Origin: Phoronis australis
Lineage: Eukaryota > Animalia > Phoronida
Direction of reading: 5' to 3'
Assembly (NCBI GenBank): GCA_002633005.1
Contig: NMRA01000021.1
Coordinates: forward strand, 1,237,119-1,301,118
Length of the DNA stretch: 64,000 nucleotides
Shown: in pieces, positions 1-64,000 of the stretch
Layout: each line of letters starts with the position of its first letter
Position numbering within the stretch: the first letter of the stretch is position 1
Notes under the pieces: generated by a model
Database searches by the model: none
What the model was told of the DNA's origin: nothing
What the model saw: only the letters and a program-made list of their open reading frames with translations
Program-made: the position numbers and the translations under genes

Positions 1-3
1 ATC

Positions 4-760
4 TGATTTTGACTCCAGAGTTTCACTCATCTGGCCGCCTTTCTATCGGCACCTGGTTATCAGCACCATTACTAATACTGGTCTAGCGATAGTCTCTGGA
101 AATTATTTTTTTTCCCACTCGCGTTGAATCTGTCGAGGGAAATACGGCTATGAAATAAAGTTTTCCGTATTCACCTCTCGCACTACTTTAACAGCTACCT
201 ATGACATGGAAAGTTCAGAAGGTAGGTCAATGTCGACTCGACGTCTTCTGAGCCGGTTCGATCATCAAACTTTCCGAATATAGTTTAAAGTAACAAGGTT
301 GCAACAGTGTAACTAACACTCGACATGCAACCAGGCCCTAAGCGTAAAATCTGGAACAAAACTGTTAATTATAAGACACTTGTGTCTCAGTTTTCAATTG
401 CTGAATAATATATCGTCTGCAATTCAGGCGCCGATTCCTAGGAAATTAAAATATCAAATATTGTTTTTTAACTATTTCCAGATGTTCACTGCTTACATGC
501 CGCTGTTTTCATCTTTGCTACCTCTTTTCAAGAAATAAATCGTTACTTGTAAAACTGTTTCTTTTACAAGAGAAAGCTTGAAACCTTACGCGCAAGTACA
601 TACATATAGGATGTGATCCGCCATGTGAACAGTCTGGATGAAGTATTTGAAAAATCTGCCAAAAATATAAGAAACTTGGTTATTCGAAGCGCATGGGATA
701 AATACAAAACGTACCTTTCGGTCTCGGTCTATACGCGGATTAATATCTCGTGGGTTATTA
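4..760 (+). repeat. Dispersed repeat family A (probable non-autonomous element), copy 1
   Basis: Blocks such as gacatggaaagttcagaaggtaggtcaatgtcgact, gtgatccgccatgtgaacagtctggatgaagtattt and gggataaatacaaaacgtacc recur at ~56700-57330 (+) and inverted at 28810-29400 and 27095-27151; bases 4-108 recur inverted at ~48550-48648. Confidence 0.7.
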
Positions 761-3700
761 CTTCGTGTACGCCGCTCTCGGCACGTTTTGTGTATATATG
801 TGGATACCCAGGCGGGTTCAGTCATACGTTACTGGGTTATCTATGGACTATAACCGTCGCGGAACAAAGATAAGATAGACAGTGTATTACATACAATAGG
901 TGAGTCAGGGTTATATTTGGTCGTGCGTGACAATCTATCGCGCAGACAACGAAGCCGACCCACCGATGAAAGTCGTCTAGCAAACTGCTCGTCCTTCAGC
1001 TTCTCACGGATTGCAATGCACCTATTCAACAAGTAAGTAAAATGCCTCTGTTTCATATTCAGAAGAGTGAATACTGTAAGGTCTCGTTAATGCCAGCAAT
1101 AAACTTTTCTTAATATTACCTCATGAATATTAAGAGAAAATCCAAAGCGAGGCTAATACTGATAAACTACTTCATGCAGCCCTCTGTGCTGGATGATCGC
1201 CGGTGACCTTACACTTGTTCCAAACATACATGTTACATTTAGCTTTGTTGAATCTTATTGTAAAAAGTCTTCATAGTCATCTGACAAGAATTATCTGTCC
1301 AAAGGGTACAAGTACTCCAGTGAAAGTTACATAACTTCAGTAAGAAGTGAACACTTTTACAGGCTGCATAAACATTCTTCTGTTGTTGTTGAGTTGTCAG
1401 CTGGTCAGGCATAGTAACTTTACATAATCTATTTCATTGGATTTTTTGTTTCCCAAGAAGAATTCAAAGATAACAATGAGTTGTAAGAATACTGGCTTAA
1501 TTATGGTTAAAACATTTAGCGGTATCAGTTTTATTTGTAAAGTCATTAGATTATTTCGTCAGTCATGGATTCAATTGTTTGGGACATGGATTGAACATGG
1601 TGTTCACTTATTTACTCGTGTTTTCAACCAATCCACAGTGGTCTCTTGTTCTTTATATCTGGATAGTTTAAAAGCTGTAAACTAAGACATCAATAATATT
1701 TAACACCTGAAGCACAAGGTGGGTCACTTTTTCTTCAATGTCTATCTCTTGCTTGATTACCCTGGAAACAGACTTGGACATATTTGACAGTGATGCTGTC
1801 ACTGGCCCTGACCAAAGTTATTCTAGTTGAAAACTAACATGGTCATCAAGAGGTGTAGTCAGTGTTATGAGCCAAATGTACATTCTAATCTGCTGATAAA
1901 AATAAATGACAGAGTAATATTACACTGGATAAGTCCTGTCATTTGTTGCAAAACCATAAGTATGGTATCATTCATTCACAACAGCGGAGGGCCTCTGAAG
2001 TTTGCTTAAAACATGCAACTGTCCACAATTGATTTACTGAGCCAGTATTGTTCAAGGAAATTGAAGTGTATACACAAGTGATTAATTGTCCTCGATATGG
2101 CTAATGACTATCCTCATGTATTCTCAAACTAGCTATTTGTTACATTTTTCTTGTTTCCTCTGAAATGGAGTGATTTTTAGTTTTGAACCCTTATCACTGA
2201 GTATCTCATTAATTAAAAATATTTTATCAGCTATCACACTGCCCTTGTTCTAGTAAGTCAGTTTAGTATAGCTACATCTGGTATTGAGCCTGTCTACAGT
2301 GACGATCCAAATGTCATTGAGCCACGCGAAGCTATATCCAACGAACAACATCCAATGAAGAACATTTTGAGTTAGTCACCATTCACCAGTGAGTTTGGCT
2401 GTAGATTTGCCCAGGTCAGTATTTTCCTACTTTCTGTTGCTACTGAGCAATTGAAACGTTCTGACAAAGTTTGCTCCAGCAATCCTTATATAAAGCTACA
2501 GAAAAGCGAAAAGACCATCAAGGGGACTATAATTAATACACCCAGGTCTGCCAACTTTGCTAATATACACCCGTATAACTTCCAATACAGCAAATGGTTA
2601 CATACTATTCATATATATACATTCGTGTACTAAGAGAATATCTTCGTGGTTAACATGAAATTGAACTTTTCATATTCAAAATGGTTTTTAGTTGTAAAAA
2701 TTATAAAAGTCAGGGTTTACACCAGTGTTTGCATCATTGCATGACTGCTTGTTTTACTGTGAAATGACTCATTCATGAACTTGAGGGGGTATGTGTGTGA
2801 CCTGCAGTTTTCTGTAATATATACACATCTATGTGACTGTCTTCAGTCCAGCCTGACAACTCAAGCAGTTTCTGTGAATTGAGTCTCGGTTTTTGTGACT
2901 GAGTTTGTAGAACATTCAAAGTTTGTCATTTTGTTTAAATCCCAGAAATTAATTATTTAAAATAAAGTTTTAATTTGGAGAAGTTCAAAGTGCTACTAGG
3001 AAATGATGTGCTTGGAAGTTACTAGCCATTCAAGCATCAGGGCCACTGGTGATACACTAAAGAGTAAGGCGACTAGAGAAGATATCAGATTGTGTCATAA
3101 TTTACTTGCAAAGTTGGCCCATTCATCTTCAAATCTTCACTAGCCACTGTCTTATTAACTCTTAGTCAGTAAGATATTGATGAAATGACACTACTTTGTT
3201 CCTTTTCGGTTATTTGTGCAGCAAGAGACACAGCAGTGTGCAATTGTTTATGTAGAGATTCACTGTAAACAGACAGCTTCCTGTAGACTGGTCAGTACTA
3301 GCCTCCTTCTGGGATTGGAATGTGAGTCATGCATAAATTTTGAGAAAGGCCTATTGCCCCAGCTTCAGAAACACGACTTGTTCTGGCTGAATAGATGCCA
3401 AGCATAGACCGGCAGAATTGTGATGTTTCACGCTGTTTCTCGTACAGTCTAAGAGTATACTTGAGATACTTGATTGAGTTTCACTTTTCTTTCTTGCATG
3501 CAGTATATCGGTATCCTGAGTACTCATGTTGCTCGATCCTCCCTAAAAATAACATGGGCGTAACCTGGTATCTCAATTTCTTGGATTGTTGTCGATTTGG
3601 TTTGAAAAAGAAAGAAAACATTGGACAAAGATGTTCAATCGGATGATTATTCCACATTTGTGCGTTTTGAAAAAGTGGTCTCACGTACGTGGACATTTAA

Positions 3701-4246
3701 TCCGTTTCAGTTCTTCGTTTTTGCTATGACCTTTGACGTGGGCTTTAATTATTGATATTTTGAAAAGTTGTTCTTGAAAGTTCTTTCATGTGACTGTTCT
3801 TCTGTTTAAAAATGCCTTTGAACAGTTTCACACGAGAGATGTTTGACAAACACGAAGACAACATTGCCGAGGGAGCTATTTGTGACGTAATCACTAGTCG
3901 TTTACTAATTTATAGCTTTTCATTAATCGTTTTAACAGTTACGTTTCCAGTGTTTGCGAAACGGGGTTGTTCGTGAGAAAGTGAGAGGTGATGCAACTTT
4001 TTATCCAACTTAGACATGTTTGAAATAAACGGATGACAGAATTAGACTTCATTTCGAAGCGATTACTTACGTCATAGAGTAATGAGTAAGTCGGTATTCA
4101 TATATTTTTGTACGTGGCACACCCAAATTAAAACAACTTTTCCGCTAACTATCAAAACCTCGGATTTCGATAATATCTTTGCTGTAATTTTCATGCTCGT
4201 GGTCATGAAAAAAATCTCGGCATAAACCAACAGAAAGAAACTAGAT

Positions 4247-6330
4247 TTTTTTTTCAAAGTGATATATATTTATTCATGGATACACAGAACATACAAAGAA
4301 ATAATAACAAACCCAGAAACCGCGAAGCATTATATCTGGGTTGTAAACAATCCATAAATGAAACTAATATACATAGAGGTATGTACAATTAAGTAGTATC
4401 TAAAATAAGTATTCCAATACTTAGATAGGCTATTACAGATATATAAAAACAAAAATATGTACAGATTCATGTGGGGAAATCAGATGCAACAATATTGANN
4501 NNNNNNNNNNNNNNNNNNNNNNNNNNNNNNNNNNNNNNNNNNNNNNNNNNNNNNNNNNNNNNNNNNNNNNNNNNNNNNNNNNNNNNNNNNNNNNNNNNNN
4601 NNNNNNNNNNNNNNNNNNNNNNNNNNNNNNNNNNNNNNNNNNNNNNNNNNNNNNNNNNNNNNNNNNNNNNNNNNNNNNNNNNNNNNNNNNNNNNNNNNNN
4701 NNNNNNNNNNNNNNNNNNNNNNNNNNNNNNNAGAAGGTGAGGTCAACGCTTTTTTCTGGTTTAAAATTCATTCTCCATTCTTGTGACCAATAGCTGAGTT
4801 TATTTAAGTCGTGTTGAAGCTGCAAAGAGCATTCAGGGCTGCTCCCTGCGAAGGGGTAAAAAAGCGCCGTGTCATCTGCATAAAGGTATGTGCTACATGA
4901 CAGGTTATCAGGAAGGTCATTAATATAAACCAAGAAGAGAAGAGGGCCCAATACGCTACCCTGCGGTACACCTGCGTTTACAAATCCAGGAGGGGATAAA
5001 GTTGAAAGTACGCCGTCGACACGAACACTGTATGTTCTTTCGGAGAGATATGATGTGATCATGTTTAAAAGATTACCAGTAAAGCCATAGGATCGAAGTT
5101 TGTGAAGTAGAAGGTCGTGAGGGACACAGTCGAAAGCAGAAGCTATATCTAGAAAAATGGACCTGACACTCTCGCCTTCTCAAAATGTAAATGAATCTCA
5201 TGGACTATTTCAACAAGTTGTACCACGGTGCTGTTCCCACGCCAGAAACCAAATTGACGATGATAGATCAAGTTGTTTTGTTTGAGAAATGTAAGAATAC
5301 TTTGAGCAATGATCTTCTCGAAGATTTTGGGCAGGGTGTTAAGTAAAGTTATTGGGCGATAATTTGAAATTTCAGTTTTGGAGCCTTTTTTGTGTATAGG
5401 GACCATAATTCCATGTTTCCAAGAAGACGGATATATACCAAGCTGAAGAAGTTTGTTAAACAGATTGGTCAGGGGCATGGTAATTTCGTTGGCAATCATT
5501 TTGATCATCTTGCTGGTTATTAAAGCTGTGCCATCATTCTTATTGGAGTCAATTTCATTGAGATATTTCCGGACATCAGTTTGATTAGCCAGGATGTCAG
5601 ACAGTTGATTGAGACAACGTTCACGAAGAAAGGGAAAGTTACCTACTTTAGTTGGTGTAATGTGGCTTTTGTTCGTGAAAAATTTGAGAAAAAAATCACA
5701 CTTGTCACTACTACTTGAGGCTAGGTTACCATTATAGTTGATGACAGGATAGGAGGATTGTTGTTGACTGCCGCGTATTTTATTGATGATGTTCCAGTAT
5801 TCTTTGGAGTTCTTGCTTGCGCTGTTAATTTGTTGAAAAAGCTTGTGTCGGTGATCAGCTTTGGCTTGATTTACTAAAGTTTCCACCAGCCGTGACTGCT
5901 CCTTATATCTGTTGTAGATTATAGTGTTGTTAGATCTTCTGAAAGAGCTGTAAAGTCTGTTTCTTGTGCGGATTGCCCGTTTAACATTATTGTTGAACCA
6001 AGGTTGGCGGTTGTGTTTATTTATCTTTTCAGTTGATGGGATGTTGTTTTTTAAAATTTCATAGAGGTACTAGTGAAGAGTGAAACAGTGTCATCAATGT
6101 CGCCAGTGTTCAATATGGAATCCCAGTCAGTGTTGGTGATATCCTGACGCAGTTTATCGGTGTCGACCTGGTCATATTTCCAATTGGTTCGAGTGGTGTG
6201 TTGTTCCTTAACCGGTTTTTTAAGTGTTAGAGTGGTTTCGATTGTGTGGTGATCAGAAAGAAACTAGATAACGCCTTGATAGTTACCACTGTTGTGTTAT
6301 GATCTGTTGTGAAGTAAAAGAACTGCTATA
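4247..6330 (-). mobile_element. 5'-truncated CR1/Jockey-group non-LTR retrotransposon (RT), disrupted, spanning an assembly gap
   Basis: ORFs 5149-5886 and 4433-5062 carry NYRPITLL, QFGF, GVPQGSVLGPLLFLVYINDL, YADD; on the - strand a 3' stem-loop (aacccaga...tctgggtt), AATAAA and A-tail near 4247-4345. Confidence 0.9.
4499..4731. other. Assembly gap (N run)
   Basis: Run of N characters. Confidence 1.
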
Positions 6331-8061
6331 TTTTTAAGAGTAAAATCTATTGCGTCAGATGGCTACAGCTACAATCCACAGAGTGTCACCAGGGGACTGG
6401 ACCACACGACTAGTGGACTTATCTTATACGTGACCAAGCAGTGATGAGTATCATATGATAATATCGTCACATTCACCATGGCAAAAGACGAAACTATTCC
6501 CCCACTCAACAACTGGGTGTCCAGGTTTATGCTATAGCGTTCTGTTGTCAGACATATCCGCAATTAGAAATGCTTGCACACAGCCCAAAAATGATTAGTG
6601 CTTAGATTTGACCTAAGTCTTAGATTTTCTTTAAAGGTATTGCCTGCCAATTTCTGAGGTGCCTTTTCTGAACGACGGACCAAAAACGACTACACGTATA
6701 GCAGATGATTTTTTATTGGTTTTGTAAATAATGACTTGGTTGAAACCTTGGTATAACCTCTGAAACTGAAACCGGATATTTTGATCACTAAAATGGACGG
6801 AAAGTAGGAGAACATGTGATCCAACACATTTATGCACGACCCTAGCAAGTTGAATGAGAAGAGTTTCCTATCAGAGTGCTCTGAACCCAACATCATTCAA
6901 ATTAGATAGAACGACTGGTATTTCCGTTTTGTTACAGCTATATATCCTGAGTGAGGAAGACGAACTATAAGAAGCGACTGGACAAGCTCTTCAACTTCAG
7001 TAATCAATTAATCCGATTTTTTTGGAAGCATTGTCCGCGTGACTTATCCAGCGAGGTCGATTTTCTTCTGTCTATGGAACTAAGCTAGTTGATTGCGTTA
7101 ACGCAATTCTCTAATGCCCTTATATAAGTCGATAACTGTCAAATGACGCGAGCTTAATTTCATCCTTACGATGACTAGATTGCAACGCATTCTGGGAAAA
7201 TGCAATTGTAACTTCATGGTTCTTTCTCATGAAAATTAAAGTTCATGTCCTGCTTTACAAGCATTTGCACAATTAACAACTTTAGAGTAATTTTCTTAAA
7301 TGTGCTCGGGGATCCACTCATTAATTTTTGGTCTTCACCCTTTCCTCGCTATGCGCTAGTCGAAAAAATGAGAGAATTCAATATTTTGAGTGTTTTTGTA
7401 CATTTTGGTGGTTTTCAAAACATAGAAATCACTAGTCCCTCTAATTCATAGTTCATGTTTCAAGTAATAAAAGGATTGTTGCAAGCACCCCTCGACCCAC
7501 AACCCCCTCGACCCACTGCTCCCTCGACCCACGACCTGTAGCAATAGAGGTATTTTTGCGCTTTTTACACATTTCACAATATTATTACGTCGCTGAATGA
7601 CATTTCTTTACTATTTAACTGCCGACGATCATTGGCCTCGCAGATTTTTGCGAAAATAAAAGTAAAAGAAAAGCAGTCACGTAAAAAATCGAATACTTTT
7701 ATGGAAAAGCTCCGCACAACTGGTGACGTGTTGTCTGAGATAAAATCAGTGTAATTCTCAGTTGAACGTTGGTCATTTCATCATGATTCATGCTTCATTG
7801 TCACCGACTTTGTCTCTTTATTGTAATTACTCAGTGTTAGGTATGGGACTGTTGTAAAGACGTTTAATGTATTTTACCCCTTTTGAAAAATAATCGTGCA
7901 TGGGCAGCGCACCATAGGGAGCTGGGGGCTATAGCCCCATTTATTTCAGTGCTGTACAGCCCATGTCTTAATGTAATAAATTCGAATTTTGAATCTTTTA
8001 GCATGGGACAGTGGTACATTGGACGAACAAATTATTGAATGTACTATTTGACTCCGCACAG

Positions 8062-8230
8062 CAGCCTCCCGTTCAGTAACGCTAGGACCTCGCTAAAAAG
8101 CAAGACTTCGCGAGATTACGTGAGATATTGCCGTGCATTTTAAATTAGAACACGTGACTTTGACTAGGTTTTAGCTAGGTCCTAGCATAGGTCCTAGCAT
8201 AGGTCCTAGCGTCTACTGAACGCACGCCAG
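8062..8230 (+). mobile_element. ~160-bp MITE-like element (family M), copy 1
   Basis: Near-identical to 16698-16854; subterminal inverted repeats cgttcagta..gctaggacct / aggtcctagc..tactgaacg; CAG at both ends; internal tandem taggtcctagca units. Confidence 0.85.
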
Positions 8231-8289
8231 GTCTCGTGCAGACAGAGCGCGTTGCTTGCCAACTGTAGTCGAGGTATGGTCCGTTAAAC

Positions 8290-9068
8290 CATAGACTATA
8301 GTACATGGACCGCCAACTCCGTATACTTTCAATGGACGAAATCTGTGATCTTACGCATAAGCCCTTACGTCATTATTCACTGGCGACACCTGGCTAAATT
8401 TTCTGGTGCAATTTCCGGCAAGTACGTCGTCTACTAATCATGGTCGGCTACTGTGTGGCCGGTTGTTCGGCCACACACCCGAAATGCAAAGGAATTAGCT
8501 TCCATACCATCCGCAGACCCCATAATCGGCTGTGGGAAGAAAAGCTTACTTGTTATATCAACGTGAATGGCAGTTGTTTCAGCAATAAGACTTTATACAG
8601 TTGTTCAAGGCACCTCGAAGATGAATGTTTTTTAATAGAGTCTACTACTTAATCCTGTCCTCACAAATCCATTTTTCTTTTCTCCGTTTTGATGAAAACT
8701 ATCTGGTAAACGTTTTGACGAAAATTGTCCACTAAATTTCTTTCAGAGGTAGTGACTCATGAACTCCTGTCCTTACGAGGAACTTCAGTCATAGTCTAGT
8801 GAGCGAATTAACCAAATTACTCTTCGCTGGCCCTGATCAGACGGTTGATCTCAGCAGAATGCGCACATTTGGCCAGGATTTGGATCAGCGATTTCAACAA
8901 ATGCACATTCGTGTACAAATAAATAGAACGCTGGTAAAACTTTTAACACAAATAAAGATTACATTAATACTTCAGAAATAATCAACTGGACCAGTCAAAC
9001 TCTATCTCGCAATTCAACAGCAGGTTACACAATATATGCCGCACAAAATCTCTCGACTGTAGTCTATG
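8290..9068 (+). mobile_element. Internally deleted THAP-domain DNA transposon (P-element-like)
   Basis: ORF 8440-8652 MVGYCVAGCS...SFH...W...CSRHLEDECF fits the THAP C2CH pattern; imperfect TIRs catagactatagt (8290) / actgtagtctatg (9056-9068); its 5' region recurs inverted at ~59815-59890; no TSD seen. Confidence 0.6.
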
Positions 9069-12000
9069 AAAATGCAACCAACTTCAATCTTTGAAAACAT
9101 GGAACAGGAACACCAGAGGGGTGTGAAGGTTGCTTTTATTCTTCAATGTTAAATTTTTGTAAGCGGACAAATGGTTTTTAAATTTCCCCCTTAAGTCCTA
9201 ATATTTCCAAACTTAGCCATTGAAACGAACGTTTATGACGAAAACAAAATTCTTCAACCAGTTTTGTAAAGTCCTATACCACCTGTAGGGTACATAATGA
9301 GCCAATCCCACTCCTAATGTAACAAAAGGGTCCCGTGCTAAGTATTGCCCTTCTGAAATATTACCGTATTCGCCCTAATAAGCGGCCAGGGCGCTTAGAA
9401 AAATCCGCTTCAGGAAGGAGGCGCTTATTACAGCCCAAAAGTGGTTGAAACCCGGTCTCCGAAACAGGTGAAATCGTAAACTAGAATTCAGCAAATTTAC
9501 GCTCTTTGACGAATCTGTAAACTATGACAGAGTTTCTACAACACTGCAGTGCATTGCTATCAAACTTTATTGTCAACTTACAAGCATTTTTCAGAAAATC
9601 CCACTGCCAAAAATTGCCGTGAATCAGATTTCAAGCTCCTCAGCTTGGTTTAACTATATATTGATAAACCATAAAAATGGTTCCAAGTGATCAGTGCAAT
9701 GCCTGCGCACGTCTAATAAATGTGTATCATGCAGCTCCTGATTTAAACAAAGGTCTGCTTTTTAATTTTGGTCCGGTATAAATAACGCCACAGAACGGGA
9801 AATCCAGCGAAACACTTCTACCTTACAAATCTGACAATCCCTAGTCTCAGAAAATTTGAGCACCCGGCAAAAGATACTAATGATGAAATTCTGGTGATGA
9901 TAATCACCCACTTTGTTTATTTACTTCACCTCAATTTGAAATACTTGGTAAAATGAAGACTATTCGAGTAAGCATCATGTGGGTCCCAATGCCAACCCAA
10001 TATATGATAGAACCCAACAAGCTCAAATTGCAGTCAAATCAGGTTGGGCATAAATAAGGAAATTTACTGTATCAACAGATTGGCCAAATAAGAATAAGAT
10101 TCAGAGTGTTGCTACAGTGCACACGTGCACGATACTTGGTCTATTATTTTCCCGCCGTAAATGCATGAACCAATCAGATCACCAATGGCGCAAAGTTTTC
10201 GAAAACTGCTCGATTTTTAGGGAGTCCCGTTACTGTTCAATTTATTTTCAAAACTTTATTGTGTTACATTTAATTTATTTTCTGTTCAACTGAATGAAGC
10301 CACCTACACTAACACAATTAATGCATTGTAAAAACCAAAAGTTATGCTCTATCAACGTTAGACAAAATCAGACCACCCCTTTCTTAAAAAATGGGTTAAA
10401 AGTTAGAAACAAAGGACACAAGTTTCCATCACTTGTAACGTCGATTTTCGACATTGATGTTGGGGAGGAACATCAGTCTGGCGACAGCAACACGGAATCG
10501 TACGAAGGCGATGATTTTCAAAATTTGATTCGTTTTCGCTGTATGACTTTTTTCCCTATGGGTCAGGGTTATTTCTGAATCCAGGAACAAGAACTGAAAG
10601 AGGCAGGGTTCGTGATAACGTTGGTGTTACAACTGTCATCGATATTGTCATCTCCTCCGTTTTCATCCAATCTTCCCAAATGAAAACTTGAATGAAGAGG
10701 ACCTTCAGTACTTGAGTGAGCATGGTATACTGTGTGGTTTATGTTGAATTATTCAACGGTAATTTTAAGAACCATTTCACGCTATACCTACAACCAACGG
10801 CCCTTTTAAGGGCCACTCAACACTTCCCAGAAGAACTGCTCACTTGAGAATGTTGATTTATAAACATGCTTTCGTTGTTTTCTCAGTAGGCCTATGTGAA
10901 CCATAAATCAAAAACTGTCCGATAACTATGCTGCTATTGGGCAAGCAGACGACATAATCAGTCGGCACCGAAGTTTCAATTTTGTAATTAATTACCAGTA
11001 GCATTGCCAAAAGTACTCACAATACCAACACTTCTACTATTGAAAGACTCTGAAAAGCGTTTCAATGCCGAAATTATTATTTTTTTCGTTGTTTTGGACA
11101 GTAAAGTAGATGCAAATATTTCTCGTCAAAATACACTAAATGGAAACTGTACCAGAAAGGTCACGAGAGTTCAGCTAGCACGTAAGAAAATGCCGGAGTT
11201 GCGAATCTGTTGTCTATAATCTATGGTTAAACTGAAAAATGGTTCGTGATTCTTGTCCATCGTCGGCATTTCTGTCCTGCTATGGGACGAAATAGTCCCA
11301 GCTCTCCTTTCACCTCCCTGGCTACTTTCGGGGTTCAACGGGAACTTTGCATTAAACCCATCTACTTGTGTTCAAAAGTCAATTTCAAAAACTTCCCAAT
11401 AATACACTTGCACGTTAAGTAAAAATTTTAATTTAAAAGTAGGGGAAAATAGCCTGAAGTAATATGTAATCCAAAATGTGTCAGTGCAAAATGATCGAAA
11501 CAGCCAATCAAATGCCAGGAAAATATTGTGTCCGTACCTTTCCCATTCCCAAGTCGTCTGCTTCATGAAAGCATTCATCAGAGAACAGCCAACTTATGTT
11601 ATCCTGTTGGCTTGGCTAGCTTGTTTACAGCTACTGTCAATATTGGACAGTAATAATTCTTGGATGGGTGTGCAAGTAATTGGCAATTACCAAAGGCCAA
11701 AGCTCATAAACCAACAGACAGAGGTTAAGAATTGAGGAAAGCCAAGTCAAGTGGCAAGTGATTACTGTACTGACATACAAACAATTCTTGGCATGTTCCT
11801 GAATCATTTTGTGCTTCTAAAAACATCAGTTTTAGGCCAGCTAGGACACTGCTGAAACCATGAATCATTTAATGAGTGTGCGACTTCGCAATAGACTGGC
11901 AGGATGTCTGCCCCTTGTTGCATTCATGTCTCAGATTCTGCTAAAAATTCGGAGCTCTTGGAAGTATCAGATATTACGTGGTCTAAGGCTTAAACAAATG

Positions 12001-14209
12001 GATGAACACTGAGGGCAAGAAAAGTATCATTGCTGAGACGTTTTTAAATTTTTGTGAAAAAAACAGAGCTGTTCTATCAGTGTTTCAGACCCTTTACAGA
12101 TGTAACAAAAATTGAAAGAGCTCTTAAAAATTTGACAAGCTGAAGAAGGAAACGTTGTTGAACCTACTAGAAAATTGTCACTGTCAGTTCCAGTTAAGAG
12201 TACTCAAAGAAATGTATATGTGTTGGCAGCCCAATGTGTCATTTGCCACAAATCAAAATCCGCCACAGAGAAGTTCACAACAAAAGAAAACCTATCCCAG
12301 TTCCAAACATTCACTTGTAAATAGGCCTACTTATTCTTAATTCATTTATGGTAAAATATGTGTAGGCCCGAGAAAAAGGAATTATTTTGCTTGATAAATT
12401 TGCAGTATTAGCCAACCACATCTCAAAGGTACTGACTGTAGTATTTACTTACATCTGAGTGATCAACACTGCTTTGTGTGAACTTCCAAGCCTATTTTCA
12501 GACCTTTTTATGTAGAAACATGAGCAGCATTTTGGAGTTTGATCAATATAAAATGCAGATATTGCCTGTGTTCTGTAACTCATTATCAAATGTTGCTCAG
12601 ATTTCAGTGTCTCACATTTTGGACATTCTATATCACAAATGATTTCATTTCATGAAAGTGAAAAGTCCCCATGTTTAAACCTGCGCACTTTCATGAAATT
12701 TTACTGTTTGAAATTCGGCCAATTCTGGAAATACACATACAATAGAAAATATCTAAAAAGTTCATTAGGTTGGTACTGCAAATAATACTTAAATAGGTTG
12801 CACTGGTGCCAAATCTTTAATGTGGATTTGAGGCAAATCCCTGAATTTATTAGGGTCACTTTGTGGGTAAATTTAGAACTGCATGCCTTTCTTTCTAATA
12901 CTATTATTGAAACAGAAAGGTATTGCCTGACTGACGAAGTGGCCACATTTAATGATTCATGGCGATTTCTAGGAAGTTCAAAATGAAGTAAAATTATGTC
13001 TAGAACCCGAGTTACTAAGCAAGTGTTTACTCTGTGGCTGTGGCCAGTCATTACATAACATCTCATTGAACTAAATGTTACTGTTCTGGATATTCTAACC
13101 AGTTGTGGGTATGGCAATTAATTCAATCACATAATTTTGTAAAATTTACAAATCCTAAATTGCCTGAATCAGGAGAAAAACCCAAGACCTGCAAAAGGAT
13201 GAAAACGTGATATAAGTGTATGTTTCTAACACTTTTAGTATGTCCAAACTGCGTCATAATTGTTGTGGATAAGTCATCGCTACCCCCAATTATCTCTATG
13301 ATGAGTCCCCTGTATCACCAGTGCCAGCTGTTGAATGGTGAACGGTTTATCGAAGCGTGGTGTAACACAGTTCGAAGGAGGAAATTTCAACCAGTTTTCC
13401 ATTAGTAAACCGATCTTTTAGACTTTTTTGAGTAAAAATTTTCATACTGATGTAGTGCATTAGGAGACATCATAAGAACAGACGAGGTGATCTTTCTATA
13501 ATGTGCGGGGCGCCTTTTGTCCCGTTCAGTGGCTTTACCAGACGTAGAGGGTTGTGAGCGTGTGATAACATCTAGCTTCTTTTTTAACTGCATGCCAAGC
13601 ACAGTCTTTTGTCTGGTACATGCGCGCACCCCGGGGGGAGGGGGCTCGAGGGACACAGTCAAACCCACAGCGAATTGGTACGTTCGGAAAGAATAGATTA
13701 TTGTAACTTCGGTTGTAGTTGGGCAATTTTGGCGATTCCAAAAGCTAAACATGATCAGCATTTGACAAGGATTTCAGAAATGCTATTGATTTATGTTCAA
13801 ATATGTTATAACTTAACTTTTATTTTTAACAGCACAGCCCAGTCAGGCTAGATACGATCTTGTTGGAGATTAGAGCAATTGTTGAACAAAAGGAAGCTCA
13901 GTGGCTCTCCCACCATAAATGCCAGAATGGAGTTGATCAGTCGTGTAAGATATTGGCTACAGGGGTCATCTTCCCAACTTGTTGTTGGGCAACGGGCAAA
14001 CGCCCGTAATGTGATCTATAGGAAGATCAGTGTCCAAACCTCAAGTGATCCTTTATTGTCTACGTTGTGTATGTCGAGCCATTGAACAGCTGTGGAAATT
14101 ATTGGAAGTGATGGTGTTTAATGCAGTCGTGCGATTGAATCAGTTTGAAAACAAGCCATTTATTCAGGTTACTACAGGACAGCAGCCTTTTTGTCAGTAT
14201 TGAACAGAC

Positions 14210-14397
14210 ATGACTTCTACGGGGACGCACGCACGGACGGTTCGAGATGATGTGAAGTGCCCCCAGATTTCCATGAAAGACCTTTCCATGGAAAAAGATA
14301 TTCTCGGCAGTGGTGGTTACGGCGCTGTTTATAGAGGTCTATACCGGGGGTTAGATGTGGCTGTGAAGGTGGTCGACCAGCATAAGTACAGTGAACG
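14210..14397 (+). CDS. TKL/RIPK-like kinase(-TRIM-NHL) gene, coding exon 1
   Basis: ATG 14210 with in-frame TGA at 14201; LGSGGYGAVY Gly-rich loop and VAVK; donor cg|gtaggt, phase 2. Confidence 0.9.
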
Positions 14398-14800
14398 GTA
14401 GGTACTATAGGACTCCTACACTCTGATGTTCCGGACCTTTCACAGATATCATTTAGACTTACATGTAATACGATAGGTTTCATGTACGTCTCTAAAAATC
14501 AATATGTGGAGTTAATTGTTTTCCATAGATATCAAGCTGCCAATGCCCGGCGTAACTGTCCAAGTTCCTGTGTATGGGATAAATAAATTTCGATCTCGGT
14601 GGGACATCCGAGATGAAATGAATTCTTGACAGGACAGGGTAGTAGTATGTATGTGGGATAACCTGTATATATGCAAATACAAAATGAAGCAATGCCTGCA
14701 TGAGTGGTGTATACACTGTACATGTAGGATGAACCACTGCCTGCATTTCTTGCATCCTGTATCAAAAATGTATGCGCGCGCGCTCGTGTGTTTGTGTGCC

Positions 14801-14801
<1 letters not shown>

Positions 14802-14874
<73 letters not shown>
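14802..14874. repeat. (TG)n microsatellite, left half of tract split by the Gypsy element
   Basis: Direct reading. Confidence 0.95.
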
Positions 14875-14881
<7 letters not shown>

Positions 14882-15020
14882 GATTATATATTGCGACCGC
14901 TAGATGGCGTGTTGCTTGATGTACGCTCTCTATTGTCTGAAAATAGATATCAAGTGACTTCCTCAAAAATGGTTGTTGTTTGTCTTTGAAGAATTGACTC
15001 GAATCGAATCAACGTTAAGA
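14875..15020 (+). repeat. 5' LTR of Gypsy element
   Basis: Direct repeat of 19247-19404 with several substitutions and a 10-bp indel; ends AAGA instead of AACA. Confidence 0.92.
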
Positions 15021-15040
15021 GTTGGCGACGAGGTCGAAAA

Positions 15041-18000
15041 ATGTCGTCTTTAATTTGATCAATATCTCCATTAACAGAATCAACTAACTTTGATTCATAC
15101 ATCGAACGATTGGAGGCGTATTTCGAGCCAAATGATTTGCCCTCCGGAAAACATGTTAGTTGTTTTTAGCCGTTATCGGTGAAACGGCTTATGATCTGTT
15201 GAAATCATTGTTGTCTCCGGCAGCCCCTAAGGACAAGTCGTTTCAACAATGCGTCGCTGCGCTGAATGAACATTACTCCCCAAAACCGGTGGTGATTATG
15301 GAACGTTTCCGATTCATGAAAAAGATACAAAAGCCCACAGAGTCAATCCGTGATTATATTGTGGCTTTGAAAACCCTAAATATTCACTGTGATTTTAAAA
15401 CTACACTTGAGGAGCGTCTGAGAGACCAGTTGGTTATGGGCCTTTACTCAGATGAAATGCAACAACGTCTCTTACGAGAGAAAGACATGAAATCTCAAGA
15501 TGCCGTTGACATTGTGGTTGCTATGAAGGCGGCGATGAAGGACTCTAAAGAAATCCGCCCAGCACCGCAAGATGTTCACAAAGTAGCTGGAGCTGCAGGT
15601 GGGGTGAAACCCAAGCCCAACCCTGCTCCTCGTAGAACTCGTGGAAATAGCTCCACATCGTCAAACTTCAATGGATCATGCTGGCGTTGCAAAGCCAAGC
15701 ACAAGGCTCATGAGTGCCGGTTCATAAATGCCACATGTTACAAGTGTAGTAAGATAGGGCACATTAAAAAGTCGTGCCATTCAACCCACCATGTATCTGT
15801 GTCTGCAGGCTCTCAAGAAACGTCTCAAGAGGACACTCAGGAGGTGGATGCCTATGGTGTGTATCACATAAATGAAACTATCGGTGATGAGCCAGACAGG
15901 TTGACATTGACTCTTAATGGAATACCTGTTACTATGGAGGTTGACAATGGTTCCAGTCGTTCACTTATGTCTCGTGACACATTTTTCGAGACATGGAGTG
16001 ATGATTCGCATCCAGAACTCGTTAGAGAAGAGTTGCCATTGCGTACGTACACTAAGGAACCGATACCGGTTGTCGGTTCGTGCATTGTTTCTGTGAAATA
16101 CCGAGGTTGTGTCAAGGGTCTGAAGTTGTGGATTGTGGAGAGTGCAGGTCCAACGTTGTTGGTTTGCAGTTGGATGCGCGAGTTCAACATGCAAGGAACA
16201 CCAATTAACTCAGTTGATGTGTCTAAAAATGTGTTGGATGAATTTCCAACTTTTTTCGAACCGGGTTTAGGTACATGTACCTTGCGCGATGTGAAGGCTA
16301 AAATTCATGTGGACCCTGACGTCACACCACTGTTCTACAAAGCTCGCTCTGTGCCTCCTGCTATGCGCATTAGAATAGAAGAGGAGTTGGATCGTTTGCG
16401 GAGGCTTAACATCATTAAACCAGTTGAGATCAGTGATTGGGCTGAGCCCATTGTACCAGTTATCAAGGCTGAGGGTCAGTCATTGCGTATCTGTGGTGAC
16501 TACAAATTAACTGTGAACAAAGTATCTCAGTTAGACCGCTATCCGATTCCGCGTATGGATGGTTTGTTTGCGTCATTAGCCGGTGGACAGAAGTTCACAA
16601 AGTCGGACATGTCGAACGCTTACAACCAACTTGAGTTGGACGAGCAGTCCAAAATGTATACCACTATTAACACACACCGCGGATTGTTTGTCTACAACAG
16701 CCTCCCGTTCAGTAACGCTAGGACCTCACTAAAAAGCAAGACTTCGCGAGATTACGTGAGATATTGCCGTGTATTTTAAATGAGAACACGTGATCTTGAC
16801 TAGATTTTAGCTAGGTCCTAGGGTAGGTCCTAGCGTCTACTGAACGCACGCCAGGTGTTCGTTTGATATTAAGTCAATACCCGGTCTGTTTCAACGCCAT
16901 ATGGAAACGTTGTTGAAAGGTATCCCGCAGGTAGTTGTGTACCTTGATGACGTGCTTGTTACTGGCGTTGATGATAAGGAACACAATCTGTGTGAAGTAC
17001 TGCGTTGTTTCACAGAATCCGGTCTTCGGCTCTGTAAAGACAAGTGTTCACTGATGCAGTCAGAGGTTGTGTATTTGGGTCGTCGCGTCACCTAGGAAGG
17101 ACTTCGCCCTACTCAGGATCGTGTTAAAGCTATCTTGAATGCTCCCGTACCGTCAAATGCCTCTGAACTCAAAGCCTTTTTGGGTATGCTAAACCATTAT
17201 GGATCTTTTTTGCGTGATTTGAGTACATCACTTGAACCTCTTCATCGGTTGTTGAGGCGTAATCAAACTTGGTTTTGGTTGGCAGAGTGTCAGAGGGCAT
17301 TTGATGGTGCGAAGGAACTGCTGTGTTCATCTCCATTGTTAGTTCATTATGACCCTGATAAACCATTACTACTGTCGTGTGATGCGTCTTCGTATGGTTT
17401 AGGTTGCACTTTGTCTCGCATAAACCCTGATGGAATTGAATCGCCTATTGCATATGCATCTAGATCTTTGAACAAGGCCGAACGAAACTATGGGATGGTT
17501 GACAAGGAGGGTCTAGCTTGTGTTTTCGCTGTTAAGAAAATGCACCAGTATGTTTGGGGTCGTAAATTCACACTAGAAACAGATCACAAACCCCTTTTAA
17601 CCCTTTTACATGAGACAAAATCTATACCTCCTATGGCGTCAGCCAGAATGCAGCGTTGGGCCTTGACGTTGTCAGGTTATGATTACTGTATTCGTTATCG
17701 TAAGGGATCAACCAATTGTGTTGCAGATGCTCTCAGTAGATTGCCATTGCCGTTTCAGGAGGTAAACGCTCCTACCCCTGGTGATCTGATTTTGTTGATG
17801 CAAACATTGCAAAAGAGTGAATCTCCTGTATCTGCCTCGCAGTTGAGACTTTGGACAAGTCGTGACCCTGTGTTGTCTACTGTTAAGTCATGTATTATGT
17901 CAGGTAGTTGGGATAAGTTACCACCTGAGTTACTGGATGATTTGACACCATATGTAAGCAGGAAGCTTGAACTAAGTGTACAAGACAACTTAGTTTTGTG

Positions 18001-19189
18001 GGGATCACGTGTGATTATTCCCCCGCAAGGTCGTGTTAAGATTTTAGATGAGTTACATGATGCACATCCTGGTATTTGTGCTATGAAATCTTTGAGTAGA
18101 AACTATGTTTGGTGGCCTGGTTTAGATTCAGCATTGATTGATGTTGTTAAGAAATGTAAAACTTGTCAAATGTTGAGTAAGAAACCTGCTGAGGCACCAT
18201 TGAGTATGTGGCAGTTCCCTACCGCACCTTGGGAAAGGCTTCATATTGATTTTGCTGGACCATTTCTCGGTACATATTTTCTCATAGTCATTGATGCGTA
18301 CTCTAAATGGATTGAGTCATGTACCATGAGCAGCATTACTGCTGAGTTAACCATTGAGAAATTACGTCGTATTTTTGCAACCCATGGTTTGCCTGATACC
18401 ATTGTTTCAGATAATGGTAGTGCATTTATTAGTCAGACAATCCAAGATTTTCTTGTAAAAAACGGTATTAAGCATGTCACTAGTGCGCCATTTAAGCCTG
18501 CATCGAACGGCGCTGCAGAAAGGGCAGTGCAGATTATCAAGAACGGTTTGAAGCGTGTCACTGAAGGGTCGCTCGAAACACGTTTGTCACGGGTTTTACT
18601 GAGCTACAGGACACGACCACTTTCTGTGACGGGAGTTACACCCGCAGAGTTGCTTATGAATCGTAGATTAACGACTGCTTTAAGCAGAGTGAAACCTGAT
18701 TTCACTAGCCGAGTCAAAACTAAACAAGCTGTTCAATGTGAAAATCACAAATCTGGTAAATTACGTGTATTTGAGATTGGTGATAAGGTTCTGTTTCAAA
18801 ACTTTGGTGTTGGCCCTAATAAGTTGTCAGGTATCATTGTGGAAAGTTTAGGGTCTCGCATGTATTTGGTGAAATCTGACAATGACAAATATTATAGGCG
18901 TCATGTTGACCAGATGCAGCTAGATTGTACATCTCCCAGTTTGCATGATAGAAGTGTAGAAGTAACTGATCATTTGTCTTCTGGTAATGATATTGTTAAC
19001 ATTGAACCTGTGCCTATTGTTAATGAGCCTGATTCAGCGACAAGCCCTGATCATGTTGAGTTCACCCATGTTCTCGAATCTAACAGGGATGTCGTGGAAT
19101 CACCCTCAGCATCTGTGCCTGTTCCGGAAGCTCCGCCAGTACCGGCTCCTAGACGTTCGCTTAGAAATGTTAAGCCCCGGACAGGTTGA
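15041..19189 (+). pseudogene. Gypsy gag-pol polyprotein, disrupted
   Basis: Two CCHC knuckles (CWRCKAKHKAHEC, CYKCSKIGHIKKSC), protease MEVDNGS, RT YLDD, RNase H (CDASSYGLG, TDHKPL), integrase (H-H-C-C, HIDF, SDNG, NGAAER); broken by a 154-bp insert at 16701-16854, a TAG at 17093 and 5' lesions. Confidence 0.93.
16698..16854 (+). mobile_element. MITE family M, copy 2, nested in Gypsy RT
   Basis: Removing 16701-16854 restores the frame YN-R-CSFDIKSIPGLFQRHMETLL; near-identical to 8062-8230. Confidence 0.9.
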
Positions 19190-19246
19190 ACTTGTAAAAC
19201 TGTTTGTTGTTCCTGTAGTTAACTTTTCGAAGCTTGAGGGGAAGGG

Positions 19247-19402
19247 TGTAATAGATTATGTATTGCGACTGCTAGATAGCGTGTTGTTTGATGTACGCTC
19301 TCTATTGTCTGAAAAATAGATATCAAGTGACTTCCTCAAAAATGGCCCGGTTTTTGTCTTTGAAGAACTGACTCGAATCGAATCTGAGATCATCAACGTT
19401 AA

Positions 19403-19404
<2 letters not shown>
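19247..19404 (+). repeat. 3' LTR of Gypsy element
   Basis: Follows PPT; TGT...ACA termini. Confidence 0.92.
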
Positions 19405-19448
<44 letters not shown>

Positions 19449-19482
19449 GCGTGTGCGTGTGCGTGCGCGTGCGTGTGTGTGC
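19405..19482. repeat. (TG)n/(TGCGTG)n microsatellite, right half of split tract
   Basis: Direct reading. Confidence 0.95.
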
Positions 19483-20336
19483 ATTTATGTGTGCAGATAT
19501 ACTACGGGTGTATTTGTAAAGTTTTGACGCCCAGATATGATGCTTCAAAGGCGCAAAGAATGGCAAATGATGTATGTAGGTCGCAATGTATTTTTTTAAC
19601 TTGCAACAACCATGCGACGGACGTAAACTGGTCGCATAATTATCGCCTATCGGACGTATCGATTGTTTTGCATTGTTCTGTCTTTGATGAATATAACAAT
19701 GCAGGCCATATGGATATTGTATCTTTGGCGTATATCAGAAGGTTACCGATAAATACTTGTCATTTACAGTCTTTATCATAACAACGGGAGCAAAGGAAAA
19801 GCTAACCTACCGATCTATATCCGATAAGCTTGCGACCTGGTTTGCTTGGGGCTTTCTGGGTTTAACTCCATTATTGTGCATTGTATTTTTCGTAATTAAC
19901 GTTAAAACAATACAGAGATTTGCTGGAATGAAAACATTTGTCGGACCGTCGGAGTTTTCAAACAAGTAACAAAGTAACAAAGTATAGTTTAAACAACGGT
20001 GGGGTGAGGAATTGAGTGAGACCTGACGATAACACAACGTCGCTGACTAGAGCTGGTAAACGGGGCCCACAGGTTTTATTAATAATTACATACACGTACA
20101 GAGCAGTCCGCTGAGTTCAGAAACCTCGATAGCATTGTTCACGAAAGCTACGTGGAGAGTTTCAGGTAAAACAATCCGCTGTCTAAACCACATCTGGCTG
20201 TTTGTTGTCTCAAAAACCGCGCCCAACACGAGGCTCACTCAGGTTGTATAGGCCTACCCAACTTCCAGCTCCACCTATTGATAGCAGTTGAACTGAACAC
20301 AACAACTCTATTTTGATTTCGTTTTTGCTCTTTTAG

Positions 20337-20532
20337 AAACAAACAGATGATTTTGACTTGTAAAGAAGCGCGTTCAATGTGCAATATAGAACACACAAGC
20401 ATTGTCAAGATATATGGCATCATTCTGGACGACATGTGTGGTTTGGTGCTAGAGTTTATTAAGTATGGCTCTCTATGGGATGTACTGCGACTCCTCGAGA
20501 TGAATGAGTCAACTATACCAATAGGTATACAG
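20337..20532 (+). CDS. Kinase gene exon 2 (subdomains III-V)
   Basis: Acceptor ctcttttag|a completes phase-2 Arg; KEARSMCNIEHTSIVKIYGI...LVLEFIKYGSLWDVL; donor cag|gtaaaa, phase 0. Confidence 0.9.
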
Positions 20533-20892
20533 GTAAAAGCATCTTTCAAATTTCAACAAGATTAAAAATAATCTTTGATTGGTAAGCCAATACAAACGTA
20601 TGTATTTACTTGACATGTGTGGTGTGAGCTACATGTACGTGTACATGATTTCTACAGGTCCAGCTACACAAACCCGTAGATTCACTTCCAGGGGCTTTTG
20701 TGACTTCGACTACTAGCAAGTCCTATAGCCATATAACCCCTTCGATTTCAGCACAACGTTTTACTCCCAACTCTTAGAAATATCAGCCACAAGAACTCGC
20801 CCTGACCTGCCCCTGATGTATCATTCTTTGGCGGTATTTGATTTACGTCGCCGCCGGTTTAACTTGGTCAACTGGTCAAGGCATCTGTGTAG

Positions 20893-21175
20893 AGTTCAAT
20901 AACCCTAGGACCTCACTAGGACCTCGTTAGAAAATCAAGACTTCGCGAGATTACTCGAGATGTTGCTGTGTATTTCGAATGGGAACAGTGGCGGATTTAG
21001 AGGGGGCCAAGGGGCCATGCCCCCCGAAAATTCTCCCAGATTCCATTTAGCAATTCGGGGGTACGAATTTCTGATGGGCAAAATCCTGGCTAATACTCTG
21101 CCCTGCCCCCCAACTCAAAATCATGGATCCGCCCATGGGGAGCAGTTCATTTTGGCTAGATTTTTTTAGCTGCGA
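20893..21175 (+). mobile_element. Diverged family M copy with a nested CAGTGGCGG...CCGCCCATG MITE (20986-21137)
   Basis: ctaggacctc...caagacttcgcgagattac matches family M; nested insert flanked by gggaa/gggag. Confidence 0.7.
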
Positions 21176-21543
21176 GACAGCTTCTGAGCTCTACACTGGC
21201 GTGCGTTCCGTAGACGCGAAAATGCAAGATCACCCATTACTTCACGAGAAGTCTACATGTGTTACAAGCGATGCACCTGATCACACTAGCATCTTTCGTG
21301 AGGTTCTGGCATTTACCGAACGCTCTCTTGGTTAGTTTGTAAGCCAGATACCGTCATTGACAACCAAGCCGGTGTCCGAGCCAGTCGACACCTCTGAATC
21401 GGCGTTGATGTCTTGTTGGTTTTACTAGCTAGAAAGCACCTGACTCCATGCTTCTAAAACTTGAGGAAATGTATGTAATTGTCAGGAAAAGAGACATGTT
21501 TAAGTTGCGTTTCTCATTCGTTATCCCAAAATAATATTTACAG

Positions 21544-21663
21544 GTTCAGATGATGGCGGACATATCGGAGGCAATGCGGTACCTGCACAGCGCTACGCCC
21601 CGCCTGATTCATGCTGATCTTAAACTGGGCAACGTTTTAGTTGATGACCGCTTGAAAGCTAAG
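21544..21663 (+). CDS. Kinase gene exon 3 (catalytic loop)
   Basis: Acceptor tttacag|; VQMMADISEAMRYLHSATPRLIHADLKLGNVLVDDRLKAK; donor aag|gtaaag, phase 0; too short for the ORF track. Confidence 0.93.
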
Positions 21664-21783
21664 GTAAAGTAATGTCAACCACGTAATTTTTGAAAAAAAA
21701 ATCGGCATATTAGATTAGGATGAGTGCTCTTATACGTAAATTTTGAGTGACCGCATTACTTTGTTTAATTCTTTTACTTCTAG

Positions 21784-21944
21784 CTATGCGACTTTGGTTT
21801 GTCCATTCTTCAAGGCTACACCAGCGATCTCACCAATTTACCTCGCGCGGAAGGAACTTTGTCCCACATGGCACCAGAGTTATTCAAGCCAGATATAGTC
21901 GGAGAAGAACTTCCTATGAACAGTCCAAAAACGGATGTGTGGAG
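21784..21944 (+). CDS. Kinase gene exon 4 (DFG-APE)
   Basis: Acceptor cttctag|; LCDFGLS...GTLSHMAPELF...KTDVW; donor ag|gtac, phase 2. Confidence 0.93.
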
Positions 21945-22062
21945 GTACTTTATGACGTATACAATGAGCCATGATATCTCAAAAAATCCATAGAACAACT
22001 GATTTATTAGAGTACTATTAAATTTTAGTGAGTATAAAAGCTAACTTTGCAATGGTTTTCAG

Positions 22063-22112
22063 CTTTGGAGTCGCCCTGTTTGAACTCATCAGAAAAGAAT
22101 CTCTGTTCCAAG
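22063..22112 (+). CDS. Kinase gene exon 5 (subdomain IX)
   Basis: Acceptor ttttcag|c completes DVWS-FGVALFELIRKESLFQ; donor g|gtaagt, phase 1. Confidence 0.92.
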
Positions 22113-22260
22113 GTAAGTACAGTGGTAACAATATCAAACCCCTTCTTTCCATCACAAACCTAGTTTTAATTTAGGCCAATTACTGCTAAGAATTTGGTCT
22201 CAAAATTTCTCTCGGTGAAATCCGAGAGTATTTTGAAATAACTAAAATATATGTTATTCA

Positions 22261-22383
22261 AATACTACTACTTCCTTGTCCTGTCGAGAATTCATTTCAT
22301 CTTGGAATGTCCCAAGAAGACCAAAGGTCGAGTTGGGACATTTCAAGTGGAAATGATTTCTAGATAAGACATGCAGTAGTATT
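22261..22383. repeat. Long imperfect palindrome (hairpin element)
   Basis: aatactac...tcatttcatcttggaatgtcccaa / ttgggacatttcaagtggaaatga...gtagtatt. Confidence 0.7.
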
Positions 22384-24679
22384 AATAAGTGTATGTAAGA
22401 TAACCTATTTATCACATAAATACGAACTTATTTGCTTCGCGGCGATATCTTGTTGCCACGTGCTTTGGATTGTTATATGGCATCATACTTATACCAAGCG
22501 TATCAACTCCAGTTAAACGAAAAGATAATCTGTGATGTTGAATAACTAGCGAACTTTTATTTCATAATAAATTTATAGGAATTTTCACAAGTTAAAGTAG
22601 GCGTTAATACTGTTACTCATCGAAATGGGTAGTAAGAACTATACCACTACACAGATGTGATTCGAAAAGTGCTATTTTTTGTCTTTCGTATTTTTATAGC
22701 ATTTTGTACATATTACAACCTCAAACGCTTTCTAAAATAAGAATTTTTTACAAAAGGTTTCTTTATTATAATTTTAAGTTATTAATGGTTAATTATTGAG
22801 ATAAAACATTTGTCTTTCGTTTCTAATTGACGTTTTGCGTTTTTGAAGCTTGACAAAACGCGCCATCTTGTCAATAATCTACTTGAGATCAACTAACATA
22901 AGTAACTTACAGAAAAAAAAACTGGCACGAAACTTCATTTGCTCTGGATTGGAAATTTCGTAATTTCATTGAAATTGATCAATGCGTTTTTAAAAACAGG
23001 CTCTAGAAAATCGCTGCTACCGCGAATTCACGTGTCTGAAGTTGTGCAGTCATATCTTGCATCTTCCCATAGAACCGCGTGATCACAATTATCCCATCTC
23101 CGTGTATGTATTGAATAACCAAGCAATGGCTTGATCCACCTTGAAATATATAACTTTCCTACTTGTGAACAGCTTCATTTTGCACATTTTTCTTAGCTAA
23201 TAAATCCTCACTTCCACCAAAACAAATATGGCCGACCTGTGGACGAAGCTTACACGATGTCCTTTTGTTGGTTACTACAAAGACGAGATTGGGCGATTAG
23301 CAAAAGTGCAATAACAGGGCAATTTGTGGTTACAAGTGATTTTGTATTCTGCGTTCTTTCAGGAATACGCAGAACAAAATTCAACGGAAAATCGAGAGGA
23401 GGAAATCGCGGATACGAAAAGAGCAAAATGCGAAAATCTCCTGTTCCGGATATATTTTTTTAATTAGATTGCCCAAAAGTATATGTGCGTATTTAGGCAC
23501 GCGTGGTTATTTCCGACACAATGCGTCATTTCAAAGATTTTGCTTCAAAATTTTCGTATTCAGCTTTTTGAATTGTACTGATATCTACTGTTTCAGGTCT
23601 CACGCGCTCTTTTCATTTCCGTTCGAGCATAGACAGCCTAACGATCACTCTGTTGCTTGAATGCACAACACCAATGGTTCTTTTGAAAAAACGCAGCAAA
23701 TGAAAAACATGAATTCAGTAGGTGCCGCCACACCAAAGCCAGCATCGGCGTATAGTGACCAATTTCAAGGAGGCGACCCCTTTCGTAATCTGAGAACATG
23801 TTACCTTTCAAAGATTCGATAATGGTTTCAAATGTCCGATTTGCTTACCACCATAATCCGAGTACCCATCTACTTTGGGCGCTGCCTATCTACGGCATCA
23901 AACAAGAGCACCATTCACACATCGCAAGACCCCAGAAAACTGGCGAAACGAAACACTGGCCCGACCCGAAAGCCATAGGTAGTAATTGTAATGCTCGGAA
24001 CGTTTTGCAGCACCAGTTTATAACGCGGGCTTTGGTTACTAAGACTAATGAGTGCATGCAGACATCTGTGCGGAAACTGAAATTTTTGCAACTTTTGTTG
24101 TTATTGCAAATTATAACTTTAAAGAAAGATTAGGCCGCAAAATTGAGTGCTTATTTGAAACATGTTTGACCTTTGCTCTTATCGAAAACCAAAACAAATG
24201 AACGTTGTTTTATTTATGTTTTTTACGAGGTATCGTTTTCGCTTTCCCGAACAGTTGATCTCGTAACTGTAATAGCTATCAGTTATTTCAAAACAATACC
24301 CCCCCCCCCCAACTATTGTCAGTAGTAAAGTCTGTGCGTGTTCGTGTAAGTTATAACGAAATGTACTACGTTCGTTATCTAGCGATACTATCTTCTTGTG
24401 TATACAAAATTATCAAATGCAGGACTACTAATTAATGATAAATTGTTGATCCAGGAAGTGTTCAACGTATATGAAATGGAATGATAAGTTTCACGAAATA
24501 CCTGTCTAAATACCAATTTACTCACCGTTTCGTGGCAATGCGATATAAAATAAAGTAAGAAGTCCTTTTACCGGTATATTAAGTATATGAGTTATACAAG
24601 TTTCACGGCGAGGTTACGAACAGAATTATCCGGGCTGTGTGCAATTTCGAGGCCTGTCGAAGCTCAGCAAACACAATGA

Positions 24680-25936
24680 TCAAGGATCAATGTAATTAAA
24701 ACATTTGCGCTGTCTAAAATAATTTATGTGATGAGCAATTTAGGAATTGACAACGTAGAGCTAAGATAAATACTATGATAATAAATTTTGTTTGGCAAAA
24801 TAAACCACCTAGAATAAAAAATGTGGCTGTAAATACCCATGAAAATGTTGGTTTGTCAGTTCCTGATATAAATATTATGTACAAGTCATTATTAGTTAAA
24901 TGGGTTACGCGTTGCTTAGATGGAAACAATGAAATTTTCAAAGTGTTTCCTGGGTATGTTTTTAAAACATGTGGAGGTTTTTTGATCTTTAAATCAAATT
25001 ATGATTGTAAATTGCTGTCTCTTGCAAATATTGATACCTTCTATCTTGACATCTTGATTGCTTGGGAAGAAATTAGTGCTCATTTACATAAGGACATGAC
25101 AATAATAAAAACATATTGATTAATAGGAGGACTGTATTCTTTAATAGTTTCTTTGAGGCTGGTATTACTTTTGTGAAGGCTCTTTTGAACTTAGAAAATA
25201 AATTTCTGACTTGGGAGGTTTTGAAAAATAGATACAAGCTTTCAAATTGGATTCATTATGCTGCTTTGAGACGTGCGATTAAGTTGAAAGCTGATCCTTC
25301 AATTTCAAAATGCATACATCCCCAGTCAAGCCAAATTACTAATTTGTTTTCCAGAAATGTTTTGCTTTCCAAAATTGTTTTGCCTCCTTATATAGAATAC
25401 AGCTTAACTGACATTTACTCTAGACAACGAATTAAACAAATTTATGTTCTTCCACACAAACTCTTGTTACCTCCTTATGTTAAAACCTTTAAGTACTTCT
25501 ATATTTATAGAAAAGTGTTTACAAAACTTATTTTGAAAAAGATTAACTTCGTCAGTGTTGACAAGTGTGCATCTTGTGGAACTGTTGAGACTTTTAACCA
25601 TATGTTTGTGGAATGTGGTTCTGTGAAAACTTTGTGGTGTGAAATTCAGAAACTTTTAATTTACGTAACTGCACAACACGATTTAGTCTTGGATAGAAAT
25701 GTTATTCTGACAGCATATTTTGGATGTAATTTTGAAGATATCAATACCATATTAACTATTTGCCAGTATTTCATCCATAAATGTTCTAGAAGCCAGATTA
25801 TTCCTAAATATTCACAATTTCAATGTTTCTTGTATAATTACTGTAAAGTAAGGAATATACAACCCCGCAAAACTGCCTTTTGGGAAACCATCAATGCCTA
25901 TTTATTTTAGACCAACCGTGAATTTCTGTAATTTAG

Positions 25937-26024
<88 letters not shown>

Positions 26025-26090
26025 GTTTCATTTGCAAAGATCTTATTGTTTGTGAATATTAGTGTATTTAGAAATAAAATGATTTAAAAA
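24680..26090 (+). mobile_element. 3' portion of L1/Tx1-type LINE ORF2 with 3' UTR
   Basis: INFVWQNKPPRI, GLSVPDI, C-terminal CASC...ETFNHMFVEC CCHC motif; followed by (TG)n and AATAAA. Confidence 0.8.
25940..26025. repeat. (TG)n microsatellite
   Basis: Direct reading. Confidence 0.95.
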
Positions 26091-26751
26091 CACACTGATA
26101 CCTACCTGTACTTTAACAGTAGTCTTCATACATGTACATCTAGGCTGGCTAAGTTATAGTCCGAGTCTCGGACGGTAGAGTTAACGGTTTTATTTTCAAC
26201 TTCGGTTCTTGTCTGCAATTGATATTTGGAATATTGTGGTCTTTCGGCTTGGTTGTTTCGACACGACATGCTTTTTCGACTCATGAGGAACAACTTGACC
26301 GACAACATGGAAAGTTTATCTTACTAGGCAAAGTGCTGAACGCAGAGACCATTTGCAAAGCGAATATCTTCTTAAATTTAAAATAAAACAACGAATATCT
26401 AACCCAAATGTCGTTACTGACTGGCAAAAGACTGGACGGTATGTTAAACTGTTTTGTTAATTTACTGTACATGCATGGTTTGACCAATGAAAACGGGAGT
26501 TCGCTATTTAGTCATGTTGAACATGCTGGTCAAGTTTTACAAAAAACGACTCAAACAAAATCTGATTAGGTTATTTTTCAACGCGAGCTAATGGATACGA
26601 ATGTTTTTGGTGACTGGCGACGATAAACTTCTCATGTTGTGACTGTAAATCCGAAAAAAATCGAACCGGGAATTTTCAACTATCTGACGGCCATTTTTCA
26701 GTCCGCTCAGGGTGGTTACGAATGGTTACAGCCATACAAAGGTAATGTTCG

Positions 26752-27088
26752 CATTTTGCGACTAACTGCAACAAAAATTTCGAGGCATTAACTTGAGACC
26801 TTCTACAGGCCCACTGATACAAGTGACGATTTGTTTTTATTACCCCTGCTCGGCTAGGTTACCGCCCTGTTTGAGAAATTTTGGCAGTAATGTTTTTGTC
26901 TCCTATGCAATATTATAATGGCGGCATCCATGATTTTTCGTTTACACCTATGTGGTCACGTGACCAGTTATTTCACGTATAGCACTTAGACGGCGCTCCC
27001 GCTGCCAGTGGTCTCCTGCTATTAAAGCAGTACACAATAAAATATGCAAGTTTGTTATGTACACAAAAAGATTTCTCCAGTGTCCACG
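26752..27088 (-). repeat. Dispersed repeat family B, copy 1 (part of Mutator-like element)
   Basis: Colinear with ~60573-60945 (cattttgcgactaac...ggcccactgatacaagtgacgattt...gatttctccagtgtccac). Confidence 0.85.
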
Positions 27089-27151
27089 ACGTGACCATCT
27101 ACGCCAATCGAGGTACGTTTTGTATTTATCCCATACGCTTCTAATTCCTAA

Positions 27152-28809
27152 TAGGCCGTGGGCCAGAATTTGTAGGGCTTCTAGAAAATGGTTTTTGTGA
27201 GTACTTTAGGGAGGCAATTTTATTTTGGCGTTTTTTAATTCATTTACTAGAGTGTTTTCAAAATCTGAAAAGTTCCCACTAATAAAGTTGCACATTTTTG
27301 AGAAATTTGAGTTTGAAATTGCATAATAACCACCATAGAACTTAGAGAACTTATATTTGTAAAAACAACAGCTTTTGCTATCTTTTTTGTAAAACAAGTA
27401 ATATGGTCCCATCAATGTCATTGTATTGAACAATAATACACTCACATTACATGTTTTACTATTGTAGACTAATTGTAAATAGTGGAATTTAAAAAATGTA
27501 AAGTGACACCTAGTGGCAAAAATGCAAACTAAGTCTGAATGTTACTAGGAAGTTATTCTGGCATGGTCTGGCAACAAAAATAACACAAAACAATTGAGAC
27601 TGGGCAAAGTTTGTGCCTCAATGACTGATCCACTGACTAATGGTATAAAATATAGCTTGTTTGCATAATACACCAGAAATACATTATAGTACAAAAACAA
27701 TACAGTTGAATGATCTCTGTGAATGTGCACACGGACTGTATGTAAATAATAGATTATTCTGACAGCGTTTATCAAGCAGTATGAGACAAATACACGACAA
27801 TGATCAAAGTATGTACTTTCTGTGACTTACTCAACAAATAAAATTCACTTTTTAATATAAAAAACACTAACGGGGTTGGAGGTCTATTTAGGGTTGACTG
27901 GTCAAAGAACTATCCAATGTTATGCAGTCACTGTTGCTGATGTTACTACAGTTGTCACAGCTGCACATTTCTGTACATTTTGACCCAGCATTGCAGCACA
28001 AACTCAGTTTCCCAGCACACATGTTCTTTTTGTACTTGCAGCATTCATCGTTTAGTACTGTCAGTGAAGCTGCGGGCATTGCCCTACATTTTAACTGCAA
28101 AGCTCTACTGCCAACTATGGTCGATTAGAGAGGGTACAGCACTGCACAATGGTGATTGGCCCGCAGGCAATGAAGGGTCAAACACTAAGTCCTTGTTTGG
28201 AGGCGGGCAGGATTTGGGCAAGCGTTTGATTCAAAATATGTTATAATGGGATGTTTTAATTAGAGTCAGCAAGTGATCACTAGCCTCAATTCACTTTCGT
28301 ATCTCTTAGTCGGGCACAAACTACAACAGTGAGTAGCTTCAACACTGTTTCTTAAGATTGCCTGTCCAAATAACTGCATGCACTAACTTTCTGAAGAACA
28401 GCTTCAAAGTCTTGCTTTACTGAAAGGCAAATGACATCTCCATATGTTAGAAGCTTTGATTCAATGAACTCCAAACAAAACTGTAGAAACACATCTCTGA
28501 AACCTGTGGATTCGTCCCTCTTCACAATCTTTGTCTTTCTATTTTTATAACATGATGATATGTGGTACTTGGCTTCTAAGACACAACTTTGTCTTTGAAT
28601 TTCATTTGCATACTCAAGGCTCTGGACTGAGCTGTTGCTTGCGATACAAGTCCAACTGAAAAAACCCGAACTGTTAACACTAAATGTAGACGTAGGAACT
28701 TTTTGGAGGTATACATAGGTATATTATCTAGCCACATATAAAAAACTAGGTTGACCCCCCCCCAAAGTACTCACAAGGATGAACGTTATGAGATCTGGCC
28801 CACCGACTA
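27152..28809 (-). mobile_element. Internally deleted Academ-like DNA transposon
   Basis: TAG...CTA termini, imperfect TIR (taggccgtgggccaga / tctggcccaccgacta) with a second gtgagtacttt/aaagtactcac block, TAA on both flanks; - strand Cys-rich CXC-like remnant CCK...C...CC...KCTEMCSCDNCSN. Confidence 0.75.
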
Positions 28810-29400
28810 TAAGTTTCCTTCATTGTTTCGGAATAATTTTAAATACTTCACCCAGACTATTCACCTGGCGGATCACATCCTATATGTATATACTCTCGCG
28901 TTAGGTTCCAAGTTTTCTCTAGTAAAAGAAACAGCTTTAAATGTAACGATTTCTTACTTGATTAGAAATGGATGAAAACAACGGTAACTGTGCAATGAAC
29001 TTTTAACATTTCCTGACAATATTTAAATAACAACAATATTTGATATTGTAGTTACCGAGGAATCGGCGTCTCAGTTGCAGACGATATCATAGTAATTGAA
29101 AACTGAGACAGAAGTGTCATATAATTAACAGTTTTATAGCAGATGTTACGATTGAGACCTGATTGCATGTTGAGTGTTATTTACACTGTTGCATTTGAAT
29201 TACTTTAAACTATTTTTGGAAATGTTGATGATCGAACCGGCTAACGACGTCGAATCAACATTGACTTACCTTTTGAACCTTCCATGTCAGAGGTCACTGT
29301 TGAACTAGTGCGGGAGGTGAATACGGAAAACATTATTTAGTACATGGCCGTATTGTACTCGACTGATTCAACGCGTATGGGATGAAGTTCCATATACGAT
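28810..29400 (-). repeat. Repeat family A, inverted copy interrupted by the Academ-like element (continues at 27095-27151)
   Basis: Reverse complement matches ~110-720. Confidence 0.8.
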
Positions 29401-30552
29401 TGCCAAATGGAAAGTCAGTGTCGTAGGCGATCGGATTTGTAGGCTCACTCAATATGATCTTTTTCGCACTGTTATTATTACGTTAACACTTTTAATGTCG
29501 TATTAAAGAAAGGTACATTCTATAGCAAAATAATCCATCGGTCGATTTTAATGAAACTTTTTAAATGAAAACTTCACCAAGAAAAACGCTGTTAGGAGTT
29601 TTCGATTAGTCTTTTCGTTTCCATGATAAATAAACTCGACAAACGTAAGGTATTTTTGAAGAAATTAAAAATCGTATTCGTCTTTGTTACATTGCACAAA
29701 AACTAGGCCTTTATATCAAAATGCTAACAGAGTTTTTGAGACTGATGAATACATATCAAGTTTACAAAATTTCAACGAAATCCACGAAGCCGTTTTCGAG
29801 AACTCGTGTTCCTTATTTCAAATTAAGTCGATTTGCCGAAGCCGAGAAAAAGCCAGTTATGTGGCAAGGCGTGAAAATCTCAAGGACTTCAATTCATTAT
29901 TCGGTGAAAACTTGTTTTTGGTCAATACCTTAACCGAGTTCATTTTTTCCATATTCGCGCGCAATATCAACTGAATTTGCCTTGCGTAATTAACTTAATT
30001 ATCAAAAAATGTTTAGTCAGTCAAGTCTATTTACAATGCATCTAATCTAACTAGATCATGCGGGCGGATTCAACATATTAAGTGGGTCAAGCTGGTGCAT
30101 TGTGGTCCACCTTGAAGGAGGTCAACAGGTCATTGTTGTATACACCAGGCGCTGGGAGACTGATATGGAATCCAAGTACAAAATGGATAACAGAAATCGA
30201 GTCAGTGGTTAAAGCGCGTCGTGAGCATGAGATCGAAACATCGCAATGTCAAATTACCTATCAAATTAAGGAATTTGGGTGAGGATTTATCTGTTTCCAC
30301 AACTTGCTGTATTCGTGAACGCAAAGTCACAGAGGCATGAGGCGACTCGTAGCATTCGTTCTCAACGGTCATATGCATGCAGACACACAGCTCCCTCAGG
30401 ATCAAAACTATGTTTTGTCTTCCTCTTCCCCGGCATATTTCTGTCCTATGTGTACGTCGTTGAACCAATGTTATTGACCTAATTCACGCCGACAGGAGGC
30501 GCGTTCCAAAACGAGGCTCGCTACGATAGCTCTGTTGGCTTATCGACGTAGT

Positions 30553-30690
30553 TGTATTCCGCGTAGTTCGAACGGCTAGAAAAAATGCGGATATTCAACT
30601 GTCTGTTTTGTAATCCCCAAGGACGTTGAGATTCGGAAGCGCTGGTTCGTTGGCATACGCCGCGACGAAGGAAAGTATGTCCGTGTAAAA
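30553..30690 (+). pseudogene. Degenerate THAP-domain fragment
   Basis: CIPRSSNG*KKCGYSTVCFVIPKDVEIRKRWFVGIRRDEGKYVRV resembles THAP N-half (F-x-x-P-K-D...R-W...I-R-R); internal stop. Confidence 0.55.
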
Positions 30691-31102
30691 TTTATAAATG
30701 TTTTCCAAAAGTTAGATCATACTTTGTCGCATCTCGGTTGCCGAGCATAGCAACACTATTAACCGGATAATCTTCGGCCAGCCAAGCTGTGTTTTCATGA
30801 CTACGGGTTGAAACATGATGCATTTTTCTTTCCAGAAAGGACAGAGCCCTCAATGATGAATCCCTCGATTTTTGGGCAGAATATTATCCCTATTCCCTTC
30901 TCAAAAATATTCAAAAATCACGCGAAATTCCCCCGACGAGGTCTAAAGATTCCCCTAGTAATTGAAAATTTCTCTTCGAAGTTCAAATCACCTAACCACA
31001 CAGGTGACAATTTGAAAGAGCACAACATGCTACTTCAGACAGAGCCTATGAGAACTTGCAACAGGGAAGGGGTGCTATTGATGGTGATCGAGAGGTAGAT
31101 TA

Positions 31103-31170
31103 CAGTGACGGATTTAGGGGGGGCAAGGGGGACATGGACCCCCTAACTCAAAATTCTGGATCCGCCCCTG
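31103..31170 (+). mobile_element. Short CAGTG..CGG/CCGCCCCTG MITE copy
   Basis: Same termini as 20986-21137 and 60166-60458. Confidence 0.7.
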
Positions 31171-33430
31171 GAGAAAAGATTAATCCTCTCTCCAGAAGGC
31201 ATAGGCACCTTTCCCCTCGGATGAACGAGGCCCCCTGAAAAAACATTATAACTATGCTTGCTCTGTCCTGTTACCTGAAATTGAGCTCGAAACGACGTTA
31301 TGCTTTGGACGAACGAATTAGGTGTTTTAATTTTAAAATTCAGCTCGGTCCAAATTGATATTTGAAACCTAACACATGAAATAGACGTAAGAATTATTAA
31401 AACCAAAAATTCACTGGTCAAATAATTTTTATTTTCAGTTACCAGCCTGGTTATTTATTTTAATAAAAGATATATTTAATAACATCAATTATTCTTTCAG
31501 ATCAATGACTAATCAACTATTAGTCCCGGTAGTCCATACCTCACCAGGACACAGTACGATAGCCACAATTTCGTCATATTTACTTTTTATGATTCAAAAC
31601 TAGTTTTCCGAAAAAATATACCATTTTGTCAGACAACTCTTTGGTGCATTGACTTGTTCTCTAATGTATTTTTCTGCGTCTCTGTAGTTAATTATCGGCA
31701 CATTTTTAAGATTTAATATCCAAGTTGGACTCGAAAGACCGGCCATTTAACTCACGCAATGTCAACTTCCGCTTTGTTTAGGAGGCACAGAACAGTTCTC
31801 ACTTGATTTGTCACATTTTCTTCACTCTGTCAAAAAAAAGAATGCAAAGAATGACATATTTTCAGTTATTTCACATAAAAAGCCCTGCAGCGCAGAAACT
31901 TTATTCTCTCTTGTATTTTTGACCCTTTCAATCCCACTGAAAACCAAGCTAGACTAAGAAAAATAGGGGCAAAAACATCACCTCCTTGCCGATGCACGAC
32001 TAAAACCAACAATAGATTCTGAAAGCAAATTTCCTACAAATTCCGAAAATGTTGTCCAAAAGTACTGTCAACTAACTAGTTTTTTTGGAAATTCTGGCTT
32101 GTTTGAGGGCTACCTAAAATCGCAGCCAATTTCTCAGTCGCTACCCAGCAATGAACAATTGCATCCGGGGGCCGCCATCTTGAAGAAGAGTGCAGCTACA
32201 GCCAAGAAAGTGGCCCTTTTTATTCTCAGCATGTTCACAAACACAAACAAACCACATTCACTGAGCCTGCATGCAATGCCCACCTACAAAATACCCCCAA
32301 ACTTGGCCTACCTCAAAATTTTAATATTTTGGGAGTGTAAATTGGCCGCGGCCGAAGCCTAACTATTCAGTGCCACCTTATCGCAGTGAACCTCGCTTTG
32401 GATTTTAATGGCCGCCGCGTGAGGTAGGTCTATGGTGACTCAGTGACTGAAGGTGCTGAATGTGCATAATTAGCTGATCAGTGCCTGGCGGGAGATTCGA
32501 CTTGAGTGATCGCCACGTGACCTTTGATCCCGGAAAAGTAGTAAACAAATTTCCACGCGGTTGTGCGGTTCCAAGGTGGTTCTGCTGTTTTTTTTCTCTA
32601 CACGGTAAATATTTGGTATTTAAAGTTCCTCGAGAATGAATCATAAGGTATTTTGCTAGACATACGTGAAATATTGTAAAAATGACCGAGTTTTGTGAAT
32701 AAGGTTTGAGATATTGTTAAAACTTTGAATCGCTCAATGATATAAAAAGGTTGTCTGAAACTTCATAATGAATTAATAAGTTAAAACAATGAACCATTCA
32801 ATAATATCAAAAGTTCGTCGGAAACTTAGAAAGAATCCATCCGGTAATATAAACATTAAAACACAAACTGAACTGTTTTGCAGCAATGTGTGGTTTTAGC
32901 TTCGATGAATTTCTTAGTTTTTAGATTTATTCTAGGTCTACTTTCATGTCTTATCTTCTGGATTGGAAATAGTAGCAGAATTGTTTTCCCCCTGCTGATC
33001 ACAGCAATGGTGATTTACAGAACTTGAGATAATAGCTGTTATCGCAAAAATCGGTTTTGCGCTACTAAAGTCGAGGATCGCAGCGAGCATAAGATTGTGT
33101 CAGAAAAATAATCTATATTATGTCACAATTTCCTATAAATACCATTTTCGATTGATTTGGATTGGATTTTGTCTTATTTTGTTGGGGACGTCATGTAGGC
33201 ACTATTAATGAGTTCATGAGTGCAAGAGCTTTGAGAAACCAACAATGAATAGTCCAGTTTGCGTTACCCACTTCCGATGCAATAAAACTGTAGTTGACCG
33301 GGCAACCGAGGGAGTGTGGGGGCATGCTAATTCAGCGTTTGCTGACAGAAAGCTGTTATGAAACAACAACTCGTTTTTGTATGCTATGGTCAGATGTTAG
33401 AGAAATCTTTATTTAGAAATATATTCATTA

Positions 33431-33590
33431 CATGGGCGCACTCGAGGTGCTCGGAGGGCTCGAACACAACTCGTAGCTCATAGGTCTGAACCTAGTTTTT
33501 GTTTTAGTCCTCGTTGAGTTTTTTGGGGTAAAAGGTTCGCATATCGAAAAATTCGAGACCCCCCTATATTTTAGGCTGGGTGCGCGCATG
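33431..33590 (+). mobile_element. MITE family C (CATGCGCGCACCC-type TIR)
   Basis: catgggcgcac...gtgcgcgcatg; flanks catta/cgtta; 3' end shared with 56186-56441 and 63333-63590. Confidence 0.75.
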
Positions 33591-34532
33591 CGTTATTCGA
33601 ATCATTGTTATTGTGCAACCTTTCGCCCTGACGGTTCTGTGGAGTGGGAACTTGACTTCACATCTCCAGAGGAGTAAGTAGGTTTGAAATTTCACGGCCA
33701 ATTCTTCAAAAAATATTCACGTACATGTTATTTCTTTAGATCAGCAGTCTAATCTTTTCGTGACTGGAAGTCCATTTTTCAACTTAAGCAGCCGACTAAC
33801 TTGGCTGGTTAATGTTCGTGATGCCTCCATTCCGCGACCGGGTTCCGAGGGACTCGATTATACCGAGAGTTTTCTGTCTTTAGAAAAGGAAAAAATTCGC
33901 AAGTTTAAAATTTCAACACTTGCTATTATCGAGTGGATCTACTCTATCTAAATTGATACAAAAAACGCCGTTTTTTGGTGTCATTCTCTTTTAAAATTAG
34001 CGAACCCTAGCAATAAACAGCCTTATCAAAGTGCATGAGAATTTTTATCGGTAATCTTTTCTGAAAGTTACAGTTTTCAAGTAGTAAAGCAACTTTTTTA
34101 GAATATACGAGGAATACTGCCTCTACCGTTGTATACGGGTTGGCTTTTACGTCATATTCAATGGTTCTATTTTCACATACATGGGACAAAGTTCGATATT
34201 TTTCAAAACTAGGTCACAAGTTTTCAGGTCCTGGCTATGTGATAAACTTTCAGGTCCTGGCTAGGTCATAAAGTTTCAAATCTTGACTAGATCTTGGTTT
34301 GAAGGCACGGTTTATTAGTTGTTCTCAAGCCCAGAGCACATTTCTACACTGAGTAACATACAAGAAAATTTAATGGTAAGTGGCCAAAATCAAAACTCGA
34401 CTACTTTGAAAAAATGTCGTTAACCAGTATCTTGAATTGTTTGTTGGGACACATTTAAGGTGGTTCAATCTATTAGCAAGTAGGTAGTCGTAGGTACTTT
34501 CTTTTGAATAGTATTGTTCATTGTTCTTTCAG

Positions 34533-34682
34533 GCTTGCAAAAAGAAATTGTTATACATCAAATTTTGCGTGGAATAAAAGATCCCTGCATGAGTCAACTG
34601 GAGAATTGTGAACCTTCCATACTGGTAGAAGTGGTCTCTGCCTGCCTTGAATATCACCCCACCGACAGAACGGATTTCGAGA
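34533..34682 (+). CDS. Kinase gene exon 6 (subdomains X-XI)
   Basis: Acceptor ttctttcag|gc completes phase-1 Gly; LQKEIVIHQILRGIKDP...LVEVVSACLEYHPTDRTDFE (C-x4-P-x2-R-x2-F); donor a|gtaagc, phase 1. Confidence 0.88.
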
Positions 34683-36342
34683 GTAAGCTTAGTGACGTTG
34701 AATGACTCAACCACACTTTCACATAAATTACGCTGCATTGATTTGGCCGGCTCAAACATCTAAGACATGTAGTTGGTTGTCAACGACGATATCAGGCTTT
34801 TTAACCAATCAGATGTCTTAGCCAGTTCACCCAGAGGAGCCTGCACGGCAGATTAAGTAAGCTAATCTCTTATAATCACACCATGTTGCCTTGTTTGTTA
34901 AGCCTTTTCGCTACAGAAATGATAATTATTCAATAGCCACCGGTGACTCACACTGACGACTCCGCAATTTAACTCTCATTGATGCTGTCTCTTTCACTAA
35001 AATGTAATTTTACGAAGCATTTTATATACGCACAGTCTGAACAGAGTATTACCTCAAAAACTGCGACGGGACAGGCTCTTTATAGTCCCTATAGTCCCGT
35101 CCTTGCACAACTTACCCGAGAACAATGCAACTTATCCCACTTTTTTGTGGACTACCGTCCACACCCACACTCATGACCAATAAGTGAGGGTAAGGCGAAA
35201 ACAGTCGCTCTATGCATGATAATGAAGAGCTTATGCGAATACGGTGCGCAAAAGGAGACAACAGTTGATAACTACTTCCGCCTTGTCCCACGTTTTCGGT
35301 CACACAGCGATTAGAATGGCTCAAGTTACTCAAGAACAAGTTACTCAGCCTCGATATGGTGGAGCATAGAGCTCAAGCCTTGGAATGCTAACGGCGCATG
35401 CGAGAGAGTGTTTTTGCATTCGTTTGTGTTGATGTGTGTACTTGTTATGAACTTTACTGTCATTAAAATTGTTCACAACTCCGACGTTTTTCAACCGAAT
35501 ACCATAATTAAAACATATCGTTAGAAAGCCTTTGATCAGGTCTTGATGATTATACCAGAGCATAATTATAGTTTTGCATAACTAACTGGTTTACAATTAT
35601 TTTAATTCTAAAAACCAAAACTGTTACCAAAATGCGAAAAATAACAGCGGGTAGTTGTAACATAAAAATAAAATGAACCATAGAGTGTTAATGATTATTT
35701 AAGCCATTTGGCAAATAATTTCAATGATCCAAAATATGTCTACCCTACAAACACAACGGCTTTAAAAATATAAATCCCTCACAAATGCTGCGGACAATTT
35801 AGTCAGGCATTCATTCAAAACTATACATCTTTATGTAATTTATTGGATCTTTGGTGCCATTAGATACAATCACAATCTTCAGAAGAAATCAGAATGCAGT
35901 GAAATTTACGAAAAAGGCGGTAAGCTACTCCAAGTATCTATCCGAAATGTGTAAAAAAAGATTTTCTGGTAAATCAAAAATGGGCAAACATCACAAAGCT
36001 TTGATACATACTGTGGATAGCTCATCCCATTGGTTGCAATGTTAGTCTTTCCAAGAGCCATATTGAAATCAAATAGATGTTGCGATGCCGTGCAGTTACC
36101 AACGAATAAAATATAACTTAAAACTGGTAAAACTAAAATGACGAGCGTCTGTACTAAAATATATTAAAATATCCCCGCGTATCGAGCGGTGCGCTCTTTC
36201 TCAAGGGTGTGCTACAGGCTGCTGAAAACATGTGGATAGATCTAAAGTAAAAACGGCACAGACATAGTCATATGCAATAAACGTGAACAATATGAACACA
36301 ACAGGACATAGCAACTATCAGTGAGGTAGGCCTACGTATGGC

Positions 36343-36362
36343 GAGAGAGAGAGAGAGAGAGA
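36343..36362. repeat. (GA)n microsatellite
   Basis: Direct reading. Confidence 0.9.
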
Positions 36363-36427
36363 CCCAAACAGAGACATTCGCAGCTACTGGAGTCTATTCA
36401 CTACAGACTTGTAGTGAGACAAAACCC

Positions 36428-36659
36428 CTACATGTGTATGTCTCTGTTTAGGCCTCTGGCGTGAGTGTTAAACTTTGCGATGAATTCAGCCTCGCATTTT
36501 CTACGTCCGCCTCTGACTACAAGTACATCGCCATCACTGGTAGTATGGCCTGGGAGGTTGAAATGTTCCCTAATGGTGACCGCCCTATTATTGTGAAGAA
36601 TCGTCTGCCTATGGCCATTCATCCCAGTGCGTAACGAGTTACATGTCTCCCCTAAGTAC
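36428..36659 (-). mobile_element. Penelope-like element GIY-YIG endonuclease C-terminal fragment
   Basis: YLGETCNSLRTGMNGHR...EHFNLPGH...E...I.KFNT...GLNRD, the typical Penelope/Poseidon EN tail. Confidence 0.8.
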
Positions 36660-37163
36660 CACGCGACAAGATTGTGTTCATGTATTATCGGGTTTGTTCA
36701 CGAATGTTGAAGAGAAATCGCTGACTGTATGGAACCGAACCTCAAAAGTTTCGTTTCATGAAGAACAATAACAAAATTACAATGAGAAATGTATTTAGGC
36801 TTGATTTTATCGACGACAACTCTCGATCAAAACTCATTCAAGCAGGCAGCCTTAAATTCTCAGTGCAAACTCTCGCGACAAGTCTTGGGGTCGCAAGCTC
36901 TTATAAAATATATTGGTCATAAGCATTCCAGGTTCTATGGATGAATTACATGCAAGTTGTCAAAAGTGGGATAAATTGCAATAGTTTGAATAGCGATCAC
37001 ACAGCCTCTAAACCTAGCGACAACTTGTTCCAAGAGGGTAAGTCTGATTGTGGACGGCATTTATATAAGACATCGTAAATTTACTGCGATATTTTGTCAG
37101 TGAGGCTCCTGTGTCGCAACTAATCTTGTGCGCATGAATTTTTCTCTTTCGTTTTCGTTTTAG

Positions 37164-37252
37164 AAATGGCATCTTTACTTCACGACGAGTTTATTGCAAC
37201 CTACCACATATCTTATATCGAAGATCTCGAATTTTTGACAGAGCTCCTTCAG
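37164..37252 (+). CDS. Kinase gene exon 7 (end of kinase fold plus linker)
   Basis: Strong acceptor tttctctttcgttttcgttttag|aa completes phase-1 Lys: KMASLLHDEFIATYHISYIEDLEFLTELLQ; donor cag|gtaaat, phase 0, no stop. Confidence 0.8.
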
Positions 37253-37483
37253 GTAAATTACGTTCACTGCACTGCACTTGTGAATGTGCTTCAAACGCTT
37301 ATGACCAATATGCTCGAAATTCAATATGCGTGGTCATTTCTCGAGACTGTCACGTGTATTTCACTGTTTACCTCGCCATGTATAATCCACTTATTGCCTG
37401 ATGATGAGACATGCAGTCTAGAAATATAGTTAGTGTTTTAATTATTGTTGTTTGTGTCTCTCTGTGTTTTACTACATACAGTG

Positions 37484-37719
37484 TAGTTGCACACCAGAAC
37501 AAAAGAGATTATTTCGAAATTACGTGCGAACCAGTATCAAGCTTGGAAACAAACAGTCTAGTCGTGTTTTCAACGGAGTTTGTGTAAACGAAGTGCTGCA
37601 ACCGAACTATAATGATTTAGGTATATACCGTTGAAATCACTACTAAACGTCTTTTTTGAAAGTTTGGTACAGAACCGCTCGTAGTGTCGAAACAATCTCT
37701 TTTCTTCTGTATGCAGCTA
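37484..37719. mobile_element. Foldback MITE with long TIRs
   Basis: tagttgcacaccagaacaaaagagattatttcga / tcgaaacaatctcttttcttctgtatgcagcta; related pieces at ~59090-59310. Confidence 0.7.
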
Positions 37720-38451
37720 TGCAGCAAAAAATCGACAGACATAACAAACAAAGTAATTCAAACACTATTTCGAAGTTGCACGTCTAATCATCGGGTAATA
37801 AGTGGAATGAACATATGCGAAGCAAATTAAACAGTGAAGAAAATACACTTGACATCGGGAAGTGGGCCATACAAGCAGGTAGAGTGAATGCAACACGCGG
37901 TAGGAAGCCCACAACCTATCGAAACAGACCAGCGTGCGGTACACACCTGGGAGCTGCTCATTAAACATTTTTTGCGGCTGGTCAATGGCAATTCCAAAAG
38001 CTATAGCCAAAATGTGGCATTTTCAACATGCAGGAAAAATTGCGAACTCAAGATGAGTATCTATTAGTGTGTGCTAAAGAACTTAAAATTTATGTATATG
38101 AGTTTCCACTCCACGTTCGCACTAGATGACCCCTAAATTTGAATTAAAACCGGATTAAAAGCTCAAAATTTCGAGTTCAGACTGGCAGACTTTAAGCCTT
38201 GATACTGGAATCATCAAGCGCAAAAAAGATTAGCCAGTTATCCACCTAAGCCAGAATGCCCACGGACGTAGAGTAACACAAAGGTAGATGATTCTGAGCT
38301 CGCGCAATATAAGAGTAGAGAATACAAAAAAATAATTTCACGTTCGATGTCGGGTACAAAGGTCAGATCTCCGGCCCAGATCACTCTAGGCCTTTAACAC
38401 CACATGTAAATAACGGCTTAAGGTGGTGCATTGAGCTTTTATCTGTTGAAG

Positions 38452-40575
38452 ATGACACTAGCTCCACAACAGCTGGACACAGATGCAGGTTCGCTAAGTC
38501 ACCAAAAAGAACTGTTCACCAATCTCTTTAATACACTTCTTTCTTTTCAGCAGGAGCCCAACCAGAATGAGGGGAATGGTCAAGGAGCTCTTCCCGACAA
38601 AAGGATAGTCGAGATGCGGGAAATGTTGAGGTGTAAGAGTTGCCAAAGACTGCCCACGAAGCCCACAACTTTGCCATGTCTACATATATTATGCGAGAAA
38701 TGTTTAGGCCAACACATGGCAAAGAAGGCAGAAATCCTATGTTCTACGTGTAACGTGAAATTTGCTACTCCAAAAGATGCTGCACCTGAATACGGTTTCA
38801 AAAGAAATGTGTATCTTGAGAATATTAGTAAAATTTTAGCGAACGACGACAATGTCCACTGCGATAACTGTAAAAGTGACAGTTGTGACGCTCTAGCGTC
38901 TTCAATGTGCGCTGAATGTTCGAATTATTTGTGCCAAAAATGTGCACGGAACCATCGTCTTTACGCAAGGAAACACTACGTTGCAGATTTAGATGACGTC
39001 AAAAATGGAAAATACTTCGACCATATTCGTGCTCACCAAAAAGTACGCTGTTGTGTTCATAAGGATAAAATTTTGGATATCTATTGTGAACAGTGTGAGA
39101 TTCCTATTTGCTCACACTGCTGTGCCTCGAGTCATTCTCAGCACAAGTTGAAAGAGCTAAACAGTGCTGCAAAAGAGTCGACAGAACTATTGCGTATGCA
39201 GTTAGAGCCTTGGACTGAAGTTGTACAACACTCCAAAATGTTGTTCGAGGAACGGAAACAAATTCTTCAAAAGTTGGGGCAGCAGAAGGAAGAGTGTGAG
39301 TGTGAAATAAAAAAATGTTACAGCTCAAACCAAGCGATTACACAGATAACTCCCCAACAGCTGATTCAGTTTCGTCTAAACACTACTGTTCGTCAGCTAA
39401 ACGAGTGCGCAAAGGAGGCAAGAACACAGGCGCAAATTGCTTGTGACCAAGCTGAATTGAACAAAGTAAAGTTTTCCAGTGTCGTACAGTATGTGAATAA
39501 CATTTTAGAGACAGCACAAGATGCTGAGAAACTGTACCAACTTAAGGAAATTAGGTCACGCCTTAAGCGCTTGGAAGTAAATGAAACTGAAATGCAGTTG
39601 AGAAAACCACTGTTCAGGTTACAACTCGGTAGACCAGGTTCTGATTTCACTATTAACGTTACATTAGATTACGAAATTGTGCCATCTAAACAGTCTAAAA
39701 AATATGCTTCACTTGGACGTAAATTACCCGCCCTCTATGGAGCCCGAAAAAGGGCTATTAATAACCGGCATTCCCAGCTTGTGTGGAGATTTAGCGTCCG
39801 ACGCGTTGCCGGGGACAGAGAGGGCTTGTTCGGATGTTGGGGAATGGCAGTAAGTGATGGTCAGTTGATGGTAGCAGATAGGGACAACAAGAATTTTAAG
39901 GTCTATGATAAAAAAACTTTCGAATTTCAAGGCACGATTTACCCTCAAACCACATCACCTCAATACGAACTTGACCCTTGGGCAGTGGCATGTAATAAAC
40001 ACGGTCACTGGTTCGTTACCGACCGCGTAACCCAAAGTATTCACAAGTACGACGCTCAAGGTTCTATACTGAATGTCTACCCAAGTGCGTATAAAGGTGA
40101 GGTGTATGTTACATGCCACAACGACGAGCTGATATTGGCAGATAGAGCAGATGGCCGACTAATATTCAGTGACTTTGATTGTAAGGTTCATCATCAGATA
40201 GACGGCCAATCCCTGGGGCTTAGTGACTTCTCACCTCGCTGGTTGTGTGTGGATGAAATTTCTGGCCATTTAATTGTCAGTCAGCAGTTCCCTGGCCGTG
40301 TGTATGTTATTGATTGCAAACGGCTGGCTATTGTAAACACGTTCACTGATGAACTGGGTTATCCGGAGGGTGTTTGTGTGGATAAATTTGGGAACATTCT
40401 CGTTACTGACTGGTCGAATGACCGGATAATTTTGTTCAGAAATGCACGTGCACAAGTGCTTACCGTCCCCGGTGACCTCTCTTTGCCGACAGGTATATGC
40501 GTCTCAGCCCCAGGGAAGGTGTCAGTACTTGAGTTTTCGGGACGAATAAAAGTGTTCAATTACTTGGGTTTCTAA
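38452..40575 (+). CDS. TRIM-NHL module (RING, B-box1, B-box2, coiled coil, NHL repeats); probable terminal exon of the kinase gene
   Basis: C3HC4 RING CKSC...PCLHILCEKC...CSTC; B-box1 CDNC...CAEC...LCQKCARNH; B-box2 CCVH...YCEQCEIPICSHC...HSQH; NHL repeats (PWAVA, YPEGVCVDKFGNILVTDWSNDRI, LPTGICV); intact 2.1-kb ORF; phase-0 acceptors at 38451 and 38550. Confidence 0.93.
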   Translation: MTLAPQQLDTDAGSLSHQKELFTNLFNTLLSFQQEPNQNEGNGQGALPDKRIVEMREMLRCKSCQRLPTKPTTLPCLHILCEKCLGQHMAKKAEILCSTCNVKFATPKDAAPEYGFKRNVYLENISKILANDDNVHCDNCKSDSCDALASSMCAECSNYLCQKCARNHRLYARKHYVADLDDVKNGKYFDHIRAHQKVRCCVHKDKILDIYCEQCEIPICSHCCASSHSQHKLKELNSAAKESTELLRMQLEPWTEVVQHSKMLFEERKQILQKLGQQKEECECEIKKCYSSNQAITQITPQQLIQFRLNTTVRQLNECAKEARTQAQIACDQAELNKVKFSSVVQYVNNILETAQDAEKLYQLKEIRSRLKRLEVNETEMQLRKPLFRLQLGRPGSDFTINVTLDYEIVPSKQSKKYASLGRKLPALYGARKRAINNRHSQLVWRFSVRRVAGDREGLFGCWGMAVSDGQLMVADRDNKNFKVYDKKTFEFQGTIYPQTTSPQYELDPWAVACNKHGHWFVTDRVTQSIHKYDAQGSILNVYPSAYKGEVYVTCHNDELILADRADGRLIFSDFDCKVHHQIDGQSLGLSDFSPRWLCVDEISGHLIVSQQFPGRVYVIDCKRLAIVNTFTDELGYPEGVCVDKFGNILVTDWSNDRIILFRNARAQVLTVPGDLSLPTGICVSAPGKVSVLEFSGRIKVFNYLGF

Positions 40576-40713
40576 CTTGACCTCAGTGATCCTTGATGGT
40601 AAAGAGATTCAGTTGTAGTGTAGGTGTGGAAAGGGTACGTTTACATGTATACAAGAAGTTCATTGGTGCTATTTTGTGTAAGTATAGTCAAGTTGTTGTT
40701 GCAAAGCGTTCCA

Positions 40714-40719
40714 AATAAA
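40714..40719 (+). promoter_or_regulatory. Candidate polyadenylation signal of the TRIM-NHL exon
   Basis: AATAAA ~140 bp after the stop. Confidence 0.5.
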
Positions 40720-42349
40720 ACGAGCTTGACATATCAAAAAGTTAGAGTTCAAGATTGGTGTTCATCCGCCAATAATTGCTACTGTTGGTTAATTTTCTAG
40801 CATATGGAAACTTCCCATGCCGCTGAGGAATGTGCCTGGGATAATGGGGCAAAGCAAGATGAGAATAATATAGCGCTGTGCTCATAGTACCAAAGTAACT
40901 CCGACAACACATAAACGCGATCATCTCTCCTTCCCAAACAAGAATCGGACGCGTGAAACATAATGCCATCCTCGATCATAATCAGACAAATGTGACTATA
41001 ATGTAGTCGTAGTTTCAATCTATTGATTTTAGAAAAGTGTCGAAGATTTAAAAAAAACATTATGAGTTTAAAATCTTGATGCCCAAAGGGTCAAGACAGC
41101 TTTAGGCGTTTGGCAATGCTGGGGAAATTAGTTTCATTTATACAGAACAATGAAATTAGACTCCAATTTCCTTGGCTTGCTAAGTTTTGGGCTAATTTGG
41201 ACAAGACGTTGTTATGGTGCAGAAGGTAGAAAACCCTGTAGAAACTTAAGAGCATTGTCTAAGTAATCAAGTAATCGCTCAAATTTTACCAAACAAAGTA
41301 AATTCCGCCAGTTATACCTTCGGGACCTGGGGAAAATTAGCCATCCTTTGAGAGATAAAGATTTAAATAGAACTTTTTCATTTCCTCCAAATTCCCTTCT
41401 TTAGTGTTGATCAATGTTCTCTTATCATTGAACATCAAATTTGAAAAGTTTTTATCAACAAAATTCTTTATAGTGCTAATATATTTTGCTGGTTTTTCAA
41501 CATTTTCTATCTCTAATTTCTTTGTACTTAGCCTGAAGAGTTTGTAACAGAATTCACGGATTGTGTTCACCAATCTTTCTCGATATAATTTGCTACTTTA
41601 ATATCCTTTCCTCAGTTGTTTTAACAGTACTGTATGGCAGAGTTAAGGATCAAATCTTTAGTAAGAACATGCTAAACAGTAAAGCATGGTCAGGACAATT
41701 TTCAAAACTATTCATTTCAAGCATCTTGAATAATAGTTTTTACTTGGTCTATGTACTTTTTACCACGCAGAAGAGAACTGTTGTGTCTCCCTCTGCCACA
41801 AACAAAGGAGTGGTCAGCTCCGTTCCTATGGATTATTTTACAGCATTCATCAATGATAATAACTCGCCAGAAATGAGGAAAAAACCACGGCGTGGTTTCT
41901 TAACAAGGTTTTTAACTCCATGTGAACGAGGTGTTATCAACATTATTGAGTTCCCAGGGGTCAACCAATTTAAAAAAGCTTGAGGATTGTTCGTTAAGAT
42001 TTATGAAGCCAAAACGGTCTAGGTTATAATCCTTGACCGAATTCCAATCCCAACAAAATGATAGATTCTGATTTGAATTATGAAACAATAATTGCGAAGT
42101 TTTCGTAAAAAATGGATAATCCTGGTAAATCTGTTAAAATGCTCAACTTTGGTCGCTTGTCTCAATACTTGACATGAAACAGTTCAACGTTGAAACTCCA
42201 TATTAATTATGTTTACACGGGACTCACCCAAAGTTATTTAAAAGTGTTACTGTTGATTGTTAATGATATCTTACTTCGCTGTAGAGAACAGCAATGGGAG
42301 GCCAGTGCCCGGTTGCACAGACAAAAAAAGTCCCAAATAGAGACTCAGC

Positions 42350-44230
42350 TATGGTCTGTGGGACCGTTCCAGGACTAAGGACACGCTTAATTATCGGCAC
42401 GTTAATAACCCGAAGTCACGGATTAAGTTGATAGAGATTTGTATAGAATTGTCTATCGCTGTGGCGGGAACTACATGTAAACCCCAATAGTAAAGAATAC
42501 ACTTTTGGAGCTGGGAGTAAACGATCCCCGCTTGATTTTTTTCTAATCTGTGAAAACCTTTTAGCTGATATTCACGATTCCATAACAGAATTAGGTTACC
42601 TGTACAGTCATTCAGTTGTAACTTTTTTTAAAAGTGATGTTTCCAGGAGGAGAAAACCATTTTGGAAGTTTAATAACTCTCTCTTAAAAAGCTCTAAGTA
42701 TATTGCTGCAGTCAAGGATACCATTAAATTAATTAAAACAGCAGTATATGACCGACGCCATTCAGACAGTCAATAGTACAAGTTATTCCGATTTCCAATT
42801 GTCTATAAGTGATCAACTTTTTCTTGAAACGTTTTTGATGGAGATTCGCGTCAAAACAATTACCTTTGCTACTTACTTAAAAAGAAAAATTGATATAGCT
42901 GAACAGCAACTTATCAAAGAAATAAGCTTGTTGGCAAAAAATCTAACCCTTGATAGGGACTACTGGAACAAAAATAATCAACTTTCCGAGTTAAGAAAAA
43001 ATAAGTTAAGAGGTCTTATTACTAGGTGGAGAGTAAGACGGATTGAAGAGGGTGAAAAACCTTCCAAATATTTTCTTCGCTTGGAAAGTAGGCATTACAC
43101 AAGTAAGTCTGTGCCTTTTTGTGGAAATCTGACAATACTAAAACCAATAGTGAAGAAGAGATTATTCAGGAAACCAAAACCTTTTATGAAAAAATGAAGA
43201 ACAATAAGAGTCCAGGCTCTGATGGTTTTTCAGTGGAGTTTTTGAAAAAAATTTTGGGCTGGCATTGGACATTTTGTTGTTCGCTCAATTAATACTGGTT
43301 TTGCTGTTGGTCAGTTATCATCAGCACAGAAAGAGGGAGTGATCACCTGCATCCTTAAGGGAGCAGATAAAAGTAAATATTATTTGAAAAACTGGAGACC
43401 CATATCCTTACTCAATGCTACATATAAATTGACTTCTTCGGCTGTGGCTGAACGGCTATAATCCGTTTTGGGAAAACTAATCAATAAGGACCAGACAGGT
43501 TTCGTTTCTGGAAGAAATATGAACGAAAATATTAGCGTCCTATATGATTCAATGTTTTATGCCCAGGCAACTAACAAACCAGGATTGCTTTTACTGATTG
43601 ATTTTGATAAAGCGTTTGATTCATAGTCGTGGAATTTTATTCAAAAAAACTTTATCTTTCCTTAATTTTGGTTGGTCTGTCAGAGGGTGGGTGAAAATGT
43701 TTTACAGTAATATTAAGTCCTGTGTTGTCGTAAATGGTCACCCATCTTCCTCGTTCATTATTTCGCGTGACTGTACACAATGAGATCCTTTGTCTTCCTA
43801 CATTTTCATATTGTGCGCGGAGATTTTGGCGTATTCAATCAAGAGTAATAAAAATATTGCTGGATTAATTGCAGGATTAAGGAATATTTGAATTTGCAAT
43901 GTGCGGACGACACATCAATTACGTTGGATGGGTCGAATTTGTCATTGACTAGCGCATTGAATGTACTACATTGGTTTGCTAGCGTCTCCGGTCTCCAAGT
44001 GAATGTGGATAAAACAAAAGCCATATGGTTTGGAAGTAAAACTGGAAGTGATGACGTGATTCCCACAAAAAAGTCTGTCTTGGACAGGGAATGGATTTTG
44101 ACTATCAATTGGATGGTATGACGCATAAGAACTTTACTGCAAGAATAACTGAGATTAAGTCTTTCTTAAAAAGTTGAAGTCGACGAAATTTAATGCTGTT
44201 TGGTGGAGTAACTGTAATTAAAACGTTAGA
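42350..44230 (+). mobile_element. Degraded L1/Tx1-type LINE ORF2 (end of APE to RT)
   Basis: RLDFFLI, FWKFNNSLL, EEGEKPSKYF, KSPGSDGF, KNWRPISLLN, DFDKAFDS, ADDT across frameshifts and stops. Confidence 0.88.
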
Positions 44231-46670
44231 TATAATAAATAATAATAATAATAAATAACTTTATTTATAGAGGATAAAATTATGTAAAGTGTAAAACATA
44301 TCTACCACATGGTCCTCGAAATTACAATAAATAGATAAATAAAATAAATAAATAAGACGATCAATGATATGTAAAGATGAATGAAAAATGAAAAATGAAA
44401 TAAATAAGTTAATTACTATAAACAATTTTGACATGCATGCAGATATACAGTTAATTAGATAATAAATGAGTTATTAAGTTACTTCTAAATGCACGTTTAA
44501 CAGTATTTGATTTAATAGATAATAGTAAACCATTTCAGGCAATCACTCCATCTACAAAGAAAGTACTCCTGCACTTGGATGTTTTATAGTTTGGTACTAC
44601 TAAATTGCCAGCATTTGAGTATCGGGTATGTCTCGAATGTTTATTACGTACTAGAGATAGTTCATTAGCTAAATACCGGGAAACCTCCTCATGGAGACAT
44701 TTAAAAATCATGCACAGTCTGCGGAAAACATAATATTTATTAATTGGCATCCACCGAATATTTGCAAAGCAAACAAAGTCACAGATGGTGCCTCATAGTT
44801 TCCAAGAATAATTCTTACAGCCTGCTTCTGAATTTTGACAAGTTTATTCATAATAGTAGTGCAACAACCCGACCATACAGAGCTGCAGTAAGTGAAATGT
44901 GGCACAACACATGCATTGAACAATTTAAGTATACCCTCGATTGGTAAAAATTGTTTAATTTGCTTCAATAATCCCAATCTTTGTCTAATTTTACCCACTA
45001 TATAAGAGGCGTGGGATTCCCAAGATAAACTATTATCAATTTTAACTCCTAATAATTTCTCACTAGTGACTTCCTCAAGTATCTCCCAAGACATAAAAAG
45101 ATTAAGTTGTATTTGGCTTCTAGCACTTTTTGCTCTGACGCAAAACACATATATTTGGTTTTCTTTATATTAATTATCATTTTATTGTCGTTACACCACT
45201 CTTCAAAGTTGAATAAGTCATTCTGTAGTGTATGCTAAATATCCCCAATACAGTTACTGGTATAATGAAGAGGGGAATCATCCGCATACATATCAGTTCG
45301 AGCATTCATGTACAGTGGTAGATCATTTATAAAAATTAAAAATAGGAGAGGACCCAATATAGACCCCTGAGGCACTCCGTGTGTTATTTCAACTGGACTA
45401 TTTATTTATTTATTATTTATTTATTAATGTGATATTTAAAATGAGGGTGGCCTCTTCAGTGATAGCACTGCTTTCCAAGAGGGACTCGAAAGTTTGCCCC
45501 CCAGGGATACCAATTGTGCTCTCTTATGTCAATAAGACTTGAACCATGAAAGTGCTTCCACAAATACATTATAAAGAGACAATTTCCTAATTAAAATCTC
45601 ATGGTCCACTAAATCAAACGCTTTCTTAAAATCAATTAATAAAATGCCAGTCATAAGGCCTTTATCCATTTGTTTTTCCCAGTTATTGACAATGTTTAAG
45701 AGAGCAGTCTCGCAAGAATGACTTTCTCTGAAACCAGACTGAGCTGCAGTATAAAGACCATGTTCGTTTAGATACTTGTAAAATGAACTGTGCACGTGTT
45801 TTTCAATAACTTTAGAGAGAATAGGCAACACAGATATAGGCCTGTAGTTATTGACATCAGAAGTGCCACCACTTTTGTGGAGTGGTGAGATTTTTGCTGT
45901 CTTCCACACAGTGGGGAAATTGTTTGTGTTAATGCTAAGATTAACAATGTACGCAATAGAGGCAGCTTTCACCTTACAGGAGAGTTTCAATAATTCTGCA
46001 CTCACTTCATCAGCTCCAGTAGTTTTACAAGTATTCATATTCTTCAGAATACTCTCGACAAAATCAGCTGTAATCAAGGGAATAGAAAATTCACACACAT
46101 CATCATTTAATGTACTATTTACAAATGCCTTCAATTTATCAAATGAACAGTTTGCATTATCAAGTTTAGAGGTTAGCTCTGCTGCAATCCCTGTAAAACA
46201 TTTATTGAATGAATCAGCCATATCACTTTTATATAAGATTTGTTGCTCGCCATCATGCAACATACTAGGTGAAGGAGTTATCTCACGAAAATGTTTCCAC
46301 AACTCCCTTTGGATTATCCAAGTTTTTCTCGATTATCGACTTACAGTATACACTTTTTGCTTCACGAATCATTTGAATAACAAGATTTCTCTGCACTCTG
46401 TACTGAATGAAGTTACCCTGTCTTTTTAACGTTTCTATAAGATTCATGGCTTCAATAACAGATTCGTCCATCCATTCAGGCTGCGTTTGCCGTTTAACCA
46501 GTTTCTCAATTTTGGGTGCATGTTTGTCAACGATGCTCACAAAAAATTTTAACCACACATCAAGGGCATCCTCAACATCGTCAAAAGACTCAATTACAGA
46601 CCAAGGGACACGCTTCATATCCTTGGAGAAATCATCCTCATTAGAATTTTAAATGATCGACCAGCTATTT
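44231..46670 (-). mobile_element. 5'-truncated L2/CR1-group LINE, frameshifted
   Basis: [47 protein letters not shown]; simple-repeat tail at 44231-44265. Confidence 0.9.
45400..45481 (-). mobile_element. 82-bp LINE 3'-end insertion inside the L2/CR1 RT
   Basis: Matches 51788-51865 in reverse; ggact duplicated at 45395-45399 and 45482-45486; (TAAA)n tail. Confidence 0.85.
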
Positions 46671-46789
46671 CTAAACTTAATTTTTTTGTTGTCAAGTTTA
46701 CCAAATCCATCAGTAAAATTCTTGGATGAATTTAATTAGATTTGTATGGCAGGCTCGTAATGATATAATTAAACGAACTGCGGCCTATT

Positions 46790-48047
46790 TAGGATTCAAT
46801 TAAGGGGGACTTCAAATGGTTAATACGCATACTTTCAGCTCGCTTATTTCATTCTATGCTCAAGGTTTCCTCCATACTCCTCCATGACTCCAAGGTACTG
46901 CTTTTTCCAACCAGAAATGCTTTTCCGTATTTCTTCCATCAAGATTCCCTCCTTTTAACTCATGCTCAGCCAATTTGCATCCCATTCCCCGGTAAACGTT
47001 CTCCTTCAAGGGGTACTATATGACATAGTCAATTGGATTGCAGCATGGCCTCCTCCAGATGAGCCCTGGTTATATTGCTCGTGTGTGACGGAGCCCCGTA
47101 ATTGTTTCCTGCAATTGGAGACTTTTATCCAATAACTGCATGTAGCGTTTATTGTTAACTTTGCCTGTATCAGTGTAAACAACATCAATATTTGTTTTTC
47201 CTTCCCAAGATATGCTCCAGCGGAAACCATTACTTTTTGAAAGTCTCATGATATAGTGGAGAAGGCTCAATTTCTCGTTTGTTTTTCCCATCAACACGAT
47301 CGTTGTGGTGATTTTTAGCTATTTCTAACTGTCATGAAATAGTTTTTCTTTTCCTTCTAACATTTTGATCTCTTCGTGATACCCACATTCTTTTGAATTC
47401 ATTAACTCCGTTTTTTCGCCATTCTTTGCACAGCGGACTTCCTCATTTGTAAATCCCTTGGGACTTCTCCCAGAGATTTGTGATTCCCGGGGATGACCAT
47501 CTGGGATTGAATAAGTTCTTCAACACGATCCTCGTTTTCTTTCGAAAACGCAATCTTAGGTCTCCAGCTGCCACTTTTACGTGCAACAGGTCCCCCCGTC
47601 TTGGGTCTATTTACAGTAGCACAACTCCATCCTTTTCCTTGGAACTCCTTTACCGTCCTTCTTTCGCTCCACCCTTTCGCCTTGACACAGGTCTCAATTG
47701 TAAATTGATCACTTCCACTCAAAGGCATCATTACAAACCGGAATATTAGACAGAACTAATTTGGGTTCAGATCAGACAATAAACAGCAGAATTGAGACCC
47801 GAGCAGGTAATTTTTACTGTCAGCTGCCAGCATGGCATGAACATTATGTAAGTCACAGTGATATAACATTTTTGACCCAGGTTTTTTAAATTTCACAATA
47901 CTTCCTTAATTTTTATATTTCTCTGATATACTTTGTACACTTGTTGATGACACCCTGCCATATTATGGAAAATTTGAAAAATTTCGGTTAGTCATTTGCT
48001 TAGGAAATACTTGTCAAAATGGGGCTCACTTTTTGGGACACCTGATA
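46790..48047 (-). mobile_element. Degraded Tc1/mariner transposon
   Basis: HTH region RKSGSWRPK, remnants of GAPSHTS and WP..NPIDY motifs; terminus TA-tcaggtgtcccaaaaagtgag at ~48025-48047; second TIR not found. Confidence 0.75.
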
Positions 48048-51000
48048 TGTTGCATATTGCATCGAAAATAATATGATGTCAAATATTGCCCAGGAAATCT
48101 GACCACCTTCTTATCGAGAGTTAAGACTGATCACTATTGTAAAATATTCTGTCATCCCTTCTACGTCATGATAATTTGCATCAATTTTGGACTTCCTGTC
48201 TCGTGGGACAATGTGTGTGTCCCCAGTTTTTTAAGTGATGTTCCCACATTTTATAAATTCGGTCGCATTGTCCCTCTTTTGACACTTTATTGAGCGATTA
48301 GCAATACCCTTAACTTATCTCTTGATTATCTACTGTTATCGGACCTACTGTGCACCTCGAACATCGATGAATATTTGATTTTGATCTGACATCCATCCAC
48401 ACTTCGACTAAACAATCCCTGCTACAGTAACTGAAATTCAGCCAGCTTACGAGTATGTGAATAACAAAAAATGCCGTACCTCTGTTACGAAATGCAACGA
48501 TGTCCAGTATAGGTCGAAATAAATGAAAAATGAAATGAAATGTCCTTAAATACAACAATTTCCGGGGGCGACCGCTAGACTAGTGATGGGATAAAGCAGA
48601 TGCTGAGACAAAGGCGGCCAGATGAGTGAAACTCCGGAGTCAAAATCATATAGGCTTACACTATAGCCACCAAACTGAAAAGCATGTCTTGGAACAAATA
48701 TATTTGTGATTAACCTCCGCGTAATCCAATAACATTGCCAAGTTTAGCAGCTCGTGTAGTCGTCCGCCCAGTCTGATCCATCGTTTACACATTCGATATC
48801 ACTTTTCGGCCTAGGTAATGTTCAAAAAGTGAAAGATATTCTTCTGGAGCTGTATAGCCGCTGTAAGAATTACACACGCCATATCAACACCGTATCACCA
48901 TTCTTATCGCACAAGTTTTGAGCTACAGACTGAAATAAGCTTTACCGACAACGTGTTGTTTGTCGGGTAAAATGGCGGCTTGGTAACGTAGACGAAGGTG
49001 TGTCAAGAATGCTGCGTTCTGATTGGTCAGTTAAGCCATCATGCATAGCGATAAATCAATTCAAGACTCAACAAGAATGTGCTCTCAAAATGGCTGCACT
49101 TTTGCATCCTAGTAGACAAGAGCACAGGCCAATCTTCTGCACTCAATTTACTTAAAACAAATTCAAGGAACTTCTGAATACCATTTGCGGCAATCAGTTC
49201 CTATTTAGTTCACAAAACTGCTGTCAAACTCGACCCACCTCATTTTATTCATTTTAGGGCTTTTATGTAACGTGGTCTTGGACCAAGAAAGCATTTGAAC
49301 ATTTCTACTGTAAGCTTGCCGTGTAGTATATGAACTGGTAAACGTGTAGTTTGACATCTTTCATGGAAATATAACATATTTTAATATTCGCAAAATCTGC
49401 ATGTTCAAATCGCATCTGGCAGCCATATTAAATTTTTTTGATATCCTACTGCGAAAACTACTTACGAAATTAGTTCTCGCACTCGAAAGCAAAAATTGTA
49501 AAACCTCGGATAAATTTGGGATGAAATGATAACAAAAGGAAAAATTTGAAACTTGACCTGGCGGTGACACTGGATTATTACACACATTTGCAAGATGCTG
49601 GTGACTTCAAAAAAGTCGTATTTAGTGAGTGGCGTTTTACTGTCAATTACTAATCTTTGTTTGGTCACTTCCATGACCTGCAGCCTACATCGGCCAGAAA
49701 TTTATGAACTGACGCATTATCAAAATGATAAAAATAAACGAATTGATTTCAAAATTCCAATTAGGATAACAAACACTCTAAAATGAGCCTACAGCAGCTG
49801 AAGTGGAGATATTACTCTTTGAAGTGATCGATTATTTAATTGGCATAATCGGATTTCGACTGCGTTCGTGTGACTGACCTGTGGCAGTGTTGTGTAACGT
49901 TGGAGAGAAAGCCAACAGAAACACTGTACTAAGCTAAACACAATTCGTAATTTTCATTATTCTCACAGTTTTAACATCTAAGCAGACTGAAATTCCATAG
50001 ATAGACTTCTTAATCTCATGAAAATCAAACTGCCCCCTGGCATTGCAAAAACGGTGTAGTGCACGCAAGAGTCACATTTTTCAAATCGAAATTTACAAGG
50101 TAAAAACATCACTGACCTTTGATCTTTCATTTAGTGTTTGAGGTATTGCATTGACAGAGCATAGACACCATGTCCCATTCAGGTATGCAATATCATACGT
50201 TTCTGAGTACAAAACTCTATAAATACTCAATTGGTTTAGCTCGGAAATATTTCGGTTGATGTGCTAGCAGTGAAAGGCATTTTGTTCGGTTAGTAACGTT
50301 GAATGCGCGACGAAGTGCGAGAACGCGCTCCAAGTATAATACTAGTCTAATGGAGGATACTATAGTTTTATTACATACTCTCCTACTGATACTACTGAGT
50401 CTGTTACAATCCATGCGATCATACATTTATGTAGTGACATACATAAATCATAACAGGATAATAGTGTACAAACATTTCACTGACAAACTACAATTCCTCA
50501 TGTTGCGGGTGTATTACATAATACATAATTATCTGAACTACTCCTACACATGCACTCACCCTAAATCACTTGGATATGAGATCATACTCTAACAATTTCG
50601 TAAACTGTAATCCGACACGTATTTGCTTTTGTTTACTATCAGATATTCTTAGTCCATTTAACGGTGGAGGCCATTTTGCTAATATATACCCAGTCATCCA
50701 CAAATATAGAGTTACTGTTCTGACAATATTCATTTCTCTGTTATTTGAAGATTTTAGATAAAGTGGGAGCATTGCACGTCACTGATTTTTTACATACAGT
50801 GAGGTTTATAGCACTCTGACATAAATCTTATTGTTTGGGCAAATACCATTCAACCTTCATATCCAACTCAGTGCTAGTTAGGTCCTACCTAGTCCGATGG
50901 TAGCGCTGTTTGTTCTTTCTCTCCCTGACGCGCGTTGTGGCGATGGACAGGATTATTCATCCATGAACAACCCTGCCATGTGGCACATACTGAGACATAA

Positions 51001-51409
51001 CACCACGATCCTTATAATATCTTTTTTTATCACTCCGGCTGGTCTGCTCACTCAGCTTGTACGGAGCCAGCCTGCTTTTGCTCAGTTGGCTGTTTGGTGT
51101 ACCCACTTGGTACGTTATATGATATTTGCCCATTTGGCAGTTTGTACCCGTTAGGTACTTGTTGCTTGACCCACTTAGTAGGCAATCGGTATGTACCCAT
51201 TTGGTACTATGCTAACCTGTGCCACTTAGTATCCGAACCTCAATTACGCATTGGGTATGGTAAATGTATGTGTGTTATCTCTTGTCAATTGAGGAACACA
51301 TCTGGTTTCTTCTGTGAAATATGTTTTTGTAGAGTTGTGACCCTGAAATTCCCAATGCAACGTAAGTTATTTATTATTCTTGTTGTTTTATGTGTTCCCA
51401 ATAATTTTT

Positions 51410-51865
51410 TATACCTGTCAACTGAGACCGGCAAGAGATCTTTTATCTATGCTGATGCTTTAATATGGAATTCTCTTAGCCGAGAAATTAAACAGTCTGA
51501 TCCAATTAATACTTTCAAACTGAATATTAAAAAGTGGCTGTAATTTTCCTAAACTTTTTATACCCTATCTGTCTTAATCATGTCGTTTTTATCATTGTCG
51601 TAAATACTCTCACTGTTTAGAGTCATCTCTTCATTTATTTCAGCTGTCTTAGTTAAGTTTTTACCATTCTTTGCCATTTATTTATTGTTTTAATTCTCAA
51701 CCTCTTTTAATTGTATCTTTGATACGTATTTTTAATTGTTGTTTTATTAAATCATTGTATTGTATGACTGTTTTTTGTTGTTGAGGGCCCTCTTGGAAAG
51801 CAGTGCTATCACTGAAGAGGCCACTCTCATTTTAGATATCACAATAAATAAATAATTAAATAAAG
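51410..51865 (+). mobile_element. 3' end of L2/CR1-group LINE
   Basis: TETGKRSFIY...WNSL...IK...TFK..IKKWL* C-terminus, T-rich UTR, conserved 3' box and (TAAA)n tail. Confidence 0.8.
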
Positions 51866-53031
51866 TTTTTCACGCACAGTTGTTCTACCGTATTTCTTCA
51901 CCATTTAAGCCCATGAGCCTATATCCGAAATAATGTCTTTTTCACGGTCTTTTTACCCAAGTTTCGCAGACAAAGTCCCCCACATAGGCCCACATATTAA
52001 TTCAAGCACAGGCGCCCCCGTTTCTTTTTTAAAACTTTCTTGCTTTTCATGAACAACATTTTATTTAAAATGCAACTTAACATCTGTTAACAAACAGCGT
52101 TTACACTGGTATCTTGAAAACACACCTTGTAATAGTTTAAAACTGAAATTTCTTAATAACTGAAATAAAGCGATGTCTAAAAGGGTCAAAAACCAGAGTT
52201 TTGACACTGGGGTCAGTGAGTGCAAATTAGCCGAGAATAAAATCTATACAACCTCCTTTCCCTTTGTTGTCTTCCGTTAACATCTATTGGAATGTTCCAC
52301 AACCAACATCCTTGTATGTTTTGTCCCTGGTGTCCAAAGAGCGAACTCACAATAATGTGTCTTCTTCAAACTCACCCCACCACCACCACCATAACCACCA
52401 CCATCATCATCACCAAAACTATCATCTTTATCATCACCATCTTCATGGTCATCTTTTTCCAGTACTTCCCAGTCGTTGTCGGTGTCTTTATCTATGGTGC
52501 AAAATCTCTGTCGCTTCATCGACTGCAAGATAATGCATTATTTTGCGCCTGCGAAATAACCGGATATTTGAAAAAATATTGGGTGCGCCTATTTACGGGG
52601 CACTGGACTATGGTCAGGTTACATAAGAAATAAAAGTCAACGTTTTATTTCATTAAATGATCAAAGTCTGAAAACTGCAGGCAAAGGGGTTTGAATGTCA
52701 TGTATTGCCACCGACCAAAAAACGTCGTTAGTGCGTATTTTCAGGGCTATCACGAGGATTTGCAACGCGAAAAATGGGGCTGTGCCGTTTCTCTTCCCCA
52801 TGTAACATCCAATATAACATACAGTTAGGCGGGACTGCGCACGACTTCACTCGTATAGGATTTATTATTTTTAACTACCAATCACGGCTTGGAAGACATT
52901 TTATAATCCAGAAAAAGAAAATAAAGAGTTCATTGGTTGAGTATTTATTCCAATGTCCGCTCAACATATTTTGTTTAAAAGACTTCAGTGCAAGTATAGG
53001 GAAGTGGCTTGACAAATTCCGCCAGTGGAAC

Positions 53032-55794
53032 ATGGATTTTAACTCCTGTTTTACCCTGCTTCTGGGATTGTGTTCACTGGTTAGACCTTTTCTAGCATGT
53101 TCAACCAACCCAGATGTCGTTGCACGCGGGGGAAATCTCGTGGTACAGTCTTGTGAAATAGAAGAGATACTGGAAATGATGTCTAGTGGTTTGAACTTAG
53201 CTCGTGTTAATAAGGCTAAATTCAGAGACAATCAGATCAAATTCGTTCCAGGTAGAATTTTTAGTGGCCTAGTAAAAGTCCATAGATTAGACTTAAGAGA
53301 CAACCACATTCAGACAATCTCTGAAAGAGCGTTCACGAGGTTGGAAGATCTGAAAGTTATTCTCCTTGGAAACAACAACATGTCCGTGGTGCCGGATGGA
53401 GTTTTTACTCGTTTGAAATACCTGGACATATTGGAATTACCGTTTAACAGAATTCAGACGATTTCTGAAAACGCATTCTCGGAAATGACAAATCTCAAAA
53501 TGTTGGACTTGCGATCCAATTTAATTTCTTCATTCCCGTCCACCAGTCTTCCGGCAGTGTCCACACCATTTAGGTTATTCTTGATGGATAATGTCTTTAC
53601 AAGCGTAAACAACTCCGCTTTCAGTAGAAGAAGCCATGTTCGAGAAGTCTTCTTAGAGCGCAACAATATGTCGTCCTTGCAGCCAAACTTTTTAGTAGGT
53701 CTGGAGAACGCCAAGATTATCGAGTTGGATTCTAATCAAATCGATGGCTTGATGGACTCGCCGTTTAGAAACCTTGGTTCCTTGATCGTTCTCCGTCTCA
53801 CTCATAACAAAATATCAACCCTTAATGCATCATCTTTCCGAGGACTCTCTCAACTCAAACTGCTGGGACTCGGTCATAACTACATCGAACGACTTGAAAG
53901 GAGATTGTTTGAACACCTCCCGTTACTAGAAACTCTTTATATTAATGGCAATAGACTGAAAACGATTGAGAAAGGCGCGATGGATGGTCTTCGTTTTCTG
54001 CATGGCTTACACCTGTCTGGTAATGAAATTGGTCTGATTGAACAAGAATGGATAGAAAATCCTATTTTGTTTGATTTAGATTTATCCCGCAATGGGTTGA
54101 AAATTGTAACAAACAAAACTCTGTACGGCTTGTTCATGGTAGAGCACCTTGATCTGTCCGACAACAAAATTGTAGCATTTAGTAACTATGCGTTTGCCAC
54201 TTTATTACAACTCAAAACGTTGTTCCTGAGTGGCAATGCTATTAGAAGCGCAACTGCTTTACTTTTAAAGCCCACTCTATCGTTAACCCGCGTTATGATG
54301 AATGTCAACGAATTTTCGGAAGTAGAACATGATATCTTCAAGTACTGCCCGCTAACCAATCTCCACATCCTCGTACATTCACTCTCGCAACTTCCGGCTA
54401 TAGCTGCTCAGTCACTATTCCTTAAATTTAAATTGCCTGGTCCAGTACAAAATGACATACTTTCAGAGGACTTATGGGCAGAGTATTTGGGAACTGAACC
54501 CTTCATCCTATCGTTGTCAATTATGCAGCAGGTGCGGGCTGAACGAATAAGTATTCTAGGCAGCAAAATATCTCATATTGAAGATAACGTATTTGCACAT
54601 ATGGAAACTATGACGGTGTCTTCGTTATCTTTGCAACTTAACGAAATCACGCGATTGACGAATAATACTTTTGTCGGTCTAACCTATCTTTCGAACTTGA
54701 ATTTAAAAGGTAACCAGATTGCAGACATTCAAAATGGAACATTTCAATTACTGCCACGCTTAGATAAATTGTCACTTGGAAGTAATAAGTTAAACTACTT
54801 ATACTTTGGTTTGTTCAGTAATTTAAAATTATTAAACTTTATTGATTTGTCAAGTAACGAAATAGAGAAAGCTGACAAAAACTGTTTCCAAGATCTTGTT
54901 ATGTTGTCGAAAATGGATCTTAGCAATAACCGTCTTAAAAATATTACTAGATACACATTCAACGGCTCTCTTCAAAATTTGGTACATCTGTCTCTAAGTA
55001 ACAATGAAATTACCTCAATCGACGAGAGCGCGTTTGCTAATCTAAGGGGCGTGGTCAACCTAAATCTGAGTCACAACAACATCGATCACGTGCCAGGGAA
55101 ATTATTTGAGTCGCTCATCAATCTTCGCTCTTTAGCTTTGGATAACAACTTGATAAAAGGAATCGGAAATGTTGTTTTACCAAATCTCCCAGGCATGTAC
55201 ACTTTGGACTTGTCTTACAACCAAATACAAGTGTTGCCCAAGATCTTCATTGATCATGCTATAACATCACGTCTGAGCTTTCAGTTTAAAATTAGACAAA
55301 ATCCTTTTCATTGCAACTGTTTATTGAGAGATTTCCAAGATTTCATCGCAAAACACCGACATAACATTCTTCATCAAGTCGATGTACCATCTTGTCATAC
55401 ACCATTTTTCTCGAGTCCGAATCATGAGAAATTTGTTAGTCTCAATCTGACATGCACAAAGCCTTCTATTCCAGAAATCAGTTTTGGAGTTATAAATGGC
55501 AACCTATTAGTGTTTTGCTCGTCTGAAGGAGATCCCGCACCGATTATCACAATTGTCTCCCCTGCTGGCGAAGCTTATGAATTCACATCTCTGCCCTCCG
55601 AATTACGCGTTGAAGGGACAATAAATTTGACACCCCTTGACATCATCCACAGATCTAAAGGTGTACTGTGTAATGCTACGAACGAGATTGGAACCTGGGA
55701 AAGTGTAGCAGCAGTTCCAAATCTAAGCAGTTCAGTGAGATTTGCATCAATCCTATCGTTTGCGCAAGTTGTTTGGGTTTACCTCGTCTTGTAG
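53032..55794 (+). CDS. Secreted/surface LRR-LRRCT-Ig protein, ~920 aa, probable GPI anchor
   Basis: Signal-peptide-like MDFNSCFTLLLGLCSLVRPFLA; about 25-27 LxxLxLxxNxI repeats in two blocks; LRRCT NPFHCNC...C; Ig-like CSSEGDPAP...CNATNEIG; hydrophobic C-terminus SSSVRFASILSFAQVVWVYLVL-stop; AATAAA at 56117. Confidence 0.9.
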   Translation: MDFNSCFTLLLGLCSLVRPFLACSTNPDVVARGGNLVVQSCEIEEILEMMSSGLNLARVNKAKFRDNQIKFVPGRIFSGLVKVHRLDLRDNHIQTISERAFTRLEDLKVILLGNNNMSVVPDGVFTRLKYLDILELPFNRIQTISENAFSEMTNLKMLDLRSNLISSFPSTSLPAVSTPFRLFLMDNVFTSVNNSAFSRRSHVREVFLERNNMSSLQPNFLVGLENAKIIELDSNQIDGLMDSPFRNLGSLIVLRLTHNKISTLNASSFRGLSQLKLLGLGHNYIERLERRLFEHLPLLETLYINGNRLKTIEKGAMDGLRFLHGLHLSGNEIGLIEQEWIENPILFDLDLSRNGLKIVTNKTLYGLFMVEHLDLSDNKIVAFSNYAFATLLQLKTLFLSGNAIRSATALLLKPTLSLTRVMMNVNEFSEVEHDIFKYCPLTNLHILVHSLSQLPAIAAQSLFLKFKLPGPVQNDILSEDLWAEYLGTEPFILSLSIMQQVRAERISILGSKISHIEDNVFAHMETMTVSSLSLQLNEITRLTNNTFVGLTYLSNLNLKGNQIADIQNGTFQLLPRLDKLSLGSNKLNYLYFGLFSNLKLLNFIDLSSNEIEKADKNCFQDLVMLSKMDLSNNRLKNITRYTFNGSLQNLVHLSLSNNEITSIDESAFANLRGVVNLNLSHNNIDHVPGKLFESLINLRSLALDNNLIKGIGNVVLPNLPGMYTLDLSYNQIQVLPKIFIDHAITSRLSFQFKIRQNPFHCNCLLRDFQDFIAKHRHNILHQVDVPSCHTPFFSSPNHEKFVSLNLTCTKPSIPEISFGVINGNLLVFCSSEGDPAPIITIVSPAGEAYEFTSLPSELRVEGTINLTPLDIIHRSKGVLCNATNEIGTWESVAAVPNLSSSVRFASILSFAQVVWVYLVL

Positions 55795-56185
55795 CCTTGT
55801 TTTCCCTCACGTGATCACAAAGTACAAAGCCTGTCCATGCTAAGGTTATGTAGAGCCTTATTGAAAAGACTGCTCATTTATCCAAATTTCTACAAAACTA
55901 TAGAATTTAATTCATCAAAAGTATTTATTTTCTAAAAGCAGAAATTGCGTTGAATTTAAACAAATTCGATGACAATACAAAATATTATCTCCAAAACACA
56001 CATCGTTTCGTTTCCTTTTTTGCAACTTGCGATTTTTTCACAAATATCGTATTAGTTGTGCTTTTGATTTTTTCCTGCAAAAGTGAGACATTTTAGAAAA
56101 TGCAATTTGAAAAGTGAATAAAGCATATTATCACATTTTGTTAGGATCCTACAGAACCTAAGACGAACGTTTTACAGTGTTGATT

Positions 56186-56441
56186 CATGCGCGCACCCAG
56201 GGGGAGGGGGCTCGGGGTCTCAAACCAACCCCCCATTTGGCGAAGTCATGTGCAAAAAAGTCCGCCTCAGAGAAACAAAAACTCAAAGAAGAAAGTAGAA
56301 AACGAGACAAAAGTCCATTAAAAAGACTGGAACCGCCAAAATTCGGCGTATGCACAATTCGAACATACCCCGTGAATCTTAGTAAAATATTCACATTCTC
56401 AAAAATTCGAGCCTTCCATTTTTAGGCTGGGTGCGCGGATG
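56186..56441 (+). mobile_element. MITE family C
   Basis: TIR catgcgcgcacccag / ctgggtgcgcggatg; flanks tgatt/tgaat; colinear with 63333-63590. Confidence 0.85.
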
Positions 56442-56699
56442 TGAATGTTTTCCGAGAATCACGGGTGTGTCGGTTTGGAAAAGTACCGAAATGGATTCCA
56501 TGGCTTCATTTATTCCGGAACCTCAGAGGATTCCCCGACTTTATATTAGTCGGGCACATATATAGAGGAAGTAACGCTAGTGACGTTGTGTACCGTAGAG
56601 CTACTGTCGCGGATATAGACCTATGTTTATCCCAGACGCTTTGAATAAGTTGAGTGCAATATGACCATGTGGTAAAGGCATTTGTTACTGCACTCCCGG

Positions 56700-57330
56700 A
56701 ACTACTTTAACTCTGACATGGAAATTGCGAAAGGTAGGCCAACGTCGACTTGGCGTCGTCAGTCAGCTCGACTATCAAAGTTTCCTAAAATAGTTTAAAG
56801 TAATATATTTGCAGCAGTCTAAGTAACGCTCAATATGCAATCAGGTCCCAAACATAACATCTGGTACAATATTGTTAATTATATAACACTTCTATATTAG
56901 TTATATTTGTCAATATCATATCGTCAACATGAACCCAATCGCCAATTCCTCGGTAACTTAAATGTTAAGAACTGTTGTTATATCATTATTTTCAGAAAAT
57001 GTTATAGTTTATTGCACAGTTACCGTTGCTTTCATCTTTGTTATCTCTTTTCAAGTAATAAAGCGTTACATTTAAAAGTGTTTCTTTTACAAGAGAAAAC
57101 GTGAAACATAACGCGCACGTATATACCTATAGGGTGTGATCCGCCAGGTGAACAGTCTGGATGAAGTATTTAAAAAAAGAAAATATGAAAAAGCTTAAGA
57201 ACTTGAAGCATATGGGATAAATAGAAAACGTACCACGATTGGCGTAGACGAAGTAATATTGCACTCGACATTATTCGGCGTCTCGCGAAACCGAAGGTTA
57301 AGGTCGATACGCGGAATTATGTCTCGTGAG
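56700..57330 (+). repeat. Repeat family A, copy 3
   Basis: Colinear with ~180-760. Confidence 0.8.
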
Positions 57331-57380
57331 ATATAAATTATTACATGGCGAAGTTGTTATCCCCTGTTATCTAGAGCCCT

Positions 57381-57448
57381 AGTGGATTTTGGAGAATTAT
57401 CACCCGAGGGGCGTTAGCTCCGAGGGTGATAATTTAACAAAATCCACT
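57381..57448. repeat. Hairpin/palindrome
   Basis: agtggatttt..aattatcacc / ggtgataatt..aaaatccact. Confidence 0.7.
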
Positions 57449-57938
57449 GAACGAGAAGCAAATAATCGATCTACCTTTCTCGACTCGCCTCGGCTTTGTA
57501 ACTACTTTCTATGTCAGAGGCCCGGGGTCGGAGGTCGTGACCTTTTAAGAAAAGCTGAGCTATTTTTGTCAAATAATGCTTTTACTCAAAACCAATTGAA
57601 AATTGAAACAAAATAGAAATAAAAAGTGAATTTATAAATTAAGGTTTAGCAACTATTATAGCTTACTACACATTTTATCACGATAAGCTTCGACCGGGAA
57701 AATATCGTCTGCTAAAGTAGGTTACCACTAGTAACTGCATATAATGCTCAAGTCAAAGGATCCCAACGACACGATACCCGCATTCAAATTGGATATCGGT
57801 GATTTACAAGTGAGAGAACACGAGAGAAAAAGTTCACTGAATTAAAATATCGTTTTCATGGAAATTATGCCCTTTACTGAACATGCGATTGTTGCGCGTG
57901 CTCATTTAGGTATTCTATTTTCACGTTCGATGACGTCA

Positions 57939-58010
57939 GCCGCTGAGTGGTGTAGTGGTAAAGTCGGCGACTCGAAACTCTTGAGGCCCGGGTTCGAAAC
58001 CGGCCTCAGT
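57939..58010 (+). mobile_element. tRNA-derived SINE head or tRNA pseudogene
   Basis: Pol III A box TGGTGTAGTGG and B box GGTTCGAAACC at tRNA spacing; ctgag/ctcag closing stem; no convincing anticodon arm. Confidence 0.65.
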
Positions 58011-60165
58011 TTACCGCCAAAATGTTATCCCACCAGTGTCGTCACCCTTTAAAGAACACTGAGGTGGCATTTCACACCCTGACTTTACATCCCAGCTCTC
58101 TGGACAGTCACAACGTAGCGACAATTCGAAAACGCCTTTACAATGGAATCTACAACATCTCGTAAACATTCGCAAGGGGTCAAGAGAGTCACAAGGACTC
58201 GCATTCTTGCTCGCGGATATTTTGTTTTCAAATTGTCACAAAGCCGTTGAACACAAATCGAAGCCTTCGCAAGGTTTTAGGGAAAAAAAATTGCAAGTAG
58301 TGGAATGAGGACGCTGCTAATTTGACTTACACCCCTAAGGACACTTCAGCTTCACGGGTTAAATAATTTCACCATACGAGCGTTTGAAAGACGCCTCTTT
58401 ATTACTATCGTTTATTCGACCCTGGTATACGCACGCGGATATTTATCAAGTTGGTGACAAAAACAGATGCCACGGGTCTAACCTCCGAGGAACAAGTGAC
58501 TATTTGAAATTTCGAACAAAATTTTGATATTTTCTCAAAACGCATAAATACAAGAAACAATTTAATTATTATGATTGTCACTCATGCTTTTTTAAAAACG
58601 CCTAAATATGCACGCATACACGGCATTATGCATGGAGAATCAAACTAAAACCAAGGAGTGAATTCTCAAAAAAGTGTGTATTAAATTCACGGTTACGGTT
58701 CACTTGTGCTTCGCACGGATACTGGCTACTGTGCGCGGAAACGAAAAATAATATTATGCGTGTTCGTGGCGAAATACGTTTCAAACCATAGTGGTCCTCA
58801 ACGAAGTAGATTTTGGCTATATCCATATATAACATGTTGTTGCATAAGTTAGTATACATTTATCTCATTCATCCACCCCTCAGGTAAGTAGCAAAGACGT
58901 AAAATGTAGCGTGGAATATCTTTAACAGAAAAATAAAATGAGAGTTGTCTTGGACATAATTATAACGTGACTCGCTACAACAAATTCGATTTAGGCATAT
59001 GCGCCTAGTCGCACGCAATATTTAGACATATGCGCCTAGTCGCACGCAGTAACGAACCGTCAAGTCAATTACTCACTCATGTTGTCAGATCAGTATAGTT
59101 CGGTAGCAGCCTTTCGTTTACACAAATTTCGTTGAAAACACTGTTTTTTTTAAACAGTGTTTTCATATAACCAGCAAACTAAAGTTTGTTGATTATATCT
59201 CTTGGTGTTTTACTACATAGCTGCCCTCCTGAAGAAAGGAGATTATTCAGACATTACGAGCGAACCACTATCAAGCTTGCAAACTAAAAGTCTAGTGTTT
59301 TCAACGAAGTTAATGTTATGAGAAAGAAAAAGTCGAGACCCGACATCGTGACGAAACGTCTCCCAAATAAAAACTTTGGTGGAAATCTATCAATACTGTG
59401 TAGCGCATACAAGCGTCATAGAAATCGTAAGTCGTACCGGAGACGGCTGATTTGAACTCCTAAATTGCATCATATTAGTAACAGATAAGTCAACCCTAAA
59501 CATTCGAATATCAGGGTCTCCAAGTACAGTATTACTGTCTACTACAAAAAGAATACGATTTTAACATTGAAACACTGTTCAAAGTCTTCCAATAGTAGAG
59601 TCCGAAAATTTTGAGCGGCGCCGGCGTGCATTCGAGCTTTCGATACTTAAGAAAGTAACGTTTCACGAGCGTTCAATTTATCTAAATACGGATGTGAGTT
59701 GGGAAAAATCGTTGATCCAAATCACGACAAAATTACCATGATTAGCAGACGACGTACTTACCCGAAGTAAAACGTGCTATGTCTGCCAGGTACAGTATCT
59801 ATAGTGAATCGCGACGTCACGACTTAAGCGTAAGATCACAGATTTCATCCACTGAAAACATACGGAGATAGCGGTCCATGTACTGTGGTCAACGGTGCCA
59901 AAGCCTTTGGTAAGTAGAGGCGGCGGCACTATGAGTTTGTAACCCACGAAGATTTGGAAGAGTTAAACTTTGCCCTATCGGCAGACTGCGTGTTTGAAAC
60001 CGTACGAACTCAACTCTTACGCATCAGCGTCTTCGGTAAATCAAGCCTACTCAGTATGCGGACAGTGCTGATTTCAGAAGTGATATGTCTGAGTGGAAAA
60101 ACCAGCTTTTTATTGAATCATCATTTAATTTTCTAACCACTTTAGTGCCTGAGACCAGGCATTAC

Positions 60166-60458
60166 CAGTGGCAGATTTAGGGGTGGGCCAAGGGGGCCAT
60201 GGCTCACCCTAAAATTCTACCAGATACCATTTGTGAGTTCGGGTGCGCGCAAGCATTGGCTCGTCGGGGTTGAATAAACAACGCATAGGCCTTGAACAAA
60301 CTGAACAAACCCCGTTTACCGTTTTTTTTTAGTCAACAGGTCCGCATTCGAGGCCTCTGCGTCCCCACAAGTTAGGCTGGGCGCGCGCGTCTGCCGAAAT
60401 TCTGGTTATTCCCGTGCCCTGCCCCCCCCCCTAACTCAAAATCCTGGATCCGCCCCTG
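60166..60458 (+). mobile_element. CAGTGGC...CCGCCCCTG MITE with nested family C-like fragment
   Basis: Perfect ATTAC duplication (60161-60165, 60459-60463); internal ~60245-60390 ends in ttaggctgggcgcgcgc. Confidence 0.8.
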
Positions 60459-60572
60459 ATTACAAATTGACTTGACGCGGCGTGTCATTTTATGCAACGA
60501 CCAAGGTCTCAAGAAAAAACGAAGTGACAGTTCTTTGGAAGCACAGAAATGCCTTTCATCTGAGTTTTTTCA

Positions 60573-61150
60573 CATTTTGCGACTAACTTACAACAAAAAT
60601 TTCGAGGCATTGACTTGAGACCATCTACAGGCCCACTGATACAAGTGACGATTTATCTTTATTACCCCTGCTCGGCCAGCTTACCTCCCTGTTTGAGAAA
60701 TTTTGGAAGTAATATTTTTGTCCCCTATGCAATATTGTAATGGTGCCATCCATGTGGTCGCCGTCATTCTTCATAGTGACAAAACGATTTTTCGTTTACA
60801 CCTATGTGATCACGTGACCAGTTGTTATTTCACATATAGTACTTAGGCGGCGCTCACGCTGGTCTCCCGCTATTATACCGCCGGGTACACAATAAAATAT
60901 GCAAGTTTGTTATGTACACAAAGAGATTTCTCCAGTGTCCACCGACATGACCGATACAAATCCGTGTTTTGAGTTACCACTTCTGTACAGCCAAGATCCA
61001 TCGACGGTTGCCGCGCAATCTAATGTCTGCCCATCATCGATGTCGGAAACCAACAACGGTCTCAATTTTTCACCAGCATTCTTGAGGCATTGACATAAAT
61101 TTAAGTATTGTCTTAGCCAAGCCAGTTTTCTAGGCACAGGCCCCATAACT
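60573..61150 (-). mobile_element. Mutator-like/Kolobok-related transposase fragment (repeat family B, copy 2)
   Basis: ATVDGSWLYRSGNSKHGFVSVMSVDTGE resembles the DG[ST]W-x2-RG-x2-S-x2-G...S-x-DTG motif. Confidence 0.65.
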
Positions 61151-63332
61151 TTCTATCGCATTTGCGGACTTGCGCTAGCATTTTTTTCTTTTTATTGCAG
61201 TTTTATCTTCTTAACTAAGTAAATTTTAGCTTTGATACTCCGAGAATAAAAACTAAGTTGAATTTTCTACGTAACTGAATATAAATAAGGAGCTTTCAAG
61301 CAACGCTTCTAATTTAAGGACGAAGTTAATGTTTCATTGTATTGAAATAAGAGCTCAGTTTTCAGATTATTACAAGAAAACGTGACTCTTTTGTCAAAGA
61401 TGACCTTATAATAAAAAAGAAAAAAAAACACATTTTCAGTTAACAAAGACGCAAACGTGCCCAAGACATCGTAGTTGAGACCTTCTCTGGGATTGTTTCA
61501 TGAAATCGTGTACAGGGGAGGTAATTGTTGGCTGACGCGTGGCCCAGAATTTGACAAAGTTGAATTTACGAGTTTCAGTCCCGCCTTTCTATGGCCCTGT
61601 AGAGTTTCAAAATATTTTGAGGCTTTTATTTCATGCAAGACTGGTCCTTTATACGTAACCAAAATTAGACACAAGATTTTTTTTTCTTGTGAAATTTGCC
61701 GTACGCTGTTCTCGCTCATTCACACGTCATTTGGCCTAGGCAGACGACGCCTCTCGGAAGTTTTTTGACAGGGAATTCGGGTTGCAAAATTTGAACAGCG
61801 CGTACAAACGCAGGTGTCAGTTCTTCGTTTATATTTTTGACTGAAAGCGGATGCATTGAGACTTATGTATGGACTAGCACTTCTTGATTTTGTTTTGTCA
61901 CATCAAAAATAAGCCGTCTCTGACTAATTATGTTGTTTATGCTTCTCCTAACGTGACTTACCCCGTCTGTGACCCAAGCTTGCAGACAATATAGAATTTT
62001 TATGAGCAAGCAGCAGTTCAACAAGACATGCTTAAATGTCACCAGCACCTGGTTTAGACTCAGGACTATGACCAGTTGTAAGAGTGTTGTCTTTGTACTC
62101 GATGCAAAAATGGATCAGTTTAAAAATAGTTCCTAACTGCATTTGGGAGAACTGTACAAGCCATGGTATTTAAAATTTTCAAATAAATAACAACAGCCAT
62201 TTCTGTGATGTGATGTTCGGAATTTGGACATCTTTTAAAGGTTAGTTTGATTTAAATAAGAATTTATGAACCAGTCTTCAGTCAAAGGAACTAGTTTTTA
62301 ACGTACAGAGTATTACATTGAAACAGGAACCGCGGTATAAAACAGATATTCTGAAGTCGAAAACGGACTCTCGCAACTTCAAAACAGCTAACCAGCCCGA
62401 AAAACACGAACCCCGACCTTTGAAACAGGAACCCCAAGGATCAGACATGAATCCCGGGAACCGAAAAAAAATGTCCGTATTTCCTGTCCGATCACCGAGA
62501 CAAAGCTGATCCAAATGCTTCCAGGTTATTTTCTGAACAGAATCTCCATCTGCTGCCCAAACTTCGGACTTAACTTAAACACATTTTGGCTTTTAATTCT
62601 TGGCTCTTGAGTCAGTTTTTAACAAAAGGGCGCCAGAGCTATGAAACAACAAAATCCATAATGTGTCTTGTGATTTTATTACAAACCGCGAACTCCAGAT
62701 AAGATGTGAGATATTCAAGTAAACTTCACCAACCTAGCGTTCGGTTGAACAGCTAGGTTATACAGGACGTGCATTGGGTAAGCACAAGTGCCTTATACGC
62801 TATTTTAGTTATGGCGGTGGGTATACTCACGGCTAAATTGTACTTGTGTACGTGAAGTTGCTTGCCTCGATACGATTTTTTTACGTTAACATAGTACAAT
62901 ACAGTAATACAGAGAAGGCAAAATTTTATTAGTTACTCAGTGAAATCACAAGCAAAAATACATCATCTTAGAATTTGTCAACCTTGTAAAATAGCTATGC
63001 AATATAAACACTGCCTTAAACTTGACACAATATTGCGAGTCTTTAAAATCCGTCTGGCTGTCCGCCTTTCCTTGAGTCGCAGTAGGCGTACACTTTGTCA
63101 TCGTCGACGTAGATCGCTTGGACGACGGAAACACTAGTCAGTGCCTTAGTGTCATGTTGTTTCGCTTTCAGACCTTTCAGTACGTACTACAAGTAATCAC
63201 GGAACAGACATGATTCGATAAGATAATCTACTCATCCGTAACAGCAGTCCCCTGAGCAGGTACTCTAAACGTAGCTCTACAGTCATGTAAGAACTTGTCG
63301 CGGTGATCATAAAGGGTTTTAGATTCACCTAG

Positions 63333-63590
63333 CATGCGCGCACCCAGGGGAGGGGCTTAGGGCGCTTGAACGAGTCCCCCATTTGGTTAAGTGGGCAAAA
63401 ATGTCCGCCTCAAAGAGACAAAAAATCCGAAAAAAGTAGAAAATGAGACAGAAGTCCACTAAAAAGGCAGAAACTACCAAAATTTGGTGAATGCACAAAT
63501 CATAGCTCTGAACGTATCCCGTGAATCTTAGTAAAAGTTCATTATTCTTGAAAATTCGAGCCCCTCATTTTTAGGCTGGGTGCGCGCATG
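63333..63590 (+). mobile_element. MITE family C
   Basis: Perfect 15-bp TIR catgcgcgcacccag; perfect CCTAG duplication on both flanks. Confidence 0.9.
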
Positions 63591-64000
63591 CCTAGAGTAA
63601 ACCAGACTTCAACTTTGATAGAGAAAACTATTGGTCAAAGGTTACAGTTCTGCAAAATTTGGCACTTTTATATTAAGTTTGGGTATGTATGGGGATCAGT
63701 AGAAAATGACGAGGTGCAGTTAGGGGGATGATAGTAACGCGATAATCATATCAATTGAACTTAGGTGGAAGTTAGGTGCTCCATAGAAAACAGGAGCTTC
63801 GTGCCATAGCCACAGTTACCCCATTCGAATGTTCTGTTGACAGGGAATGGAGTGGAAACTGTGGCGACCGGCAGTTCAATAATCGTGGCAAGCCAGGTGG
63901 GGTGGGGCAGTTCAAAACTGTGGCGAGATTTGGGGATGAACATAAATGTGTCAAGCAGGGGAAAACGGGTGAGCGTGGCAACGGCCGACTGCAAGAGTGT

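Follow-up and report, generated by a model that had tools for sequence, protein, structure and literature searches.

The question raised by this locus is whether a protein kinase and a TRIM-NHL protein are encoded by one gene in Phoronis australis, and what such a protein might do. The window analysed was a stretch of 64000 bp (GenBank assembly GCA_002633005.1, contig NMRA01000021.1; coordinates 1237119–1301118, forward strand), and positions below are those of the window, with all features on the forward strand. An earlier note, made from the sequence alone, had proposed a RIPK/TKL-like kinase fused to a complete TRIM-NHL E3 ligase.

Gene structure and genetic context

The seven kinase exons in that proposal were all reproduced, including coordinates, GT-AG ends and phases (2, 0, 0, 2, 1, 1, 0), and when spliced they give 318 aa that are free of stop codons and include every kinase motif named. 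Exon 1 (14210–14397), for which the 5′ end was placed from the sequence, carries the ATG, the Gly-rich loop and Lys53 of the VAVK motif, and ends in a phase-2 donor. It is followed by exon 2 (20337–20532; αC Glu73 and the hinge, read depth ~4), exon 3 (21544–21663; catalytic loop with His151-Ala152-Asp153, Lys155 and Asn158), exon 4 (21784–21944; DFG with Asp171, the activation loop, APE with Glu200, and Asp219) and exon 5 (22063–22112), which is 50 nt long and directly past the donor of which read depth falls below 0.1. The C-lobe is completed by exon 6 (34533–34682; subdomains X–XI with Arg284) and exon 7 (37164–37252), which has a phase-0 donor and, as described, no stop codon, so that reading through its end leads to a stop at 37429 (377 aa). 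The series of intron phases and the 50-nt exon 5 presumably resemble those of RIPK2.

Exon 6 is one of two forward-strand matches to a subdomain XI-like motif between exon 5 and the TRIM exon, the other of which meets an immediate stop, and no alternative candidate exon that could complete the kinase was found in intron 5. As exons 6 and 7 are required to complete the kinase fold, this counts against a kinase core (exons 1–5) that ends elsewhere. The TRIM reading frame (38422–40575) is intact, and the RING, two B-boxes, coiled coil and NHL region claimed for it were all found, including by Pfam scan. Exon 8 (38551–40575; stop codon at 40573–40575) includes the entire TRIM-NHL body as a single exon, and a probable poly(A) signal, AATAAA (40714–40719), lies in the same bin as the end of read depth.

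Intron 1 holds a broken LTR retrotransposon of the Ty3/Gypsy type (14874–19384; gag, RT, RNase H and integrase) with terminal repeats 92% alike, which is outside the protein. A small repeat lies at ~20986–21150, and repeats on both strands span 37342–38277. No further host-gene domain was identified by Pfam in 119 scanned open frames (of 238 frames of at least 62 aa), and the matches in those 119 were otherwise to retroelement domains, together with two weak matches below cut-off.

Transcription of the fused gene

RNA reads from three runs (X2, X3 and X4), chosen by species label and representing three samples of one study, were mapped, with ~18–19/100 of each run sampled; contigs from a second study span only part of exon 8. 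Eight reads (1, 2 and 5 in X2, X3 and X4, respectively) join exon 7 to 38551, and five (4, 0 and 1) join it to 38554, a third acceptor 3 nt downstream that differs from the first by a single Gln. The exon 6–7 junction was found in 13 reads (5, 0 and 8), equal to the exon 7–TRIM total of 13, and because the reads are stranded it could be seen that all reads across these junctions are from the sense strand. The exon 2–3 (2, 3 and 1 reads), exon 3–4 (1, 2 and 4) and exon 4–5 (5, 3 and 2) junctions were also present, making five of seven junctions seen in reads; exon 1–2 and exon 5–6 (12.4 kb), which are outside the mapped stretches, were deduced. Median depth over the TRIM exon (5.7, 3.4 and 7.2 in X2, X3 and X4) is similar to that of the kinase exons (~4–5), though the two sets were mapped with different likeness cut-offs. 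A paralogous NHL transcript is also expressed in X4.

Two acceptors had been proposed, and while that at 38551 is used, no junction from exon 7 to 38452 was listed (junctions with fewer than 3 reads per run go unlisted). Depth in 38278–38511, directly upstream of the TRIM exon, is 0.3, 0 and 0. Together these indicate that the product is the predicted form of 992 aa (991 aa with the 38554 acceptor) and not that of 1025 aa, which has no support in the RNA. A separate promoter for the TRIM exon was rejected, as depth of ~0 upstream leaves no separate 5′ UTR. Read-through to the stop at 37429 was also rejected as the major form; it may occur as a minor one, as repeats cover 37342–38277.

It was thus confirmed that the kinase exons are spliced onto the TRIM-NHL exon in one expressed gene, in agreement with the single kinase-RING-B-box-B-box-coiled-coil-NHL transcript proposed, and chance is excluded because of the junction reads and because exon 6 holds the sole usable subdomain XI-like motif. 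A pair of adjacent genes joined by splicing of read-through transcripts, or a recent chimera with little function, with exons 1–5 mostly ending elsewhere and a TRIM part in decay, would fit the deduced exon 5–6 junction, the low expression (depth 2–7), the degenerate RING described below and the failure of protein searches to find an orthologue. However, exon 7–TRIM and exon 6–7 joins are equally frequent, the TRIM exon has no 5′ UTR of its own, exons 6 and 7 complete the kinase fold with no other candidate exon in intron 5, and the frame of 992 codons keeps all catalytic and zinc-binding residues despite 21–25% identity to relatives, making this explanation very unlikely.

The kinase domain

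All of the catalytic residues (K53, E73, D153, K155, N158, D171, E200, D219 and R284) are present, and the Gly loop, β3 Lys, αC Glu, HxD-x-K-x-x-N motif, DFG, APE, αF Asp and subdomain XI Arg are thus all kept. Pfam matches to kinases were obtained with exons 1–4 (E <0.02) and exon 6 (E 0.18). No Arg precedes the catalytic Asp, hence the kinase is of the non-RD type (PMC8463890).

When compared with PDB entries exon by exon, the best matches were EGFR, LRRK2, MLK4 and RIPK3 for exon 1, TAK1, ZAK and RIPK1 for exon 2, RIPK2 for exon 3, RIPK3 for exon 4 and, weakly, ABL for exon 6. The kinase is therefore likely to be TKL-like, with RIPK2 and RIPK3 the best matches for two exons. The earlier designation as TKL/RIPK-like fits these matches in part, but exons 1, 2 and 6 are matched at least equally well by other TKL or TK kinases.

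In RIPK2, activation comes about through crowding and trans-phosphorylation, and the Arg by which RIPK2 and BRAF form side-by-side dimers is found eight residues after the αC Glu (Glu66 and Arg74 in RIPK2; PMC5436651). Counting from Glu73, this position is Glu81 in the Phoronis kinase, which speaks against a side-by-side dimer of the RIPK2 type.

The RING and its E2-facing surface

The RING is of the C3HC4 type (38632–38754; aa 346–385, with Asn386 at the linchpin position) and retains 8 of 8 zinc ligands. It starts at aa 346, behind the kinase, so that the junction reads place the RBCC module away from the N-terminus. The Pfam RING match (E 1.9e-3) is below Pfam's cut-off, and the best matches were to TRIM56 (1.3e-7) and TRIM2. 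In TRIM2, hydrophobic contacts with the E2 are made by I25, Y50, P61 and V62 (PMC9732051), and R64 is the linchpin (PMC13591260); these five align with S348, H373, S383, T384 and N386, respectively.

None of the four canonical E2-face features is present, although relatives keep them in 53, 41, 55 and 41 of 59 cases, and only one of the 59 has a RING as degenerate. That four TRIM2-type contacts and the linchpin have all been replaced makes the earlier description as a complete E3 ligase doubtful. Single positions are less telling: Thr in place of V62 is frequent (11 of 64 relatives), and while the linchpin is R, K or H in 41 of 59 relatives, 30 of 66 human RING TRIMs have no linchpin Arg and TRIM32 (Ser) is active, hence the linchpin change alone proves little. 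TRIM pseudoligases are known and may be scaffolds (PMC11992055, PMC13591260), and, judged from its residues, the RING is likely ligase-dead and the TRIM part a pseudoligase scaffold.

A protein that is both a kinase and an active ubiquitin ligase, as the earlier note had it, making chains with an E2 of a non-canonical kind or with the RING of a partner such as the expressed NHL paralogue, would be consistent with the retention of all eight zinc ligands and both predicted dimer helices, with the human TRIMs that lack the Arg, some of which are active, and with the paralogous transcript in X4. But five positions of the E2/ubiquitin face have changed jointly, four of them to polar residues, a degree of degeneration shared by one of 59 relatives, and this bifunctional form is unlikely.

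B-boxes, coiled coil and NHL propeller

B-box 1 (38860–38976) and B-box 2 (39049–39144) were identified by Pfam (two stretches, E 3.7e-5), alignment and the AlphaFold2 model, and their ligands are invariant or nearly so among the aligned relatives. The AlphaFold2 model of exon 8 (pLDDT 88.3) includes both helices that flank the RING and predicts a long helical hairpin (39157–39579), the TRIM coiled coil, with helices at residues 203–263, 269–321 and 324–343 of exon 8 and pLDDT mostly above 90 over the block; a single-sequence fold prediction (pLDDT 33.6) was uninformative.

A RING homodimer via the flanking helices was also predicted, with a score of 0.45 against 0.00 for the best control, contacts agreeing in at least 86% and pLDDT of at least 71. 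Of solved microbial pairs, 21 of 30 attain this mark, as against 0 of 23 single chains; for eukaryotic pairs the figure is 17 of 29 (7 of 16 from animals), falling to 1 of 7 where there is no older solved relative. As the TRIM2 RING dimer is already solved, the result may reflect TRIM RING dimers known to the predictor.

A six-bladed NHL β-propeller (39775–40560) is predicted by Pfam (E 6e-10), AlphaFold2 and fold comparison, with no filamin domain ahead of it. The closest solved folds are those of Thin, TRIM71, TRIM2 and Brat (20–25% identity), and some class VII TRIMs bind RNA via the NHL (PMC9732051). These likenesses would suit a post-transcriptional regulator like Brat or TRIM71 that delivers a built-in kinase to mRNPs in the germ line or in development, outside immunity and with clustering optional; RING-less Brat, which PMC3503706 lists as TRIM-like, indicates that the ligase can be dispensed with. 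However, 20–25% is a low identity, the kinase is non-RD with RIPK2 and RIPK3 the best matches for two exons, and the body clusters with invertebrate TRIM56/TRIM2-like proteins, with no TRIM71 or Brat orthologue, so a role of this kind appears improbable.

Relatives and prior descriptions

A kinase part was present in 0 of 182 fetched proteins, and no kinase-TRIM orthologue was among them (best identity 25%). Among the best 150 of 11691 representatives, those with long N-terminal extensions (P0016, P0043, P0047, P0058 and P0064) were rejected, as was P0198, because they hold low-complexity or repeated TRIM sequence and not kinases. Word-index searches, which are weak evidence, gave only distant TRIM/NHL proteins (7 matches) with the protein, and no match with exon 2 (3 candidates) or with the RING-B-box region (124 candidates). 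The protein clusters near exon 8 (608–837 aa) show no kinase family; exon 8 groups with lineage-specific invertebrate TRIM56/TRIM2-like clusters, and in a FastTree phylogeny joined only P0126, another long branch, a placement flagged as unsafe.

No kinase-RBCC-NHL architecture is described in the titles and opening abstract lines searched, or in the available passages of PMC8195603, PMC9334734 and PMC3503706, and TRIM is mentioned 0 times in the main text of two papers on RIPK evolution.

Comparison with known systems

Plant KEG and MEKK1 likewise combine a kinase and a RING-type domain in one chain, but have no B-box, coiled coil or NHL, a different order and an active RING. The order of RING, two B-boxes, coiled coil and six-bladed NHL is that of class VII (subfamily C) TRIM-NHL proteins (TRIM2, TRIM3, TRIM32, TRIM56, TRIM71, Thin and Brat), from which the Phoronis protein differs in the 318-aa kinase before the RING, the degenerate E2 face and identity of at most 25% to fetched relatives.

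RIP kinases have an N-terminal TKL-type kinase and a C-terminal interaction module (PMC12119088), an arrangement shared by RIPK1–5, lancelet expansions and the Phoronis protein, the non-RD loop of which is like the HHD of RIPK2 (PMC5436651). Here, however, the module is RBCC-NHL (Pfam found only RING, B-box and NHL) in place of a DD, RHIM, CARD or ankyrin module, and the RIPK2 dimer Arg is absent. As in the TRIM pseudoligases (TRIM6, TRIM15, TRIM22 and TRIM51, and class VI RINGs), a RING is present with E2~Ub contacts or the linchpin altered (PMC11992055), but here there is a second catalytic domain, carried by none of those, and inactivity is a prediction from the sequence.

A TRIM oligomerisation module is also joined to a kinase in the oncogenic fusions TRIM24-BRAF and TRIM24-NTRK2, for which the paradigm is a 'dimerisation motif plus intact kinase' (PMC4175590), and in TRIM33-RET. 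Those fusions are somatic and constitutive, with the RBCC before the kinase and the TRIM C-terminal domain lost, whereas the Phoronis gene is germline, with the kinase first and the NHL sensor kept.

Proposed mechanism and origin

The reading we prefer, to which we give an even chance, is that one expressed gene makes one 992-aa protein, in which a ligase-dead TRIM scaffold carries a signalling kinase that is activated by clustering, probably with a function in innate defence. The coiled coil had been proposed as the dimeriser, and one is indeed predicted, but as a kinase switch this is too simple: TRIM coiled coils are antiparallel (PMC13591260), and in a resting dimer would thus keep the two kinases separate. 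If the NHL propellers bind a ligand (RNA or protein) multivalently, the dimers may cluster, and RING-RING and B-box contacts across neighbouring dimers could then bring together the kinases, tethered ~27 residues from the RING, so that they phosphorylate one another in trans. In this way the TRIM clustering switch would have come to deliver phosphate in place of ubiquitin. The gene may have arisen by capture, with an intronless TRIM-NHL gene becoming the final exon of a seven-exon, RIPK-like kinase cassette that had a phase-0 intron at its end.

More tentatively, the protein may serve invertebrate immunity as a cytosolic receptor kinase complete in one chain: its NHL sensor and its ligase-dead RING, the latter as dimeriser, would drive a kinase that is RIPK-like and non-RD, with the TRIM clustering switch rewired from ubiquitin to phosphate. 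The innate-immune role is one that we infer, and is without direct support, as the closest NHL folds include several RNA-binding developmental regulators.

Implications

TRIM proteins are regarded as sensors that turn the clustering of targets into ubiquitin chains, and RIP kinases as enzymes that depend on separate receptors for their clustering. What is new here is a RING in which the zinc ligands and the predicted dimer helices persist while the canonical E2-face features are all lost (0 of 4). The reach of the finding is so far limited to one gene in one species. It provides a germline, reverse-order counterpart of the oncogenic TRIM-kinase fusions, and among invertebrates it extends the C-terminal modules of RIPK-like kinases by a new one. 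An expressed TRIM-kinase gene that has shed the ligase surface and kept the dimer surface suggests that TRIM scaffolds serve generally as clustering switches with an exchangeable output enzyme, and provides a natural test case for the purpose of pseudoligase TRIMs.

Structure and transcription of the fusion gene

The window is animal DNA with many retroelement remains. Seven forward-strand exons had been assigned to a kinase in the earlier note, and these were upheld: all (14210–14397, 20337–20532, 21544–21663, 21784–21944, 22063–22112 (50 nt), 34533–34682 and 37164–37252) have GT-AG ends with phases 2, 0, 0, 2, 1, 1 and 0, and together they encode 318 aa free of stops. Two candidate acceptors (AG ending at 14197 and 14207) sit immediately 5' of the ATG, and an additional exon may precede exon 1. 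Exons 1–4 matched Pfam kinase models in consecutive order, the kinase match of exon 6 was weak (E 0.18), and for the frame of exon 7 there was none. An intact open frame on the same strand (38422–40575), that of the TRIM exon (exon 8), gave Pfam matches to NHL (6e-10), B-box (3.7e-5) and RING (1.9e-3, short of the curated threshold).

Stranded RNA runs from three samples of a single study (X2–X4; ~18–19 in 100 of each run sampled) were placed on 34300–41300 and 20250–22300, with a junction listing threshold of at least 3 reads per run. Reads (X2/X3/X4) joined exon 7 by GT..AG splices to 38551 (1/2/5) and 38554 (4/0/1), a tandem CAG-CAG acceptor at 38548–38553 (8 and 5 reads) through which one Gln is gained or lost in the kinase-RING linker. 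Of the two acceptors proposed previously, 38551 was borne out by its 8 reads, while no junction from exon 7 to 38452 was listed in X2–X4, where those below 3 reads per run are unlisted; the predicted fusion product is 992 or 991 aa.

Exons 6 and 7 were joined by 5/0/8 reads and, in 20250–22300, exons 2 and 3 by 2/3/1, exons 3 and 4 by 1/2/4 and exons 4 and 5 by 5/3/2, so that five of the seven junctions were observed in RNA. The other two (exons 1–2 and 5–6) lie outside the sampled stretches and are predicted from phase, unbroken kinase motifs and the lack of an alternative candidate exon in intron 5. Depth fell below 0.1 beyond exon 5. All exonic reads in 34300–41300 came from + strand RNA, and the 3' end of read depth falls in the bin of an AATAAA at 40714.

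Reads joining exon 7 to the TRIM exon equalled those joining exons 6 and 7 (13 each), and depth was ~4–5 over the kinase exons and a median of 5.7/3.4/7.2 over the TRIM exon (likeness cut-offs differ between the two comparisons), as expected for a single transcript. Depth across 38278–38511 was 0.3/0/0, which leaves no room there for a separate 5' UTR of the TRIM exon. Contigs of a second study (X1) covered 39378–40671 among the pieces shown and carried no junction. A read-through or decaying chimera is very unlikely beside the matching counts in X2–X4, and a full-length kinase-TRIM-NHL fusion very probably exists. Fixed read differences at 20507 (Glu120Gly) and 21849 (silent) look like alleles. 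In X2, one or two reads extended over the 3'-terminal 190 nt of intron 2 (21354–21543), either from RNA not yet spliced or from occasional use of an acceptor farther upstream.

At 40188, 107 of 112 X4 reads differed from the window, diverging on both sides (40137–40234), and manual translation of the loose ends there in the TRIM frame gave an NHL peptide resembling that of the fusion gene. These reads point to a paralogue expressed in the same species, ~15–20 times deeper than the fusion gene in X4.

Surrounding DNA

Intron 1 contains a broken Ty3/Gypsy-type LTR retrotransposon (14874–19384) within a GT microsatellite, with terminal repeats 92% alike. It is interrupted near 16694–16856 by a small repeat with further copies at 8058–8232 and 20916–20987. 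LINE-type reverse-transcriptase remains (RVT_1, zf-RVT) were found at 4433–6069, 24751–25910 (in intron 5) and 45529–46648. Between 35400 and 38200, repeats in introns 6 and 7 carried reads from both strands, and opposite-strand joints were numerous around 37443–37751 and 36111–36214, a pattern like that of inverted-repeat elements. On the same strand, 12 kb downstream of the gene, a single 1020 aa frame with numerous leucine-rich repeats (52732–55794; LRR_8, E 9e-99) apparently encodes a cell-surface LRR protein; by eye, its product starts with what looks like a signal sequence and is hydrophobic at the C-terminal end. An assembly gap (233 N, 4499–4731) is outside the gene.

The kinase domain

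The kinase is likely to be catalytically active, as K53, E73, H151-A152-D153, K155, N158, D171-F-G, E200, D219 and R284 are all kept. The best solved relatives were EGFR, LRRK2, MLK4 and RIPK3 for exon 1, TAK1, ZAK and RIPK1 for exon 2, RIPK2 (2.5e-5), CTR1 and IRAK1 for exon 3, RIPK3 (0.03) for exon 4 and, below significance, ABL for exon 6. By these exon-wise matches the kinase appears TKL-like, with a lean toward RIPK that falls short of a family assignment. The intron phase series and the 50-nt exon 5 may match those of the RIPK2 gene. The dimer Arg of RIPK2 at Glu66+8 (PMC5436651) is replaced here by Glu81, which counts against RIPK2-type regulation. The catalytic loop (His151-Ala152-Asp153) is of the non-RD type; kinases of this class, frequently low in activity, have been associated with innate immunity in plants as well as animals (PMC8463890).

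The TRIM body and its RING

An AlphaFold2 model of exon 8, built from an alignment of 65 sequences (pLDDT 88.3), has a RING flanked by two helices, then two B-boxes, a helical hairpin, a beta-hairpin of small size and a six-bladed propeller; a filamin domain was absent from this model. The closest folds were the NHL domains of Thin, TRIM71, TRIM2 and Brat. The protein might be an RNA-binding developmental regulator, a reading we consider improbable.

The earlier note had described a complete E3 ligase. The RING, B-boxes and NHL are indeed present and all eight RING zinc ligands are kept, but the E2 face has none of the four canonical features, which makes the fusion a probable pseudoligase, a character then overlooked. 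The best sequence matches of the RING were TRIM56, TRIM2 and TRIM5. The E2-facing residues I25, Y50, P61 and V62 of TRIM2 (PMC9732051) and its linchpin R64 (PMC13591260) aligned with S348, H373, S383, T384 and N386. Of 64 relatives, 59 had every zinc ligand aligned (five rows with missing ligands excluded); in these 59, four of the E2-face and linchpin positions carried I/L/V in 53, a hydrophobic residue in 41, Pro in 55 and R/K/H in 41, and only one relative, P0111 from a coral, was equally bare. P0111 represents an Acropora TRIM71/45-like cluster, a candidate invertebrate pseudoligase.

The RING is probably ligase-dead or nearly so, judged from these residues. Against full certainty, linchpin substitutions have mild to abolishing effects (PMC12326332), Arg is missing from the linchpin of 30 of 66 human RING TRIMs, and TRIM32, which has Ser there, is active. 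A non-canonical active ligase, which the intact zinc ligands and TRIM32 would allow, is unlikely beside the bare E2 face.

Two RING copies were predicted to pair via the flanking helices (0.45 vs 0.00 for the best control; contact agreement of 86% or more, pLDDT no lower than 71). Of solved eukaryotic pairs, 17 of 29 attained the pairing mark, as did 0 of 30 single chains but only 1 of the 7 pairs that lack an earlier solved relative, so memory of TRIM2 may explain the predicted pairing.

Relatives of the fusion protein

Exon 8 gave 11,691 matches (E ≤ 0.001) against 1.84 billion representatives, and among the matches listed the nearest named TRIM relatives belong to lancelets, molluscs, corals and a brachiopod. 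The kinase matched none of 182 fetched proteins, including those from the best 150 of the 11,691, and relatives among that 150 with long N-terminal extensions had no kinase domain. Among the relatives fetched, identity reached 25% at most, the tree gave no safe neighbour and no orthologue was found.

The architecture was not found in the titles and abstract openings listed for freely available articles; an equivalent that has been annotated but never described may exist. In the passages covered, the main text of two papers on RIPK evolution (PMC9573974, PMC12119088) nowhere mentions 'TRIM', and kinase mentions in a TRIM evolution paper (PMC3503706) were all within references. In cancer, TRIM24 is found fused to BRAF or NTRK2 with the domain order reversed (PMC4175590).

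Proposed mechanism and origin

In the dimers formed by TRIM proteins the coiled coils are antiparallel, and RING pairing then depends on higher-order assembly (PMC13591260). With the kinase tethered ~27 residues ahead of the RING (aa 318 to 346), a resting dimer would hold its two kinases at opposite ends. Once the NHL propellers bind ligand, the dimers would cluster, RING-RING pairing between them would draw kinases together, and proximity would permit trans-phosphorylation, much as crowding does in RIPK2 (PMC5436651). This clustering model predicts a lost E2 face and a kept dimer face; for the mechanism as a whole we put the chances as even. From the gene anatomy, an intronless TRIM-NHL exon may have been captured behind a phase-0 intron. 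The expressed kinase-TRIM-NHL architecture is real, built from known parts and apparently undescribed.
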